From positions 864,001 to 928,000 of the forward strand of contig CBDCNQ010000005.1 in the NCBI GenBank assembly GCA_965219445.1: a stretch of DNA of 64,000 nt, read 5' to 3'. Under the pieces are notes generated by a model. That model had not been told where the DNA came from and did no database searches. It saw only the letters and a list, made by a program, of their open reading frames with translations. Made by a program: the position numbers and the translations under genes. Of this stretch, positions 1 to 64,000 are shown one piece after another. Position 1 is the stretch's first letter. Every line of letters begins with the position of its first letter. Origin of the DNA: Longimicrobiales bacterium (GTDB lineage Bacteria; Gemmatimonadota; Gemmatimonadetes; Longimicrobiales; Gaopeijiaceae).

Positions 1-372
1 CTCATCCAAATAGGGGAACGAGTTCTGGAGAGCGTGAGCCGCGTTGACGGCGGCGTCCAAGCTGTTGAACTCCGCGAGCATTCCATCTCCGAGGAACTTC
101 ACAACCCGGCCGCCCTTGTCCCCCACAAGCTTCTTGCAGACACGCTGGAATGACTTGATCAACGCGAGTGCGAGGTCCTCGTCGTGAGATGAAAGAGTCG
201 TGTACCCCGCCACATCCGCAAAAAGAATGGCGGCGAGGCGACGATCGACGGCCGCGACCGAGGGTGGAGCGTCCACAGCCGAATCGTCAGATGCTGAATC
301 GTCCGGGGCTGCCTCCGGATCTGGAGCCTCCAGATCCGCGTCCGGAGTTGGAACGTCAGGTGGTTCGGTCAT
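1..372 (-). CDS. Adenylate/guanylate cyclase (class III) domain protein, runs off the window start
   Basis: Manual translation from ATG at 372 gives MTEPPDVPT...RRLAAILFADVAGYTTLSSHDE...GGRVVKFLGDGMLAEF, with the typical FADxxGYT and KFxGDG motifs. Not in the ORF track. Confidence 0.85.
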   Translation of the reverse strand, partial: MTEPPDVPTPDADLEAPDPEAAPDDSASDDSAVDAPPSVAAVDRRLAAILFADVAGYTTLSSHDEDLALALIKSFQRVCKKLVGDKGGRVVKFLGDGMLAEFNSLDAAVNAAHALQNSFPYLDE

Positions 373-456
373 CGGGCCGCGCTTGGTTAGAGGACACCAC
401 CGTAAACATGTGTTGTCCACAGCCACCGGTGCAAGCCTCGTCGCACATAGACCACC

Positions 457-3400
457 CTACCGAATTCTCCGGACATTCCTGAACACCTCCATCGCCTGCC
501 GGTCGAAGACAGTGACGCCGTACAGTTCTTCCACCCGTTGGACCATGACCTCGATGTCGAAGAGCGGGTCGATATCGAGGATTCCGCGGTAGATCGACTC
601 GGCGTCCTCGCTGCGACCGGCACTCTGGTAGGCCCCGGCGAGTAAGCCCCTCGAAATCGTCTCCTGCTCAACCGTGAGCTCCCCCAACTCGAGGGCCTGC
701 TCAAAAAACTGGATCAATTGCACGAAGTTGGCCTCGCTCCAGTACTGGAATCCGTCTCCCAGCTTCGCCCGTGTTTCTTCACGGGGTGTGAACACCGCAA
801 TCGAGTCCTCGTAGGCCAGCCGGAGCTCTTCGACCTCGCTCGGCAAGTTGGCCGCATAAGCCGCCAAGAAGGTCAGCCCGGCAGAGCGCCCCTCGGTATC
901 GCCGTCCTGTAGCGCCCGGAAGATGTCGAGCGTAAGGGCAACAGTCGCAGAGTCCGTGTAAAACTCAGGCTCTGAGGCCGTGTCCAGCAGCTCCATGAAG
1001 TTGGCGAGAGCTTGCACGCCTTCGCCCTGCGATGCCCTGAAGCGACTCAGCGTCTCGAAGTACAGGCGCCTACGGTCGCCGGTCACGTACGGAGCGAACT
1101 CCCCCGCCCACAATTCCATGAGCTCGGTGTCTTCGACGGCCAGGGAGGCCTGGAACGCCACCCAGTATAGGTCTGGACGGTCCTCATCGTACGCGACGAT
1201 CCTTCCGGCTCGGTCGGCATCGAGCACCGCCATCGCGATTTGGAGCGCACGCTGCGGATTGTCCAAGGCCAGATGTCCCGCAGCCAACCGCGCGAAAAAT
1301 TGGAACTCCCGATCGGGTTCGACCCGACCTTGTAGCTCCTCACCGAAGCTTACGACCTCTTCAAACGCCCCGGCCTCGAACGCCGCGGCAAGACCCAGAT
1401 GTTGCAACTCGGCCCCAGCATCCCCCGACCGCGCTCTCAACGGAATGACCTGGAGAGCTTGGCGAGCGTTCGCCAGAGCCGGGGCGTGCTGATCCAAGCT
1501 CGCGTGTGCGATCGCCAAGCGCCGGTGGAGCTCGAAGCCACGGTCCTCGCCCTCCCAGCCCTCGAGCGCCTCCTCCCGGGCAACGGCTTCGGCATACCTC
1601 CCCAACTGGAACTCCGTTGAGAACCCGTGCCACTGAACTTCTCGGGCAACGTCGGGTGCCAAGCTCAGGACTCCTTCAGCCGTCAACGATTCGGCCCTGG
1701 TCACCGCCTCCAGAACTTCGGCATGGGCTTCTTGTGCCCCGGCTTCCCGGGTCACCCAATGGGCCAGGGGAAGAGGCTGGTCCGACGAACTCGCCGTACC
1801 AGCGATGCTCACCGGGTCCACGCGAAGCCATCGGTACTCGAAATCCTCGGCCAAGGTGAGGTCGAACGTCCCCCCCGTCGTTGAAGCCAGTTGCGTGAAC
1901 GGGCCCTGGCGAGAGGGAGCACCCGAAAGCCTGTATCCCCACAGATAGTCGGAATCGACCGGATCCCAGGAAAAGGCCACAGCATCGGTGGACAGTACGA
2001 CCCGCAGTGTTTCCAACTCGGGCAGGCGGGCATCCCACCTGTAAACCAGAGTTCGCCCCTCCTCCAGGTTGGCGAGGTAGACGTTCCCCCGGGCATCCAA
2101 CGAAAGATGCGTCGCCTCGAACCTCGAGTCGCGGCCACCCAGCCTGACGAGCACCTGCTCCAGACCGGAATCCAGGACCGTCACGCGGCTGGTTTCCTGC
2201 TCGAGGACGAACATGTTTCCCTGGACGTCGAATTTGATATCCCGCACGGGACCCGCTAGAAGCTCAGCCGCGATCGGTTCGGGAGGACCTCCGCCGAGCG
2301 GCATATTCACGACCGACAACCCATCTTCGGACCAAGCGAACAATTCATCATCCGGAGAAATAGCCACGCCCCACGCCTCCTGAAGCGGGAAGGACGCCAG
2401 AAGCGACGTCAGGTCCGCGCTGAATACGGCGACCCGATGGTTGTTCCGATCCGCGACCACTAGACTTTCGTTGGAGAAAAACCCCACTCCCACTGGCCTG
2501 TTGAGCCGCCGGTCGTCGTCGTAATCGCGGCCGAACGTTCCGAGACTATTACCACTACGGGTGTCGAATACGGAGAAGCGATCGTCATTCGGCTCCGTAA
2601 CCACGAGTAGTGAGTCGTTGAACGCCATAGCACCCGTCCGCTCGAACCCCATGACCAACGTCTCTGGGCCACCCGTCTCCGGGATCACATAGGACTCGAA
2701 GACGTCACCGAACAGATCCTCATACTGCTCGGATGTGACGCGCTCCACACGAAGCCCGCGACCCTGGGGCGAGGCGATGACGAAACGGGCCGTACCATCA
2801 CTCGATGGCCTTATCCCTGTGACCGCACCCACCGGATCGGGTGGCAGCTGGCTCACTCGGATCGGGTAGTCCCACTCCAGCGGGGGGGCATCCCCACCTT
2901 CGGCAAGCGCTATGCGCTCAACCTTTCGGAGGTCGTGGTCCAACACGACGAGATGCCGTTCGGGCGTGAACGCCAGTCCCACCGCCTCACGGAAGGACCC
3001 CCTGCCTCCGCCGACGCCTCCATAAAGCGCACGGCTCTCTGGCGCAGCCGTCGGATCGAGGCGGCTTCCGCCCCAGATACGACCCTGCCTCCCGTCCAAG
3101 ACCACGAGCGTACCAGATCCATCGACCGCGATGGCCGCCGCTTCCTCGACTGCTCCCAACGACAACGTCTCGGGCTCACCCGCGCCCTGCCATGGCACGT
3201 CGGAAAAGGCGGGGAGGGTGAAGATCTGCGCGCCGCGGTCGTGGTCTGCGACGAAAATTCGACCGTCTCCACCGACCGCGATCCCAATCGGATCTCCGAT
3301 CAGCGTACCCAGGCCCACTTCGCGTACGAACGCACCGTCCCCGGAAAACACTTTGACAGAGGGGTCGCGCTTGTCGAGAACATAGACGAACCCTAGAGGA

Positions 3401-3855
3401 CCGAGCGCCAGCGCCGCTGGATCATCCAACTCGGAGGCGCCCTGGTTGTTTCCTCCGATGACAAGCTGTTGTTCACCGCTCCCGTTGTAGACCTGGACCT
3501 GCTTCAAACCCTCGTCGAGCACGTAGGCACGCCCCAACTCGTCGAACGCGACTGCCAGTGGATCGCGTAGACGCCCTGTCCCGTACGAGCGCGCCGGAGC
3601 ACCGGTTCTATCGAAGACCACCACCTGTCCGTCCTGGTCCACGATATGCAGTGCCCCGCTAGGCGCGACTGCAATGGCGACAGGATCCCTAGGCGACATG
3701 GGACCCGAGGTGGGAAGGTCGAAGGAGCCATCACCGACGTAGCTGGCTCTAGCCGCGATTTGGCCGGCTGCCGAGGCCACATTCAAGAACAGGAGGGCGG
3801 AACACATAGCCGAGGTGCGCAACGCTGCGGTCATGACCAACTCCCCTTGTGTCAT
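457..3855 (-). CDS. Large secreted NHL-repeat beta-propeller protein with FN3-like segment and C-terminal TPR-like helices
   Basis: 1132 aa ORF with signal-like N-terminus, repeated LxxPxxxA(F/V)D..G.xYVxD NHL motifs, 'FSWDPV...GYRL' FN3-like segment and a helical C-terminus. Confidence 0.8.
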   Translation of the reverse strand: MTQGELVMTAALRTSAMCSALLFLNVASAAGQIAARASYVGDGSFDLPTSGPMSPRDPVAIAVAPSGALHIVDQDGQVVVFDRTGAPARSYGTGRLRDPLAVAFDELGRAYVLDEGLKQVQVYNGSGEQQLVIGGNNQGASELDDPAALALGPLGFVYVLDKRDPSVKVFSGDGAFVREVGLGTLIGDPIGIAVGGDGRIFVADHDRGAQIFTLPAFSDVPWQGAGEPETLSLGAVEEAAAIAVDGSGTLVVLDGRQGRIWGGSRLDPTAAPESRALYGGVGGGRGSFREAVGLAFTPERHLVVLDHDLRKVERIALAEGGDAPPLEWDYPIRVSQLPPDPVGAVTGIRPSSDGTARFVIASPQGRGLRVERVTSEQYEDLFGDVFESYVIPETGGPETLVMGFERTGAMAFNDSLLVVTEPNDDRFSVFDTRSGNSLGTFGRDYDDDRRLNRPVGVGFFSNESLVVADRNNHRVAVFSADLTSLLASFPLQEAWGVAISPDDELFAWSEDGLSVVNMPLGGGPPEPIAAELLAGPVRDIKFDVQGNMFVLEQETSRVTVLDSGLEQVLVRLGGRDSRFEATHLSLDARGNVYLANLEEGRTLVYRWDARLPELETLRVVLSTDAVAFSWDPVDSDYLWGYRLSGAPSRQGPFTQLASTTGGTFDLTLAEDFEYRWLRVDPVSIAGTASSSDQPLPLAHWVTREAGAQEAHAEVLEAVTRAESLTAEGVLSLAPDVAREVQWHGFSTEFQLGRYAEAVAREEALEGWEGEDRGFELHRRLAIAHASLDQHAPALANARQALQVIPLRARSGDAGAELQHLGLAAAFEAGAFEEVVSFGEELQGRVEPDREFQFFARLAAGHLALDNPQRALQIAMAVLDADRAGRIVAYDEDRPDLYWVAFQASLAVEDTELMELWAGEFAPYVTGDRRRLYFETLSRFRASQGEGVQALANFMELLDTASEPEFYTDSATVALTLDIFRALQDGDTEGRSAGLTFLAAYAANLPSEVEELRLAYEDSIAVFTPREETRAKLGDGFQYWSEANFVQLIQFFEQALELGELTVEQETISRGLLAGAYQSAGRSEDAESIYRGILDIDPLFDIEVMVQRVEELYGVTVFDRQAMEVFRNVRRIR

Positions 3856-4221
3856 TCAGGACGTAGCAATCCGAGGCGGATCCGATTATGCCTGGCCCTC
3901 AACATCCTTCTTGAACCTAAATTCTATTGAAGGAAACCGCACGAGTATCGTGTTCGCTTCCAGATTGCGTTCCGGGTGCTTTCCCTCCCGCGACGCCCGG
4001 CAGAGGCCCATGCTTCTCTGGAGCATAAGCAATATTGACTTAGCAACATTCGGGCCGTAACCGTGTGACGGGTCGGGAGCGGCCAGGATAGGAACACGGC
4101 CAGACGGAGTGAACCGCGAGCGCTGGCGTTGGCTTTTTCGGCTCCGACGCTATTTTCTGGGGCCATCATCGTTGTCGAATCGTATCCTCGAGCCGCCGCG
4201 GCACCTCTAATCCGGCGCCCA

Positions 4222-4698
4222 ATGACATCCGAGTTCATCATATCCGAGAGGCGCACTGCTCAGGTCCTGATCTCTCTGCTTGCGGCCTGCGCATTGATCG
4301 TCTCCGGGTGCGGAGAGGACGGATCTCTACCCTCGAGCGAGCCAGACTCTGCGGCCGCTGTGGCGGAGGAGGAGCCTGAAAGGGCGCTCGTGGAGATCGA
4401 TCTCGACGAGTACGTGGTCCTCATGAATCGCGTCGTCCCTGCTGGTGCAGTGACCCTGAAACTCGTGAACCGGGGGTTCGAGGAACACAACCTCCTGTTC
4501 GTAGTGGTCGAATCCGACTCAACGGTCTGGGAGACCGAGCGCCGTCTGGCCCCGGGGGAGAGGCGTACGGTGACGCTCGACCTCGAGCCGGGTGAGTACA
4601 CGGCGGTATGCGATTTTTCCGGGCATGAAGGCCGCGGCATGTTCACGGACTTCTTCGCTGAGGACACGAGTCCCGCCGAGAGCGACACCGACCGCTAG
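4222..4698 (+). CDS. Cupredoxin (type 1 copper) domain lipoprotein
   Basis: Lipobox-like IVSGC, N..G..EHNL, and C-terminal CDFSGHEGRGM copper ligand loop. Start at ATG 4222 is inferred. Confidence 0.75.
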   Translation: MTSEFIISERRTAQVLISLLAACALIVSGCGEDGSLPSSEPDSAAAVAEEEPERALVEIDLDEYVVLMNRVVPAGAVTLKLVNRGFEEHNLLFVVVESDSTVWETERRLAPGERRTVTLDLEPGEYTAVCDFSGHEGRGMFTDFFAEDTSPAESDTDR

Positions 4699-4724
4699 TT
4701 CTGGAACACGGCACTGGAGTCCGC

Positions 4725-6227
4725 TCAGCCGTCCATCATACGAAGAGGCCCGACCATTTGGAGCAGGGACTCGATCATCCCTTCGTCACCGTAGATATCT
4801 GGCACTCCGGAGACGGGCAGACCGACGGAGCGCCCTGCATCCGCCGTCGTCGGTCCCACGCAAAAGATCTGCACGCCCTCTAGATCGACGCCGGACGAGG
4901 CCAGCGACTTCGCGGCCGAAGGGCTGTAAAGAAGTACTGCATCCACTCCTCTCCTAAACGCTTCCAACGCAGCGTCACTCGGCGGCTGGAGCAGTGTGTC
5001 ATACACGTGGAGGGTCTCCACTTCCAAACCCACCCGAGCCAATCCGTTGGAGACCTCGTCGACCGCGAGTGTTCCACATGGGAAGAGTACGCGCTGTCCG
5101 CTCTTCGCCTCAGCCGCGATCGCCTCCACAAGAGCCCGAGCCCGATATTCTTCCGGGATCAGGTCGGCGCGGATCCCCACCCCTTCGAAGCGAGCGGCCG
5201 TCTTGGGACCGACCACTGCGATCCGAGCCGCCCCGAAGAAGCGCGCATCGAGTCCCTGGCGTTCAAGTTGGCGGAGGAAGCCCTCGACCCCGTGGAACGA
5301 TGTGAACACGATCCAATCGTGGTCGGAGCGCGGCCCCGAGAGGTCGGCCTCGACATACTCAATGCGGATCAGTGGCGAATCGATCACCTCCGCTCCGAGC
5401 CCTCGAAGTCTGGAAATGACCTGCCTGCTCGCCGAGGACGGCCGGGTCACGACCACTCGGCGGCCGACCAGGGGCCCGAACCCCAGAGCCGGCGTATTGC
5501 CGTCGAGGCGGGGCAACCCGGCTCCCGGTCCCACGATCAGCACCATCGGAGCCAACAGACCCTCCTCCCGGACTAGGCCCGCAATGGTAGCAAGGGTCCC
5601 GCGGACCTGACGCTCCCCTGGGAGCGTCCCCTCCTGAACGACCGCAGCAGGAGTCGCACCGTCCCGACCGGCGGTCACCAGGCCCTGCGTTACCTCCTCC
5701 AATCGAGCGCCGCCCATGAGGACCACCGACGTGTCCATTTTTGCCATCGCCTCGTAGGGGAGCTCACGGTCCGGAAGGCCCTTTCCGACGCTGGGCGTCA
5801 CCACACTAACGGTACTCGCCTGACCACGGAGGGTGAGCGGGATGCCCGCCCGCGTCGGTACGCCGGTTGCACTGCTCACGCCAGGAACCACCTCACAAGG
5901 GACGCCGGCCAGATAGCACGCTTCGATCTCCTCCCATCCCCGGCCGTAGACGAAAGGATCACCGCCCTTCAGGCGAACCACCTCCTTCCCGGCCCTGGCC
6001 CGCTCGATCAGGACTTCGTGGATCCGGTCCTGGGGCACCGTGTGCTGACCGGGCGCCTTGAAGACGTCGATCAGCTCGGCATCGGGCCTGGTGAGGGTCA
6101 AGAGCTCAGCACCGGCGAGCCGATCATAAACGACCACATCGGCACGCCCGAGAAGCTCCCCGCCGCGAACCGTGATGAGCCCCGCGTCTCCGGGCCCAGC
6201 ACCGACCAGCCACACCCGACCGGTCAA
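4725..6227 (-). CDS. cobA: Fused uroporphyrinogen-III C-methyltransferase / uroporphyrinogen-III synthase (CobA-HemD)
   Basis: GRVWLVGAGPGD, VVRLKGGDPFVYGRG, then HemD-type VVVTRP...WIVFTS..GV. Likely start is TTG at 6227, overlapping the upstream TGA (TTGA). Confidence 0.9.
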   Translation of the reverse strand: MTGRVWLVGAGPGDAGLITVRGGELLGRADVVVYDRLAGAELLTLTRPDAELIDVFKAPGQHTVPQDRIHEVLIERARAGKEVVRLKGGDPFVYGRGWEEIEACYLAGVPCEVVPGVSSATGVPTRAGIPLTLRGQASTVSVVTPSVGKGLPDRELPYEAMAKMDTSVVLMGGARLEEVTQGLVTAGRDGATPAAVVQEGTLPGERQVRGTLATIAGLVREEGLLAPMVLIVGPGAGLPRLDGNTPALGFGPLVGRRVVVTRPSSASRQVISRLRGLGAEVIDSPLIRIEYVEADLSGPRSDHDWIVFTSFHGVEGFLRQLERQGLDARFFGAARIAVVGPKTAARFEGVGIRADLIPEEYRARALVEAIAAEAKSGQRVLFPCGTLAVDEVSNGLARVGLEVETLHVYDTLLQPPSDAALEAFRRGVDAVLLYSPSAAKSLASSGVDLEGVQIFCVGPTTADAGRSVGLPVSGVPDIYGDEGMIESLLQMVGPLRMMDG

Positions 6228-7135
6228 GGGACCGAGGGCGACCCCGCTCGCAGCGACAGAGACAAAGACACGGGCGAGCGTACCTGGCCTCCAGCCTCCC
6301 GGCCCGAGCGTGGGCGAGTGACAGAACCGAGCGACGATGTCCGGCGGGCGGGCGGGCGGCCGCGCGCATACCCTGCACGAGGGCTCGGGCTGAGCGAGGC
6401 ACGAATCCGCGACGTCGAATCGATCGCCTCGAGAGTGAGCGAGCCCAACTCCGGCCACTCCAATATCGGCGGAAGGACCTTTAGGGTCTCCGTCATGGTG
6501 TCGATCCCCGAGGAAGTTCGAGGGGCGGTCAAGGCACCGGCAAGATCCACGAGAACGTGCGGCCCACCCCCCATGAGCAAGGGAGCCGCCACGAGCGGGC
6601 GATCGCCGAGTGCGTCGGCGACGTCCGAAAGGTGAGGAGATCCATCGAGAAAGGCGGTGAGAATCTCCGTCTGTGGAAAGGTTAGAGCCAGTTCGTCCCG
6701 GAGCCGCCAAGCGGCGTCCGCACTCGAACGGACCCGTGGGGTGCCGTGTCCCACGAGAAGGACGGCCGGACTCAGTCCTCGTGCCGTCATGCCCTTCACC
6801 GCCTCGCCCACCCTGGTCGCCAAGATGTTGGAAAACGCTGGAAGGGTTCCGATCGGAGGGGCAATGATGAACGAACACGACGGATCCCCCTTCGCCAACT
6901 CCTCCGGCAAGCGCTGCCGGGCGTAGTATCCACCGCTGGCCATGATGGGCACTACCACAGGCCGCTTCCCTCGCAAACTCCGAGCTGCATCCTCGAAGCT
7001 CGGCGTGCCCTTCCAAAAAGCACACCCGAAGCGAACATCGGGTCGCCGCACCCGCAGGGTGTCCGTCAGCTCCAGGAGCGCCCGATTGGCCTCCGAGCCG
7101 TCGCCCGCGCCGTGCGCGGCGAGAATCACGGTCAT
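6224..7135 (-). CDS. Sirohydrochlorin chelatase, CbiX/SirB family (two-domain)
   Basis: Duplicated motifs ILAAHG... and LLVGHGT..., GGGPHV; siroheme operon context. Confidence 0.8.
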   Translation of the reverse strand: MTVILAAHGAGDGSEANRALLELTDTLRVRRPDVRFGCAFWKGTPSFEDAARSLRGKRPVVVPIMASGGYYARQRLPEELAKGDPSCSFIIAPPIGTLPAFSNILATRVGEAVKGMTARGLSPAVLLVGHGTPRVRSSADAAWRLRDELALTFPQTEILTAFLDGSPHLSDVADALGDRPLVAAPLLMGGGPHVLVDLAGALTAPRTSSGIDTMTETLKVLPPILEWPELGSLTLEAIDSTSRIRASLSPSPRAGYARGRPPARRTSSLGSVTRPRSGREAGGQVRSPVSLSLSLRAGSPSVP

Positions 7136-7148
7136 AGGCTTGATACGT

Positions 7149-7784
7149 CTACTCCGCCGTCGTGCGAGCTCCGCTGACGAGCTCCTCGAGACTCCACTTC
7201 CCCTCGCCGCTCACCCTCATGTGGAGCGTCAGCGGCCCCCGCGTGTGACCGACTCTTTCAAACTCCACGGGCACCCCACCGTAGACGTCCGCAAGAACCT
7301 CATGGAGTTCTCCAGTAACCACATCGAACGCGGCATCCGTCGCGGGCACGGCAAGACGGTCCGTAAAACGAAAGGCCATCTCACGCGTCGCGAACCGCAC
7401 GGGGTTTTCCCCGGCGGTATCGTGCTCCAGTGCGGCAGCGGCCTCGAGCACGCCCACGATCGCCTCCCGCAAACGCTCGGCCAGAGTCCCTGACCAGCCC
7501 CTCTTCAATTCGTATTCGAACCCGATTCGGCCACCCGCCTCATCGGTGCGCAGATGCCACCGGTGAGCGACCAAAAGCACCCCGGGGCCTGCCGGAACAT
7601 GCGTGTAATCGTGTACATCGATGAGCGTCCCCGGGAGTCGGTCCTCCTGTATCCAACTATGAAAGACTTCGATCATCCGGGCTCGGTCGAACGACTCCTG
7701 ATCCTCGACGAAGACCTTCACCCCCACCCTTTGCGGTTCTGAAACCACACGAGACTCGAGTTCAGCAGCCACCTGCGTGCTCAT
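7149..7784 (-). CDS. Hypothetical protein translationally coupled to the sulfite reductase
   Basis: 211 aa ORF with a 4-nt overlap with the upstream stop; FHSWIQ...LIDVHDYTHVPAGPGVLL motif. Confidence 0.75.
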   Translation of the reverse strand: MSTQVAAELESRVVSEPQRVGVKVFVEDQESFDRARMIEVFHSWIQEDRLPGTLIDVHDYTHVPAGPGVLLVAHRWHLRTDEAGGRIGFEYELKRGWSGTLAERLREAIVGVLEAAAALEHDTAGENPVRFATREMAFRFTDRLAVPATDAAFDVVTGELHEVLADVYGGVPVEFERVGHTRGPLTLHMRVSGEGKWSLEELVSGARTTAE

Positions 7785-10066
7785 ACCGACGCCGTCTCGA
7801 CGGTGCGGCCATGGTAAGAGTGGGCCGCCTCGATAAAGAGCTGGGCCTCTTCAATCCGCTTGCGAGCCCGCTCAGGCGTCGCTTCAACCCCATTACTGCC
7901 CTCGCCGTGCATGCGGAGCAAATAGTTTCCGAACTTTCCTCCCGCGTAAGGATCGTGGAAAAGGCCCGGGTCAAAGAGATGGGTCTTGAAAGCGGCAACT
8001 ACGTCTTCCGGATCTTCGCTGAGACCGGCCTCTTTCTCACGCGCGAGGGTCCTCGCGGCGATCAGCATCGCACGGTAGGCGATGTCGGCCGCGCCTGAGG
8101 AATCCCCCTGATCCAGCCGGTCCTGCGCCTCGAAGATCTCGCGCTCGCTGGCCTGGAGGCCAAACTCGACCGGCGAGACGACTTGGCCCGCACACTCACC
8201 GATGCCCATGTCGCCTAGCGTGAACTCCCTCGGGTCCCCCCAGTTCGAGTAGAAGCTACGGTCTTCCTCGTAGGTGGGAACCACGATCAGATCCTCGAGA
8301 AGGGTTCGGAGGCTGGCCTTGCCCACGCGGGTGACGAAGGCCTGGAAGCTCTCATCCCCTTGGCGCTCATCCACGTAATGCTGTGCGATCCTGTCCGTAG
8401 CGGCCGGGATGTTCCGGGCCGGCACCGCGACGATGGCCAATCCATAGGAACCCGCGTTCTCAGCCCACTGGCCTCCCAGCACGACCTGGAAGTGAGGCAC
8501 GTTGTACCCGTTGCGTTTCCGGCTCACGCCCCAGAAACCGATATCCGCCATGTGATGCTGCCCGCAGCTGTTGAAGCACCCACTGATCTTGATGCGCAGG
8601 CCGCGTATCACCTCATCCAATTCCTCACCGCGCTCATTGAAGCGGTCCATGAGTACGCGCCCCAAACCACGTGAGGAGGAGATGCCGAGTTTGCACGTGT
8701 CCGTTCCGGGGCAAGCCGTGATGTCCGAGACGGTTTCCGCCTGCGCGTCGGCGAGACCGAGATCCACCAAGGCCTCATACAGAGCGGGAAGGTCACTCTC
8801 ACGTACCCATCGGAGAGCCATATTCTGTTCAACCGTCATCCGGACCGCGTCCCCGGTAAACCGTCTAGCCACGTCGGCGAGGCCCCGCATCTGATCGGAC
8901 GTGATATCACCGAGAGGCAAGTATACCATTACGACCTTATACCCTGGCTGCCTCTGCGAAGCCACGTTGGCACCGAGCCACGCTTCCAACTCCGGGCCGG
9001 GCGTGAAGTCGTTCCCCTTCTCGATCTGCCAGAGCGGTCCATCGTGGCCCTTGTGAACGTCGTCGAGGTACGCCGTCCAACGGGGATCTTCGGGAAGCCC
9101 TGCGCGATCCTCCAGCACCAGACGACGAAACTCCTCGATGCCGAGCTTCGCGACGAGGAACTTCAAACGGGCGCGGGACCGAACATCCTTTTCTCCCAGA
9201 CGGGCAAAGACTCGAGAGATCGACTGGCACGTCGCAAGGAGCTCCTCTTCGGGTAGAAATTCATCGAACAACTCCGCCTGGTGCGGCACCGCCCCCAAGC
9301 CTCCGCCGACATAGAATTCGAAGCCGCGCTGCTCTTTTCCGTCCACCTCGCGGACCCGGGCAATCCCACCGAGGTCGTGCATCTTGACGAGTCCGCACGG
9401 CCGATCCGCACATCCCGAAAACGCAGGCTTGACCTTTCTCCCGAACTCCTGAGCATCCGGATGTCCGAGAAGGAAATCCGAGACGGCTGCGGCGTAGGGG
9501 CTGACGTCGAACGTCTGTGTCGTGCAGACCCCGGAGAGGTGGCAAGCGGTGACGTTTCTCACGACGTTGCCGCACGCCTCATGAGTCGTGATGCCCACGG
9601 CGCCCAGCCGCCGCATCAGATCCGGCGTCTCTTCAAGGTGAACGAAGTGCAGCTGGATGTCCTGCCGCGTCGTCACATGTAGGATCGTGTCCGCGTACTC
9701 CTCGGCGACCTCCGCCAACACGTCCATTTGATCGGCGGTAATTGCACCGAACGGATTCTTGATGCGCACCATGCCTGGGGCGTCCCACTGCGTTCCCGGA
9801 CCCTTGGTGAGGTCCGGGTTCGGGAATACCAACTCCCTGGTGTTCAATCCATCGTGACGTTGGCCGTTGTCGTACCGCTGACCGTAGACGCCGCGGCGCA
9901 GGCGCATCTCCGCGAATACCTCATCGGTGAGCTTTCCTGCCCGCTTCTGCTCGATAAGTCCCTCGAAGGAGTCGATCTCCCGCGAAAGCTTGTCGCCAAG
10001 GAGCGATCCGAGCTTGGCCTTCCATTGCCGTGGCTCCGAAGCCTCACCTTTACCATTGGTAGTCAT
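7781..10066 (-). CDS. Nitrite/sulfite reductase hemoprotein (Sir/CysI-type) with HEPN-like C-terminal domain
   Basis: RLRRGVYGQR, HVTTRQDIQLH, and ACPGTDTCKLG / KISGCFNSCGQH siroheme-[4Fe-4S] ligands; downstream of cysH. Confidence 0.9.
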   Translation of the reverse strand: MTTNGKGEASEPRQWKAKLGSLLGDKLSREIDSFEGLIEQKRAGKLTDEVFAEMRLRRGVYGQRYDNGQRHDGLNTRELVFPNPDLTKGPGTQWDAPGMVRIKNPFGAITADQMDVLAEVAEEYADTILHVTTRQDIQLHFVHLEETPDLMRRLGAVGITTHEACGNVVRNVTACHLSGVCTTQTFDVSPYAAAVSDFLLGHPDAQEFGRKVKPAFSGCADRPCGLVKMHDLGGIARVREVDGKEQRGFEFYVGGGLGAVPHQAELFDEFLPEEELLATCQSISRVFARLGEKDVRSRARLKFLVAKLGIEEFRRLVLEDRAGLPEDPRWTAYLDDVHKGHDGPLWQIEKGNDFTPGPELEAWLGANVASQRQPGYKVVMVYLPLGDITSDQMRGLADVARRFTGDAVRMTVEQNMALRWVRESDLPALYEALVDLGLADAQAETVSDITACPGTDTCKLGISSSRGLGRVLMDRFNERGEELDEVIRGLRIKISGCFNSCGQHHMADIGFWGVSRKRNGYNVPHFQVVLGGQWAENAGSYGLAIVAVPARNIPAATDRIAQHYVDERQGDESFQAFVTRVGKASLRTLLEDLIVVPTYEEDRSFYSNWGDPREFTLGDMGIGECAGQVVSPVEFGLQASEREIFEAQDRLDQGDSSGAADIAYRAMLIAARTLAREKEAGLSEDPEDVVAAFKTHLFDPGLFHDPYAGGKFGNYLLRMHGEGSNGVEATPERARKRIEEAQLFIEAAHSYHGRTVETASV

Positions 10067-10146
10067 GGGTTTCCCCTTTTCGCTCCCAACCTATAAGGGC
10101 TTTCAGGTCGCCGGCCGGCGACTTTGAGTCGTATTTCACATGAGGC

Positions 10147-10845
10147 TTACGTCAAGCCATGTATGCCGCATTCCAGACGTTCGCTCCCCCTCCACCGGCC
10201 AGCCCGCTCATGCTCTTCCTCGGAAACGGGCGTGGTCAGAGGTTGGTCGCCAAGGCTCAGGTAGCCCATGTCGTGGAGCGGGTTATACGGCACGTCGTTT
10301 GCGCGGAGAAACAACCAAACCTCGTCGGCCGACCAAGAGGCCACAGGATTGACCTTGATGCGATCCCCAATCTGCACATGGGCGAGATCGGCTCGGCTCG
10401 CCGACTGGTCGCGGCGGCGCCCGGTGATCCATCCTTCCACACCATCGAGGGCCCGTTTCATGGGCTCGACCCGCGTGAGTCGATGAAAGAGCTCCAGGTC
10501 ACGTTGCCACAACCGCTCCCCGTACTTCTCCTCGAACGCCGCGCGCGACTCAGCGGGCCGATAGACGCGTACGTCGAGGCCATAGTGTGCCTTCACACGC
10601 TCGGCATGCTCGAGTGTCTCCGGGAAGTGGTACAGCGTATCCACGAATGCGACGGGCACCTGCGGGGCGATCTCGGCGAGGAGATGAAGATTCACCATCC
10701 CCGTGGAGCCGAACGAAGACGCCACAATCAGCCGCCCGGGCGTTACGGTTTCGACGGCCCAACGAATGGCGTCCGAAGGATGTGCTCCCTCGAGCCAGTC
10801 GTTGATCCGTCTCACGTCTTCGGTGCCGGCTGTCGCCGCAGTCAT
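10147..10845 (-). CDS. cysH: Phospho-adenylyl-sulfate (PAPS/APS) reductase
   Basis: SSFG, DTLYHFPET, WITGRRRDQS, RAGRW and C-terminal ECGIH. Start at ATG 10845 lies downstream of the attenuator terminator. Confidence 0.92.
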   Translation of the reverse strand: MTAATAGTEDVRRINDWLEGAHPSDAIRWAVETVTPGRLIVASSFGSTGMVNLHLLAEIAPQVPVAFVDTLYHFPETLEHAERVKAHYGLDVRVYRPAESRAAFEEKYGERLWQRDLELFHRLTRVEPMKRALDGVEGWITGRRRDQSASRADLAHVQIGDRIKVNPVASWSADEVWLFLRANDVPYNPLHDMGYLSLGDQPLTTPVSEEEHERAGRWRGSERLECGIHGLT

Positions 10846-10897
10846 CTGCTGCCTTCCGATTTCAAATTCAACATGCTTTTCTTCCACCGTGCGACCC

Positions 10898-10930
10898 AAA
10901 AAAAAGCCGCAACCCTCGAGGGGCCGCGGC
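10898..10930 (-). terminator. Intrinsic (attenuator) terminator in the cysH leader
   Basis: Minus strand GCCGCGGCCC-CTCGA-GGGTTGCGGC followed by U8, upstream of cysH in the same orientation. Confidence 0.85.
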
Positions 10931-10954
10931 GTTCGCATGAGTCTTCGTTTCTTG

Positions 10955-11041
10955 TCAACGACTCGTCGGAACGTGCCCCTCTCTAGGCGTGACCGTACAA
11001 CAACAACAACAGCAACAACACATGGCCATCCGTGGAGTCAT
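10955..11041 (-). CDS. Polycysteine leader peptide 2 (MTPRMAMCCCCCCCCTVTPREGHVPTSR)
   Basis: Eight consecutive TGT/TGC codons, a GAGGTG Shine-Dalgarno-like sequence upstream, and a terminator before cysH. Confidence 0.85.
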   Translation of the reverse strand: MTPRMAMCCCCCCCCTVTPREGHVPTSR

Positions 11042-11126
11042 CTCGAACACCTCGAGAAATTCATGGAACCGCACGCTTCGGATACCTCTTCCTAAGTTTC
11101 CGTTCCCGGTCCTACCCGGTTCGAAC

Positions 11127-11160
11127 AAAAAAGGCCCTCGGGAGAACCCGGTGGCCTTTT
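11127..11160 (-). terminator. Second intrinsic terminator after leader peptide 1 (A/U tracts on both sides)
   Basis: Minus strand AAAAGGCCACCGGG-TTCT-CCCGAGGGCCTTTTTT. Confidence 0.75.
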
Positions 11161-11181
11161 GATCCTGGAAACGATACCCAC

Positions 11182-11209
11182 AAAAAAGCCACCGAATGTC
11201 TCCGGTGGC
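11182..11209 (-). terminator. First intrinsic terminator after leader peptide 1
   Basis: Minus strand GCCACCGGA-GACA-TTCGGTGGC-TTTTTT. Confidence 0.8.
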
Positions 11210-11237
11210 GTTTCAGGGAATCTTGTCGTGTGTATGC

Positions 11238-11309
11238 CTATACGACGTCTCCCCGACACCCCACCGGGCTCGGACAAGAACATCGGCAACAACACCTCTT
11301 GAGCATCAT
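11238..11309 (-). CDS. Cysteine-rich leader peptide 1 (MMLKRCCCRCSCPSPVGCRGDVV)
   Basis: 23-codon ORF with 6 Cys and AAGGA upstream. Its CCCGGTGG is complementary to the 5' arms of both downstream terminators. Confidence 0.78.
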   Translation of the reverse strand: MMLKRCCCRCSCPSPVGCRGDVV

Positions 11310-11573
11310 GACATGCGTCCTTTTACAACACATCCGCTTTGTCACGCATCTTTCTAAAGAACAACGCTAATCGCCTGAAGCGCCCTGTCAAGGGAGGAGC
11401 CAACAAGGGCTTCCCTGGCGACTCGTGCACGTTCCACCCATAATGGCGCCACGGCAACGCCGATGGCGCACCGCCGCGGAGGTAAGACACGATGTTCTTG
11501 GGGGTGTGTTGACGATCTTCGGCCCGAATTTCGTAGGCGGCTATCGAGTCCCGCACGGGGGGATCCGGTAGCC

Positions 11574-12992
11574 ATGCCCGACGGGGCCCTGACATCAGGA
11601 AAACCGTTCGACCGCTCGATCGTCGAGGGCCCTATCCCCGGTGTGGTCTGGAAGCTCGCCTGGCCGACCATGCTTCAGAACGTTCTCGGCGGGCTCCAGG
11701 GCATCGTGGACCACGCCATGGTCGGACACTTCGTTGGCTACACCGGGAACGCCGCCATTGGGGTCGCCTGGCAAATCTTCCTAGTCGTAATGGTGTTCAT
11801 CAGCTCCCTCTTCACCGGCATGGGCGTTCTGGTCGCTCGGTTTGTGGGGGCCCACGAGCCGGACAAGGTGAACCGGACCGTATATCAGGCGTTCTTCACT
11901 GCCGCGGTCATGTCAATCGGGATCCTGGCTCCACTCGGGTATTTCCTCTCGCCGTGGCTTCTCGGACTCGTGAACGCCGCCCCCGACGTACAAGCGGAGG
12001 CCCTCCTGTATCTCCGCATCATGTTCGTGTTCAGCTTCGGCATGATCGTCTACTTCATGGTCGGAGGTGCACTCCGATCCGCAGGGGACGCACGCACGCC
12101 GCTCCGTCTCGGCATCATGCTCACTACGCTCAACATCACCCTGAACGTCATTCTCATTCCGGGGTTGGGACCGATCCCGGCGTTCGGCACCACCGGAGCG
12201 GCCATGGGCACCGTGATCGCGGGGGGCCTGATGGCGGCCATCTCCATCTACCTATTGTTCGCCGGAAAATGGGTCGTGGGCTTTCGCCGCGGCATGGACT
12301 GGAGGCCGGACTTCGGGATCATTCGTGAGCTGTTCCGTTTCGGGATTCCAACAGGTCTGCAAGGTGTGGCGATGAACGTCGGAGGGGTCATGCTCCTCGC
12401 GTACATCGGATCGCTACCCCAGAGCGGTGAGGCCCAGGCTGCTTATGTGATCAGTTATACCCAACTCTTCTCGATGATCACCTGGACGTCGGCGGGCCTG
12501 CTGGGTGCCACTGCGGCGATCTCCGGACAGAACCTGGGCGCCGGACGACCGGAGCGCACGATCCACGCGGTGCACGTGGCCTCTTGGCTCGGGCTGGGGG
12601 TTGCCTCGACTGTCGGCGTTCTCTTCCTCGCGATACCGCGCGTTCTCCTCGGGTTCTTCGGTGTGGAAGATCCGCTCGTCGCTCAAATGGCCGTCCGTCT
12701 GCTCTCGATCTTGAGCGCCTCCGGCCTGTTCATCACCGTCGCGTTGGCCTACACCGGAGGGCTTCAGGGAACAGGAGACACGCGGAGTCCATTTTACATA
12801 TCACTCGTCTCGCAGCTCATCATCCCGATCGGCATCTGTGCGGTCCTTCAGGCGGCCGGGATACTCCAGGCGACGTACATCTGGCTTGCCATCCTCATGG
12901 GGCACATGACTCGATGCGGGCTCACCGTTGTCCGTTTCCGGCAGGGAAAGTGGCGTGAAATCAAGGTGAGCATCGAGCCGGCCCGGTCGTGA
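11574..12992 (+). CDS. MATE family efflux transporter
   Basis: KLAWPTML, VDHAMVGH, LRSAGDARTPL, GQNLGAG, LQGTGDTRSP; multiple TM segments. Start inferred. Confidence 0.9.
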   Translation: MPDGALTSGKPFDRSIVEGPIPGVVWKLAWPTMLQNVLGGLQGIVDHAMVGHFVGYTGNAAIGVAWQIFLVVMVFISSLFTGMGVLVARFVGAHEPDKVNRTVYQAFFTAAVMSIGILAPLGYFLSPWLLGLVNAAPDVQAEALLYLRIMFVFSFGMIVYFMVGGALRSAGDARTPLRLGIMLTTLNITLNVILIPGLGPIPAFGTTGAAMGTVIAGGLMAAISIYLLFAGKWVVGFRRGMDWRPDFGIIRELFRFGIPTGLQGVAMNVGGVMLLAYIGSLPQSGEAQAAYVISYTQLFSMITWTSAGLLGATAAISGQNLGAGRPERTIHAVHVASWLGLGVASTVGVLFLAIPRVLLGFFGVEDPLVAQMAVRLLSILSASGLFITVALAYTGGLQGTGDTRSPFYISLVSQLIIPIGICAVLQAAGILQATYIWLAILMGHMTRCGLTVVRFRQGKWREIKVSIEPARS

Positions 12993-13028
12993 TCTGCAGA
13001 CCAAGATCAGCAGGTAACGGGGTACCGT

Positions 13029-15446
13029 CTAGAACACAGGCCTCTGGATCGGCCGTAATAGAAAGAGCCCTTCCTGCGTGCTGCTCACGACGACCGTTCC
13101 GCTCTCAAAAAACGGATAGGCCGTCCACGCACCCGACATCGTCGGCGGATTCCCGTCATATGGAGTCGTGTCGAAGAAGCCGACCTCTTCGGGACGCTCC
13201 GGATCGCTGATGTCCAGAACGCGCAGGCCAGCCTGGTAGTTGGCCTGGTACATCCGGTCCCCCTTGATGTACAGGTTGTGATCCGTCGCTGTCGTGGACC
13301 CGAAGTGCTCGGCCACGAGGACCGGGTCATCCAACTCGGCGATGTCCCAAATGAGCGTGCGGGTACGCTCGGCCAGGCCCGTGAGCTCGTCGAGCTCGTC
13401 GTTCATGTAGTAGTAGCGGTGATCTTCGGTCAGCCAGCCTTGGTGGATGTAGGCCATCCCCGGATATGTGGCCGAAGCGATCGGCTCCGGATCGTCCTTT
13501 TCGGTGAGGTCGACGATCCGAAGTGCGGTCTCGTTGGAGGCGAAGCAAATCTGGCGGCCCCGAAAATCGCCATCTGGCCCACTGTACTCCACACACTGAG
13601 CGTCGTGCGTCCGGCCGGCCCACACGAGGCCCTCCGTATCGGTGTAGCAGCCCACGAACGTGGGCGTGACCGGGTCCCGGATGTCGATCATGTGCAAACC
13701 GCCTCCACACGTGTCACCCCCACCCGAGGCACCGACGGGAAACGCGAATCCACTCTGCGTATCGATGACGAGATTATGGGCGGTGGCGATGCCATCGTAT
13801 CGAGTGTCTGGCGCAAGGGTCACCGGAACGGCCCGCACGTTCCTGAGTCTTCGGAGGTCGAACACGGGCATCCCCGTCTCGCCGGCTCCGATGAAGAAGG
13901 CGTGGTCCGCATAGACCTTGATGTCCTGGGCCGTGCCACCCTCCGCAGCCAACAGACCGACATATACGGGTAGAGAGGGGTCAGTGACCTCGACGACGGA
14001 GGCCCCGCCGGTACGCGCGACCAGGGCATACTCGCGTTCGGTCTGCGGATCCGTCCATCCCCACACGTCGGTGATGCCGTTGGCAAGACTCCGACTGCCC
14101 GGCGAAAGGCCCAACTCGGAGAGGGGAAGGAAGGCGAGCAGATCCACATCGTTACACTCGAACTGATCGGCCTGCCCGTCGGTGCAGGTCACTTCCCCAC
14201 CCGTGATCGTCGAAAGCTCTGTGGGAAGACTCAGCCAATCACCCTCGCCCCACCGCCCATTGGGCGGCCGCGAAAAGACGGCGGCGCGGCCCCTTCCACC
14301 ATCGGCACCTGGAGCGCCCGCGACCGCCGTGTTGCGGCCAATCGCCACCGTCGAGCCGAGAGCGAAGCCCGACTCGCCATTCCCCACCGAAAAAATCTCG
14401 ACGGCCTGCCAGATGTCCCCACTGCGGTTCCGTACGAACCGGTGAACCCCACCCCGACCCTCATCGGTCCCGGGCACCCCAACCAGCAACTCATTCTCTC
14501 GAAACGCGAGAGAAAACCCGAAGCGATCGCCGATCGTACGCACTCTCGGCGCTATGCGATCCTGCTCGGTCCACCTTTGGCGTGCCTCGTCCCATGTGTA
14601 CTCGACGACGATGCCGCGTGATTCGGCCGTTCCGGGGTGGCCGATCAGCAGGGCGTCCCCATCGATCGCGACCGCAGCCCCAAAGTCGCTGTTAGGAAAC
14701 GGGCTGGGAGCCGAGATGAGCGCGTCCTCCATCCATTCGCCCGAGGCGGGATCGCGTGAAAAGACGTATGCCGCGCCCGATATCCCATGCCGGGGTGCGC
14801 CCACGATCGCCTCATCGCCCCGAATCATAAGTGACGCACCGAACTCGTCGCCTCCCTCTGGCTCCGAACGTTCCAGTCGAGCCCGCTCTGTCCACAAGCC
14901 GGAGTCGAGGTTTCGTGAAAAGACCCTCACGTCGCCGAGCCCGCCCATCGCAGCCACGAGCGCCTGGTCACCATCGGTGTCGACGGCCCGAAGTGGAGGC
15001 CGGAGAATCTCCACAAGGGCCGCATAATCCCATTGGGTCGGAGCACCGGCCACATCCGCCACGACGGAGAGGCTCTGCATTCTTATCCATGAGCCCCGGG
15101 CGTTGCGCTGGAACACATGCGCGCCCCACCGCTCATCGGCGTCGCCGGCCGCTACGAAGAGCAGGTCTCCCGAAACGGCGATGGACGGGCTCAGACCCTC
15201 ACCGCTCGACGCACTCCCCTCCGCACCAAGCTGATCCACGATCTGCCAAGCGCCACCGAGGTCCCTAGCGTAAACGAGGGCTGCTCCCGGTCCCTGTCCG
15301 TACGTGGGCTTGAGGACGAGGACATCATCGCCGACGACCTCGACCGCACTTCCGAATCCACCTTGGGCGGTGAGCGAATTGAAAACGATGGCCGGAAGTA
15401 GAACCGCAAGGAAAGCAGGGAGGGACGTCATAGTTATACGATTCAT
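13029..15446 (-). CDS. Secreted protein with FG-GAP repeats and choice-of-anchor B / LVIVD-type domain
   Basis: FGxxVA..GD..LVGAP repeats, then DVWGW, AHNL, THDAQC, IHQGWL, DHNLY, AWTAYPFF. Start inferred. Confidence 0.85.
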   Translation of the reverse strand: MNRITMTSLPAFLAVLLPAIVFNSLTAQGGFGSAVEVVGDDVLVLKPTYGQGPGAALVYARDLGGAWQIVDQLGAEGSASSGEGLSPSIAVSGDLLFVAAGDADERWGAHVFQRNARGSWIRMQSLSVVADVAGAPTQWDYAALVEILRPPLRAVDTDGDQALVAAMGGLGDVRVFSRNLDSGLWTERARLERSEPEGGDEFGASLMIRGDEAIVGAPRHGISGAAYVFSRDPASGEWMEDALISAPSPFPNSDFGAAVAIDGDALLIGHPGTAESRGIVVEYTWDEARQRWTEQDRIAPRVRTIGDRFGFSLAFRENELLVGVPGTDEGRGGVHRFVRNRSGDIWQAVEIFSVGNGESGFALGSTVAIGRNTAVAGAPGADGGRGRAAVFSRPPNGRWGEGDWLSLPTELSTITGGEVTCTDGQADQFECNDVDLLAFLPLSELGLSPGSRSLANGITDVWGWTDPQTEREYALVARTGGASVVEVTDPSLPVYVGLLAAEGGTAQDIKVYADHAFFIGAGETGMPVFDLRRLRNVRAVPVTLAPDTRYDGIATAHNLVIDTQSGFAFPVGASGGGDTCGGGLHMIDIRDPVTPTFVGCYTDTEGLVWAGRTHDAQCVEYSGPDGDFRGRQICFASNETALRIVDLTEKDDPEPIASATYPGMAYIHQGWLTEDHRYYYMNDELDELTGLAERTRTLIWDIAELDDPVLVAEHFGSTTATDHNLYIKGDRMYQANYQAGLRVLDISDPERPEEVGFFDTTPYDGNPPTMSGAWTAYPFFESGTVVVSSTQEGLFLLRPIQRPVF

Positions 15447-15521
15447 CCGATTCCGGGCCAAACGCTTCAGGATCTTTCGCCAAAAGCGGGGACGGGGAGC
15501 ATCATGGTGGTCCGTCGACCA

Positions 15522-15562
15522 CTCTAGCCGATGAACACCAACTCCTCTAGCCGATGAACACC
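15522..15562. repeat. 18-bp direct repeat x2 (CTCTAGCCGATGAACACC)
   Basis: Identical copies at 15522-15539 and 15545-15562. Confidence 0.9.
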
Positions 15563-15640
15563 GACTGCACTGACCTGTATATTCCGCGGGAGACTGAAAA
15601 GTGCCCCCGGGGTCTATTGCACTATCGAGTCGCATGCGGC

Positions 15641-15690
15641 AATGTCGTGACCGGGAACCGAGGGGTAATGTCGTGACCGGGAACCGAGGG
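15641..15690. repeat. 24-bp direct repeat x2 (AATGTCGTGACCGGGAACCGAGGG)
   Basis: Identical copies at 15641-15664 and 15667-15690. Confidence 0.9.
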
Positions 15691-15760
15691 ATGGCGTAGG
15701 GGATTGCGCTTCTCGGGCGAAAGTGACCCGGGAATCGACACTGTCGAGGAGGACCGTCGA

Positions 15761-16399
15761 ATGGACGAAGGCCGAAGCGGTGTCATGAAGGCGATGGCTA
15801 TTTTGGGCGTCGCGGTCGTGGTGGCCCTAGGAACGTGGCTCGCCATGGGGTCCGAGTCCGAAACCCGGCTCGGGCCGCACGACGGTCTGGACCTCCCTGC
15901 GGTAGACACGGGAAGAGTAGCGGTCGGCGATATCGCCCCGGACTTCTCGCTGATGACCTACGCGGGCACGGTGACGACCCTCTCGGACTTCCGTGGTGAG
16001 AAGAACGTCGTCCTCCAATTCTACCGAGGGTACTGGTGACCGTTTTGCGCCCGTCAGTTCGGCGAACTGAGCGACCTCCTGTCTGAGGAGCAGAAAGACA
16101 ATACGGAGCTCATGGCCCTATCGGTGGATGAACGTGAGGAGCAACAATTGATGATCGACCGGGTCGCGGAAGAGTATGGGGCGCAAATCGACTTCACGCT
16201 GCTCGCCGACCCGGACAACGCCGTCATCGATCGTTACGGGGTCTTCAACCCCGATGATTCTCGGAGACGTGCGATCCCGCATCCCACCACTTTGGTTATA
16301 GACAAACAGGGCGTCGTGCGCTGGAAGTTCATCGAGATCAACTTCCGGATCCGGCCCACGAACGAAGACATCCTGGCGGCGCTGGCGGAATTGGATTAG
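15761..16399 (+). CDS. Peroxiredoxin-like (AhpC/TSA) selenoprotein with UxxC motif and N-terminal membrane anchor
   Basis: ORFs 15704-16039 and 16112-16399 are in frame. Readthrough of TGA 16037-16039 gives APDFSL...FYRGYW-U-PFCARQFGEL...HPTTLVIDKQGVVRW. GAGGAGG RBS precedes ATG 15761. Confidence 0.85.
16040..16075 (+). promoter_or_regulatory. Putative bacterial SECIS hairpin
   Basis: TCAGTTC-GGC-GAACTGA stem-loop (16054-16070); the apical loop starts with G about 22 nt after the UGA. Confidence 0.65.
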
Positions 16400-16441
16400 C
16401 CCCGGCTCCCCGCCTCCGGCTTCAGCGCCCCGCCTCCGCCT

Positions 16442-17524
16442 TCAGCTTCCCGCCTCCACCGAGGTGAAGACGATGGCGAAGGGGCAGATGCCGACCGGAA
16501 TGGCAACGTCGACCTCGAACACGTCGTCGTGCCGGTTGGCCGTGGAGGGGTTCACGCAATCGGGCGTCAGTGTGTAGAGCCTCCCCGCATCGTCGAATCC
16601 GACGCCTGAAGTGCTGGGAACGCCGCCGGGCGCCAAGGCCTCCGCCGGTCCACGGATGAAGGCGTCCAGGCTGGTATCCCAAACCGCAACACCATACGAG
16701 AACGACCCAACGAAGGCCCTGGCGGAAGGGCCCAGCGCCAGGCTCCCAGGGAACTCACCGAACCCGGTGTGGTTCGCCACCTCGGTCAGCCCCACCAGAT
16801 CCACCACGGAGAGGGACCCGTTCGCCGACGCAAACGACCCCGAGGCCACGATGTAGAGCCGCCCGTCAGGGCCGACGCCGCCCGCGGCCGCGTTCTCTCC
16901 GCTCAGGATCACGGTGGAAGTAACCTGGAGACTCTCGATGTCGATGACGGAGACGGTCGATGGTCCATCGGGGACAAACGCCTCGAGCTCAGCGTTCAAC
17001 ACGAAGGCCCGCCCGCCCTCGACCACGACCGCCTGTGGAAATCGGCCTACGGCGATGTCACTCCCACGGGTGCCTGCCAGAACGTTGATCGGCGTGACCG
17101 AATTCAGACTGGGATTCGCGGCCAGTACGATGGAATCGTTCAGGAACGCGGCGCCCGTCGCGCCGGATCCCTGGGGGAGCCGGACCGTCCGGACCAACAG
17201 CCCCTCCTTCAGATCAACGACCGCAACAGCCGGCACGACGCCGAGCGGAACGGCCGCGAGACTTCCCCTCACGGCCAAGGTGACGGGGCTGCCGTCTGGA
17301 CCGAGGCCGACGGTCCGAGTCTGCCCCGGGTTCTCGACCTCGAAAATCGTGAGGCTCAGATCCGTGCTCGACAGTATTACACCCACTTCGGCGTTCTCGG
17401 GCGGCAGCGACTCCGTGCCGCCGTCGGCGCAGGCCGCCACGAGCAGAGCCCCTATGAGCGGCGCGCTCGTTGCCCATCCCCCCCGGGACAGCGTACCTCT
17501 CGAAACACGTCCTTCATCCTTCAT
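16442..17524 (-). CDS. YncE-like beta-propeller lipoprotein, candidate cobalamin-binding partner of the TonB receptor
   Basis: LLVAAC lipobox and repeated 'I.VG..P..V' blades; downstream of the riboswitch-controlled receptor. Confidence 0.75.
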   Translation of the reverse strand: MKDEGRVSRGTLSRGGWATSAPLIGALLVAACADGGTESLPPENAEVGVILSSTDLSLTIFEVENPGQTRTVGLGPDGSPVTLAVRGSLAAVPLGVVPAVAVVDLKEGLLVRTVRLPQGSGATGAAFLNDSIVLAANPSLNSVTPINVLAGTRGSDIAVGRFPQAVVVEGGRAFVLNAELEAFVPDGPSTVSVIDIESLQVTSTVILSGENAAAGGVGPDGRLYIVASGSFASANGSLSVVDLVGLTEVANHTGFGEFPGSLALGPSARAFVGSFSYGVAVWDTSLDAFIRGPAEALAPGGVPSTSGVGFDDAGRLYTLTPDCVNPSTANRHDDVFEVDVAIPVGICPFAIVFTSVEAGS

Positions 17525-17571
17525 TTCAGGTTTTCCGCTAAAGTGATCAGGTCAGGTTCTCCGGTAAGTGA

Positions 17572-19764
17572 TCAGAAACTCGGCCCCAGCCGGAACTCCA
17601 CACGGAGCGTTCGACCCGGATCGGGATAGGCGAAGATCAGCGCGTCGGTGACGTTGAAGAGACGTTCGATCCTCAGACGGCCTTCTGTGCTCCAGGAGCC
17701 AAGAAGCCAGCGGTGTCCGACGTCGAAATCAGTCACCCAAAAGCCGGGCAGCTCGTTAACGGGCGCGGGGACGGGGAACCGAGCACCTGTATGGCGGGAG
17801 GCCAGACGGATCGACCAAGGGCCCCGTTGCCATCCAGCACTGAGTGTGGCCCCGTAGCGAGGGCGATACGCCACCTGGACGTCATCGGAATCGGCTCGGT
17901 CGTACGTCGCGCGGGTGAGGCTGAAGCTCCCCCCGATAGACAGACCCGCTCGGGGTAACTCCAACTCCAAGCTTGCCTCGCCCCCAGACCTTCGCACGTC
18001 CATGTTCCCGGGACTCCAAACGAAACGGAAGTCGGGGAGCCAAACGATCATCCCCTTCATATCGCCTCGGTAGATCTCCGTGGAGGCTCGTGCAGCCGCC
18101 CCCCCCACCCCCCCGGCCCACGACACCTGCGCCGCGAACTCGGAGGGCACACGCTCCGCACGGAGGTCGAGGTTGGGTTCCACGCCCACGCCCTCTCTGA
18201 AGAACTGGTCTCCGAGTGTTGGAGGGCTGAATGCACTGCGGTGTGCTACGCGAAGAAGAAGGGAGTTGAGAGGGACGTTGAGCGCGACGTCATGGTTACC
18301 GTGCCATCGATCGGTCCGTCCGACCCAGTGCCCGCGAATGGACGAAGACACAGACCACGCCTCCTCCGAGGGCGACCACGTGCCCGAGGCCCCCAACCCG
18401 AGATCGGTCCGGCGTGTGGGGGCGTCCGAACTCAGCGCATCGCCTTCCACACTCTGCATGTCCCAATCGACTCCGCCCGATATCGCCCGTAGTACGCCGG
18501 GTCCGGAGATCGCCCCCTCTACCGACGCCCCCACCGCCTGGAGCACGGTGCGATCGTCATACGGAGCCCCGAACGGGGGATCGGAGTCGCGGAAGCGCGT
18601 TGTCTGTCGAGTGGCGTACGTGTGCACGTTCAACGATCCGTCCTCGAGCACTCCCGCATTCCAACCAGCGGAAAAACGCGCCCGGTCGAGATCTTGTCGC
18701 GCGTCCGATGACGGGGCGAAGCTCCTTCCTGGAAGTCCCCTCTCGAGGGTCTCGAGTCCCACCGTCACCCTCAGGTCGCCCTCCCGCAGCGGACCCGACC
18801 AACCCGTACTCGCGCCCCACGTCGTGAGATCGGCGTTGCCTCGGTAGGCCTCACCACCTCCTGCCTCCGCAGGGATGGTGAAGTCGAACCCTCCGTCGAG
18901 TCCCCTACCCTCCAAGCGGCCATGCCAGCGGCCATTCCAGAGCGCCCCACCGCCTCCCGCACCCAGGCCGAACTGCCCGAGGGACCCCGCCCAAGTGGAC
19001 ACAAACCCCGGTTCCGCGTCGCCGGAAGTCTCGAGGAGGATCGCTCCAGCGGCTGCCCGAGGGCCGAAGCGGGCTGAGAGCGCGCCCGCAAGAACCGTCG
19101 CGCGCCTGAGACCTCGGGCGGAAACGGTGGAGAGATCGGCCTCGCCCGTGATGGGGTCGTTGAGTGGGACGCCATCCAGAAGGACCAGAACGGCGTCGGG
19201 ATTGGCGCCCCGCACACTGACGAGCTGGGGGCCGCCCCTCGTTCGCTCCTGAACCACGATGCCAGGAACGGCTTGGAGGGCATCTCCGGCCGTCCGGGCC
19301 CCCGATCCCACGATCGCCTCACGGAGGAGAACGATTCCTCCGACGGAAGCCACCGTGGCCGTGATCCCGTCGACGTCGAGGGCTATCGGCGTGAGCTCCA
19401 TCGCGAGCCGGGTAACCACACCATTCTCAACTTCGACATCTCGGTGGGTGCGGCCATACCCTAGCCGGCGTAGAGATATTCGATAGGAACCCGGCTCGAG
19501 CCCCCTCAGTCGGAAGCCGCCGGAAGCGTCGGTCGAGGTCTTCGAGGCGCCCGGCTCGACGAAGACTTCAACGGCAGCGAGCGGGGTTCTCGTGAGAGAA
19601 TCCACGATCTTCCCGGACAGCTCGCCGGGCCACTGGGTCGCCGAGACCGTCCCTGGCAAGGCCAGCGCGGCGAGTACGCTTAGGCCAGCGCACCAAGGTA
19701 CAGCACCCGTCCGGCGAGGACGGGCGCCGCGAATCGTAGACCGGTAAAATGAAGAAACCCGCAT
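17572..19764 (-). CDS. btuB: TonB-dependent receptor, probable cobalamin transporter (BtuB-like)
   Basis: Carboxypeptidase-regulatory-like N-domain, plug (SVRG...VLVLLDGVPLND), barrel ending PGRTLRVEFRLGPSF; cobalamin riboswitch directly upstream. Confidence 0.8.
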   Translation of the reverse strand: MRVSSFYRSTIRGARPRRTGAVPWCAGLSVLAALALPGTVSATQWPGELSGKIVDSLTRTPLAAVEVFVEPGASKTSTDASGGFRLRGLEPGSYRISLRRLGYGRTHRDVEVENGVVTRLAMELTPIALDVDGITATVASVGGIVLLREAIVGSGARTAGDALQAVPGIVVQERTRGGPQLVSVRGANPDAVLVLLDGVPLNDPITGEADLSTVSARGLRRATVLAGALSARFGPRAAAGAILLETSGDAEPGFVSTWAGSLGQFGLGAGGGGALWNGRWHGRLEGRGLDGGFDFTIPAEAGGGEAYRGNADLTTWGASTGWSGPLREGDLRVTVGLETLERGLPGRSFAPSSDARQDLDRARFSAGWNAGVLEDGSLNVHTYATRQTTRFRDSDPPFGAPYDDRTVLQAVGASVEGAISGPGVLRAISGGVDWDMQSVEGDALSSDAPTRRTDLGLGASGTWSPSEEAWSVSSSIRGHWVGRTDRWHGNHDVALNVPLNSLLLRVAHRSAFSPPTLGDQFFREGVGVEPNLDLRAERVPSEFAAQVSWAGGVGGAAARASTEIYRGDMKGMIVWLPDFRFVWSPGNMDVRRSGGEASLELELPRAGLSIGGSFSLTRATYDRADSDDVQVAYRPRYGATLSAGWQRGPWSIRLASRHTGARFPVPAPVNELPGFWVTDFDVGHRWLLGSWSTEGRLRIERLFNVTDALIFAYPDPGRTLRVEFRLGPSF

Positions 19765-19789
19765 CTCTTCCCCTCGAAGAGTGCTTGGC

Positions 19790-19965
19790 GACGCGGGCGC
19801 GCAGGTCTACTGACTTAGGGCGGCTCTCCCTCGCCTTCCCAGAGCCTCTCGGCTCCAGTGACGTTCTTGAGGGGGCCTGTCCGGCGCAACATGCGCCGAG
19901 CCCAACACAGTGGCGGGGCCGTGCCGGATTCTCACCGGCTTCCGAGATGCCTCGCCCGCGTATTC
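19790..19965 (-). promoter_or_regulatory. Cobalamin riboswitch
   Basis: Minus strand GGAAGCCGGTGAGAATCCGGCACGGCCCCGCCACTGT ... CACTGG...GGGAAGG ... AAGTCAGTAGACCTGC (B12 box). Confidence 0.92.
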
Positions 19966-20241
19966 AGGTTGTCGAGGCCCAATCTACCGAGGGCCGTGAG
20001 AGGGTGTCAAATAAACGGCCAAAAAGGAGCTCAATCAGCATAAGGCCTTGGTGACAAATTCCTTACTCCCGAGCAAGCGGGGTCAAGGGTCTTCTGCGGC
20101 CACTCGATCGTGTGAGACCGGCCCCCCGCTCACGTCTGGCGCCTCATTCGACACGCCTCTATAGTGGGCGAGCCAGCCCGGGAAACCGATGTTCTTCTAC
20201 AGGACACCCGCCCCGGCTTTGCTTCAAGAGGAGGTCCCACC

Positions 20242-21345
20242 ATGTCGAAGAGAGTTCATGGCGTATCCACAATGGTGCTGGGGGCAGTGGTGGCGATCGC
20301 TGTGCTTCACGCGGAGGTCCAGGCACAGATGGGACCGAACCCGTACCGACCGGCAGGCGGTCTGCAGGCCGGAGGCGGCCCGGGCCTGATGGGAGAGCCG
20401 TGGGCGAAGTTGCCGAATGGGAGGGGGATGGGGTCCCCCGGTGGGATCGAGATCGATGTCGACGGAGAGCACCTCTGGGCGATCGTGAGGTGCGGTGACG
20501 ACGGCACGCCGCGCGGTAGCCAGACCTACTGTGACGACTCAGATCTGGACCCGATCATCAAATTCGATCGAGACGGCAACGTGGTAACGATGTTCGGCAG
20601 CCGCATGTTCTCATGGCCGCATGGGCTCCACGTGGACCGGGACGGAAACGTCTGGGTCACGGAAGCCGGAAGCGGGGAATCGTCGCAGGTGGCGGGACGG
20701 GTCTTCGGACATCAGGTCTTCAAGTTTTCCCCGCAGGGCGACCTCCTCATGACCCTCGGCGAGGCGGGGGTTCCGGGGGATGGACCCGATCACCTCATCG
20801 CACCGAGCGACGTCGTCACCGCCCCCAATGGCGATATCTTCGTTGTGGACGGTCACAACCAGAATGGTAACAACCGGATCGTCAGGTATTCCCGCGGCGG
20901 GACGTTCATCAAGGACTTCGGAGAAACCGGGCACGGCCCGGGCCAGCTCTACGGCCCCCACGCCATTGCCATGGACGCGAATGGAAGGCTCTTCGTCGCC
21001 GACCGGCAGAACATGCGGATCGTCATTTTCGACCAGGACGGCAACTACATAAATCGATGGACGCAGTTCGGCATGCCGAGCGACATCGCGATCGACGACA
21101 ACGGCAAGATCTACGTGGCCGACTCGGAGTCGGACATGACTCAGAATCCGGGCTGGGAAAAGGGGATCAGGATCGGAGACGTGGAAACCGGTTGGGTCGA
21201 GCACTTCATCCTCGACACGGGCGACAATCCGCCGATCACTGCCGGGGGGAGTGGGGCCGAGTCCCTCACCGTGGACCGGCACGGAAGCATCTTTTCCGGC
21301 GAGCCGCGTCCACACCGCTTACGCAAGTATGTGAAGGTGCGGTAG
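20242..21345 (+). CDS. Secreted NHL-repeat protein, peptidyl-alpha-hydroxyglycine alpha-amidating lyase (PAL)-like
   Basis: Signal peptide, PHGLHVDRDGNVWVT, HQVFKFSP.G, DIFVVDGH, PHAIAMD, VADRQNMRI; GAGGAGG RBS. Confidence 0.85.
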   Translation: MSKRVHGVSTMVLGAVVAIAVLHAEVQAQMGPNPYRPAGGLQAGGGPGLMGEPWAKLPNGRGMGSPGGIEIDVDGEHLWAIVRCGDDGTPRGSQTYCDDSDLDPIIKFDRDGNVVTMFGSRMFSWPHGLHVDRDGNVWVTEAGSGESSQVAGRVFGHQVFKFSPQGDLLMTLGEAGVPGDGPDHLIAPSDVVTAPNGDIFVVDGHNQNGNNRIVRYSRGGTFIKDFGETGHGPGQLYGPHAIAMDANGRLFVADRQNMRIVIFDQDGNYINRWTQFGMPSDIAIDDNGKIYVADSESDMTQNPGWEKGIRIGDVETGWVEHFILDTGDNPPITAGGSGAESLTVDRHGSIFSGEPRPHRLRKYVKVR

Positions 21346-21463
21346 TGCAGGCCTTTCGGGTGCGCTGAGATCCCACCAGGCATTCCTACTGGCCGGCTCT
21401 CGTTCGTGCGATACACGGGCTCGAAGACTGGGCGCCCACGAACGGGAACTGACGGATATCGCA

Positions 21464-21510
21464 GGGTCCATGAACCGGGCGGTGGACCACCCCGTCCGGT
21501 TCATGGACCC
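21464..21510. repeat. Long inverted repeat between convergent NHL genes (terminator or REP-like)
   Basis: GGGTCCATGAACCGGGCGG ... CCGTCCGGTTCATGGACCC, 19-bp arms with one G-T pair. Confidence 0.75.
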
Positions 21511-21561
21511 GACCCGACGGGACCTGACCGCGATCGACACGCCGAAAGCGCGCCGCCCAAC

Positions 21562-22713
21562 TTACATACCGGCCACCACATACTTCGTGAACGCGGAGCC
21601 CGCATCGCTGAGCGAGGCCGGTCCCTCGGCCACGTAGACGTTGCCGTCCTCGTCCACTCCCACGCCCTCACCCGTTACGCCATGGTTCGGCCGGCTGTCG
21701 GACTCCCACGGCGGAATGTAGCCCACGAGCGCGTCCTGATCGACGGGCCCAATGCGGACGCCGTTCCTCCAGTTGATGTGCCGGAGCCGGTTGGACTCGG
21801 AATCGATGGCGTACACCATCTCGTCCTCGGTGATGAAGAGGTCGCTGATGCGCCCGTACTGATAGCGCGATTCGAGGTAGTTGCCCTGCTGGTCGAAGAT
21901 CTCGAGGCGGTGGTTGCCGCGGTCCGCGACCCAGAGCCGGCCCTGAGAGTCGAACTCGAGGGCGTGTGGCGTGCGGAACTGACCGTGATCCGTGCCGATC
22001 TCGCCCCATTCCATGATGTACTCACCCTCGGGCGAGTATTTGACGATGCGGCCGGTCAGTCCCTCCGCTCTCCCTTCGGCCAACTGGTCATCCGTGACCA
22101 TGCCCTGACCGCTGTGGCCGTCCGCAACGAAGATGCTACCGTCGGGAGCGACGATCACGTCACAAGGCTGCCAGAGGTGATCCCGGTCGTTCCCGGGCTG
22201 GCCGGCGGTACCGAGGCTCATGAGCAGCTCGCCGGTGGGGCTGAACTTATGGACCTGGTGACCCTTCGTGCGCTCGGCGTTGCCGGCGAAGTCCGTCACC
22301 CAGACGTTGCCCTCATCGTCCGCATAGATGCCGTGGGGCGTCACGAAGATTCCGGCGCCGAAGTTGGCGAGAATCTCCCCGTTGTTTCGGTCGAACTTGA
22401 AGATCGGGTCCACGGGGTTGTTGTCGCAGTTGACGCCGGGTCCACCCGCCGAGCCCGATGCGCAGCGCTCGTACCCCCAGACATGTCCGTCTGTCGGGTC
22501 GATGTCGAGGCCGGCGGTGGAGCCCCACTCCCGTCCCTCGGGCAGGGTCGCCCAGCTCCCGATACGTGTCGGGTTCGGGTTCGGGAGTCCCTCACCCGTG
22601 ACGGGGTTAGCCGCCGCAGCGGCCATCGCGGCCGGTGGCCCGGCCTCCGCGGTGCACCCCGCGAGAATAGCGGTACTAAAGAACACGGACATCAGGAGTC
22701 GTAACGATGACAT
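21562..22713 (-). CDS. NHL-repeat PAL-like lipoprotein
   Basis: ILAGC lipobox, LPEGREWGSTAG, PHGIYAD, GHQVHKFSP, VADRGNHRL. Start inferred at ATG 22713. Confidence 0.85.
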   Translation of the reverse strand: MSSLRLLMSVFFSTAILAGCTAEAGPPAAMAAAAANPVTGEGLPNPNPTRIGSWATLPEGREWGSTAGLDIDPTDGHVWGYERCASGSAGGPGVNCDNNPVDPIFKFDRNNGEILANFGAGIFVTPHGIYADDEGNVWVTDFAGNAERTKGHQVHKFSPTGELLMSLGTAGQPGNDRDHLWQPCDVIVAPDGSIFVADGHSGQGMVTDDQLAEGRAEGLTGRIVKYSPEGEYIMEWGEIGTDHGQFRTPHALEFDSQGRLWVADRGNHRLEIFDQQGNYLESRYQYGRISDLFITEDEMVYAIDSESNRLRHINWRNGVRIGPVDQDALVGYIPPWESDSRPNHGVTGEGVGVDEDGNVYVAEGPASLSDAGSAFTKYVVAGM

Positions 22714-23004
22714 GGTCCCCCCCCAGGCAAAATCTCGATTTCGCCGCGGCACGGCCGCGGGCGCCGGACTCTGCAACATCGGCGGTCAGTGCGCGGCGCG
22801 CAAACCATCACCCGCGAGATGGAGAGACCTCCGTCACTCCCGGTCCGGCGGCAGTTGCCCGGGAGCAAGGGGAAAGCTTCGGCATTGGGACGTCCAAGAG
22901 CGGCCGCGCGCCCACACCGAGACTTTTGGGGTGGGCTCAACGTGTCCGCCTATAACGACGGGGCAACGGCGTCCCCTCTTGGCCGCAAGGCGAGGGGGCT
23001 GGGG

Positions 23005-24099
23005 TCATGAAGCCTTCTTTCGAATACCATCCAGAACAATCTCCTCAACATCTTTTGGCCTCAGGGCGAATATCTTCCCGAAAGGTCTTGTCAAAAAGAT
23101 AGTTTCGAAAGAAAACAGGCGATTCTGTTTGAGCGAATGTAAGGCGGTACCTATCGTCCCATCGAAGAGCCGCGTGGCTACACCTATCGTGTAATCGGTT
23201 TCGTTGTAAACCGAGTGCCACCAAAAAGCTGGGTTGAACAGCACATCCCCCGGCTGCAACGTGGCCTCAAACACTTCAATGGCGTTGAAGTGTTCCGGCA
23301 GGGTATCCGCATATATGCTGTAATCGCTGGTCGCGTAGACACCTGATCGGGAAAGGTTGCTTCTCAGAAAATGCGTGTACTTGGGGGCAATGAAGACCCA
23401 GTTCTTCTTGCCGTACGAATTGTAGAAAAGGTTGGGCGCCATCGCACAATGCAGGTCAGTTCTCGTGCCCTGGATTCCAATGAATATTTGTGCGGTGGGT
23501 TTCGGTTTACGTGTCGTGAATAGGCGGGTTATGTCACCTATCATCAAGTCTTGTCGCAGCCGCTTGTTGTCGTCAAAAACCGCTGAACTATTGTTGAGGT
23601 AGAGTGCCTCACCTTCCTGCATTCTCTCGGCAAATTCACTGAATTTCATCGTGGTCATTTCGACTTGGTTCAGAATCATTTGCTCCTTGCCACTTTTCAC
23701 TACCTGGACTGTTTTGTCGCCGCATAACTCTGTCAGGTATTCAATATCCAATTGGCGAGGGGCATCGCTGAGCAAATTCGTAAATACGGCGGGTCGCGTG
23801 TAGCCGTCGGTTTCTCTCTTGATGTGGTCGTAGTCAACATGATGGATGTCGATCTCTATGCGAGGAATCTGTTGTCTTCTGCCTGACCTAGAAGCTTTGG
23901 TCTTTATCACGTGACGGAGCAGCATCCCTTCGACTTTGGACAGCAGGGCAAGACGAGGTAGGAACTGATTCGTCGGCGATTCGTTGACCGCCACTCGATG
24001 GGCACGACGGAAATTGATGATGTGTAGAACGTCGCAGGCTCGAAGAAGCAAAGCCTTGATGCACCAATTCACCAGCGTCATTGGCATCCCCTTCATCAT
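23005..24099 (-). CDS. JmjC/cupin_8 Fe(II)/2-oxoglutarate-type protein with HxA motif, AT-richer than flanks
   Basis: IFIG..GTRTDLHCA...NLF...YGKKNW and LQPGDVLFNPAFWWHSVYN. Start uncertain. Confidence 0.85.
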   Translation of the reverse strand: MMKGMPMTLVNWCIKALLLRACDVLHIINFRRAHRVAVNESPTNQFLPRLALLSKVEGMLLRHVIKTKASRSGRRQQIPRIEIDIHHVDYDHIKRETDGYTRPAVFTNLLSDAPRQLDIEYLTELCGDKTVQVVKSGKEQMILNQVEMTTMKFSEFAERMQEGEALYLNNSSAVFDDNKRLRQDLMIGDITRLFTTRKPKPTAQIFIGIQGTRTDLHCAMAPNLFYNSYGKKNWVFIAPKYTHFLRSNLSRSGVYATSDYSIYADTLPEHFNAIEVFEATLQPGDVLFNPAFWWHSVYNETDYTIGVATRLFDGTIGTALHSLKQNRLFSFETIFLTRPFGKIFALRPKDVEEIVLDGIRKKAS

Positions 24100-24406
24100 C
24101 GAGAACCAGGCGGCGGTCTCGTCGTCGGAGCGGGCGTCCTATGTGGGCGGTGTACTGTGGCGGCGGGACCGGAAGGCCCCATCGGGTCAAGCTTTGACCA
24201 TAGATGGCACGCACCCTTTTGCGCAATCACCCCAAGAATTTGAGCTTTGAATCCAAGCCCACAAATGGCCTCGCAAGGGCAAGGCGGATGAGGTTTTTCG
24301 CGGAGCACGGGTCTTCTGCGATCCCACCTCCGCCGGACCGCGCCTCGCCCCCTCATCGCTCCGGATCACGTCAAGGATGACGTACCCCCTCCTGCGGTAC
24401 CACTTG

Positions 24407-25303
24407 CTATGTTAGACCTGAAGCCATTGGCGGTCCCTGGAGCTGAGGCATTCTGAGGAACCAAGGTGATGGTTTCAATGCTTCCGGAGCGGGGGGTAGA
24501 CCGCCGCAGGCGCTGTGGGGTCGAACGGTATTGTACACCCGCCGCCACTGCTCGACGAGTACGACGGCCTCGGGCAGTGTGTAAAAGATCTCTCCGTTCA
24601 AGAACTCGTTCCTCAGCTTGCCGTTGAAGCTCTCGTTGTAGCCGTTCTCCCACGGACTGCCCGGCGCGATGTAGAGGATCTGGACCCGCAGCCTGGCCAG
24701 CCATCTCCGCACCAGTTTCGCCGTGAACTCTGGCCCGTTGTCCGAGCGCAGATGCTCGGGCGGACCGTGCCGAGCGAAGAGATCGGTGAGCACCTCGAGA
24801 ACGTCGTGAGCTCGAGTCTTTCGACCGACCTTGATCGCCAGACACTGCCGCGTGTACTCGTCGAGCACGGTCAGAAGCTTCAGCGCACGGCCGTCATGGG
24901 TCCTCGTGCTTACGAAGTCGTAGGACCACACGTGATTCTTGTGCAGTGGCCTGAGCCGGATGCACGAGCCATCGTTGAGCCACAACCGACCCCGTTTCGG
25001 TTGCCGTCTGGGCACTTTCAGCCCCTCCTGCCTCCAGATACGCTCCACACGCTTGTGGTTCACCTCCCAGCCCTCGATGCGTAGCAGGTTCGTGATCTGT
25101 CGATACCCGTACCTGCCGAACCGGCTCGCCAACCGTATCACGTCCGTGCGTAGCGCCGACTCGTCGACCCGCACCTTCTTCACCCGACGCTGAGTCGAGC
25201 GCGGCTGACCCAGTACGTGACACGCGTGACGTTCACTCGCCCCGAGTCGCTGACGTACATGCACCACGCACCTCCGTCGGCGCTCGGGGCTCAGAAGTTT
25301 CCC
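24407..25303 (-). CDS. IS3 transposase OrfB (DDE integrase core)
   Basis: [53 protein letters not shown]. Confidence 0.92.
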
Positions 25304-25569
25304 TTGGTCGCTTCCTCCAGGATCAGCTTGTCCACCGTCAGGTTCGCCACCGCTCGCTTCAGCCGTGCGTTCTCCTTCTCCAGCTCCTTGAAGCGTCGAG
25401 CTTGATCCACCTTCATCCCCCCGAACTCCTGGCGCCACCGGTAGTACGTCTGCTCGCTGATCCCCAGCTCCCGGCTCACCATCCCCACCGTTTTGCCGTT
25501 CGCCAGACCCACCTCCGCCTCTCTCAATGCCGTGATGATCTGCTCCGGCGTGTGTCGTCTCCTACTCAT
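25291..25569 (-). CDS. IS3 transposase OrfA (HTH)
   Basis: [17 protein letters not shown]...[11 protein letters not shown]...LEKENARLK...KGNF. Confidence 0.92.
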
Positions 25570-25735
25570 TCTGACCTCCTCCCTGATGGTTGCGACCAAA
25601 GCCGCATCCTAACATCAACTTCGGTCTCGGTTCAGGGGGTCACCGAGGGGTTCAGGGGGTCGCCGGGGTCGCATCCAGTCGGTCCGACTTCGTCGATCTA
25701 GGAGCCGGTGATCCGTGGCCGGTTCTCGGTCTCGC

Positions 25736-25998
25736 GTCCTGTCGGTTGTCCTGTCGATTGAACGCAGCAGATCACGACATCTCGGACTCGCGAAAGCGGC
25801 AAATCGCGCGATCCATCTGAGTTTTCCGGCATCCTGCCGTGATTCCGACCCCTACGAAGGCGCCTGATAAGCGTGAGGTCGGTAGTTCGAGTCTACCCAG
25901 GCCCACTTTTTAAGTAGAAGCCCCGCAAGGTCTTACGGCCTTCGGGGTTTTGCTGTAACAAGAAAAGCCTGAGGGCAATAACACTGGCAGTTACACTG
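25736..25998 (+). other. att-like junction 1: arm repeats, tRNA-Ile(GAT) 3' half (25861-25905), arm
   Basis: CGCCTGATAAGCGTGAGGTCGGTAGTTCGAGTCTACCCAGGCCCA with no 5' tRNA half. 12-bp-period repeats GTCCTGTCG(G/A)TT on the left and GCAATAACACTG/GCAGTTACACTG on the right. Confidence 0.85.
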
Positions 25999-26019
25999 CC
26001 GTCCCTGGTTGGCCCCGAC

Positions 26020-26352
26020 CTAGGCGATCCGCAGGCACCGCAGCCGGTCGCGAATGCCCTCGCGGTCCCGGTGTTGCTCGATCCGGAACTCGGCGTGTTC
26101 GGAGCGGTGTCGGACCTTGCCCAAGTGGCCATATACGCGCTTGATCAACGAGTCACCGCCGTGCCCCAGCTCACGGGCGACGGTGTACGTGGAGATGGGA
26201 AAACCCTGGTCGAGCGTCTGGAGTCGCGCGGCGCAGTAGGTGTGGCGAAAGATCTTGGTCCTGATCTCGCCGGGCTGCCAACCCGCCGTCATGGCGACCT
26301 TGTCCAGCTGCTTGCGGATGTCGGTGATCATCCTCCCCGTCTTGGGCGCCAC
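26020..26352 (-). pseudogene. Tyrosine recombinase/integrase C-terminal remnant
   Basis: IFRHTYCAARL...VARELGH...IKRVYGH; N-terminal part absent; points toward the tRNA-Ile fragment. Confidence 0.85.
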
Positions 26353-26470
26353 GCGCCCCCGATCAGATCTCCATGAAAAGTCCGTGAGGTCGGACTATCC
26401 CCGCCGAGCGTGCCGGAGTATTCTGATTGCGCGCACGCCCGCGCCTGTTCCCTCGGAGGAGGAGTCCCGC

Positions 26471-27190
26471 ATGACGATCTCGAGACGCGACGCCATCGCC
26501 GTATCCGGGTCCGCAATCGTTGGCCTGTCGGTCGGCGGCTTGGATCCTAAGGAGTTGGCGGCTCAGGTCGCCGGACAGGAGCAGGAGTTCCCGGACCGAC
26601 TCATCGACGTCGAGCCGCGCGCCACGTTCCCGGTGGACCTCCCGCTGAACCCCGACGGCTCGGCCCCCGAGCATCCCGAGTCGGCCGCCGGCCCGATCCG
26701 GGGCCGCCTCATGTGGAGGACGTCGGACCGCAGGGCGCCCGAGATCGAGTACGACTACACGAGGATGGCGATCCGGGTGGACACGCGCGGGCTTGGCACC
26801 AAGCGTGGGACGATGCGGTTCAGCGACCTCGAACCCCTGACGAGGGTTTCGCACACCTTCCTCATGCAGTGCGGTGCACCGGAGCCCACCGGTATCGTGA
26901 AGTGGACCGGGGTTCGCTTCACCGACTTCGCGGACATGCTCGGCCTCGTTCCGGGCGCCCACTACTGCCGCTTGACCGCGTCGGACGGCCACTACGTGGA
27001 CGAGTCCGTGGAGGAGTTGCGGCATCCGCAGGTCATGCTCGTCTGGATGATGAACGAGGAGCCGCTCGATCCCCAACACGGAGCGCCCCTGCGTCTCGTC
27101 ATGCCGTTCCGGTATGGCAATCGGAGCATCAAGGCGATCACCGAGATCATCTTCGGGACGCCGGGGCTGCCGCGGCCGGGGACGGGGTAG
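26471..27190 (+). CDS. Tat-exported molybdopterin-dependent oxidoreductase (sulfite oxidase/MsrP-like)
   Basis: SRRDAI twin-arginine signal, MQCG, KWTGVRF, PLDPQHGAPLRLVMPFRYGNRSIKAITEI. Confidence 0.85.
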   Translation: MTISRRDAIAVSGSAIVGLSVGGLDPKELAAQVAGQEQEFPDRLIDVEPRATFPVDLPLNPDGSAPEHPESAAGPIRGRLMWRTSDRRAPEIEYDYTRMAIRVDTRGLGTKRGTMRFSDLEPLTRVSHTFLMQCGAPEPTGIVKWTGVRFTDFADMLGLVPGAHYCRLTASDGHYVDESVEELRHPQVMLVWMMNEEPLDPQHGAPLRLVMPFRYGNRSIKAITEIIFGTPGLPRPGTG

Positions 27191-27195
27191 CAGAC

Positions 27196-27306
27196 GTTTT
27201 TGGGGTCCCACTTGGGGTCCCATGGGCCCCTTTTCGCCCCCAACTCCCGGACACCAAAAAGCCGGGAGCCCAGATGCTTCCTAGCCTCCCAGCCAATGAG
27301 CCGGGT
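27196..27306 (-). repeat. Lys-type att arm (intron-free copy) including the last tRNA-Lys bases
   Basis: Reverse complement ACCCGGCTCATTGG...GGCTTTTTGGTG|TCCGGGAGTT...GGGACCCCAAGTGGGACCCCAAAAAC matches 50268-50322 joined to 52223-52279. Confidence 0.85.
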
Positions 27307-27369
27307 GCACCCGGGAGTCTGCGGAGCTGTGGTCAGCCGCTGAGTCTACGACCTAGGGCCACCCGGGTT

Positions 27370-27843
27370 CTAACCGCCGATCAGGTCCCGCGTGGCCTCG
27401 ACGGCTCCATCGGGAACGGACCCTGTCGAGGTCACCAAGGCGACCCAGATCGACCACCCGTATCTCTCTGTCAGGATCTCGCCGAGACGCCTAGCCTCCG
27501 ACCCGGTCGATGCCGCTCCAATGCGCACCCGACGGAACTGCCGGCCCTCCACTTCCTGGTCCGCGGTCCAGGCTGGAAGACCCAGGTTGGCCAGCCGGTC
27601 CCTCTGCACGACTGCAGAGTCGGGATTCAGGAAAGCTCCCATCTGGACGGTGTAGAGGGGACCGCTGATGGGTTCGGGCTCGGGCTCAGGTTCGGGCTCG
27701 GGCGCCGGCGTCGCTTGAGCGACAGGCGGCGGCGGTGGCTGGACCTGTTCCTGGGGCTGCTGCTCCTGGATCGGCTCATCGTCACCGCCGCAGGCCGCCA
27801 CGGCCACGGCGAGCCCGAATATCGGGATCAATCGCCAATGCAT
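27370..27843 (-). CDS. SPOR-domain lipoprotein with Pro/Glu linker
   Basis: AVAAC lipobox, PEPEPEPEP, YTVQMGAF...RVRIG. Confidence 0.85.
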   Translation of the reverse strand: MHWRLIPIFGLAVAVAACGGDDEPIQEQQPQEQVQPPPPPVAQATPAPEPEPEPEPEPISGPLYTVQMGAFLNPDSAVVQRDRLANLGLPAWTADQEVEGRQFRRVRIGAASTGSEARRLGEILTERYGWSIWVALVTSTGSVPDGAVEATRDLIGG

Positions 27844-28335
27844 GTCTCGTCTCCTTCAAGTTGTCGGAGAGGAAGGGTGCCTCCGAGTCTGCACGATCCG
27901 CACGCACCCGTCCATAGGCGATGAAGATGTGCGGTGGGCGTCGACTGCCGGGTTATCCGGTTCGGGGCGCAAGGATTCGCTCGGATTAAAAGTCAGTTGC
28001 TCGACATAGGGCACGGCAAGCGTCCCCACCAAGCAGGGACTCCCGAGAGCCACTCCAAGAAACACGTTCGTGTTACTGCCAGTGCTATTGACCTCACGCC
28101 TCATCTGATACAACAAAGCCTTGCAGGCCGTAAAAGACAGCGGGGCTTATACTTGCGAAGTTGACCTGGAGAAATTCAAACTACCGACCTCACACTTGGG
28201 GAGCGGGAGGTCGATAAACTAACTGGCTCTCGATCGTAGCTTCGGATCGAGTCGACCGGGAGAGCGCCTGGGCCTAGCGCCGCGTGTCAACAGGTAATTA
28301 TTACTCTCGATAATACGCGACTTGGAGATGAGTCC

Positions 28336-28665
28336 ATGATAGAGACACTGATGGCGTTGGACGTTGCGGACAACGATGGATATCAAGCCTACCGAGACGC
28401 AATGCTTCCGTTGCTGGAGCGAATCGGCGGTGGGTTTCGGTATGATTTCACGATCGCCAAGACTCTAAGAAGCTCAGCCGGACACGAGATCAACCGTGTC
28501 ATCATCATCTACTTTCCGAATCGGCAGGCGCGAGACCGCTTCTTCGACGATGAAGCCTATCGGGAAATCAGGGGGCGGCTCTTCGAGACCTCAGTGAGGG
28601 ACACCACCATCATTGGGGAGTGGGAAGTCGGCCCGAGTACATCCGCAAGTACAGACGGATTATGA
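28336..28665 (+). CDS. DUF1330-like small alpha/beta protein
   Basis: Y.AYRDAM.PLL..IGGGF...NRVIIIYFP......FF.D..Y..IR pattern. Confidence 0.7.
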   Translation: MIETLMALDVADNDGYQAYRDAMLPLLERIGGGFRYDFTIAKTLRSSAGHEINRVIIIYFPNRQARDRFFDDEAYREIRGRLFETSVRDTTIIGEWEVGPSTSASTDGL

Positions 28666-28729
28666 CCCGGAAGTGTCGGACCGAGCGTGGAGGAGATCCT
28701 GGAGCCGTCTCCGGCCTCGAGATGAGCGT

Positions 28730-28921
28730 CCGCTGCGCGTCACGTGGAAGGAAGAGGAGCTCCAGAAGCTCCTGTGCGACATCATGACCGGCATCCACGA
28801 CCGCTGCGCCGAGTACGGCCGAACCTCCGGCGACTACATCGACTACGTGCAGGGCGCGAACATCGGGGCGTTCATCAAGGTCGCCGATGCCATGCTGGCC
28901 TACGGAGTGGCTAAAAGCTAG
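28730..28921 (+). pseudogene. gdhA: Glutamate dehydrogenase C-terminal fragment
   Basis: W.EEE...L..IM..IHDRC.EYG....IDYVQGANIGAFIKVADAMLAYGV. Confidence 0.8.
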
Positions 28922-28973
28922 CTTAACGCTTGCTTCATGTAGGCCAGGTTTCCCAATGTGAGGAGGGCACTCC

Positions 28974-29858
28974 ATGGCAACCAACGGGACGATTCTGGTC
29001 ACGGGCGCGACGGGCAACGTCGGCTCCGTTCTCATCGAAAACTTGACGAAGGCCGGAGCCAACGTCCGCGCCCTTGTTCGCAATGAGTCGAAGGGGAGGG
29101 CGCTCAGAGACGCCGGCGTAGAGCTCGCCATCGGCGATCTCAGCAGGCCGGAGACACTGGACACGGCATTCGCCGGTGTCTCCAAGATTTACTTGCTAAC
29201 CCCTTTGAGTGAAGACCAATACGAACTCGCCAGTAGTGGCCTCGCCGCCGCCAAACGGTCTGGGAAGCCCCATGTCGTCAGGTCCTCGGGGATGATACCC
29301 GCACCGTTCGAGGAGTCGCGCGTCGGGCGGCATCAAGTCCAGCTCGAAAATGACCTCAAGTCGTCGGGCCTGCCATATACGATCCTGAAGCCGCACTTGT
29401 TTATGCAGACCACGATGATCGCGGCAGAAACAGTCAAGGCCGAAGGCGCGATTTATATGCCACTGAAGGACGGAAAGATAGGAATGATCGACGCTCGCGA
29501 TGTTGCGGAAGTGGCGGCAAAGGTCCTTACCTCAGCAGGCCATGAGGGCAATAGCTACGAGTTGACCGGCCCGGCGGCGATCTCGATGCATGACGTGGCG
29601 GCCGCGCTTTCCAAGGCTCTCGGGAAGCCAGTCAAGTACGTCGATGTGCCCCCTCAAGCTGCAAAGGAGTTCCTCCTCGGGATGGGGTTCCCAGAGTGGA
29701 TCGTGGGCGCGAATCTCGAGTTTTTCCAGAAGTTCAGCGAGGGAGGCGGCAACCAAGTAACCGGGGACTTTGAGAAGCTTACCGGACATGCGCCTCGTTC
29801 GTACGAGGACTTCGCGAGGGACTTCGCCAGCGTCTTTCAGGTAGCGAGCTCTGTCTAG
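28974..29858 (+). CDS. NmrA-like / atypical SDR NAD(P)-dependent oxidoreductase
   Basis: ILVTGATGNVG, YTILKP, IDARDVAEVA, YELTGP. Confidence 0.9.
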   Translation: MATNGTILVTGATGNVGSVLIENLTKAGANVRALVRNESKGRALRDAGVELAIGDLSRPETLDTAFAGVSKIYLLTPLSEDQYELASSGLAAAKRSGKPHVVRSSGMIPAPFEESRVGRHQVQLENDLKSSGLPYTILKPHLFMQTTMIAAETVKAEGAIYMPLKDGKIGMIDARDVAEVAAKVLTSAGHEGNSYELTGPAAISMHDVAAALSKALGKPVKYVDVPPQAAKEFLLGMGFPEWIVGANLEFFQKFSEGGGNQVTGDFEKLTGHAPRSYEDFARDFASVFQVASSV

Positions 29859-30299
29859 GCTGAAGCTCCAGTTCTCTCTTTGCATGTAGCGTGTCACCGC
29901 CATGACGACATGACCACCTCCTGCCCCCACGTCTGGTGGAGCTGCATTGGGGTTCCACTCAAAGCCCGCTGAGTGACGCCAGTATCTCAGTCGGCTCCGG
30001 CCGCTTCGTATAGTCCGGATCGGCGGCCGCAAAGCGAATGATCCCCTCACCGTTCACGATCGCGGCCCCCATCCCGCCGTCATTCCAGCTCGAGTGGGCC
30101 GAACTCCGCTACCTGCTGATTTTGGTCTGTAGATAGAAGAAGTCGGCATCCGTGCTTGGCCCTGTGCTCCGCACGTACTCTCCGGCCAGGAGACGACCGT
30201 ATCCGCCGGGCCTCCCATCGATCGGCGTCGATCCTACGTCTTGATTCTGTAGCCGCGCGCTCCTCACGAGCATTCCCCCTTGTCATCGTGGGTTGGGCG

Positions 30300-31559
30300 T
30301 TACACATCCCGTTCCAGGATCATCGCCGACGCCTGGGCACCCGCCGCACAGATGCTCACGAGCCCGTACCGCACGTTACGCCGCTTCATCTCGTTAGCCA
30401 ACGTCGTGACGATCCGGGCTCCCGTGGCGGCAAACGGATGGCCAACCGCGATGGAGCTTCCGAGTTGGTTCAGCTTGTCCTGATCGACCGTTCCGATCGC
30501 CGGCTCCTTCCACCCCTGCCCCCACGCGCGCAGGTTGCACGCGACCTGTCCGCCGAACGCCTCGTGCATCTCAATCAGGTCCAGATCGGAGAGGGTAAGG
30601 CCGGTGCGCTTTAGGAGCCGCGGCACCGCGACGCCCGGACCCATGAGCAGGCCGTCCTTCGGGTCGATCGCTGCGTACTCGAAATCCTTCACAAACGCGA
30701 GAGGTTCGTGACCCTCGTGGCGGGCTCGATCCTCCGACATGAGCAACACCGCGGCCGCGCCGTCCGTCAGTGGACTCGAGTTCCCCGCGGTGAGCGTCCC
30801 TGTAGGACCGCGATCGAACACCGGCGGCAGCTTGGCCAGCTTTTCCATCGAGGTGTCGGCCCTGATGAACAGGTCGTGATCGAACCCGTCGAGGGGGTGG
30901 ATCTCGGTCTTCAGGCGGCCGTCTTCCATCGCTCGGTGCGCGTTCATGTGACTGCGATACGCGATCTCGTCCTGCTCCTCACGCGGGATCTTCCACTCCT
31001 TGACCATGAGCTCGGTGTGCTCGCCCATCGACAAGCCAGTAGACGGCTCCTTGACGCCGGGAGCGTGAGGCTTGAAGTCCCCGGGGCGCAGTCGGGCCAA
31101 GAGGCGGAGACGCTGCCCGAGTGTCTTGGCCGCTGCGGCGTCGAGGAAGATGCGACTCGCCCGTTTGCCGAACAGCAGCGCCGGGTTGGACATCGACTCT
31201 ACCCCGCCCGCGATCCCGATCTCGGCGCGGCCGGCAACGATCGAGTCGGCGATCGCGGTAATTGCCGACGTTCCCGTGATGCAGTTGTTCGTGAGGGTCA
31301 GTGCCTGCACAGTGGAGGGTAGTTTGCTGGAGAAGACAATGTCCTTCGTGAGGTGAGGGATCCGCGGGTCGACGACGGTAATCCCGAACGCCAGTTCCCC
31401 AACCGACTGTGGATCGAGACTCTGCTTCGCCAGCAAGCCGTCCACCGCGTGAACGCCCAGGTCGAGCGCCGAGTACTTGCGGAACACGGTGGCCGCCCTG
31501 GCGAACGGCGTGCGTGCACCGCCCACCACCGCCACTCGAATCGATCCGTCGTGCGTCAT
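30300..31559 (-). CDS. Acetyl-CoA C-acyltransferase (thiolase, FadI-like)
   Basis: GGARTPF, NNCITG, TAGNSSPLTDGA, EMHEAF, GHPFAATG, SICAAG. Confidence 0.92.
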   Translation of the reverse strand: MTHDGSIRVAVVGGARTPFARAATVFRKYSALDLGVHAVDGLLAKQSLDPQSVGELAFGITVVDPRIPHLTKDIVFSSKLPSTVQALTLTNNCITGTSAITAIADSIVAGRAEIGIAGGVESMSNPALLFGKRASRIFLDAAAAKTLGQRLRLLARLRPGDFKPHAPGVKEPSTGLSMGEHTELMVKEWKIPREEQDEIAYRSHMNAHRAMEDGRLKTEIHPLDGFDHDLFIRADTSMEKLAKLPPVFDRGPTGTLTAGNSSPLTDGAAAVLLMSEDRARHEGHEPLAFVKDFEYAAIDPKDGLLMGPGVAVPRLLKRTGLTLSDLDLIEMHEAFGGQVACNLRAWGQGWKEPAIGTVDQDKLNQLGSSIAVGHPFAATGARIVTTLANEMKRRNVRYGLVSICAAGAQASAMILERDV

Positions 31560-31771
31560 GAAAGCTCGCTCCTCTCTGTACGACTTGGTCAGTTCCCTGA
31601 TGGATATTGCAGGTTCCACAGGTAAAGTGGCTCATCGTGAGTCAAGGTGTTCTACCCCGCGCAGCACGAGAGCTTCGCTACATCCTGGTGGGGCATTCTT
31701 GTATCTCCGGTTATTCGGCCACCCTCTCCAGGGAGACCCCCGCTCGATCCGTCGGCCGCCCCGAGTAGGTC

Positions 31772-32209
31772 CTAAGCGGCTTCGCTCACGGGCGCAGGAC
31801 CTTGTGAGGGCTCACCGTACACGGCACCCACGACGCCGCCGTAGATGATGTGACCGATTAGCGCCCCCATCGCCATGTTCATGTCTCCGGAGAAAAAACC
31901 CATCCCCATCATCGGCATGAGGGCCACCTGTGCGAGCAGCCACGGAGCCAAGCCGAAAAGGGCGCCGCGAACGACCACCGGCCCGGGTAGGGACCCCGCG
32001 ACCGCGGCGTACACCTCAGCCAGGATCACGCCGATCATGAAGTGGGCGATCCATCCCATGACCGCGCTCCCACCCATTTGGTCGGCAAGCATCTCCGCAG
32101 GGTTCATCATGGGGATGCCCATCATGGGCGCTGCATAAAGACCGACGACCGTCATCATCACTGTCCCGATGATGCCGGCCAACGCGGCGCGCCCGAAGTT
32201 CACGTTCAT
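31772..32209 (-). CDS. Small 4-TM Met/His-rich membrane protein (DUF2938/DUF6789-like)
   Basis: GWIAHFMIG, MPMMGMGFF, GHIIYG. Confidence 0.7.
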   Translation of the reverse strand: MNVNFGRAALAGIIGTVMMTVVGLYAAPMMGIPMMNPAEMLADQMGGSAVMGWIAHFMIGVILAEVYAAVAGSLPGPVVVRGALFGLAPWLLAQVALMPMMGMGFFSGDMNMAMGALIGHIIYGGVVGAVYGEPSQGPAPVSEAA

Positions 32210-32351
32210 GCTTCCTCCTTTGTCTGGCCCCAGGAGGGGCCTGCTGGGTACCGGCGGGAGCGACTTCGTTCCTTACTGTAAGCTGAGGGCCCCGGAGTTG
32301 CGAGTCGACCGAAGCCGGAACCGAGTGAGAGTTCGATCATCGACTGGAACA

Positions 32352-32652
32352 TCACTGACGCCGCTCTTCAGGCGCTGAGCTCGGGGGCGTCAAGCATGGC
32401 GCCGGGTGCCATCATCGTGAAAGAGAATTATATGCCCGACGGCACCCTGGCCGCCGTCACGACGATGTTCAAGGTGCGGGGTTACAAGCCCGACGTGAAC
32501 GACTGGTTTTTCACCAAGCATCTCCCCAGCGGCGAGTTGGATCGAGCGCCCACCGGAATGGCCATGGAAGGGCGACTACCGGGTTGCACCAACTGCCACA
32601 GGTGCAGACGAACGACTACGTGTTCACCAGCCAGCTAGGTGGGGGGACTTGA
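32352..32652 (+). pseudogene. Cytochrome P460-family fragment (5' truncated, frameshift after CxxCH)
   Basis: GAIIVKENY...TMFK...DWFF...CTNCH; NDYVFT continues in another frame. Confidence 0.7.
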
Positions 32653-32821
32653 GGTTTCTCCAAAGTTGCCGTAACGGAGATCATCGCGCGGGAGTTCTTT
32701 CTAGAGCAGGTCACCAGGGCCTTCGTCGGCGAGAACGTGACGACGAACGGCACGGTCGATAACATCGAACAGCTGCTAAGGGCCGCCGAGAGCTAGGTCC
32801 CCCTGTCCAAGGAGCACCCCT

Positions 32822-34546
32822 GTGAAGAAACCATCAGTGTCCCAATATATCGTTTCCGCCCTCGCGCAAGCCGGAGTGCAGCGGGTGTACGGAATCGTCG
32901 GCGATTCACTCAACGGAGTCACCGAAGCCGTCCGCCGTCATCCCGATGTGGAGTGGGTGTCCGTGCGGCACGAGGAAACCGCTGCATTCGCCGCCGCGGC
33001 CGAAGCTCAGCTGACCGGTCGGTTGGCCGTGTGCGCCGGCAGCAGCGGGCCCGGGTGTATTCACCTCGTCAACGGGCTGTACGATGCGCAGCGCAGCCTG
33101 GCGCCAGTGTTGGCGCTGGCGGCCCACATCCCCTCCACCGAGATCGGGACCGGATTCTTCCAGGAGTCCCATCCCGACCGGCTCTTCGTCGACTGCAGTC
33201 ATTATAGTGAGCTGATCTCCTCCCCCAGGCAGATGCTCCGCACGCTTCAGATTGCCATGCAGACCGCAATCACCCGGCGCGGGGTCGCCGTGGTCGTGCT
33301 GCCGGGAGATGTCGCGCTGGCCGAGATGACCGACATGGATCTGGCGCACCCCATCGCCGGGGACTGCTCGCGCAGCCAGCCATGTGACGACACCCTGGCC
33401 GAGCTCGCGGGTCTGTTGACCGGCAAGGCCAGGGTTACGATCCTCGCTGGCGCGGGGTGCGCGGGCGCCCACGGTCAGCTGCTGGAGGTGGCCGCCACTC
33501 TCAAGGCTCCGATCGTGCACACGCTACGGGGCAAGGAGCACGTCGCCTACGACAATCCATATGACGTGGGAATGACGGGCCTGATTGGTCTCCGCCCCGG
33601 CTACAAGGCGCTGGAGAGGTGCGATGTGCTCCTCATGCTGGGCACGGATTTCCCCTACGCCGACTGGTATCCCAAGGGAAAGACCATCATCCAGGTCGAT
33701 ATCGACGGGCAGCGCCTGGGACGCCGCTGCGGCCTGACCCTAGGGGTCCAAGCCGATGTAAGGGAGACGCTGACGGCTCTCCTGCCCCTCCTGGCAAAGA
33801 AAGAAGACTCCGGCCATCTGGATCAGGCGGTCAAGCAACACGTGTCCGCACGCAAACGCCTGGACAAGCACGTACGGAAATCGACGAAAGAGAAGCCGAT
33901 CCACCCCGAGTACCTGACGACCATCGTGAGCGAGCTGGCCAACCCCGACGCGGTGTTCACGGCGGATGTAGGGATGTGCACGGTCTGGGCAGCGCGGTAT
34001 TTGGAGATGACCAGGGAGCGCCGTCTGCTGGGTTCTTTTACCCACGGCTCGATGGCCAACGCCCTTCCCCAGGCGATCGGAGCTCAACTCTGCTATCCCG
34101 ATCGCCAGGTGATCTCACTCTCCGGAGATGGCGGGTTCACCATGCTGTTGGGGGATTTCATCACGCTGGTGCAGGGGGGGCTTCCGGTGAAGGTGGTGGT
34201 CTACAACAACAGCTCGCTCGCGATGGTCAAGCTCGAGCAGAACGTGGCTGGGCTCCCTGATTTCGGGACGCAGCTGGAGAATCCGAATTTCGCCAAGGTC
34301 GCCGAGGCGATGGGGGCGCGAGGAATCCGCGTGGAGGATCCAGGAGAAGTCAGATCTGCAGTGGCGTCCGCGCTAGAGACGGACGGCCCTGTCTTGCTGG
34401 ATGTGCTCACGAATCCTGGCGAACTCTCGATGCCTCCCAAGACGACGCTGAAGCAGGTCCAGGGATACAGTCTGTACCTGATCAAGGAGATCCTGGGCGG
34501 GCGCGCCGGCGGTGCGATCGAGTCACTTCGAAGCAGCCGTCGGTAG
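32822..34546 (+). CDS. poxB: Pyruvate dehydrogenase (quinone) / pyruvate oxidase, TPP-dependent
   Basis: GIVGDSLN, VRHEETAAFAA, FQESHP, GSFTHGSMANALPQAIG, GDGG...NN. Confidence 0.92.
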   Translation: MKKPSVSQYIVSALAQAGVQRVYGIVGDSLNGVTEAVRRHPDVEWVSVRHEETAAFAAAAEAQLTGRLAVCAGSSGPGCIHLVNGLYDAQRSLAPVLALAAHIPSTEIGTGFFQESHPDRLFVDCSHYSELISSPRQMLRTLQIAMQTAITRRGVAVVVLPGDVALAEMTDMDLAHPIAGDCSRSQPCDDTLAELAGLLTGKARVTILAGAGCAGAHGQLLEVAATLKAPIVHTLRGKEHVAYDNPYDVGMTGLIGLRPGYKALERCDVLLMLGTDFPYADWYPKGKTIIQVDIDGQRLGRRCGLTLGVQADVRETLTALLPLLAKKEDSGHLDQAVKQHVSARKRLDKHVRKSTKEKPIHPEYLTTIVSELANPDAVFTADVGMCTVWAARYLEMTRERRLLGSFTHGSMANALPQAIGAQLCYPDRQVISLSGDGGFTMLLGDFITLVQGGLPVKVVVYNNSSLAMVKLEQNVAGLPDFGTQLENPNFAKVAEAMGARGIRVEDPGEVRSAVASALETDGPVLLDVLTNPGELSMPPKTTLKQVQGYSLYLIKEILGGRAGGAIESLRSSRR

Positions 34547-34734
34547 TGCATCCCGGGGAGGCCTCGTTACGCGCGCCCCCCGATGGATACCAAGCCTACC
34601 GAGACGCCATGTCCCCGTTGCTGGAACGAATCGGCGGTGGGTGCACGTCGCTGTGCACGTTCAGGTTTGAGACGGCCATGGAGTCGACCTGATCCGCACG
34701 ATACTGGCGCGTAGATTGGCTCGGTGCAGAGAAG

Positions 34735-34990
34735 GCTGTAACACTGGCTGTATCATCGCCCACCAGCGCTGACGAGCGCCCACGAGCGCAGATTCGCTGA
34801 AATACCCCTGATTCCAGCGCTGGCTGGCGCCCACGAGCGCTCGACTCATATCTGATAAGCGTGAGGTCGGTAGTTCGAGTCTACCCAGGCCCATTGTTGG
34901 GAATCGTTGCCCCTACTGCACATACCTTCGGTGGGGGCTTCGCTTTTTCTGCGTGTCAGGTCCTATGCTGTCAACTACCGCTGTCAATTG
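34735..34990 (+). other. att-like junction 2: arm, tRNA-Ile(GAT) 3' half (34852-34893), different right arm
   Basis: Core identical to 25864-25905; left repeats GCTGTAACACTG/GCTGTATCA; right repeats GCTGTCAACT/GCTGTCAATT. Confidence 0.85.
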
Positions 34991-35085
34991 AGCCGCGAAA
35001 CGGCTTCCTCGGCTTGCTTCATGGCTGCCCTCATGTCCTCTAAATCCACCATATCGTAGATGCTGCTCAGGGTCTCGCGACAGGA
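34984..35085 (-). pseudogene. Possible extreme C-terminus of a second tyrosine integrase
   Basis: RETLSSIYDMVDLEDMRAAMKQ resembles the catalytic-Tyr tail; same position and orientation relative to the att core as the 26020 remnant. Confidence 0.4.
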
Positions 35086-35315
35086 GTCCTCGTGGGAGGA
35101 GTGAGCCCCACGTTGGACAGCTACGTGATCGGGTGGTAGGGAGCATCTTCGCTTCGGCAAGCGCTTTCCACTCGTGGGCGCCGACTTGATTGTGGCAACG
35201 CGCTCCAAGCGCTATGGTCCCGTAGCCGGTTGTTCGAGATCGCCAATGGAGCGGCGGGTGACGGGGCCAAGGCCCCGTACAGACGTACCTGCCCGCACTG
35301 ACTGGGAGGAACGGC

Positions 35316-36278
35316 ATGGACAGGGCATCACGTAGGCAGTTCATACAGCAGACAGGGACGCTGGCTGGCGGCGCCTTCGCCATGGGGCTGACACCGGGCG
35401 CCGCGGCCGCATCTGCGCAGGCGCCGTCACAGGCTTCGCCGCTGTCGAAGACTCAACAGCTCCGGGCCCTCCTGCGGAGGCAGGGCATGGTGATGGCGCC
35501 GGAGGGCTACACCGTGATCAGCGCCAAGCTCGCGGAGGCCCACGGCTTCGAGGCCATCTACATCGGCGGCAGCATGATGTGCGGGACGTACCTGGGGGTC
35601 CCGGACTGGGGTTTGATCACGCCGACCGCAATGGTCGACATCGCCGGGCGCATCGCCCGCGAGGTCTCCATCCCGGCCATCGTCGACGCCGATCACGGCG
35701 GCGAGACGGCGCTCAACGTGTATCACACGGTGCAGCAATATGAGAAGGCGGGAATCGCCGCCCTGCACATCGAGGACACACTCAACCCGAAGCATGCTGA
35801 CCAACGCGGAGCGGCGGTCACGCTCCAATCCCCAGAGCGGATGGCCGTTCGCATCCGTGCGGCGGTCGACGCCCGATCGGACCCCGACTTTGTGATCATC
35901 GCCCGCAGCGACGAGGCGGACCTCGACGCGCTCATCCGTAGAGGCAACGCTTACGCCGAGGCGGGAGCGGATGTCTACATGCCACGGAGGATGACGCCCG
36001 AGACGGTTGATCGGATCGCGGGTGAGGTTCCGATCCCACTCCTGGGCGTCAGCCTCCCGTTCCCAGAGGTCCGCGACACAAGGCTCAAGGTGAACGTCTA
36101 CGCCAATCTCCTGTCCGGTCCGGCAACGGCGCTTTGCGACACCTTGCTCCGGGAGCTCAAGGAGAATGGCGAGGTCTTGAGGACCCCGGAGCGCCGCTTG
36201 GAAGGGGAAATGGCGACTCGGCTGAGGAACGGGGAAACGTACAGCCAGCTCACAGAGAGGTGGACGGCTACGCCCTAG
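35316..36278 (+). CDS. Isocitrate lyase/PEP mutase family protein with Tat signal
   Basis: SRRQFI signal, GFEAIYIGG, PDWG, VDADHG, LHIED, FVIIARSD, AYAEAGAD. Confidence 0.85.
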   Translation: MDRASRRQFIQQTGTLAGGAFAMGLTPGAAAASAQAPSQASPLSKTQQLRALLRRQGMVMAPEGYTVISAKLAEAHGFEAIYIGGSMMCGTYLGVPDWGLITPTAMVDIAGRIAREVSIPAIVDADHGGETALNVYHTVQQYEKAGIAALHIEDTLNPKHADQRGAAVTLQSPERMAVRIRAAVDARSDPDFVIIARSDEADLDALIRRGNAYAEAGADVYMPRRMTPETVDRIAGEVPIPLLGVSLPFPEVRDTRLKVNVYANLLSGPATALCDTLLRELKENGEVLRTPERRLEGEMATRLRNGETYSQLTERWTATP

Positions 36279-36322
36279 AGCCGGGCCTTTCGGACTCTTG
36301 TTGCTTGGGAGGGAGTCGAAGC

Positions 36323-36835
36323 ATGCCCAAGACACGCACCGTCGTCGTTCCCCTTGGCTTTCTGGTTGCCGGGCTCGGTCTGAGTGGGGTCTCAACCAGC
36401 GCACAGTTCCGCCAACCGACGGCGGAGCTGACGCCCACGGTCGAGCAGCAGTCGATCGAGCCTGGCCAGACCGTGACACTCGTACTTAGGGTCGAGCTCC
36501 CAGAGAACATTCACGTGCAGTCGGACAAGCCGCGGGACCCCTTCGTCATTCCGACTGTTCTCACCTTCACGCTGCCCGAGGGCGTCACGGTGGAGGAGAC
36601 TACCTATCCGGCGTCCACCGACTTCCTTCTGGAGGGGTGGGAGGAGCCACTGGCGGTCTTCGAGCATGAGTTCACGATTGCGGTGCGACTGGCGCTGGAC
36701 ACAGAGGTCTCACCAGGCGAGATCATCGTGCTCGGAAGCTTTCTATACCAGGCATGCGACGACCGCGTCTGTTTCGCGCCGGCGACTGAAGCCGTCGAAT
36801 GGCATATGAACGTCGAACCGGCGGAACGCCGCTAG
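36323..36835 (+). CDS. DsbD N-terminal-like (protein-disulfide reductase) domain protein
   Basis: Signal peptide, HVQS..P, YQACDDRVCFAP. Confidence 0.8.
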   Translation: MPKTRTVVVPLGFLVAGLGLSGVSTSAQFRQPTAELTPTVEQQSIEPGQTVTLVLRVELPENIHVQSDKPRDPFVIPTVLTFTLPEGVTVEETTYPASTDFLLEGWEEPLAVFEHEFTIAVRLALDTEVSPGEIIVLGSFLYQACDDRVCFAPATEAVEWHMNVEPAERR

Positions 36836-36924
36836 TGGCGCACCGCACCAACTTCGGGTGGTGAAGGTCCCGCCGCGTTGACTCCCCGAACCGAGGTGCC
36901 TACAGTCACCGATCGGAGGGTGCC

Positions 36925-37869
36925 ATGAGACAGTTCAAAATCTTGACCATAACGTCCCTGCTGATCTGCCTGGTCTCGCCGTTGGCCCTGGTCGGCCAGT
37001 CGCGCAGCCTCATTTCACAGATGAGCGATCTGGCTTGGGCGGAAGAAGTCGATGAGGCCAGAGGTCTCCTCGAGTCCAGACGGGCCGATGGCGAGCAACC
37101 GACTCCAGAGTGGCTTGCCGCGGTCTCGTGGATGGCGCGTGGCGCGAGCTTCGCCGAGCGGTGGGACCTCGCGGAGCGGTACGCGAGCGAAGCGTACGAG
37201 GGCAGCCTCGCACTGTTGAAAGAGCGGCCGCTCGACGCGGAACGTTTCCTACCCACCGCCCTTGGGGCCGGGATCGAAGTGCTGGGTCACACGTACGACG
37301 CCCAGGGCGACCGCGCCCGGGCTGTCAATTTTCTGAGTACCGCGCGACAAGAGTTTGCGGGCACGTCGATCGAAACCCGAATTCAGAAGAACTTCCTCTT
37401 GCTCAGCTTGGAGGGGAAGCCGTTTCCTGTTCTCGAGGCCGATCAATACCTCGGTTCACCGCCACCAACGCCGGGTGAGCTAAAAGGCAAGGTCGTGCTG
37501 TTCTTCTTCTGGGCCCATTGGTGCCCGGACTGCAAGCGGCAGGAGCCAGTGCTGAGAGCACTGTACGAAGAGTACCATGACCGGGGACTGGTCATCGTCG
37601 GACCAACCCAACTCTACGGTTATATCTCCCGCGGGCAGAATGCGACGCCCGAAGAGGAGCTGGCGTATATCAACGGCGACTACTCGGCGCAATATCCGAT
37701 CCCGCCGTGGATGGCTGTACCGCTTAGCGCAGACAACTTCCTCAACTTCGGCGTCAGTACGACGCCGACGCTCGTCCTCGTCGATCGCGATGGCATCGTT
37801 CAGCGGTACAACCCGGGCGACTTGAGCGAGGAGGAACTGATCGCACTCATCGAACCCCTGCTCGGCTAG
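36925..37869 (+). CDS. TlpA-family thiol-disulfide oxidoreductase with N-terminal helical domain
   Basis: LKGKVVLFFFWAHWCPDCK, FGVSTTPTLVLVDRDG. Confidence 0.88.
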   Translation: MRQFKILTITSLLICLVSPLALVGQSRSLISQMSDLAWAEEVDEARGLLESRRADGEQPTPEWLAAVSWMARGASFAERWDLAERYASEAYEGSLALLKERPLDAERFLPTALGAGIEVLGHTYDAQGDRARAVNFLSTARQEFAGTSIETRIQKNFLLLSLEGKPFPVLEADQYLGSPPPTPGELKGKVVLFFFWAHWCPDCKRQEPVLRALYEEYHDRGLVIVGPTQLYGYISRGQNATPEEELAYINGDYSAQYPIPPWMAVPLSADNFLNFGVSTTPTLVLVDRDGIVQRYNPGDLSEEELIALIEPLLG

Positions 37870-37899
37870 CCGGCTCAGTCCGCCGAGGCGGCGGCCAGC

Positions 37900-38101
37900 G
37901 ATGACTGGCGCCAGCCAGCGCAGATTTGGTGAAAACCCCCTGATTTCAGCGCTCACCAGCGCCCACGAGCGCTCGACTCGTATCTGATAAGCATGAGGTC
38001 GGTAGGTCGAGTCTACCCAGGCCATTGCTGTAAGTGACTGCCCCGCTTGGTATTATGGCCTGCGGGGCTTTGCTGTAACAAGAAAAGCGTGAGGGCAATA
38101 A
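37900..38101 (+). other. att-like junction 3: left arm as in junction 2, degenerate tRNA-Ile 3' half (37984-38024), right arm as in junction 1
   Basis: ...CCCCTGATTTCAGCGCT...GCGCCCACGAGCGCTCGACTCGTAT-CTGATAAGCATGAGGTCGG...; GCTGTAACAAGAAAAGCGTGAGGGCAATAA. Confidence 0.85.
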
Positions 38102-38234
38102 GCCACCCGCCGATACGGCGGTATTCGCCGCGCCGTCCTGGCGTCGTGGCAGAAAAAGGTGTTACGGGCTGCGCAGCAGGCGGTACTGTTGAAGAGCCGG
38201 CTCCCGAAGCAAGACACGCCAGGAGTGGACTGGA

Positions 38235-39077
38235 ATGGACGACGAGACCGTAGGAACCGAGGGGACTCCGAGGAGGCCGAGGAGTAGGACCTTCGGCTTG
38301 AACGTGGAGCGACAATTCGCGTTCGCTGCGGCGACCGTGCTGTTTCTCGCGTGCGGGGGTGACGGTTTGACATCGGGCGATCCCACGGGCCCCGACGCGA
38401 ACGACCCGGTGGGACTGCCGCCGGTCGATCTCGCCCTTCCCGTGCCCGCCGCAGCCCTCCTTGAGGGGGCCATCGTGAACCCGTTCGGGGTTGTAAGAAG
38501 CTCTCTCGACTTGGTCGAATTGGGGCACTCGGGCATCGACCTCGTATCGGCCCAGGGCACCGCGATCTACGCAGTCGGCGATGGCGTAATCGTCTCCGCG
38601 GACGCTGCCACCGACGGGTTTCCAGGAGACGCTGTCCGTTTGCTCTTGAGCACGGACGCGCCACAAGGTGAGGGGTGGGTATTCTTGTACGAGCATATCT
38701 CTCTCTTGGCCGGCCTGGAGGTGGGCAGCACCGTTATGAGAGGTCAACAGATCGCGACGAATCCTCTCGAGATTGGCAGGTCCAACCATCTCGAATTGGC
38801 ATGGGTGTTCAATAACTTCCTGTTCCACCGGGACCAACGCTGCTGGGTCGTTCACCTCGAGGCCACGGAGCGTACCGCCCTCGAGGAGCGGTACAACAAC
38901 GTGCTCCGTATACACCCCGACTTCGTCGGGGTCTGGAGCCAAGTGGACTTCAACGAAGACATGCTCCCCTTCAAGGAGCTGCTCAACATCGCCACGTACA
39001 CGGATGGCCCGCAGATCTGCTACCCAAAGGGGACCGACGTGCGTGTTCCTGCCACGCCGGTGAGCGCACCCAGGTAG
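38235..39077 (+). CDS. M23-family metallopeptidase-like lipoprotein
   Basis: FLAC lipobox, HSGIDL...GTAIYAVGDGVI, YEH, V..GQQIA, NHLE. Start uncertain. Confidence 0.75.
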   Translation: MDDETVGTEGTPRRPRSRTFGLNVERQFAFAAATVLFLACGGDGLTSGDPTGPDANDPVGLPPVDLALPVPAAALLEGAIVNPFGVVRSSLDLVELGHSGIDLVSAQGTAIYAVGDGVIVSADAATDGFPGDAVRLLLSTDAPQGEGWVFLYEHISLLAGLEVGSTVMRGQQIATNPLEIGRSNHLELAWVFNNFLFHRDQRCWVVHLEATERTALEERYNNVLRIHPDFVGVWSQVDFNEDMLPFKELLNIATYTDGPQICYPKGTDVRVPATPVSAPR

Positions 39078-39225
39078 ACGTGATCATCCCGCCAACCAGG
39101 ATCCGTGTCATCGAGATAATGAATTCCATCCAGCCCATGTGAGGCTCCAGGAGCCTGACGTGCCCCCCAGGTGGGGTACCACTCCCCATGTCCGAACGCA
39201 GTCGCTCGAAGAGGCCGACGGGGCA

Positions 39226-40290
39226 TCAGTTTAACAGATTTTCAGCATTCCGATACGCAAATTTTTCCTGGACCGATAGATCAAGTTGTCCGATAAAGGC
39301 TCGAGCATAATCGACTAATTTCTCACCTACTTCTATATCCAAGGTCCATACGGCGATTCCACCGCGGTCCGTACCCCACAAGAATTGATCTGGATGTGTT
39401 TCTATCAGGACTTTCCATGTCGCCAGGTCTTGTGTAAGCAACGGCCCATAATCATCTAACGCGGCTAGAAAGCTGGCGGTACTCTCGCCAGGATGCAGCA
39501 AGTACTGATCCCCATAGAGATCGTTAGCTGTAAAGTAGACGTTGGGGTACTGCGCCATCAAAGCACCCACTTCGTTTTCTATCCCTTCTCCATGAACGAG
39601 AAAATTTAGTTCGGGATTATCTCTCAACGCGTTCGCAAGGTTGGTTTCCTGACCAGGACCAGGGTGAAAATACACAGCCAGATTGTGTTCTCTTACGACC
39701 TGGTAGATACCATCAAAGACAGGATCATCGGGGGGCACATCATCACCCACACCAGGTGTTCGCTCTGAGAGAGAGATTTCACCGTAACCTTGAAACAAAT
39801 TGGGTTGCATCGACAAAATATTGCTCAGTTCGCTTGATGTTGCCGTCGGCAAGGCCGAATTATTTCCGTGAGCATTGATAAACGGAACGAAGTGAGCCGG
39901 GTAAGTTTGCATAGTGCGCCTTACCAACTCGAGCTCTTGTCCCGGGGCATCTGATGGAACAGAAAAGAAGGTAAATACTTTGCTCGTACCCTCATGTCTT
40001 ATGGTGCAATCAATCTCAGTTATTGTAGTGTTTACCCCGAGCTCTGGGAATTGCGGACCTGGCGAGGGGCCGCCTGACAGTACCGGCATGTGAAAATGCG
40101 TATCAGTCAGTGGGCCCGCGTAGTAGGATGCATCGAGTTGTGGAGCTGTCACTGCAGGGCAAGTCGAAGGCGCAAAGGCAGCATCAATTTCACTACTTGA
40201 CCCCCCAGCATCAGTAATGCCCCCGTCATCACCACAAGAAATGATGAAAAAAGAGAACAATGGAATAGATAGTATGAGCCTTTTTGTCAT
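39226..40290 (-). CDS. Amidohydrolase-family lipoprotein, AT-richer than flanks
   Basis: IISC lipobox, DTHFH, GYGEI, YFHP, LVHG, LWGTD, RNAENLL. Confidence 0.8.
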   Translation of the reverse strand: MTKRLILSIPLFSFFIISCGDDGGITDAGGSSSEIDAAFAPSTCPAVTAPQLDASYYAGPLTDTHFHMPVLSGGPSPGPQFPELGVNTTITEIDCTIRHEGTSKVFTFFSVPSDAPGQELELVRRTMQTYPAHFVPFINAHGNNSALPTATSSELSNILSMQPNLFQGYGEISLSERTPGVGDDVPPDDPVFDGIYQVVREHNLAVYFHPGPGQETNLANALRDNPELNFLVHGEGIENEVGALMAQYPNVYFTANDLYGDQYLLHPGESTASFLAALDDYGPLLTQDLATWKVLIETHPDQFLWGTDRGGIAVWTLDIEVGEKLVDYARAFIGQLDLSVQEKFAYRNAENLLN

Positions 40291-40423
40291 TTAATTGGTC
40301 TCCAAATGGCACTACGGCGGATGCGCCCTTGCCTTTCACAGTGCACACCAGCCGTGAGATTTGCGAGCCAATTCGACGGGTGCTGCCTCTCACGCCAAAG
40401 CGTTGATGGGATCTCGCGCTTGA

Positions 40424-40462
40424 GACCTGCGGGGCTTCGCTGTAACAGAAAAAGCCTGAGCG
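40424..40462 (+). repeat. Orphan partial Ile-type right arm
   Basis: CCTGCGGGGCTTCGCTGTAACAGAAAAAGCCTGAG resembles 38059-38093 and 25939-25973. Confidence 0.65.
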
Positions 40463-40587
40463 CTTCGACACTGTTCATGGTGGTGGCATCTGCGCTGTCG
40501 CCATGAGCGCCCATTGGACCCCCTGGCTCGCCTCGACTTGACGGACGTCGCCGTAGCCGGCGGGCACGCCTGTGCTAGATTCGCCGC

Positions 40588-43167
40588 ATGCATGACGTCG
40601 CCCTCGATCTGCTGATCCTCCTGGCAGGCATCTGGCTGGTCGCGGTCACGCTGCGCCCGCTGGGGCTGCCCACGATCATGGGCGAGCTCATCGTCGGGGT
40701 GCTGGTGGGACCGGCTGTCTTCGGCCTCATCGAGCCCAGTCAGGCGATCACGCTCCTGGCCGAGATCGGGATCTTCTTCCTCATGTTCCACGCCGGTGTG
40801 GAGACCCAGCCCACCGAATTCTTCGGTGCTCTGAAGCGCTCGCTCGGGGTTGCTCTAGTGGGCGCGATCGTGCCGTTCGGGGTCAGCTTCGGCGTGGCGA
40901 CCGCGTTCGGACTGGATCCGGTAGGTGCCGTGTTCGTCGGTCTCACCATGACAGCCACAGCTGTGGTGATCACGTTGAAGACCCTCAAGGACCTGGGGCT
41001 AGCAGATACGCGGGTGGCCCGGGTGATCGTCGCGAGCTGCGTGATCGACGACCTGCTGACCCTGGTGTTCTTCGGCCTCGTGATCGGGGTGCTGTCGGGC
41101 GGGTCGTTCGAGCCCATGGACATCGTTGTCACGCTGGCGAAGGTAGTGGTCTTCTTCGGCCTGGCCGTGCTGCTCGGTCGGTTCGCGTACCCGCGCTTCA
41201 CGCTGCCCTTCCGAAGCGAGGGAGGCAAAGGCTTCACCTTCGTGCTGCTCGTGGCCATCGCCGCGGGCCTGTTCGCCGAAGCCATCGGGCTGCACATGAT
41301 CCTGGGGGCCTATCTGGCCGGCTTGTTCTTCGAGGAGAAGGTGGCGCACCCGAACCTGGTCCGGATCGTGGCGGATCGCTCCTACGGGATCGCCTACTCG
41401 TTCCTCGGACCGATCTTCTTCATGTCGCTGGGCTTCTCCATCACCTTCGACATCAGCCCTTCGGGCGTGGCGTTCCTGATACTGCTCACCGCGGCGGTGA
41501 TCGTCGGTCAGATCGCGAGCGCGGGGAGCATGGCGCTGCGCATGGGGTTGCCGGCGCGGGAAGCCCTTACCGTGGGTGTGGGCATGTGCGGGCGTGCCGA
41601 GTTGGCGATGATCCTCGCCGCGCTGGCTCTGGCCCAGGGCGCCATCGACCCGTCCATCTTCTCGGTGCTGATCTTCACCATGTTCGTTCTGAACCTGTTC
41701 ACGCCGCTCGCGCTGAAGGGCTGCTCGGTGCTGCTCGAGGGCAGGGCAGCGCGCCTCGAGGGGGGCGCCCTCGGCGTACTGCTTCCGGATAAGTTCAGCG
41801 CTCCTCCGCTAGTGGAGCCCTTCGAGGAACGGCTGCCCTTCGCGCTACCGAACGTGGACGGCGGTGTGGTGGTCTACGGATACGGGCCGGAGGTGGATTC
41901 CCTGCTGAGCGAGCTCGAGCGCCGCGGCACGGCTTCCGTCGTGATCGAGGAGGACGAAGCGGCGGCGCGCCGCCTCCACGGACACGGGCAGCAGGTGGTG
42001 CACGCCAGGCTGGCGGAACAGGAGTTGGACCTCCGACCACTGGCCCGCGCCCATGCCCTGGTCCTGAATGGTCAGGACGATGCCAACGCGCTGCTCGCGC
42101 TCAGCGCCCGCGAGGTGGGGTACAAAGGCCCGATCGTCGCGATGATCGAGGACCCTCGCCGACGCGCCCCGATGCTGCTGGCTGGGGTCAACGTCACGTT
42201 CGCCCCTACCCACGTGCTCGCCGCCGTCCTGAGCTCCCGGGCCAGCGCCAGGATCACCCCGCGGGTCACAGGAGTCCGGCCACTGAGCAGGCTCCTCGAG
42301 GTGGCGGAGCTACGGGTCCACGATGCCAGCCCACTGGCGGATACCACGCTTGCCGAAGTCGGGCTCCGCACCCGCACTGGGGCCAACGTCGTCGGGCAGT
42401 GGCGGGATGCGGCACTGCACCAGCCCCCGGCCGCGGATGAGACCATCCGCCCCGGCACGATCCTGGTCGTCGCGGGAACTCCGGAGAGCATCGAGAAGCT
42501 CAGCGAGCTGGCCCGGCCCATCATCGAGGAGGGAGTGATCGTGGTGATCGGTTTCGGGGACGTCGGGCGGAAGCTCGCGGAGATTCTCACCGCCGTGGAA
42601 GAGGAAGTGTACGTCGTCGATCCGGTGGAGCGCCTGGGTGTCCACGTAGTGGGTGACATCATCGACCCGGACGTGCTCGAGCGTGTGCCCCTCGCCGGGG
42701 CCCGGGTCGTCGTACTCGCGCTCGACACGGACAGCGCGACGGTCTTCGCCGCTACCGTACTCCGCGACTATGCTCCGGACCTGCCGATCATCGCTGGCGT
42801 CTTCTTGGCCGAGAACGTGGCGCGTATCCAGCGTGCCGGCGTGGACTACGCCCTCTCCGTGAGCCAGGTCGCGGGACAACTCCTCGCCCACCACGTCCTG
42901 GGAGAGACGGTGTCCCTTCAGCCTCGTATCAAGCTCGTGCGGGTCGGCGCAGGGCGGCTCGAAGGGAAGAACCCGGTGGCGGAGCGGATTCGGGAGCGCA
43001 CAGGCTGCACGGTTGTGGCGGTGGAGCGGGACGGCCAGGTCGCCATGGACTTCCCAGCTTCGCTCCGGCTCTCACCCGACGACGCGCTCTACATTTGTGG
43101 GACCACGGACGCGGTCGCACGCTACAATGAGGAGTTCCCGACATTCCCAACCGGCCTCCTCCCCTGA
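40588..43167 (+). CDS. Cation:proton antiporter (CPA2) fused to tandem TrkA-N/TrkA-C (RCK) domains
   Basis: GELIVGVLVGP, VIDDL, ILGAYLAG, PIFF, GRAEL, then GYGP and GFGDVG Rossmann segments with TrkA-C repeats. Confidence 0.88.
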   Translation: MHDVALDLLILLAGIWLVAVTLRPLGLPTIMGELIVGVLVGPAVFGLIEPSQAITLLAEIGIFFLMFHAGVETQPTEFFGALKRSLGVALVGAIVPFGVSFGVATAFGLDPVGAVFVGLTMTATAVVITLKTLKDLGLADTRVARVIVASCVIDDLLTLVFFGLVIGVLSGGSFEPMDIVVTLAKVVVFFGLAVLLGRFAYPRFTLPFRSEGGKGFTFVLLVAIAAGLFAEAIGLHMILGAYLAGLFFEEKVAHPNLVRIVADRSYGIAYSFLGPIFFMSLGFSITFDISPSGVAFLILLTAAVIVGQIASAGSMALRMGLPAREALTVGVGMCGRAELAMILAALALAQGAIDPSIFSVLIFTMFVLNLFTPLALKGCSVLLEGRAARLEGGALGVLLPDKFSAPPLVEPFEERLPFALPNVDGGVVVYGYGPEVDSLLSELERRGTASVVIEEDEAAARRLHGHGQQVVHARLAEQELDLRPLARAHALVLNGQDDANALLALSAREVGYKGPIVAMIEDPRRRAPMLLAGVNVTFAPTHVLAAVLSSRASARITPRVTGVRPLSRLLEVAELRVHDASPLADTTLAEVGLRTRTGANVVGQWRDAALHQPPAADETIRPGTILVVAGTPESIEKLSELARPIIEEGVIVVIGFGDVGRKLAEILTAVEEEVYVVDPVERLGVHVVGDIIDPDVLERVPLAGARVVVLALDTDSATVFAATVLRDYAPDLPIIAGVFLAENVARIQRAGVDYALSVSQVAGQLLAHHVLGETVSLQPRIKLVRVGAGRLEGKNPVAERIRERTGCTVVAVERDGQVAMDFPASLRLSPDDALYICGTTDAVARYNEEFPTFPTGLLP

Positions 43168-43187
43168 CTGCCGCCCTCGCCCTGCGG

Positions 43188-44894
43188 CTAGTGGTAGAGG
43201 GCGCTGAAGCGCTCCCGCTGCTCCGCGCTGCCCAGGGCGACGAGCGTCGAGCCCTCAACTAGCCGCTGGTCGGGCGGCAGATTCGTGACGAATTGCCCGT
43301 CTTTCTGGACGCCGATCACGTTCAGGCCGGTGCGCGAGCCAATCCCGGCGTCGGCGAGCGTCTTGTCGGCGAGCGACTGCGGGAGCGGCACGTAGAAAAG
43401 CTCAACGCCCTCGCCCAGCACGATGAGCTCCCGTCCCTGCACGATCGAGTACACCGTCTGCACCCCTAAGGACGAGTAGCTCAAGACGAAGTCGGCGCCG
43501 GCGCGCTGGATGGCCTCGACGTTCCGCTCGTGCGTGACCCGGGTGAGGATACGCGCGTTGGGATTGAGCCGCCGGCAGTACACCGTCAAGTAGACGTTCA
43601 TCGCATCGTCGTGCGTCGTGAGCAGGATGCACGGTGTCTCGGCGATCCCCGCTGCGTCAAGTACGCGCCGGTCGGCGGCGTCGCCCAGAAACAACCGGCC
43701 GGGAATGCTCGCGATTTGCGGCTCCAGTTCCGGGTTGCGTTCCACCATATGCACGGGGATCTCCCGCCGCTTGAGGGCCGCAGCGGCGGCGCGCCCCACC
43801 TTGCCGCCGCCGACGATGAGCACCGGATTCGGATTGGCGTCGTATATCACGAGCACTTCGTCCAGCTCCGCGATCTGCTCGGGCGTGCCGATCGCGACCG
43901 GCACGCTGAGCGGCGAGAGTTCGAGATCCGGCGACGAGGGCAGGAACCGCCCACGCTCCCACACGCCGACGATCGTGGCCCCGGTAAACTCGCGCAACCG
44001 AGTGTCGCGAATGGTCTGGCCCTGGAACGGCGTGTTGTGCACCGGGAACTCGGCTAGCTGCAGGTGATGGAACTTGCCGATCACGTTGGCGCGCGACGTC
44101 CCCGCGCTCACCCGGTTGGCGAGGTGCTCGCCGAGTTGGTGGATGAGCGGCAGCACGTGCGTGGCGCCGCTGAGTTCCAGCACGTCGATCGAGTCTTCCA
44201 CTTCGGCCAGCGCGACGACGGGCACCGAATCGGACAGCTCGCGCACGGTGAGCACAATGTTGGAGTTGACCGTGTCCGATGCGTTGGCCAGGACGAGGCG
44301 AGCCCGTGCCGCTCCGGCGGCTCGATAGGTCTCGACGGAGTCGATCTCGCCTGTGAACACCGGCACGCCGACATCCTGCATGTGCATCGCAAGGTCGGCG
44401 TCAGGCTCGATCACATAGACCGGCACGTCCGCCAGTTGAAGGTGGCGGATGAGCCCTGGCGCAATGGGATCGTTGGCGCAAATCAGCACGTGACCCGCGA
44501 GACCTTCCGGCACCAACTGGAGCGAGCGGATGCGGCCGCGGCTCCGCTGCTCGAGCCACGGGGCGTACACAACTCGGATGAAGAGAAACGGGAGGATGAT
44601 AAGGAGCAGCACCATGCCGGTCAGCAGCACGAGGGTGCTGAATGCGCGGCCCAGGTCGCTCTCGAACGTGATATCACCGAAGCCGAGCGTGCTCATCACG
44701 GTGAGCGCCCAATAGACTCCCGTGAACCACGAGTGGTCCTGACCCTCCCCCGCCATGATCACTTGGAACAACCAACCGTAGAGCACAACGACCGCGACGA
44801 GGAGGACCACGTATTTTACGAACGGCGCAAGCTGCCGGCGCAGTTTGGTTTCCCCCGCGAGCAGCGTGGCCAGATGGGAGCCGATGGTCTTCAT
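43188..44894 (-). CDS. Potassium channel family protein with tandem RCK domains
   Basis: YWALTVMSTLGFGDI selectivity filter, GGGKVG, TrkA-C segments. Confidence 0.9.
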   Translation of the reverse strand: MKTIGSHLATLLAGETKLRRQLAPFVKYVVLLVAVVVLYGWLFQVIMAGEGQDHSWFTGVYWALTVMSTLGFGDITFESDLGRAFSTLVLLTGMVLLLIILPFLFIRVVYAPWLEQRSRGRIRSLQLVPEGLAGHVLICANDPIAPGLIRHLQLADVPVYVIEPDADLAMHMQDVGVPVFTGEIDSVETYRAAGAARARLVLANASDTVNSNIVLTVRELSDSVPVVALAEVEDSIDVLELSGATHVLPLIHQLGEHLANRVSAGTSRANVIGKFHHLQLAEFPVHNTPFQGQTIRDTRLREFTGATIVGVWERGRFLPSSPDLELSPLSVPVAIGTPEQIAELDEVLVIYDANPNPVLIVGGGKVGRAAAAALKRREIPVHMVERNPELEPQIASIPGRLFLGDAADRRVLDAAGIAETPCILLTTHDDAMNVYLTVYCRRLNPNARILTRVTHERNVEAIQRAGADFVLSYSSLGVQTVYSIVQGRELIVLGEGVELFYVPLPQSLADKTLADAGIGSRTGLNVIGVQKDGQFVTNLPPDQRLVEGSTLVALGSAEQRERFSALYH

Positions 44895-44983
44895 GCAGAT
44901 ATGTTAATAGCTGTAACGAACCCTGTAACAGCGCTGGCCAGCCTTTCGTGTATGTTACCTTCGAGCCTCGAGAAGGATTTACG

Positions 44984-47480
44984 ATGTCAAATCTCCACGG
45001 CCGGACTTCCATCGGTCGCCCGCGCCTTATCAGGGTGGCAATTAAACGGGCGCACGCGCCGCGTCAGTGGCGGCTGTCGCTGAGGCTACTTGCTCTCCTG
45101 CTCTTGCCCTCGGCATCTCTGGCTCAGGAGGGCGCGACCCTGGCCGGTCGTACGCTGGATGACGCCGCTAGCTCTCCCATCGGTCTGGCGACGGTGGTGG
45201 TGCAGAACGCGGAGTCCGGTGATACGCTCTCCGGTGCGCTCGCCCGCGAGGATGGCCGCTTCTTCGTTCGGGGTCTGGTACCGGGCCGATATACGATCCA
45301 CGTGTCATTCCCCGGCTTCTTCCCCGAGCAGGTCGATGTGCTCGTGTCCGAGCTCAATCCGTCGTACGACCTCGGCGACATACGCCTCCGCGGCTTGGGT
45401 AGCCTGGAAGAGGTCACAGTCACCGTAGAGGCGATCCGAGCAGCCGGGATCGACACGCAGGTGTTCCGGCTAGACGAAGGGGCGACTCAGTCGACTGGCT
45501 CGGTGCTCGATGCGTTGAGGAACCTCCCGGGAGTGACGGTCGACCAGGAAGGTAGGGTCTCACTTCGCGGCAGCGATCAGGTCGCCATCCTCATCGACGG
45601 CCGACAGTCGAGCCTGACGGGGTTCGGTAGTCAGCGCGGGCTCGACAACGTGGCCGCCGCCAACATCGAGGCCATCGAGATCATCAACAATCCATCGGCG
45701 AGCTTCGACGCTGCGGGTATGGCAGGGATCATCAACATCATCTACAGGCAGGATCGACAGTTGGGCCTCTCCGCCGACCTCAGCATGTCGCTTGGCCTCG
45801 GCCAGTTCACCAAGCAGCGGCCCGACCTTCCGACCGAGCTCGGCAGCTTTTCCAGGAACAGGAAGATCGTCCCCAGCCTGAGCCTGAGCTACAACACGGC
45901 GCGCGTGCAAGCCTTTGCTCAGGGTGAGCTCCTTCGGCAGGACGATCTACCGAACAACGAGTTCACGACGCGCTTCTACGACGATGGTCGCGTCATCGAG
46001 TCTCAGGTTCCCGAGAATCGCGAACAGACACACTACATCGTGAGGCTGGGCTCCGACCTCCTTCTCGGCAACGCAAACACGTTCACGGTCTCGGGGATCT
46101 ACGACGTCGAGTCCCACACCGATCGCGCACAGGTTCCATTCATCCTGGCCTCGACAGGTCAGCGCGAGCGCTACTGGTTCTGGACGGAGGAGGAGACCAC
46201 GGGCTTCGCCAACGCGACCCTCAACTGGAAGCGCGAGTTCCCCACGCCCGGACACGAGCTCGACGTCAATCTCCAGTACACGCGCGGCTGGGAAGACGAG
46301 GCCTATTTCCTCAACGAGGAGTCGAGCGTTCGGGTCGGCACGGACATGACTCACTTGGAGGCGGTCGAGAACACCCTGCCGCTGAGCATCGATTACACCC
46401 GTCCGCTGGCGAGCGGTCGGATCGAGCTCGGCACCAAGCTTCAACGGCGCTGGCTGCCGATCACGTACTTGGTGGACCGTGGTGTGCAGAGCGTAATCTA
46501 CGACGGTCTCGGCGACTACTCCGACTGGGAGGAGGACATCTTCGCGGCGTATGCCAATCTGGTGCGTGCAAGGCCCGCATACACGCTCGAGGCCGGGCTA
46601 CGGATTGAGCAGACCAACGTCTCCTACACGATTCCGGACGAGAACATCTACTACGCCGGTAGCGACGCGTACGACTACTTGGAGCTCTTCCCCAACGTCA
46701 AGATCACCTACGCGCTCGGTGGCGTCTATCGACTCGTCGCCGCCTACAATCGGCGCATCGACCGGCCCGGAGAGCCCGAGTTGCGCATCTTTCCGAAGTA
46801 CGACGATCCGGAGTTGCTGAAGGTCGGAAACCCGTTTCTCAGGCCGCAGCTGACCAACGTCTTCGAGCTCGGACTCGCACGCTCCTGGACCGGCGGATCT
46901 CTCAGCACGGCGCTATACCATCGGGACATCTCGGATGCGTTCCTGCGGATACTCGCGATCGACAGCTCGAACCTCAGCTATGACATCGTCAACCGGATCT
47001 ACGAGAACGTAGGCAACTCCAGGCAGACTGGAGTCGAGGTGATCCTGGAGCAGCAGATCGCCGGACCCTGGCGAGTATCGGGCAGCGTCAACTGGGTTCA
47101 CGAACGACATCGACGCGTTGGAGACAGTCCTGCTATTCCCGACGCCCCGCCCCTTCTCACTGGCCGCATCGAAGGACGACACGTGGGACTTCACGGTCAA
47201 CAACCGGATCCAGGTACCCGGGGCGGGGGAGGTCCAGTTGAGCTACATCTACTACGCCGCTCGCAACGTGCCTCAAGGAAGTGAGCGCGCGCGCTCCTCG
47301 TTGGACCTGGCCGCCACGTGGCCCCTCATGAACGAGCGTGCCGAGGTCGTGTTCACCTTCACCGATATGCTCAACGACTTCGCCGTTCAGCGTGACATCG
47401 ACGGTCAGGGCTTCACCGCGCTTTACGAGAACTTCTTGGAGACGCAAGTCGCCACGGTTGGGATGAGGGTTCGGTTCTGA
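44984..47480 (+). CDS. TonB-dependent receptor / outer-membrane beta-barrel, interrupted by a +1 frameshift near 47094-47096
   Basis: Plug LPGVTVD..G.VSLRG...ILIDG and GNPFLRPQ. Removing one G restores NWFTNDIDALE into ORF 47118-47480, which ends GMRVRF. Confidence 0.8.
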
Positions 47481-47519
47481 GAGTTCGCCGTGGAGGGGGC
47501 GGGAAGTATGAGCAACGCG

Positions 47520-47562
47520 GTGAAACCCCCCTAATTCCAGCGCTCACGAGCGCCCTGAGCGG
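47520..47562 (+). repeat. Orphan partial Ile-type left arm
   Basis: GTGAAACCCCCCTAATTCCAGCGCTCACGAGCGCCC resembles 37929-37964 and 34797-34832. Confidence 0.65.
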
Positions 47563-47734
47563 CAGCGTCAAGGTCAAGGAAACTTCCCCCTGCGTGACAG
47601 AGGGAGACGCTCGCCAATGCGAGGCGAAGAAGCCAGGGTGCATGACCTGCAATCTCGACAACGAATCCACTGGAGCCTTCTGGTTTTAGTCTATGGTGTG
47701 AGGATCTGACGTCGCACGATTTCGACGCTTGGCG

Positions 47735-48211
47735 TCACCTCAGTTTGGCAATGTCGAGTCGCTCCCTCAGACGCTCGAGGAGCTGAGTCAGGGTCCGCGC
47801 CTCTTCGTTCGTGAGGGCCTTTGCCGTCCGTCGGTTCATCTCCTCAGTCGGCTGGTCCATCTCAGCGAGCAGGCTGAGCCCCTCCTGAGTGATGGCGATA
47901 TCTACGCGTCGCCGGTCCTCCTCGTTCGGCTGGCGGCTCACCAACCCCCGCTTGCGGAGCTTCTCCACGAGGCGGGTCGCGTTCGCGGTTCGGTTCAGCA
48001 TCCGTTCTTGCACTTCGCACAGGTTGTACGTGCTCCCGCGATTGCCGCGAAGGATCCTCAGGATGTTGTACTGCTCATTCGAGATATCGAATTCCTTGAG
48101 CTGCTCTTGAAAGACCCGATACAGCCAGTGGCTGGTGAAGTGCAGGTTCAGCACGGCTTCCGTGTGCGCGTCCGGGAACTCCGCCTGTTTGATCTCATCG
48201 GAAAGCTTCAT
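47735..48211 (-). CDS. MarR family transcriptional regulator
   Basis: ISNEQYNILRILRG, NATRLVEKL..RGLVSR, EDRRRV.I.IT..G. Confidence 0.9.
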   Translation of the reverse strand: MKLSDEIKQAEFPDAHTEAVLNLHFTSHWLYRVFQEQLKEFDISNEQYNILRILRGNRGSTYNLCEVQERMLNRTANATRLVEKLRKRGLVSRQPNEEDRRRVDIAITQEGLSLLAEMDQPTEEMNRRTAKALTNEEARTLTQLLERLRERLDIAKLR

Positions 48212-48254
48212 GGCTTCACCAGTTTCGTTCGGACCACTTGACAATCGTCGATCA

Positions 48255-48297
48255 CACAATGAATGTGTATTCAATAAATGAATAGTCGTATTATTTT
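48255..48297. promoter_or_regulatory. AT-rich divergent promoter with candidate MarR operator
   Basis: TGAAT-GTGT-ATTCA palindrome in an AT-rich patch between marR and the divergent NmrA gene. Confidence 0.45.
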
Positions 48298-48357
48298 CGG
48301 CTCGGGTCAAGTGAGGTCACTCACGGCCTTCGAGCCTACTAAATGGAGGTATCGATC

Positions 48358-49224
48358 ATGTCCGACAGCCGATTGGTGCTGGTGACCGGGGCCACAGGGC
48401 AGCAAGGGGGATCGGTTGCACGCCTACTCCTCGAGCGCGGATTCCGCGTCCGGGGAATCACGCGTGACATTGAATCCGATGCCGCTAAGCAACTCACCGG
48501 GCTGGGTGCTGAGATGGTGCGTGCGGAGTTCACCGACGCGGGGTCCCTCAACGCGGCGCTGGAGGGTGTGGATGCGGTCTTTGCGATGACCACGCCGTTC
48601 GAGGCGGGCGTCGATGCCGAGACGGCCCAGGGTGTGGCGCTCGTCGACGCGGCCGCCGCCGCAGGGGTGGACCACTTCGTATACAGCTCAGTCGCCTCGG
48701 CCGACAAAGCTACCGGAGTCCCTCATTTTGACAGCAAGTACGGGGTCGAGAAACATCTCGCGGCGAGCGATCTCCGCTGGTCCGTCATCGCTCCGGTATA
48801 CTTCATGGACAACCTGTTTTTCCCCGACATGCTCAACGTCCTCAAGGACGGCACATACGCGATCGCGCTCCCGGCGGACCTCCGGTTACAGCAGATCGCC
48901 ACCGAGGACATCGGTGCGTTTGCCGCTCATGTTCTGGCCAACCCAGAGGAGTTTGCCGGGAAGAGGATCGACATAGCGGGCGACGAGCTCTCTTCGCGGG
49001 AGTCGGCAGACGTGCTGGCCGGCATCCTGGGCAGGCCGATCTCCGTGGTCGAGGTGCCGATCGATGGGATTCGGTCCTTCAGCGAAGACCTCGCCCTCAT
49101 GTACGAGTGGTTCGTCAGCGTCGGATACGAGGCAGACATCGACCGACTCCGCTCGTCCTATCCTGAAGTAGGCTGGACCCGGTTCGCGGAGTGGGCGACA
49201 CGGATACCGGCAGCGCTCGCTTGA
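48358..49224 (+). CDS. NmrA/HSCARG family protein
   Basis: VLVTGATGQQGGSV, HFVYSSV, GVPHFDSK. Confidence 0.9.
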   Translation: MSDSRLVLVTGATGQQGGSVARLLLERGFRVRGITRDIESDAAKQLTGLGAEMVRAEFTDAGSLNAALEGVDAVFAMTTPFEAGVDAETAQGVALVDAAAAAGVDHFVYSSVASADKATGVPHFDSKYGVEKHLAASDLRWSVIAPVYFMDNLFFPDMLNVLKDGTYAIALPADLRLQQIATEDIGAFAAHVLANPEEFAGKRIDIAGDELSSRESADVLAGILGRPISVVEVPIDGIRSFSEDLALMYEWFVSVGYEADIDRLRSSYPEVGWTRFAEWATRIPAALA

Positions 49225-49479
49225 TCGCGACGCGTAGGCGAGGCGAGTGCGGGGTGACGTTCGTTGACTCTGACCGCTGACGAAGCCCCGCCAAGATGTC
49301 GGACAGGAGACACTGCACCGGGAATGCCCACCGACTCGCTCGCCGATCTCAGCTCACTTATCATCGTGACATGACTCATGGCCTCGATACCATGCAAGAT
49401 CATTCGGCGGTAAGCGAAGAGTAGACTGCTGGAAGCGAACGTTCGTATAGCGGGGCACCGCGACCTCAACTAGGGCCAC

Positions 49480-49926
49480 ATGAAACTGAACGTTCTTCCA
49501 CCAGTATATTTTCTCGGTTCCCTGATCGCGATGAGTGTACTTCATTTCGTCGTGCCGCTTTACCGCTACTGGACGTTTCCCGCCGCGCTCTTCGGTACAC
49601 TTCCATTAGCGCTCGGCGTCTTTCTGAACGTCGTGGCCGATCGGCAATTCCAACGAAACCACACCACCGTCAAGCCGTTCGAACAATCCTCCACGTTGGT
49701 GACCTCGTTTCCTTTCTCGGTTACCCGCAACCCTATGTACGTTGGCGTGACTCTGATGCTTCTTGGTGTCGCAATGTTGCTGGGAACGGCAACCTCGCTG
49801 GTTCCCGCGTTCGTGTTTCCGGTTCTTATGCATCGTTTGTTCGTTCGAGCAGAGGAGGCAATGTTGGCGGAGGCCTTCGGCGATGACTGGGGAGAATACA
49901 GGGGTTCAGTCAGAAGGTGGATATGA
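49480..49926 (+). CDS. Isoprenylcysteine carboxylmethyltransferase/PEMT family protein
   Basis: LVTSFPFSVTRNPMYVG, EEAML...FG..W.EY...VRRWI. Confidence 0.9.
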   Translation: MKLNVLPPVYFLGSLIAMSVLHFVVPLYRYWTFPAALFGTLPLALGVFLNVVADRQFQRNHTTVKPFEQSSTLVTSFPFSVTRNPMYVGVTLMLLGVAMLLGTATSLVPAFVFPVLMHRLFVRAEEAMLAEAFGDDWGEYRGSVRRWI

Positions 49927-50095
49927 ACGCTGAGCCACTCATCGTTGGGGGCGATATCGTGATCTCGACTCTTGGAGTTCCGGTGGTAACCCCGAACGCA
50001 TACGAGTTGTAGAACGCTGCCCTTCGACGCTCCGTTCCGGAGAATCAAATCTTGCTCCGCGTGCCACGTGGTGGAACGCAACCCGACCAAGTGAT

Positions 50096-50322
50096 GGGAC
50101 CCCAACTGGGACCCCAAACTCCCGGAAACTGGTCGAATCTCGGGAGTACTCGCGAGAACAACCGACCCCCTAACACCCTAACTCGCCATAACTTAGACGA
50201 CCTTAAGGGCACTCTGCGTATATGATGCTATCGATCTTTTAATCCGTAGGTCGTGGGTTCGAGACCCACCCGGCTCATTGGCCGGAGGTCCAGGCAGTAT
50301 CTGGGCTTCCGGCTTTTTGGTG
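50096..50322 (+). other. att-like junction: Lys-type left arm, tRNA-Lys(TTT) 3' half (50236-50277), terminator hairpin
   Basis: GGGACCCCAACT-GGGACCCCAAACT repeats; CTTTTAATCCGTAGGTCGTGGGTTCGAGACCCACCCGGCTCA; GCCGGAGGTCCAGG..CTGGGCTTCCGGC-TTTTT. Confidence 0.85.
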
Positions 50323-52222
50323 GTGGGCCCGGCATGGGCGATGACTTGGAGGTGAAAGTCCTCCCGGAACCTGGTCGCAGGGACCGAAGGGAAGCGCAAG
50401 GCGTTCGTCGTGAGGCGTACGCTGAACGAAGCGTGAAACGAACCCGTGAGTCGACGAACAGGAACCGGATACGAGGCGCTGCGGACCGGGGCGAGCGGAC
50501 CACTGACCGCGAAGCTCCTGCGACCAAGGGGAAGCGGCGTAGATCCGGCGATTGTGCGGGGAAGGTCATCGTTCTTACCCGGGGAGGTCTCGCCTGACGC
50601 CTGAAAGGGTGACGCCGGCACTGCGCTGTTGGGCCTGCCGGCGGAGCGAGAAGTCAGCAGAGGCCATAGTAGGCCGACGAAGTGCATGATGCGCTTGGAC
50701 CCAGCTTTGTCGGACGAAGGGCCGAACGGAGAGGAGAGCGTGACGACCGTGGACCTCGGCAAGGCCATGCGCCAGGAGTCCAGGCAACTGGGGCTCCCAC
50801 TGGAGGATAGGGGTGAAGCCCCGAAGGTAGAGGGGAGTGGCGAAGCCGGAACGGTGGCCCATGGAGACGAGCGCTCAGGAAGCGAGCATCTCCTGATGCA
50901 GGAGGTGGTCGGGCGTGCCAACCTCGTAGGAGCGTTGAAACGCGTGCGGCAGAATAAGGGCAGTCCGGGCATCGACGGGATGAACGTGGAGGAGCTGCCA
51001 GAGTACTTGCGCAGGCACTGGGGGGAGATCCGACAGCGGTTGCTGGCGGGGACCTACCAACCGAAGCCGGTACGAAGGCAGGAGATACCGAAGAGTGGGG
51101 GAGGGGTCCGGGAGTTGGGGATTCCGACCGTGCTGGACCGGTTCATCCAACAAGCCATCCTGCAGGTGATGCAACCGAGGTTCGACCCGACGTTCAGTCG
51201 GCACAGCCACGGCTTCCGGCCTGGGCGCCGAGCGCACGATGCGGTGCGCGAAGCGCAGCACTACATCCAGGAGGGGAGACGATGGGTGGTGGATGTGGAC
51301 CTGGAGAAGTTTTTCGACCGGGTGAACCACGACGTGCTGATGGGGCGGCTGGCAAAGCGGATCGAGGATAAGGCGATGCTGCGGATCCTCCGTCGCTACC
51401 TACAGGCCGGAGTCATGGCGAACGGGGTGGTGATGGAGCGGCACATGGGGACGCCTCAGGGCGGACCGTTGTCGCCGTTGCTGGCGAACGTGCTCCTGGA
51501 CGAAGTGGACCAGGAGTTGGAGCTACGCGGACACGCGTTTGTCCGGTACGCCGATGACTGCAATGTATACGTGCGGTCGAGGCGGGCAGGACAACGTGTG
51601 ATGCAGGCGCTGAGGCACCTGTACGGGAAACTTCGGCTTCAGGTCAACGAGGAAAAGAGCGCGGTGGCGCGAGTGTGGGATCGACAGTTCCTGGGCTACA
51701 GCTTCTGGGTAGCGGCAGGGAAGGTCGTGAAGCGCCGGGTCAGCAAGAAGGCCCTGACGAAGTTCAAAGAGCGAGTCCGGCAGATTACAAGCCGGAGCGG
51801 CGGGCGGAGCCTGCAACAGGTGGCGGAAGAGCTACGGCGCTACGTGCTGGGGTGGAAGGCATACTTCGGCTTAGCGGACACACCGGGGGTTTTCCGAGAC
51901 CTGGACCAATGGATCCACCGCCGGCTGCGTACATTGCAATTACGCCAGTGGAAACGAGGAAGGACAGCGTACCGGGAGTTGAGGGCTCGCGGTGTGAGCG
52001 AGAACCTCGCCTGGCGAGCTGCTCGGTTCGCGCGAAGCTGGTGGCACGTGGCTGCGCACCACGCCCTGCACACGGCCTTGCCGGGGGCGTACTTCGACGA
52101 GCTGGGTGTGCCCCGGCTCACGCCGTACTGACCTCAACTCACCGAACCGCCAGGTGCGGACCCGCATGCCTGGTGGTGTGGGAGGGGAAGGACCGGGATC
52201 GCCGGTCCTCCCCTATCCCGAT
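50323..52222 (+). mobile_element. Group II intron, class IIC-like
   Basis: 5' GTGGGCCCGGCATGGGCG; domain V GAACCGCCAGGTGCGGACCCGCATGCCTGGTGGTGTGGGAG; 3' CCCTATCCCGAT. Boundaries agree with the intron-free arm at 27196-27306. Confidence 0.92.
50767..52131 (+). CDS. ltrA: Group II intron reverse transcriptase/maturase without endonuclease domain
   Basis: NKGSPGIDG, RELGIPTVLDR, DLEKFFD, GTPQGGPLSPLL, RYADD, FLGY, GWKAYF. Start inferred. Confidence 0.95.
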   Translation: MRQESRQLGLPLEDRGEAPKVEGSGEAGTVAHGDERSGSEHLLMQEVVGRANLVGALKRVRQNKGSPGIDGMNVEELPEYLRRHWGEIRQRLLAGTYQPKPVRRQEIPKSGGGVRELGIPTVLDRFIQQAILQVMQPRFDPTFSRHSHGFRPGRRAHDAVREAQHYIQEGRRWVVDVDLEKFFDRVNHDVLMGRLAKRIEDKAMLRILRRYLQAGVMANGVVMERHMGTPQGGPLSPLLANVLLDEVDQELELRGHAFVRYADDCNVYVRSRRAGQRVMQALRHLYGKLRLQVNEEKSAVARVWDRQFLGYSFWVAAGKVVKRRVSKKALTKFKERVRQITSRSGGRSLQQVAEELRRYVLGWKAYFGLADTPGVFRDLDQWIHRRLRTLQLRQWKRGRTAYRELRARGVSENLAWRAARFARSWWHVAAHHALHTALPGAYFDELGVPRLTPY

Positions 52223-52280
52223 TCTGGGAGTTTGTGGCGAAAAGGTGGCTTTGGTACCCCAAGTCGGACCCCAAAAACTC
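52223..52280 (+). repeat. Remainder of the Lys-type right arm
   Basis: TCTGGGAGTTTGTGGCGAAAAGG...GGTACCCCAAGTCGGACCCCAAAAACT. Confidence 0.8.
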
Positions 52281-52725
52281 GGGTTGCCTGACGGGAACTC
52301 AGCAACGCATTGGACAATCTGAAGGTGACCGAGCGGTTCAGCCGGGTCGACGAGGAGACCATCCTGCGCGGCGCGCGTTATCAGGAGAGAATCGAAGCGC
52401 AGGGATTCCGCCGCTGACCCTTCATTCACCCCCGGCTTACTTCCGGAGCGCCTCTGGTGGCGTATATGCTGTGGCCATAAAGTTCAGGCAGCCGGAGCTC
52501 AGCGACGGGGCAGCGTCGCTTGAGCATCCACCGGGCGCACGGGATGAAGAATTCGGTCTGACCTCGCATGCCGAGGGGTCGAATGAGGGGAGGGAATGAG
52601 ATGAAGCGCTTCGTTGTCCCCGTTGGTCCACCTACGCACGCTCGCCCGCGCCGCTGTTCCCAGGCCCGCTAGCGAGCGAAGTCCCGCCAGCCCCTCCGAT
52701 CACTTTCGAAAAAAGGAGACCCAAC

Positions 52726-55500
52726 ATGAAGTACCCTCGTATGGAACGCAGTAGACGGTTCGGCCTTTGCGGGCTTGTGGTACTGGCTGTGGCAGTCCTC
52801 TCGGCGGCGCCGGCCACAGCTCAGGAGGGCTCGATCACCGGCCGCGTCACCGACGCCGCCGATAACGAGTCACTCCTCGGCGCACAGGTGTTCGTGGTCG
52901 GCACCGCACGGGGAGCTCTGACCAACGCCAACGGGGGCTACACCCTCCGGCTTCCCCCCGGGACGTACACGGTTCGCGCGCAGTTTATCGGGTACGAATC
53001 CTCCGAGCAGACCGTCACCATCACGGCGGGCGCAACCCAGCCGCTCGACTTCCCGCTCCAGGTTGGCGGGCTACTCCTTGACGCGATCGTGGTCACTGGT
53101 GCGCGGACTCAACGTTCGGCAGTCGAGACCACGGTGCCAGTGGACGTGGTCACCGCGGCCGAGATCGCACAGTCGCCCCACACCGAGTTGAACCAGGTGA
53201 TCCGGGATATCATCCCGTCCTTCAACGCTTCTCACCAGACGATCTCGGACGGGTCCGATCATGTGAACCCGGCCAGCCTCCGGGGTCTTGGACCCGACCA
53301 GGTCCTCGTCTTGATCAACGGGAAGCGCCGTCATCACAGCGCGCTCACGCACGTGAACGGGACGTTCGGTCGCGGTACCGTCGGTGTCGACTTGAACGCG
53401 ATCCCGACAGCGGCGGTCGAGCGGATCGAGGTGCTGAGAGATGGCGCCGCGGCGCAGTATGGTTCGGACGCCATCGCGGGTGTCGTCAACATCATTCTCA
53501 GGAGTCAGACCGACGCGTTGATCGGCAACGTTCAGACAGGCGTGACGGGCGAGGGCGACGGCGAGCAGGTGAACGCCGACGCCAACTTCGGCTTCGACGT
53601 CGGCGAGAGCGGCTTTTTCAACGTCACCGGCGAATACCTGAACCGTCAGTCGACGAATCGCTCGGATCCGTATCAAGGTGCCCTCTTCTTCACCGACAGG
53701 ACCGCGGACGATGCGGAGATCGCCGCGCGCGGGCTGACCCGCGAGGGACTGAGCATGAGGACGGGACAGGGCGAAGCGATTTTCGGAAGCGCCTTCTTCA
53801 ATGGCGCGTTCAACCTCTCCGGCGACGCCGAGCTCTATACCTTCGGTGGTATCACACACCGCAACGGTATCGCGACCGGATTCTATCGACGGCCGATCCA
53901 GGAGGAACGGGTCGTCTTCTCCCTCTACCCGAACGGCTTCCTTCCCGAGATCCACACGCAAGTGGGTGACCGAGCCATCACAGTGGGCCTGCGCGGTAGG
54001 AAGGCCGCGTGGGACTTCGATCTGAGCGTGGCCAGTGGCCGCAACACGTTCCAGTACAATATCGAGAATACGAACAACGCCTCGGTGGGAGATGCCAGTC
54101 CCATCTCCTTCGACGCAGGTAAGCTGTCGTACCGGGAGACCACTGGAAACTTAGACGCGGTCCGGCTCATCGACACGGGTGGGACGCTGAGGTCCCTGTC
54201 GCTGGTGCTCGGCGGAGAGTTCCGTGTCGAGAACTTTGAGATCGGGGCGGGGCAGTTCGAGTCGTACAGCCTCGGGAACGGCGGGTCCGTTCCGGGGGTC
54301 GACTTCGACACGATCTCGACGGGAGAGCCCAAGGCAGCGGGTTCGCAGGTGTTCCCCGGCTTCCAGCCCTCCAACGAGGTGAATCGTAATCGAAACAGCA
54401 TCGCGGCGTACGGAGGGCTCGAGGCGCAGGTGTCCGACCGGTTCATGGTCGACGTGGGCGGGCGCTTCGAGAACTACAGTGACTTCGGAAACACCTTCAA
54501 CGGGAAGGTGGCGGCCCGCTTCGAGGTCGCCGAGGACTTCGCGCTGCGGGCAGCGGTCAGCAACGGATTCAGGGCACCGTCGCTCAACCAGCTCTGGTTC
54601 AACAACGTGAGCACGCAGTTCGTCATCGATCCGGTAACGAGCGAGCTCGTGCCTGCGCGGGTTCTCACCGGGAGCAACAAGGATCCGGTAACCAAAGCCT
54701 TCGGCGTGCCGGATCTCAAGGAAGAGACGTCGATCAACGTTTCAGGTGGCTTCACCTGGCGACCGATGAACAACCTCTCCATCACCAGCGACCTGTACTA
54801 CATCGATATCGACGACCGGATCGTGCTCTCGAGCCGATTCAGCACGTCGGATGCCACCATTGGAGGCGACGTGGCGGGCATTCTAGCGCCGTTCGCGTCG
54901 CTTGGCGTCTCGCAGGCGCAGTTCTTCGTGAACGCGGTCGACACCGAGACGAAGGGCGTGGACGTGGTCATCAACTATTTGACGCAGTTGATGGACGGCT
55001 CGCTCAACCTTACCGGTTCGGCAAACTTCACCAAGACGGAGGTGAAGTCGATCAACGTACCGCAGTCGATCGCAGACAGGTTCACGATGGGGAGCACCGA
55101 TGCGATCGCGGACGTCCTCTTCAACCGCGAGGAGTTCAACCGGCTCGAGACGGCGCTTCCACGCCAGGCGGGCTCGGTGTCCGCCCGTTGGACGCGCGGC
55201 AGGGTCAACGTCGGGCTCAGTGGGAATTACTACGGCAAGATATTCTACCGGCCGACCAACACCGCCAACGACGAGGAGTTCGGAGCCAAGGTCCTGTTCG
55301 ACGCGAACGCAGGCTACGAGGTCACCAACGGTGTCACGCTCCAGGTCGGCGCCAACAACATCTTCAACACGTTCCCCGACAAACACCAGAAGGACGCGAA
55401 CATCAGCAGCGGGAACTTCCCGTACAGCCGACGAGTCACGCAGTACGGAATGAACGGCGGCTACTACTACGCGCAGCTCCGAGTCTTTTTGGGGAGCTGA
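52726..55500 (+). CDS. TonB-dependent receptor
   Basis: IVVTG.R, LRGLGPDQVLVLINGKRRH, RIEVLRDGAAAQYGSDAIAGVVN, GFRAPSL. Confidence 0.93.
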   Translation: MKYPRMERSRRFGLCGLVVLAVAVLSAAPATAQEGSITGRVTDAADNESLLGAQVFVVGTARGALTNANGGYTLRLPPGTYTVRAQFIGYESSEQTVTITAGATQPLDFPLQVGGLLLDAIVVTGARTQRSAVETTVPVDVVTAAEIAQSPHTELNQVIRDIIPSFNASHQTISDGSDHVNPASLRGLGPDQVLVLINGKRRHHSALTHVNGTFGRGTVGVDLNAIPTAAVERIEVLRDGAAAQYGSDAIAGVVNIILRSQTDALIGNVQTGVTGEGDGEQVNADANFGFDVGESGFFNVTGEYLNRQSTNRSDPYQGALFFTDRTADDAEIAARGLTREGLSMRTGQGEAIFGSAFFNGAFNLSGDAELYTFGGITHRNGIATGFYRRPIQEERVVFSLYPNGFLPEIHTQVGDRAITVGLRGRKAAWDFDLSVASGRNTFQYNIENTNNASVGDASPISFDAGKLSYRETTGNLDAVRLIDTGGTLRSLSLVLGGEFRVENFEIGAGQFESYSLGNGGSVPGVDFDTISTGEPKAAGSQVFPGFQPSNEVNRNRNSIAAYGGLEAQVSDRFMVDVGGRFENYSDFGNTFNGKVAARFEVAEDFALRAAVSNGFRAPSLNQLWFNNVSTQFVIDPVTSELVPARVLTGSNKDPVTKAFGVPDLKEETSINVSGGFTWRPMNNLSITSDLYYIDIDDRIVLSSRFSTSDATIGGDVAGILAPFASLGVSQAQFFVNAVDTETKGVDVVINYLTQLMDGSLNLTGSANFTKTEVKSINVPQSIADRFTMGSTDAIADVLFNREEFNRLETALPRQAGSVSARWTRGRVNVGLSGNYYGKIFYRPTNTANDEEFGAKVLFDANAGYEVTNGVTLQVGANNIFNTFPDKHQKDANISSGNFPYSRRVTQYGMNGGYYYAQLRVFLGS

Positions 55501-55681
55501 CGGCCTGACGGCGCCACCGACCCGTCCGGCTACCAACCGGGCCGGCCGGTCCGGTGAGATGAGGGGGTTGTGCCCTCGGGGTCCTGGAGACCCCGGGGGC
55601 ACCTGCCCGGTATGCAGGAAGAGTCGGCGGCGTGCTAGGGGCACAATCAGGATGAGCCTACCGCGTCCCAGAGCCCGTTCT

Positions 55682-55745
55682 CACGTGGAAGGGGAGACGC
55701 TCCGGGAGAAGCTAAACCGAGAGCATCAGCTTCCTGTGGACGAGG
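55682..55745 (+). pseudogene. Ser/Thr protein kinase internal scrap
   Basis: HVEGETLREKLNREHQLPVDE resembles the kinase subdomain V-VIa segment. Confidence 0.55.
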
Positions 55746-56697
55746 GATCTATTGCCCGCTGAAACTGTGTAAACGCGGTTTGGAGGGTTGCCGGGGTGCG
55801 CTGGTTCCAGAAGTAGCGACCCCGCAAATAGGCCTCATGCGCTTCGGTACTCTCCGTCGCCTCGGTTACGAGTCGCCTCTGCTGGTCCCCCGAGAGCGTG
55901 ACCTGAAGCTGATCTGCGATGGCCGTCGCGATCTCCCGCTGGATCGCGAAGATGTCGTCTAACTCACGCTGGAACGTGTTCGACCACAGTTGTGCGTCGC
56001 TCCGGGCCTCTACGAGTCGGGCCGTGATCACCACTGTTTCGCCGGATCGACGGACGCTTCCTTCTAAAATGTGTGCGACCCCAAGCGTATCCGCGATCTG
56101 CTGATTCCTGAGGTTCTGACCCTTGAAGGCAAACGACGACGTGCGACCCGGAACCCGGAGGTCGGGGATCTGCGCGAGAGCGTTGAGCAGCTCCTCGGTA
56201 ATTCCATCCGAGAAGTACTCGTTGTCTGGATCACCGCTCATGTTGTCGAAGGGAAGGACCGCGACCGACTGCTCGATGTTTGGTGAGTCACCCGTGTCTG
56301 ACCCGCCTCCGAGCCCTCCGCCGAACAAAATCCACCCGGTTCCGACAAACCCAAGCAGCGCGAATGCCAGCACGCCACCCCCGAAAGCGTTGCGCCAGGT
56401 GAAAAGACTCGCGCCAGGGGGAGCATCAGCAGTGCGGGTGGCTACATCTTTCGCTTGATGACCCGGTCTGCCTTCCTGAACGAACGCAGTGGCGAGAACG
56501 ATGGGTAGGCCGATGATGAGGAGCGCCAACGCAAACGACGGAAACCAGTCCGGCAGATTGAGCGCACCACCCAACGTGTCCACGACCTGGAGCACCGCCC
56601 AAGACGCGACGAGATAGATCCCCAGCACCTGCCACAGAGACCTCCGGTGGATCTCGCGGATGAAGCGCCTGAGAGGACCTTCAGATGGGCTGACCAT
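55726..56697 (-). pseudogene. Membrane-anchored TolB-like/TPR protein, 3' truncated
   Basis: EIHRRSLWQV..., SVAVLPF.NMSGDPDNEYFSDGITEELLNAL, EAHEAYLRGRYFWNQR; ends abruptly at the first TPR. Confidence 0.75.
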
Positions 56698-57268
56698 GAT
56701 CCGCACAACATGCGTCTAAGGAGTGCGAGGGGGCAAGGATCTCAGCGAATCTAGAGCAACACGAGTGGCAGGGCTGGCGTTGTATGGCGGTGATGCGGAG
56801 AAGGATTAGTTGCCCACCTCCGGCTACGATGCGGTCGATCTCGGCTCTGAAGCTGGGGGCGTACATCTGTCGTACTTCAGTCCACACGGCCCTAAACGCC
56901 GGAAACTCCAACCCGAATCGCCAAGCGTTGACTCGTGCATCGTACTCTTCGCCAGTGAACAGGCCGCGTTCAAACTGGTAGTGGGAGTTTTCATATTCCC
57001 GGAGAAGTCCCTCTACGAACCACGCCCACACCCTCTGATCTACTGGGTCGAGTTCGCCGGGTGCTGTTTCGGCCGTCGTAACCACTTCTGCGAGGTCACG
57101 GTTAGTAGCGAGCCACTCGATGAACATCATCTGCTTCTCAGTAATTGAGTCCCGAGTTTGGGCCTCAACGGCCTCGGTGTTCTGCTGAAGTTCAAGCCCC
57201 AAGAAGACGATTCCAGCGACCACAGACAGATTTGCGATGAGCGCCAACCGCTCATTGAGCTTGTTCAT
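56681..57268 (-). CDS. Hypothetical protein with N-terminal TM helix
   Basis: LIANLSVVAGIVFLGLELQQNT...ENSHYQFERG...F..EIDRI; the last ~45 codons may be readthrough from a lost end. Confidence 0.65.
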   Translation of the reverse strand: MNKLNERLALIANLSVVAGIVFLGLELQQNTEAVEAQTRDSITEKQMMFIEWLATNRDLAEVVTTAETAPGELDPVDQRVWAWFVEGLLREYENSHYQFERGLFTGEEYDARVNAWRFGLEFPAFRAVWTEVRQMYAPSFRAEIDRIVAGGGQLILLRITAIQRQPCHSCCSRFAEILAPSHSLDACCADHGQPI

Positions 57269-57489
57269 GGGCAGAGCCTCCGGTTGGGTGAAAGAGGGCT
57301 AGACGCACCGAGCCCAATGTACAGCACCACTCTTGGCCCCGTCACGGAGGCTCAGGTGGAGGCCACCCTGCCGAACCGATCTTCCTAGTGGGAATCGTCC
57401 TTCGAGTAACGTTCTCTGAACATTCTCAAGAAATTCTTGCGTACTTCTGAGCAGGAGTCACACGTCTATATGCGAAGGCCCGCCTTGGG

Positions 57490-57781
57490 GGGAAGTGGCC
57501 ACTACGCGAACAACCGGTCTGAAGTATCGCATCCGCCTACGCGACAACGAGAGCGGCAGATGCGACGCTTCAAGTCGGCGGGTCAAGCACAGCGATTTCT
57601 GTCAGTCCACGGCGTCATCCAGAATTTGTTCAACCTCGGGCGCCATCATCTCCGTTCAGAAAACTACCGACTGCTACGGGCTCGCTCTTTCAAAGATTGG
57701 AGTGCGGCTACGGCGGCCTGAGCAAATTCCGGCCGATCCCCTACCTGGACTTCACTCTGGCCACATCAAGTTGACAATGCC
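57490..57781 (+). mobile_element. IS6-family right-end remnant
   Basis: YANNRSEVSH.PTRQRERQMRRFKS..QAQRFL; IR AAGTTGACAATGCC at 57768-57781. Confidence 0.85.
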
Positions 57782-57900
57782 CCTCGAGGAGCTGCACGAT
57801 GTTGCGAGCTACATACATAGCGATATGGATCAGAGAGCTGCAGCGGCACGGGCAGCGGCGAAGTAGGTCTCTATAACATGAACAGGTAAGCGAGGTTTCG

Positions 57901-58988
57901 ATGATGCACACAAGAATGAGTTGGGGCCTGCTGCCGCTGCTGGTTGTAGCATTGACTGTCTGCGCGGCGCCGGCGACCGAGCAGAACGACTACAGCAACC
58001 CCGAACATGACGCCGACCAACAACCTGCCGAATCCCTTCTCGGAGAGGCAGCTCATGGCGCTGCCCGACGGCCGCACCTGGGGGTTCCACGGCCGGCGCC
58101 GACGCCGCCAAGGGCCGAGACGACATCTGGGCTATCGACCGATGCGGGAGCAATGGCTGTGTGGACTCCGACCTCGATCCCCTCATGCACTACGACGCAA
58201 ACGGGAACCTGATTGGCCGTATGGGGGCCAACTTGTTTGCGTTTCCACACGGTATCCACGTGGACCAGCAGGGCAACGTGTGGGTGACCGACCCGCTGCC
58301 GCCCGACGGCCGCGGTGCGGGCGGCGACGTTGGACAGCAGGTCACGAAGCTCAGCCCGAGCGGTGAGATCCTGCTGCAGCTCGGCACGCTCAAAGTGACC
58401 GGGAACGGCCCCAACCAGTTCAGCTCCCCGTCCGACGTCGTCGTAGGGAGTAACGGCGACATCTTCGTTGCCGATGGTCATGGCGAGGGCACGAACGAGC
58501 GCATCATGAAGTTCGACAGAAACGGGAACTTCATCTTAGAGTGGGGCAAGCCGGGCAACGGCCCATGCGGAACGGGTGAGTTCTCGAGCCTCCACGCGAT
58601 AGACATCGATTCACAAGGCCGGCTGTTCATTGGCGATCGCGATAACAACCGCATTCAGATCTACGACCAGGACGGCAACTATCTAGATTGCTGGTACCAG
58701 TTCAGCCGCCCCAGTGGGATTTTCATCGACGCCGAAGACAACCTGTTCGTCGCGGACTCCGAGTCGAGGGACGGCGCCGACAATGGCATGGACCTGGCTC
58801 ACGCCGGATGGGAGCGCGGAATCCGGATCGGCAGCGCTCGCGACGGCGTCGTGAGTTCTTTCATTCCGGATCCTGACCCCCGGGGCGGCAGCAGCGCAGC
58901 CGAGGGCGTCACAGCGATCAACGGTGGGGCGGTCGTCTACGGCGCCGAGGTGGGTCCGAGAGCCTTCGTCCGCTACGACAGAAGGTAG
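57901..58988 (+). CDS. NHL-repeat PAL-like secreted protein with two +1 homopolymer frameshifts
   Basis: Three successive frames give the signal peptide, NNLPNPF...LPDGRTWG, and STAG...IWAIDRCG...PHGIHVD. Extra C near 57999-58002 and extra G near 58080-58084. Confidence 0.75.
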
Positions 58989-59001
58989 GATCCAGCCGAA
59001 A

Positions 59002-59133
59002 GGCGTTGTCAACTTGTGCTCGTGCCAGCGAGACTCCGGAATCATAACGCATACGAATGGCTACCGCGGCTACTGTTTTCCTCCGGAGATCATCAGTCAC
59101 GGCGTCTGGCTGTACCACAGGTTCTGCCTGTCT
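59002..59133 (+). mobile_element. IS6-family left-end remnant
   Basis: IR GGCGTTGTCAACTT (59002-59015) followed by YRGYCFPPEIISHGVWLYHRFCLS. Confidence 0.85.
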
Positions 59134-59134
59134 T

Positions 59135-59271
59135 GGTACCCTGACTGAGACCCCAAACTCCCCGAAACTGGTCGAATCTAGCGAGCACTCGGGGGAACAA
59201 CCGACCCTCTAACGCCCTAACTCGCCACGAGTTAAACGACCTCACAGGCACTATGCGTATATGCTGCTATC
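59135..59271 (+). repeat. Lys-type left arm copy lacking the tRNA core
   Basis: Colinear with 50096-50232: GACCCCAAACTCCC.GAAACTGGTCGAATCT...AACAACCGACCC..TAAC.CCCTAACTCGCCA...GCGTATATG.TGCTATC. Confidence 0.88.
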
Positions 59272-59495
59272 CTGGGGACACCGCCCATCGGACAGCTCGG
59301 TCAGAGTATCGTGACCGGCGAAGGGCCCGCAAGCCGCGCGGATTTGGCTCCATCCCGGCCTACTTGGCTGTTGAGATCCTGAATCTGACTGACGGTGGCG
59401 GAGAAACGAACCCCGAAATACGTTGAGAACGGTCGAGGTCGACCCCCGAGGTGAGGTGCAGGCTCCCGCACTGATTCTCTCGAAGGAGGTTCGCA

Positions 59496-60056
59496 ATGTT
59501 CGCTCTGTCCGGTCGTACTTTACTCTACTTGCTGCTGTGCATCTTAGTGATGCCATTTTCCCTCGTTTTTGCCCGGTTGGCTGACGCACGAGCAAATGAG
59601 CTGGCCGCCGGTGGAGCGCAGCAGGATCTTCCTTGCCCTGGGGGCCCGTTGCAGAACTTTGTCACGGGGACGAGCGAATCGGGGGTTCCCTCGCCGGAAG
59701 CAGTAGCCAATGGTGAGCCCCTCACTGGCCGTTATTGGGGTCCGGGCTCCCGCTCCTTCTGGCACTGCCACGGTGGAGGCCAATACATCATCGTGATGCA
59801 AGGAGTGGGGCGCTTTCAGCAGCGCGGACAAAGAATGCGGGAGCTCCATGTCGGTGGCATCGAATTCGCGCTTCCAGGGGTGGAGCACTGGCATGGTGCC
59901 TCGCCTACGGAAGGGGCTCGACACATCAACCAGGGCCTGCGGATCGACGGGGGAAGCGGCACCTTCTGGATGGAGGAGGTCAGCTCGGCCGATTATTTGG
60001 GAAATGGAATCGGGATTATGTCCAGAATGAGATACCTGGAAACTGGAGAACGCTAA
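59496..60056 (+). CDS. Secreted cupin-domain protein
   Basis: PGSRSFWHCHGGGQYIIV..G.G, PGVEHWHGA; AAGGAGG RBS. Confidence 0.85.
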   Translation: MFALSGRTLLYLLLCILVMPFSLVFARLADARANELAAGGAQQDLPCPGGPLQNFVTGTSESGVPSPEAVANGEPLTGRYWGPGSRSFWHCHGGGQYIIVMQGVGRFQQRGQRMRELHVGGIEFALPGVEHWHGASPTEGARHINQGLRIDGGSGTFWMEEVSSADYLGNGIGIMSRMRYLETGER

Positions 60057-60096
60057 AATAGAGGTGAGTCAGCTCCGGGTCTCGGAGCCCGGCCGG

Positions 60097-60172
60097 GGGA
60101 CCCAACCGGGACCCCAAACTCCCCGAAACTGGCAGAATCTCAGCAACACTGGAGAGCACCGCCGACCCCTAC
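60097..60172 (+). repeat. Partial Lys-type left arm
   Basis: GGGACCCAACC-GGGACCCCAAACTCCCCGAAACTGGCAGAATCT. Confidence 0.75.
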
Positions 60173-60668
60173 GTCCTCAAGGAGAGGAATTCAGAGGCGG
60201 TGGCCTTTATGAACGAGCCCCGCTACGAGCTCGGCGAGCACCAAGGAGCTGAGTTTTGTGGGACTTGTCATACCCAGACGTACGCTGAATGGCAGACCAA
60301 TTCTCGACACGCCCAACTCACCGTCTCGACCGATTCCATCGCCGATCTCGACTCCGTCTAGGCGGCACCCGGAGGCAAAGTGGTCCCGCGGATGTCCAAC
60401 CGACACCGCGAAGCCGCACGAGCCCTGGTGGAAGCGGTCAGGTCCCGCCGGCCAAGCGACCGGCCGGTGGAAGTCGACCGAACGTTGCGGCTCTTTGTGA
60501 GAGCGTACCGGCCGGCCAACAGCGCTTGGACCGGGTTCCTCTTCGTTGCATTGGGGTGTGGAACGTCCGACCCAGCCGCGCTTCTACCTCTGGACGTCGC
60601 CGCGGCCGAGGCCTGCGAACGAGTAGGGCGTAGTGCTTCGATGCGGTCGCGAATATGATACTGGCGCG

Positions 60669-62345
60669 TCAGGCTCGTCGAGTTCTCACTTCCTCCATCG
60701 CCCGCCGCTCGTCTCCGTACGGGTCGTTCACCGCGCGGCAGTCATTGTCGAAGACCATCGTGGCCCGCTCCGATTCGGTGAAGGCCGGCCAGTGCGGCAA
60801 GCTCTCGTGGTTGGGGTCGCCCGTGCGAGCAAACGAGACCCACGCCTCACTCATCTGCTGCGCAAGCGCGTACCGATCGCGACCTGTGCCGGTCATGGAC
60901 TGCACGTCGTCCACATGGTCGAAGACGAACGGGAGTTCCATGCAGTGCATGGACCGGAGCTTGCCCCCCAGAACCGGTGACCGCCACCGGAAGTAATACA
61001 TGTAGACCGACGAGGTTCCCTGCGCGGCCTTGCGCTCGGCAATCGTGTACGACGACAGTCGCAACGGCGAGTTGTCGGCGGCCATCACGAGTGCGAGGTC
61101 GCCGAACGAGTCGCCGGGCCTGTTCTGCCGGTACAAGGCAATCAGCCGATCGGCCTCGCCGTCGTCGATCCGCAGCCGCCCTCTGAGGTACTCGCGCAAG
61201 CCGGCGTGGTCCTCCGGCTCGCTGGTCCAGAACGGAGCATCAGGATTGCCGTACGGCACGCCCTCTGTTTCGTTCGAGCCGCAGATGACAGGCACCATAG
61301 CCGCGAGCGGCGAGGCGCCGGGCTCGAAGGGGTGCATGGTCAGTACACGACCGTCCACGACGGGTGTGAACCGCCGCGAAAGATCCCCCGCCGGCGGAGC
61401 CTGGCCGCCACCGAGCTGCCCGCCCGCGCGTCCTGTGCCGCCGCTGAGCGCCGAAATGATCTGTTCGGCCGACAATCGCTGCAGCTCGTCGAGCTCGGTG
61501 GCCTTCAGCCCAAGTCGCGACAGCATTAGCTCTGCCGCCTCGACGGCTCTGTCCGGCTCGAGTGCCGTGACCGCCGTATCGGCGAGCGTGCTCATGATGA
61601 TGGCGCGATGGAAGAGGCCCGTGGCCGACGGCATGCCATGGAGGATGCTCGTCTTGCCGCCACCGCCGGACTGACCGAAGATGGTCACGTTGCCGGGGTT
61701 GCCGCCGAACCTGGCGATGTTGTCGCGGACCCAGTTGAGGGCCAGCACGATGTCCTGCATCCCCAAGTTGGCGGAGTTACGAACCCGGTTGTCCCCGAGC
61801 TCCGTGAGATGAAGGAAGCCGAATGCGTTGAGACGATGCGTGACGGTGACGACCACGACATCGTGCGTCCTGGCCAGCGCCTCGCCGTTGTAGAACACAG
61901 AGTTGCCCGACCCGGTCCGGAAGCCCCCTCCATGAAACCACACCATCACCGGACGGTTGCCGGCACCAGTCGCGGGCGTCCAGACGTTCAGGCGGAGACA
62001 GTCCTCGCTCATGGGGCCCGTGCCTGTCAGGGCGTCGCCGATTTCGGGGATCATCGGTCTGAACGGCTGGTACGCCCGCGGACCGTAGTCGAGGGCGTCC
62101 TGGACGCCCGTCCACGTTTCGGGCCGCTCCGGAGGCATGAAGCGTCTCGTGCCAACCGGTGCGGCCCCGTATCGCACGCCCTGGAAGATGTGTACGGCGT
62201 CCCGGACCCGCCCTCGAATCCGGCCGGCGCTCGTTTCAACGGTGGAGGACGAGCCGGACGACTGCGGGGCACCCAGTGACGGTTTCCACAGGAGGGAGCC
62301 GGCGAGCACGCCTCCTCCCATGGCGAAGAACGATCGGCGTTTCAT
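60669..62345 (-). CDS. Type B carboxylesterase (para-nitrobenzyl esterase-like) with Tat signal
   Basis: KRRSFF, SEDCLRLNVWTP, WFHGGGF, FGGNPGNVTIFGQSGGG, H.MELPFVF. Confidence 0.92.
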   Translation of the reverse strand: MKRRSFFAMGGGVLAGSLLWKPSLGAPQSSGSSSTVETSAGRIRGRVRDAVHIFQGVRYGAAPVGTRRFMPPERPETWTGVQDALDYGPRAYQPFRPMIPEIGDALTGTGPMSEDCLRLNVWTPATGAGNRPVMVWFHGGGFRTGSGNSVFYNGEALARTHDVVVVTVTHRLNAFGFLHLTELGDNRVRNSANLGMQDIVLALNWVRDNIARFGGNPGNVTIFGQSGGGGKTSILHGMPSATGLFHRAIIMSTLADTAVTALEPDRAVEAAELMLSRLGLKATELDELQRLSAEQIISALSGGTGRAGGQLGGGQAPPAGDLSRRFTPVVDGRVLTMHPFEPGASPLAAMVPVICGSNETEGVPYGNPDAPFWTSEPEDHAGLREYLRGRLRIDDGEADRLIALYRQNRPGDSFGDLALVMAADNSPLRLSSYTIAERKAAQGTSSVYMYYFRWRSPVLGGKLRSMHCMELPFVFDHVDDVQSMTGTGRDRYALAQQMSEAWVSFARTGDPNHESLPHWPAFTESERATMVFDNDCRAVNDPYGDERRAMEEVRTRRA

Positions 62346-62933
62346 CGTGGCCTACCTGTTCCAATACAACGGATTTCCGGTCGGTGTCCTGACTCACCGG
62401 CCCTGCCCGTCGTGTCCCACACGTGCGCCGGCCGACACCGGTCGACTGAGTAATGGGACATTACGGCATCCCCCGTCGCGATACAACTTCGAGTACTCGC
62501 CCATCAAACCGCAGCAATACCCGATTCTTCCAGTCGTGCTTCCGGATCATAAGCACGAGCGTCAATGTCGTCTTGTTGAGCCGACCCGTCCTGATGATGA
62601 CCGCTGTCTTAGCCCCGGGAGGCCTGCCAAGTGAGCATGTCGTCGGTGACCTTGCGTTCGAGCAGACCGTCAGAAGGATCGGGATCGCGCAGAGCATTTC
62701 CTCGCCACGCGTCGCTAGCGGGCCGAGCGCCAGCGACCAACTTGATAGGTCCAGGGGGGCTCCCCACTGTGGCCGCCAGCTTCGGATGATTGTCGGCCAG
62801 GGGAGGTTGCTCCTCGGGGTCCATTCTCGAAAAGAAGTTTGCGATGCAAGCCGACAGACCTGTCGAGGCAGAGAGGAGTCGTTCCGTTCCGCGCCGCTGG
62901 CAGACGGCGCCCTCTCCCGTCGTCTCCGCTACC

Positions 62934-64000
62934 TCATTGTCGCGCGACGTACTTGGTAAACGCCCCGCCGGCCCACCGCAGCGAGTTCGGGCCCTCCGCG
63001 GCGTAGACGTTTCCGTCCCCGTCGACCGCCACCCCTTCACCCGCCGCACCCTGGTATGGTCGGTCATCGGCCGGGTGCGCTGGAATGAACTCGTTGACCC
63101 AATCCTCGTGGACGGTGCCGATGCGTACCCCGTTCGCCCAGTTCACATGACGGGTCGGGCTCGACGTTGAGTCGATCCCGTACAGTTTTTGGTCCTCCGT
63201 TATGTAAAGGCCGCTAATGCGTCCGAAGGTGTAGAAGGAGTCGAGGTAGTTGCCCTCCTGGTCGAAGATCTCGATGCGGTGGTTACCGCGGTCGGCGACG
63301 AAGAGACGACCCTGGGCGTCGAACGCCAACGCGTGCGGCTGGCGGAACTCCCCGTGCAGCGTGCCGATCTGTCCCCACTCTTTGATGAACGTGCCGTCGG
63401 CCGTGTACTTGAGGATGCGGCCCGTCGAGCCCTCCGGGGGGGTCCCATCGTTCCCTCCGTTGTGCCCATCCGCGACGAAGATGCTCCCGTCGGGCGCGGT
63501 GATCACGTCACTCGGCTGGTTCAGTTGGTTCGGTCCGCTTCCCGGCCGGCCTGCCGTGCCGAGCGTCATTAGCACCTCACCTGTGGGGCTGAACTTGAAG
63601 ACCTGGTGGCCCTTGGTCCCGGCCTGGTTCCCCGCGAAGTCGGTCACCCACACATTGCCGTCGCTATCTGCGTGGATCCCGTGCGGGGTCACGAAGAGTC
63701 CCGCGCCGAAGTTCGCGAGTACCTCGCCTGTGTTCCGGTCGAACTTGAAGATCGGGTCGACGAGGTTCGTGTCGCAACCACTGGATCCGAAGCTGCCGGC
63801 GCCGCAACGCTCGTACGCCCAGACGTGCCCATCGGTCCGGTCGATGTCGATGCCGGCGGTCGATCCCCACTCCCTGCCCGAGGGTAGCTCGCCCCAGTTC
63901 GAGATCACGCTCGGGGCCGGGTTCGGCAGACCTTCGCCGGTGATCGGATTGCCCATGGACATGGCCGAGGCGGGTGGGGCCCCCAAGTCCGTCGTGCATC
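62934..64000 (-). CDS. NHL-repeat PAL-like protein, start outside the window; close paralog of 21562-22713
   Basis: NPITGEGLPNP, LPSGREWGSTAGIDID, GHQVFKFSP, GEGVAVD.DGNVY.AEGP.SL..AG.AFTKY. Confidence 0.85.
   Translation of the reverse strand, partial: CTTDLGAPPASAMSMGNPITGEGLPNPAPSVISNWGELPSGREWGSTAGIDIDRTDGHVWAYERCGAGSFGSSGCDTNLVDPIFKFDRNTGEVLANFGAGLFVTPHGIHADSDGNVWVTDFAGNQAGTKGHQVFKFSPTGEVLMTLGTAGRPGSGPNQLNQPSDVITAPDGSIFVADGHNGGNDGTPPEGSTGRILKYTADGTFIKEWGQIGTLHGEFRQPHALAFDAQGRLFVADRGNHRIEIFDQEGNYLDSFYTFGRISGLYITEDQKLYGIDSTSSPTRHVNWANGVRIGTVHEDWVNEFIPAHPADDRPYQGAAGEGVAVDGDGNVYAAEGPNSLRWAGGAFTKYVARQ

Follow-up and report, generated by a model that had tools for sequence, protein, structure and literature searches.

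How the sulfur-reduction genes of a Longimicrobiales bacterium might be controlled is the question raised by the DNA upstream of cysH in the window – the whole 64,000-nt stretch analysed here – where two short ORFs rich in Cys codons and three terminator-like hairpins follow one another on the minus strand. A first-pass annotation, made from the letters alone, had read these elements as two cysteine leader-peptide attenuators in tandem, and all of its leader and terminator coordinates hold on that strand (Table 1). Conservation, switch geometry and gene context support the core of that reading, a single promoter followed by two serial attenuators with Cys-codon leaders, and we consider it likely that a single transcript carries both units and that each attenuates transcription in response to Cys.

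Table 1. Features of the leader region and of the operon behind it, in minus-strand order (window positions).
Feature	Position	Strand	Details	Support
Promoter-like site	11364–11391	minus	TTGACA-16 nt-TAGCGT; predicted start near 11357	Conservation
Leader 1	11238–11309	minus	23 codons, MMLKRCCCRCSCPSPVGCRGDVV, stop; CCCRCSC at 11294–11274; AGGA-type SD upstream	Sequence
Antiterminator arm A1	11261–11267	minus	CCGGTGG; complementary to T1 5' arm	7 pairs intact in 26/26 rows
T1	11182–11209	minus	Intrinsic-terminator-like hairpin; stem 11209–11188, U6 to 11182	−17.0 kcal/mol; 99% of cells paired
T2	11127–11160	minus	Terminator-like hairpin, U6, without a leader of its own; 5' arm repeats that of T1	−23.0 kcal/mol; in 26/26 rows
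Leader 2	10955–11041	minus	28 codons, MTPRMAM-C8-TVTPREGHVPTSR, stop; eight Cys codons at 11020–10997	Sequence
Antiterminator arm A2	10969–10981	minus	GAGGGGC + CGTTC; complementary to T3 5' arm and preceding bases	99.2% of cells paired
T3	10898–10930	minus	Intrinsic-terminator-like hairpin; stem 10930–10906, U8 to 10898	Terminator scan
Mini-ORF	10842–10874	minus	10 codons (MLNLKSEGSR, stop); own SD; stop overlaps cysH start (ATGA)	Alignment
cysH	10147–10845	minus	PAPS-reductase family; ATG at 10845	PRK02090, 239.9 bits over cut-off 154; PF01507
sir-like gene	7781–10066	minus	Siroheme sulfite/nitrite reductase (NIR_SIR)	PF01077, PF03460; under NCBIfam equivalog cut-offs
211-aa protein	7149–7784	minus	Overlaps sir stop	No Pfam/NCBIfam match
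cbiX	6224–7135	minus	CbiX-type chelatase	PF01903
cobA/hemD	4725–6230	minus	CobA-HemD fusion; start approximate	TIGR01469 above cut-off; PF00590, PF02602

The genes 3' of the leader region follow one another on the minus strand in the order cysH-sir-hyp-cbiX-cobA/hemD. This matches the content that the first-pass annotation had given to a 'sulfate-assimilation operon', a name that fits in part: sulfate activation is encoded elsewhere, by a sat-cysC fusion on another contig (C4), and because it is absent from the cysH-sir operon we describe the latter as covering PAPS to sulfide plus siroheme. The closest named records for CysH, at 86–90% identity, belong to Gemmatimonadota MAGs (Longimicrobiales or UBA6960). 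Every genus relative listed retains the 211-aa protein in its operon, and we regard this protein as a candidate partner of the operon's sulfite reductase. Immediately before cysH, the length and overlap of the mini-ORF are constant in 24/26 sequences with a cysH start while its peptide varies; from its position in the sequence, the mini-ORF likely couples translation to cysH.

Both leaders show the parts by which leader attenuators are recognized – an SD and start, clustered end-product codons, and a GC-rich hairpin with a U tract – to which computation adds a mutually exclusive antiterminator. SD-like motifs and starts are conserved for both (ATG or GTG in leader 1), and alignment of relatives, the check proposed along with the tandem reading, finds the Cys runs in frame in all sequences that retain them and the U-tract hairpins conserved. 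Leader 1 has an SD and begins about 48 nt past the predicted transcript start; leader 2 is internal. Since Tyr replaces the distal Cys18 of leader 1 in several relatives and two have a frameshifted tail, the kept part of this leader is the Cys cluster and not the peptide tail. The number of Cys codons in leader 2 varies from about 4 to 8 as frame and stop stay constant, and a possible earlier start, the in-frame GTG at 11074 with the SD GAGGT at 11088–11084, has an in-frame equivalent in 15/16 rows (GTG, once ATG).

Such ORFs are rare in the 4.56-Mb genome. Counting both strands, we found only two runs of at least six Cys codons: one is that of leader 2, the other a simple (TGC)10 repeat. Cys-rich short ORFs number 79 across the genome, and a terminator follows three: leaders 1 and 2, and one that sits within long ORFs. 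An origin of leader 2 by duplication of leader 1 was rejected by eye, as the leader 2 tail resembles those of single leaders in other Gemmatimonadota (L055–L057) and not that of leader 1.

Upstream of leader 1, both hexamers of the promoter-like site are 100% identical in the 15 tandem sequences, whose flanks are 60–78% conserved, and the site recurs throughout the alignments. A strict sigma70 scan (−10 box of at least 4/6) returned 0 sites, missing this one at 11391–11364. The first-pass annotation had noted that a separate promoter between the units would leave leader 1 an orphan; neither the scan nor inspection of the alignments by eye revealed a −35/−10 pair of sigma70 type between T2 and leader 2. 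The spacer before leader 2 contains a conserved block (87%) that reads as the SD and in-frame GTG at 11074. A TTGACA at the leader 2 stop (10958–10953) was rejected as a promoter, having no −10 box behind it. On the plus strand, a CATAAT-like hexamer ends a conserved block at window positions 11415–11460; this block probably serves as promoter for the MATE transporter gene that runs divergently (11573–12992).

To place these elements in the genus, we rely on a DNA search that matched 9/12 genus genomes including the source (CysH itself was found in 6/11 genus-mates); the three genomes with no match are 73–85% complete. Each of the 9 genus genomes with the locus has leader 1, T1 and T2 behind the promoter-like site. 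Leader 2 and T3 (unit 2) follow directly in four (G000, G001, G007 and G008), come after a 3.2-kb insertion in G006 and are deleted in four. A metagenome set comprises 19 loci retrieved by the leader 1 pattern, in which leader 1 is therefore present by construction. The alignment holds 30 sequences, 27 of them distinct, and 26 were used after a second copy from one genome was dropped. Among these are 16 intact tandems, 1 interrupted tandem and 9 sequences without unit 2, so that leader 2 and T3 are kept in 17/26. Functional segments are 90–100% conserved in the 15 tandem sequences, versus 57–76% for the spacers. One contig, identical to the window over 10600–11602, may come from the source sample and was not counted as independent.

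The arrangement of each unit suggests a switch: each Cys run directly precedes an arm complementary to the 5' arm of its own terminator. We computed the effect of a ribosome that hides 13 nt from its A site (results hold for footprints of 10–16 nt), taking as our measure the amount by which the best terminator-free fold exceeds, in energy, the best fold containing the terminator, and as our null 200 shuffles of the tail. For T1 this difference was −1.6 kcal/mol with the ribosome stalled at CCC versus +14.3 at the stop, and 2/200 shuffles were as low. For T3 it was +2.0 to +5.6 kcal/mol stalled versus +15.5 at the stop, with 13 and 15/200 shuffles as low. The last Cys of the leader 1 cluster gave no switch at the 13-nt footprint (+10.0); the A1 helix forms while the ribosome occupies any of the first four Cys codons, but not from the fifth onward. 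With the ribosome on the Cys codons the antiterminator is present, and 0–2 codons later it is gone, in 26/26 rows for unit 1 and 15/16 for unit 2 – a pattern partly built into the ribosome model, so that the evidence lies in where the Cys runs are placed.

Consistent with these pairings, the predicted helices are paired in 97–99% of cells versus 39–56% for slid partners; for the A2 helix the slid partners reach 39–52%, and it has no compensatory changes. Covariation above shuffles was found in none of the helices; the rows are too closely related in sequence, and the 19 metagenome loci among them were chosen by the leader 1 pattern. A terminator scan discriminates weakly when taken alone (4 found versus 1.8 ± 1.3 in shuffles). 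A cruder pairing test gave leader 2 a score that 26/30 shuffles equalled and did not pick up leader 1 either; among leaders across the phylum, 14/48 stood at no more than 3/30 shuffles (10% level), with a mean of 7.6 versus 6.4 paired bases. Equilibrium folding of 7 rows left the terminator dominant even with a stalled ribosome. We used constrained fold comparisons because equilibrium folds of the full leader were mixed for T2 and dependent on where the RNA was cut. Rfam covariance models for T-boxes and riboswitches gave no match above the gathering score (best 18–19 bits, E 1.6–2.9).

The remaining hairpin, T2, bears on the earlier proposal that three terminators gate the operon. All three are present; T2 appears to be wired to T1 and not to act as a separate gate. 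The 3' arm of T1 and its U tract can pair with the 5' arm of T2 over about 13 bp, a complementarity that arises because the T2 5' arm repeats that of T1, and that could be an inheritance of duplication. With A1:T1 fixed, the energy difference for T2 was −0.2 kcal/mol, versus +16.8 with T1 formed, and 1/200 shuffles matched this. The 5' arm of T2 is 90% conserved versus 70% for its 3' arm. Base A152 of T2 is unpaired in the T2 stem in 23/25 rows and paired in the relay helix, that is, T1 3' strand with T2 5' arm, in 24/25; changes at A152 keep the relay pairing, the sole exception being a misaligned row. The T2 stem has one compensatory A-U to G-C change, in 4/25 rows, and the alignment holds none in the relay helix.

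At equilibrium the relay beats T2 in 13/26 sequences, and unconstrained longer folds often keep T2. Relay and T2 are thus roughly iso-energetic, and the relay therefore depends on folding order; the relay helix could form before the 3' arm of T2 is made, which would favour the relay. Overall, we think it fairly probable that T2 is slaved to T1 through the relay strand. T2 was also considered as a plus-strand terminator and rejected: its A run becomes A/G mixes in relatives, and the MATE gene points away.

We propose that the 0.5-kb leader comprises two attenuators of the trp/his type in series, both reading charged Cys-tRNA; here translation of the leaders, termination and the cysteine response are what we infer from the anatomy, conservation, complementarity, gene identities and computed energies. 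When cysteine is plentiful, a ribosome would run through leader 1 and cover A1, so that T1 forms and most transcripts end. T1 would then also hold the relay strand, allowing T2 to form and catch read-through, and the remaining transcripts would meet leader 2 and T3, which should behave in the same way. When cysteine is short, a ribosome would wait at CCC and A1 would pair with the T1 5' arm; the freed T1 3' arm and U tract would pair with the T2 5' arm; a second ribosome would wait on C8, letting A2 pair with the T3 5' arm; and the operon would be transcribed. The mini-ORF would then couple translation to cysH. Control at the PAPS-reduction step would economize on PAPS and siroheme synthesis as long as cysteine is at hand. 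Three stops in series would give a low leak, and a steeper response from stacking – the first-pass annotation had suggested a sharpened or graded one – is possible on this model. The full scheme, in which two ribosomes reading one signal drive a three-stop cascade, the stall on leader 1 toppling T1 and then T2 and the stall on leader 2 opening T3, with lower leak and a steeper response than any single attenuator, is one we advance tentatively, at somewhat less than even confidence.

The alternative closest to this scheme keeps both leaders as real attenuators and makes T2 a constitutive, leaky terminator, a decayed duplicate of T1 that cuts output by a fixed fraction. A T2 5' arm that copies T1's gets its complementarity to the T1 3' arm for free, relay and T2 lie near 0 kcal/mol with the relay favourable in 13/26 sequences, and the relay helix lacks a compensatory change. 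Against this, a hairpin as strong as T2 (−23 kcal/mol), found in 26/26 rows, would shut off most expression of the operon if it were never switched; its 5' arm is frozen (90%) while the 3' partner drifts (70%) and carries mismatches, and the relay energy recurs in 1/200 shuffles. We judge an unswitched T2 unlikely. Lower still we place a promoter of its own for unit 2, which would put the units on separate transcripts and make leader 1 a remnant of a former intervening gene block. Such an origin by deletion is made plausible by a locus of one distant genome (L107) whose two leaders lie 2.2 kb apart with PALP-enzyme and JAB genes between them, one genus genome tolerates the 3.2-kb insertion between T2 and leader 2, and the spacer before leader 2 contains the 87% conserved block. 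That block, however, reads as an SD with an in-frame start, and no −35/−10 pair of sigma70 type was seen between the units. Moreover, nine sequences without unit 2 place promoter, leader 1, T1 and T2 directly on cysH, from which we conclude that unit 1 controls the cysH operon. Separate transcripts are accordingly an improbable reading.

Two further explanations were considered. The Cys-rich peptides might act themselves, through metal or redox binding or nascent-chain arrest, the hairpins being gene ends or being switched by peptide-dependent stalling. Leader 1 is indeed almost invariant at the peptide level, but the invariant part coincides with the pairing arms, the tail frameshift and Cys18-to-Tyr are tolerated, the Cys number of leader 2 ranges from about 4 to 8, and the features common to leaders across the phylum are limited to a Cys cluster plus a terminator 50–110 nt past the stop; we therefore give active peptides little chance. 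It is scarcely credible that the TGT run is a microsatellite and that the ORFs and hairpins are chance intergenic features: although a poly-TGY stretch is a triplet repeat, readable in another frame as poly-Leu, and the number of terminators by itself is close to chance, the leaders keep their start, frame and stop and the arms are conserved, the pattern is specific to sulfur genes across the phylum, and it is almost absent elsewhere in the genome.

Relatives indicate how far the second unit is needed. Losses of unit 2 have six different end points; T3 is removed or broken in all 9, leaving no uncontrolled terminator, and several retain remnants – the leader 2 start, the Cys run or the T3 3' arm. 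A cysH tree was built from 20 in-group rows, without four short rows and the two genomes that lack cysH; on it the tandem label changes 5 times in all bootstrap trees, of which the starred branches force only 2. Judged from these sequences, the most economical account is that the tandem is ancestral and that unit 2 has been lost repeatedly. Deletion of unit 2 in 9/26 sequences makes stacking look dispensable, and the repeated loss means that one unit is enough for many relatives.

Several genus genomes depart from the common layout in other ways. The G006 insertion between T2 and leader 2 (L069, G006:C2:2891670-2894890) is 3.2 kb long with an 8-bp target duplication and inverted ends, and is presumably IS1595-like. 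In the same genome (L025, L069) cysH is missing and leader 2-T3 stands directly on sir; in G007 (L019:2059 onward) cysH is missing except for its first codons, which continue in frame into sir. The query used detected no CysH in the genomes of G006 and G007. One genome carries two promoter-leader 1-T1-T2-leader 2-T3-cysH cassettes about 26 kb apart (L048 and L054), with no sir behind them and, by eye, apparent transposase ORFs nearby, which suggests that the cassette was mobilized in one piece.

Beyond the genus, cysH occurs in 60/401 Gemmatimonadota genomes, and we surveyed 56 loci, leaving out the source genome, G005, one unpublished genome and one contig-edge locus. At 36/56 loci the cysH strand has a Cys leader followed by a terminator; the opposite strand has one at 2 loci, both before TauE genes. 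A looser rule adds 3 loci, but it also gives 8 for the opposite strand. No Cys leader with terminator was found in the five genomes belonging to the other class. Six further named loci, which may overlap the 56-locus set, have one leader each. Direct stacking was seen only in the genus-level group of the source. The sole locus with two leaders on one strand is L107:4535-6890 (G163), where the second leader begins at the stop of the JAB-domain gene, before cysH; this layout suggests how a stack may arise by losing intervening genes.

The survey turned up other leaders. At L094:5963-6110 and L116:5947-6140, minus strand, a Cys leader and terminator precede TauE-family genes divergent from cysC-cysH, and L094 has one Cys leader on each strand. 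In family f4 (L071–L100), Met codons are interspersed with the Cys codons of many leaders (for example CCCM, CMCMC), a hint that Gemmatimonadaceae-like genomes might sense Met and Cys jointly. Outside the window, the source genome encodes a His leader (G000:C5:821987-822300, plus strand; MNTSTRHHRHHHHHP...) with a promoter-like site and a terminator before hisG; this reads as a His attenuator of classical type in Gemmatimonadota, and from it the source organism appears to use leader-peptide attenuation. A Trp-leader scan gave 20 matches among 1268 ORFs and no useful signal.

Among known systems, the hisL leader works as a domino of alternative helices built from six segments, A to F. The his attenuator is described in PMC11805395, which covers the 'E-F' part of the segment scheme, and in 10.1101/2022.04.13.488163; as there described, hisL and trpL resemble our locus in placing a short ORF with a run of end-product codons, and an antiterminator opposed to an intrinsic terminator, before a biosynthetic operon. 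The locus differs from hisL in sensing Cys and in having two serial leaders and three terminators, where hisL has one terminator ending its domino. Closer in signal is uORFC-8-2 before cysS in Rhodobacterales, a predicted Cys-codon uORF with an intrinsic terminator for which ribosome-mediated attenuation is proposed (PMC8632094); as presented there it has two Cys codons in one unstacked unit, before a synthetase gene and in Alphaproteobacteria. Polycysteine sORFs of mycobacteria and other actinobacteria likewise sense cysteine for sulfur genes (10.1101/834739; PMC1262725), and for Ms5788A this sensing is demonstrated experimentally (10.1101/834739). As described in 10.1101/834739, they are leaderless single units that act on translation initiation by hiding the SD, with no conserved terminators; PMC1262725 describes actinobacterial Cys leaders without terminators, and the mycobacterial translational attenuator is treated in 10.1101/834739 and PMC13236596. 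Our leaders, unlike the mycobacterial sORFs, have SDs, do not sit at the transcript 5' end and come with three conserved U-tract hairpins.

Serial control is also known. Tandem T-boxes exist, with serial terminators in one leader. Like the locus, tandem riboswitches and T-boxes multiply control in this way; unlike it, they bind the ligand or tRNA through the RNA itself, and no Rfam family matched at the locus. The metE SAM/B12 riboswitch pair is cited as a tandem example in PMC3641672, whose own subject, Salmonella mgtCBR, resembles our locus in that two short ORFs in one leader control read-through. The two mgtCBR signals differ, being ATP and proline, and the same paper contrasts mgtCBR with leaders having two intrinsic terminators. 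Two predicted terminators are described for lmrC (PMC8546547) and two-leader control for ermB (PMC8274638). The main text of a terminator survey (PMC2965389) includes no cysteine case, and the introduction of 10.1101/834739 notes that cysteine was long missing among the amino acids sensed by leader-peptide transcription attenuation. In the literature searched – main texts, mostly open-access – we found neither a stacked Cys attenuator nor one in Gemmatimonadota.

To these known designs the locus would add two features: stacking for the same signal, and a terminator switched by a strand of another terminator. The device is 0.5 kb long, would need only ribosome and polymerase, and comes in natural one-unit and two-unit versions that can be compared; the unit 2 deletions at six end points form a natural allelic series for what stacking buys. 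In the class Gemmatimonadetes, which is nearly uncultured, sulfur-reduction operons may commonly be controlled by terminator-based Cys attenuation.

Follow-up and report, generated by a model that had tools for sequence, protein, structure and literature searches.

How did a row of cargo genes come to be punctuated by displaced tRNA ends, and does it work like an integron? This question is raised by 25736..60172 of a 64,000-nt stretch from a Longimicrobiales bacterium (GCA_965219445.1, CBDCNQ010000005.1, 864,001-928,000 forward), hereafter called the window, to which all coordinates refer. G000 denotes the window's own genome, C2, C3 and C4 its other contigs, and L076 a metagenome contig. We consider it probable, although not certain, that the stretch arose by site-specific accretion followed by deletion (a CIME-type array), became detached from its tRNA genes and is now mostly locked.

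tRNA-derived cores of the array

Comparison with the genome's own tRNAs confirmed the cores proposed in an initial annotation of this DNA, with E-values from 1e-11 to 4e-17. The tRNA-Ile(GAT) 3' halves are located at 25861/25864-25905 (45 nt, 100%), 34852-34893 (42 nt, 100%) and 37984-38023 (40 nt, 95%), and the tRNA-Lys(TTT) 3' half at 50236-50277 (42 nt, 100%). All four of these displaced tRNA end fragments start at the anticodon loop, which is the A subsite in the accessible text on Islander (PMC4383910). The core pattern and the arm pattern gave three matches each, with 0 in 100 shuffles for either.

No intact tRNA gene was found within the window. Both intact target genes could be located on other contigs, tRNA-Ile on C4 and tRNA-Lys(TTT) on C3, and an intact target tRNA heads the row in G005, G006, G007 and G128. 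Genome-wide comparison also showed that the Ile and Lys modules are real, but the window holds only 3 of the 13 Ile fragments of the genome and 6 of its 49 tRNA-fragment matches in all. What had been proposed for the modules holds: they are att junctions made by tyrosine integrases with tRNA targets, and the units between them are small and integrase-less.

Anatomy of the junctions

At least four arm/integrase families were distinguished, namely A, B and D/E at tRNA-Ile and K at tRNA-Lys; the K family occurs at both Lys tRNAs and in 10 genera. The arms contain repeats of 12-13-bp period, and the arm-to-core spacing at most sites is 104-105 bp for A, 105-106 bp for K and 96 or 86 bp for B.

The left edge of the array is an IS3-family element (24378..25643, minus strand; rve/HTH_Tnp_1) recognized by its ends and by 99.9% copies elsewhere. 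The first Ile site has its A arm fused to a 3' fragment of tRNA-Pro(GGG) (25647..25688, plus; 83% over 42 nt), and the same module recurs on C4, in G006 and in G008. This A-type P arm (25738..25863, plus), made of two 12-bp-period repeats and a spacer, is followed by the tRNA-Ile(GAT) 3' half from its 7-nt anticodon loop (25864..25905, plus), a terminator-like hairpin with a B-type P' arm (25919..25998, plus; 98% to the arm beside an intact integrase in L076) and the C-terminal third of a B-type tyrosine integrase with its 5' part deleted (26020..26352, minus; 100 of 109 residues identical to the L076 protein). A molybdopterin-oxidoreductase gene block (26357..27196, plus; PF00174), which recurs at 99% in the G005 Lys array and, in G008, behind tRNA-Ser(CGA), abuts an inverted Lys-type P' arm with terminator and last tRNA bases, its core being lost (27196..27307, minus). 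This Lys arm and the SPOR-domain gene at 27370..27843 (minus) recur as one block, at 95%, in the G004 Lys array. An inverted, degenerate Ile core with a B-type P' arm (28068..28197, minus; 75% over 128 nt to 25869-25996) precedes cargo in both orientations (28336..34546; DUF1330, NmrA, thiolase, DUF6789, TPP enzyme). A complete B-type P arm with Ile core (34735..34893, plus) closes the unit 25864-34893, the only one in the window with both att sites matching and intact; the others are without core or arm.

Beyond this unit, 34969..35136 carries P' repeats of the E type with a 13-bp period; the minus strand of this segment holds a probable tail (last 50 codons) of a D/E-family integrase. PEP-mutase-like, DsbD N-terminal and thioredoxin-like cargo (35316..37869, plus) leads to the third Ile site (37895..38100, plus), which has a B-type P arm without outer repeats, a core with 4 differences and a degenerate B-type P' arm. 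After an M23 peptidase (plus) and an amidohydrolase (minus) at 38235..40290, a B-type P' remnant is found (40424..40473, plus) whose P arm and core were deleted at a 10-bp microhomology; a B-type P arm is present there instead in G005, G007 and run X16. The cation/H+ antiporter (plus) and TrkA-domain K+ channel (minus) at 40588..44894 recur in G084, a different genus, as a 94% block that follows an Ile fragment. An outer B-type P arm with deleted core follows (44911..44942, plus), and this gene-arm junction recurs with an intact core in G006 and G084. The Ile part ends with a TonB-dependent receptor gene in two frames (44948..47480, plus), an inner piece of a B-type P arm (47519..47555, plus) and MarR (minus), NmrA (plus) and methyltransferase (plus) cargo (47735..49926).

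The Lys part begins with a K-type P arm, the tRNA-Lys(TTT) 3' half and a terminator (50094..50322, plus). Directly behind this att terminator lies a group II intron with RT/maturase (50323..52222, plus; PF00078, PF08388, RF02001, RF01998), which has 13 copies in the genome, and then the K-type P' arm of core 50236 (52223..52303, plus), of which 27196-27307 represents the intron-less allele. The arm at 52223 is thus no orphan: it is a P' arm split from its core by the intron. TonB-receptor, unassigned and NHL-repeat cargo (52726..58988) is followed by a K-type P arm that ends 3 bp before the loop, with the core deleted (59134..59271, plus); the NHL-arm junction is found with an intact core in G006 (96%). 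A cupin gene (59496..60056, plus) and the outer half of a K-type P arm (60096..60169, plus) complete the row.

The arm pieces at 27196 (inverted), 40424, 44911, 47519, 52223, 59134 and 60096 are therefore all present, and the reported closeness of arms to cargo stop codons was measured as 6-40 bp. The remnant 26020-26352, the tail 34987-35136, the inverted Ile site 28068-28197, the Pro(GGG) fragment and the IS3 element are additions to the earlier list. The paired 12-13-bp-period repeats described there do flank most cores, but core 37984 is without the outer left repeats. The single P-O-P' layout of an attP could not be retained either: at an Ile core, the arm on the left is not of the type found on the right (A|B at 25864, B|E at 34852), which makes these junctions chimeric.

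Among 54 att copies, 24 match the tRNA at all 42 positions, and the P arms meanwhile differ by 11-24%. The recombination half of the copies has fewer mismatches (2.0% vs 3.5%, p = 0.046). These two observations fit recent or repeated integration and not only old fossils. The cargo next to P arms is different nearly every time (3 junctions shared among 63 sites), and conservation falls off at the arm edge, which could reflect selection for working sites. A pile-up of truncations at the crossover was considered and rejected, as only 4 truncated P arms end 5 bp or less from the loop and the rest are spread.

Integrase remnants and cognate enzymes

As the initial annotation had stated, the 56 window ORFs scanned contain no intact integrase, relaxase, T4SS, phage or conjugation families, yet two integrase remnants lie in the window. 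The integrase HMM search of the window gave one match, 26020-26352, which is 92% identical to an intact 409-aa PF00589 integrase adjoining the same att in L076 and has the same orientation toward the B arm as this relative. The tail 34987-35136 weakly resembles the intact integrase that follows tRNA-Ile in G005 (33% over 45 aa, E 3e-6 pairwise); in G001, too, an intact integrase lies behind tRNA-Ile, with an arm similar to 34969..35136. Other remnants of varied lengths were found beside B arms in L078, L080 and L085 and beside an A arm in G008, the latter being 63% identical to the integrase family of the ICE adjoining the window.

The expected cognate integrase could be traced for the B type, which exists in the gene pool (L076, 92%), but not for the K type. 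Intact B integrases at 86-94% comprise 12 sequences in 3 clusters. No full-length B integrase above 56% was found in 301 genomes, G000 included. Relatives at 44-55% reside in tRNA-bounded elements of ~9-16 kb with HTH and primase/helicase genes, and once with capsid genes. A K-arm integrase was not found in 60 loci (30 P' loci within ~1.5 kb and 30 P loci), where two matches at P' loci belong to other sites and two at P loci are B-type remnants. Neither serine resolvases nor the coupling protein PF02534 were found in G000, in which two ORFs match TraG-D_C.

Some K arms have a conserved 40-60 bp stretch upstream. It was examined as a possible integrase tail and proved to be the terminus of an IS91-like element; it has one viral match.

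The sole intact integrase of the G005 row sits in the tRNA-adjacent unit, as predicted by the rule given for S. salivarius (PMC7563491).

Shared cargo and breakpoints in relatives

Relatives carry comparable rows at their tRNAs. In 10 rows, the 30 intervals from one core to the next have a median of 4.4 kb (range 1.1-15.5 kb, the CIME size range); one of the 30 contains an intact integrase. The unpublished genome G025 enters into tallies alone. Cargo order differs between genomes, which bears out the proposed variability of cassette order. Cargo common to other rows is 92-99% identical across species and genera; core DNA reaches 80-88%, as seen in 17 of 18 syntenic blocks. Judged from these identities, cargo-plus-arm blocks demonstrably pass between species and genera.

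The breakpoints of variable blocks had been expected at cores or arms. Most of them instead lie at gene ends or short microhomologies (for example 40424-40435 and 27196) and not at the crossover; not one of the 22 shared blocks covers a whole unit between two cores, and 3 of the 22 have an arm in both genomes. Erosion of the antiporter-channel unit differs among G000, G005, G006 and the two cases in G084. A B junction of G005 is nested inside a D element, a layout no more than compatible with transfer in cis with an accreted element.

Such breakpoints would also be expected if the att modules acted mainly as repeated homology anchors, with 100-300-bp look-alikes recombining on one side, microhomology fusion on the other and the integrase idle after the first insertions. 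The segment 50214-52302 speaks for this explanation: it is 99.8% identical to the junction of the row that stands at the real tRNA-Lys on C3, although the intron should block an integrase. Nevertheless, the conserved core-binding symmetry and spacing would be left unexplained, and the arms are poor substrates because they are only 76-89% alike. We regard homology anchoring as improbable.

A stronger competitor is a living pool of non-autonomous arm-cargo-arm cassettes, moved by helper integrases supplied in trans and travelling by ICE, capsid or vesicle to tRNA or att copies, of which the window would be a damaged sample. The near-pristine tRNA halves beside cargo-adjacent arms, the fixed spacing, the existence of intact B integrases and the excess of cargo over core identity all agree with it. 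Moreover, the channel-gene block of G006 and G084 extends across the Ile core and ends where the core ends, and on C4, behind tRNA-Ile, units of 2.3 and 3.1 kb have matched arm pairs around them. It is weakened by the absence of whole units among the shared blocks and of a close full-length B integrase in the genomes searched, by the core or arm missing at many sites and by the intron interrupting the Lys junction. No precise core-to-core joint was found among the joints listed (15 of 29, contigs of four runs); low-level excision circles are not visible in these runs because all four are contigs, and stretches lacking coverage carry no weight. We give this living pool a modest chance of being right, and helper-driven movement of some units is possible.

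Two further candidates were rejected. For a phage origin, no viral contig was found with the B integrase, the B junction or either arm pattern (K, A), a weak negative because exact patterns were used. The IS3 that is split next to Ile fragments on C3 and C4 does not look like the product of one integrase event, judged by its junctions.

Comparison with integrons

Integrons are recognized by IntI, attI, an attC after each cassette and mostly single, co-oriented genes. A genuine analogue of the integron, served by a single dedicated resident recombinase and with tRNA cores replacing attC, could explain rows of small units and the intact integrases next to the tRNA in G005 and G001, and the genome does possess an integron integrase. 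However, this enzyme, the only TIGR02249 match over the cut-off, is on another contig (C2:398589-399521) and absent from the window beside the array. A simple consensus scan of 25001-61000 detected no attC in the modules and one palindrome inside a gene. The tRNA-proximal integrases of G005 and G001 (2 of 12 genus genomes) go with D/E arms, not with the B arms carried by the units that follow. The units hold 2-7 genes in both orientations, and the several arm families contradict a single recombinase. A true analogue is thus highly improbable, and the integron-like reading of the initial annotation is not supported in view of the lack of attC and IntI at the locus, the number of arm/integrase families, the mixed multi-gene cargo, the breakpoints mostly at gene ends or microhomologies and the loss of a core or an arm from all but one unit.

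Discussion

In the favoured course of accretion and decay, small integrative elements of several tyrosine-integrase families would have inserted serially at the anticodon loop of one tRNA gene. Each insertion would leave the P arm of one element, the tRNA 3' half, the terminator and the P' arm of the next, as observed in the junction anatomy. Deletions, to which the nested integrase remnants attest, would then have removed integrase and replication genes and brought cargo up against the arms, giving CIME-type units of 1-15 kb; this order of events is our reconstruction. The Ile and Lys rows were probably joined away from both tRNAs by IS- or ICE-linked rearrangement. Block transfer would most likely take place in cis with an integrase-bearing element or ICE, or by recombination at repeated att DNA. 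With one unit retaining both ends and no intact cognate integrase found, the row in this genome is largely locked. The pristine tRNA matches, the varied cargo at arms and the failure to find an integrase for the K arms in 60 loci count against this accretion array.

A bolder proposal, which we hold to be unlikely, is that marine Longimicrobiales keep a family-wide pool of minimal arm-cargo-arm cassettes, still excised and then re-inserted at tRNA-Ile, tRNA-Lys and off-site att by rare helper integrases, with the K family as a wholly non-autonomous branch served in trans. If true, it would parallel integrons in function while using att sites of the lambda type.

Stacking of foreign genes by repeated tRNA-site insertion is already known, and the array is not an integron; related bacteria seem to swap some of the blocks. 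The literature searched gave no description of such arrays in Gemmatimonadota or as cis-mobilizable integron-like cassettes. Read in this way, the array extends CIME-type accretion to marine Gemmatimonadota with unusually clear anatomy: several integrase families on one tRNA site, legible arms and spacing, and one cognate integrase. Salt/pH and redox cargo crosses genus lines beside its att sites. Island finders that, as far as the available text tells, need an integrase and a nearby tRNA (PMC4383910) miss integrase-less rows. Should mobilization in trans be demonstrated, the movement of integrase-less islands would become directly testable with one enzyme and one 9-kb unit.

Among known systems, integrons likewise form rows of small accessory units; here the att anatomy is double-stranded and lambda-type, with several recombinase families, mixed orientation and no attC or linked IntI. 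The following published systems are compared as far as the accessible parts of their reports describe them. Streptococcal CIMEs are integrase-less units of 1.2-13 kb that keep their att sites (PMC5704250, PMC7563491), and they share tandem stacking, chimeric internal att sites, metabolic and redox cargo and a least decayed element adjoining the target gene. Our rows differ from them in extending to 5-6 junctions, compared with two or three elements in S. salivarius, and in involving four or more integrase families at two tRNAs. Some of our rows are also remote from the tRNA, and the parents of the B type resemble small replicative or satellite elements rather than ICEs. The Dehalococcoides ssrA islands are stacked in tandem at one tDNA, 15 of 31 without an integration module, with near-identical cargo joined to different modules as here (PMC3146451); they use a tmRNA target, a serine-type integrase and a six-gene module, whereas ours are anticodon-loop tyrosine systems with visible arm repeats. 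Tycheposon-seeded islands of Prochlorococcus are also marine with tRNA-targeting tyrosine integrases, and show excisionase, primase/helicase, scattered partial tRNAs and fragmented integrases (bioRxiv 2020.12.28.424599); by this comparison of descriptions, rather than of profiles or phylogeny, they differ in phylum and from our material, which is almost only remnants. The additive flexible islands of Alteromonas have tRNA-repeat-marked cassettes behind tRNAs, near-identical across species and in an order unlinked to phylogeny (PMC4898812), as in our rows; here, in addition, arm types and cognate integrases are resolved and rows also occur off-site.

Attachment junctions

The source genome, G000 (4.56 Mb, five contigs C1-C5, 92% complete), has its sole tRNA-Ile(GAT) gene on C4 and tRNA-Lys(TTT) on C3, and no tRNA gene was found within the 64-kb window (C5:864001-928000). 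The modules spotted in the initial annotation are genuine att junctions. Four tRNA-derived cores (tRNA 3' halves) lie in the window at 95-100% over 40-45 nt to G000's own tRNAs, and the arm pieces named there are present. Core pattern and arm pattern gave three matches each vs none in 100 shuffles. All four cores begin at the 7-nt anticodon loop (25861 with three extra matching bases), the commonest crossover class among tRNA islands (PMC4383910). Zero-difference contig pieces of sequencing run X15, such as 25887-28617, cover the mosaic junctions, which are therefore not assembly errors, with the caveat that X15 may itself be the source sample.

Arm-type letters A-E were coined in this analysis. 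Across all G000 Ile cores and stretches of three congeners, one Ile target is shared by arm types A, B, C and D, plus E once, at an almost constant arm-to-core distance. The window holds 3 of the genome's 13 Ile fragments, whose left (P) and right (P') arms are A and B at 25864, B and E at 34852, and truncated B and B at 37984. A Pro(GGG) fragment is fused via A repeats to the Ile site (25647-25863) and recurs on C4 and in genomes G006 and G008, perhaps as an element that lost its contents and whose two ends come from different tRNAs. The B arm is closely preceded, at 34581-34642, by a 62-bp duplicate (90%) of a DUF1330 gene piece at 28374-28435.

The arm at 52223 had been taken for an orphan; it is instead the P' arm of Lys core 50236, separated from it by a group II intron (50323-52222). 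This intron, presumably class IIC from its habit of sitting behind hairpins, has 13 near-identical copies in G000, mostly so placed; several directly follow the terminator of a tRNA, a tmRNA or an att site. In G006, a different intron is found at this Lys terminator. At 99.8% identity, block 50214-52302 matches a junction of the row that stands behind the real tRNA-Lys gene on C3. In four genomes, K-type (Lys) P' arms are followed by inverted tRNA-Ser(CGA) fragments (G000:C3:362509-362535; Lys rows of G004, G006 and G007). Elsewhere, 17 tRNA genes cluster within 2.4 kb (G000:C3:31920-34298), a cluster that G008 has too. In the window, a cobalamin riboswitch (19805-19943) precedes a TonB receptor gene.

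Integron genes and transfer genes

An integron-like cargo array was the initial reading of 25736..60172, and it was not borne out. The integron integrase of G000 (C2:398589-399521, above the TIGR02249 cut-off) lies away from the array, in a 33-kb region flanked by tRNA-Arg(CCT) and a fragment of it, with one attC-like site at ~405.5 kb. No attC-like site was found in any att module of the window, and the units between sites hold several genes each, in both orientations.

Just right of the window, an ICE-like cluster (G000:C5:928374-941000) encodes an integrase, ArdC, VirB2 (pilin), VirB6, VirB10, VirB9, VirB4 and AlpA, so a transfer route may exist; a PF02534 coupling protein was not found in G000. 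Most integrases of this cluster's family stop at arm repeats and a short, constant motif that no tRNA follows, which suggests low target specificity.

Integrases behind the arms

For the arm types linked to an integrase (A, B, D/E), the gene lies on the P' side and points at the core. The B remnant (26020-26352) shares 92% identity with a PF00589 protein of 409 aa adjoining the same arm and core in metagenome contig L076. Three protein clusters match it at 86-94%, but a search of 301 genomes, G000 included, gave no full-length copy above 56%. B-integrase relatives occur in tRNA-bounded elements of ~9-16 kb; these carry HTH and primase/helicase genes and, in one case, capsid genes. For A, a remnant in G008 is 63% identical to an 18-member integrase family of G000. 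For D/E, intact genes stand behind tRNA-Ile in G005 and G001, with a weak tail match in the window. Records sharing the window's K arm are of Longimicrobiales/Gemmatimonadota. The K type, at both Lys anticodons, occurs in 20/401 genomes (10 genera), and a search of 60 loci found no integrase for it. Among 73 integrase-profile matches in G000, the window remnant is the sole one with an A, B or K arm no more than 2.5 kb away. Runs holding the stretch, where habitat is stated, are marine or sediment.

G000 has 68 PF00589 matches (families of 31, 18, 4 and 3 copies) and five relatives have 16-48; 35 of the 68 fall in the first 1.3 Mb of C5, a region with just three tRNA calls, all doubtful. Five sites (G000:C4:766912-767031, 298044-298502, 502126-502233, 853380-853577; C2:379400-380119) have a C-terminal integrase remnant immediately 5' of an intact tRNA gene (Ile, Ala, Val, Asn and Arg), some with 5' tRNA fragments further up; these would represent an integrase family targeting tRNA 5' ends. 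In several genomes, K-type P arms directly adjoin the end of an IS91-like (Y2 transposase) element, cut back to differing lengths (loci L217, L218, L219, L226; G000:C4:1033151-1033207); PF04986 had no match in G000.

Rows and cargo in related genomes

The first Ile module was matched in 35/41 genomes, many via the tRNA alone. Rows of five cores stand behind tRNA-Ile in G005 and G006, and rows at tRNA-Lys in G005, G006, G007 and G128; G006 and G084 (another genus) have further rows without a tRNA in the stretch fetched. Core-to-core intervals (n=30 in 10 rows) span 1.1-15.5 kb, median 4.4, and one, the unit adjoining the tRNA in G005, holds an intact integrase. Among 63 P-type sites, three cargo-arm junctions are common to different genomes, and in most cases the flanks stop resembling each other by ~60 bp out from the arm.

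Window cargo is 84-99% identical in relatives (five congeners searched), and syntenic core flanks 80-88% in 17/18 blocks (four non-syntenic matches excluded). Cargo order differs between genomes, as the initial annotation expected, the shared genes recurring in relatives' rows in other orders. Ile rows hold Ile-side genes (amidohydrolase 97%, antiporter 92%, channel 95%), Lys rows Lys-side genes (NHL 96%, cupin 96%), and 99% copies of the oxidoreductase gene lie behind tRNA-Ser in G008 and in the Lys row of G005. Another genus has the antiporter-channel block at 94% identity, following an Ile fragment and ending at the B-arm edge.

That intact units are still moved by helper elements is a live, though less likely, alternative. 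The tRNA half is matched perfectly by 24 of 54 att copies, a set biased to good copies by its location through alignment, and the arms are only 76-89% alike. Mismatches reach 2.0% at positions 2-17 vs 3.5% at 18-40 (p = 0.046, kin not independent), with position 1 excluded, as 12 sites of the Lys(CTT) type do not match the G000 gene at that base. Both observations would fit recent or repeated integration without proving it. Several points speak against unit mobility: none of 22 shared blocks spans a whole unit core to core, 3/22 include an arm in both genomes, most block ends are gene ends, and a number of cargo genes are found in relatives away from any att site. Precise core-to-core joints numbered 0 among 15 joints listed of 29, in contigs, which are blind to rare circles.

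The orphan arm pieces are deletion products: at the place of 40424 a B arm survives in G005, G007 and run X16, and G006 still has the cores that are missing from the window at 44942 and 59271. The TonB-dependent receptor gene at 44948-47480 is split by a frameshift. The window probably holds an accretion row of cis-mobilizable element (CIME) type that combines Ile and Lys origins, no longer stands next to its tRNAs and is for the most part broken.

Comparison with known systems

Our literature search found no description of such a system in Gemmatimonadota. Known kinds comprise a three-step model of integration, decay to CIME and accretion (PMC5704250), CIMEs of 1.2-13 kb with those farthest from the target most decayed (PMC7563491), and ssrA islands of which 15/31 are module-less (PMC3146451). 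Together with additive islands (PMC4898812) and tycheposon remnants (bioRxiv 2020.12.28.424599), these account for the features seen.
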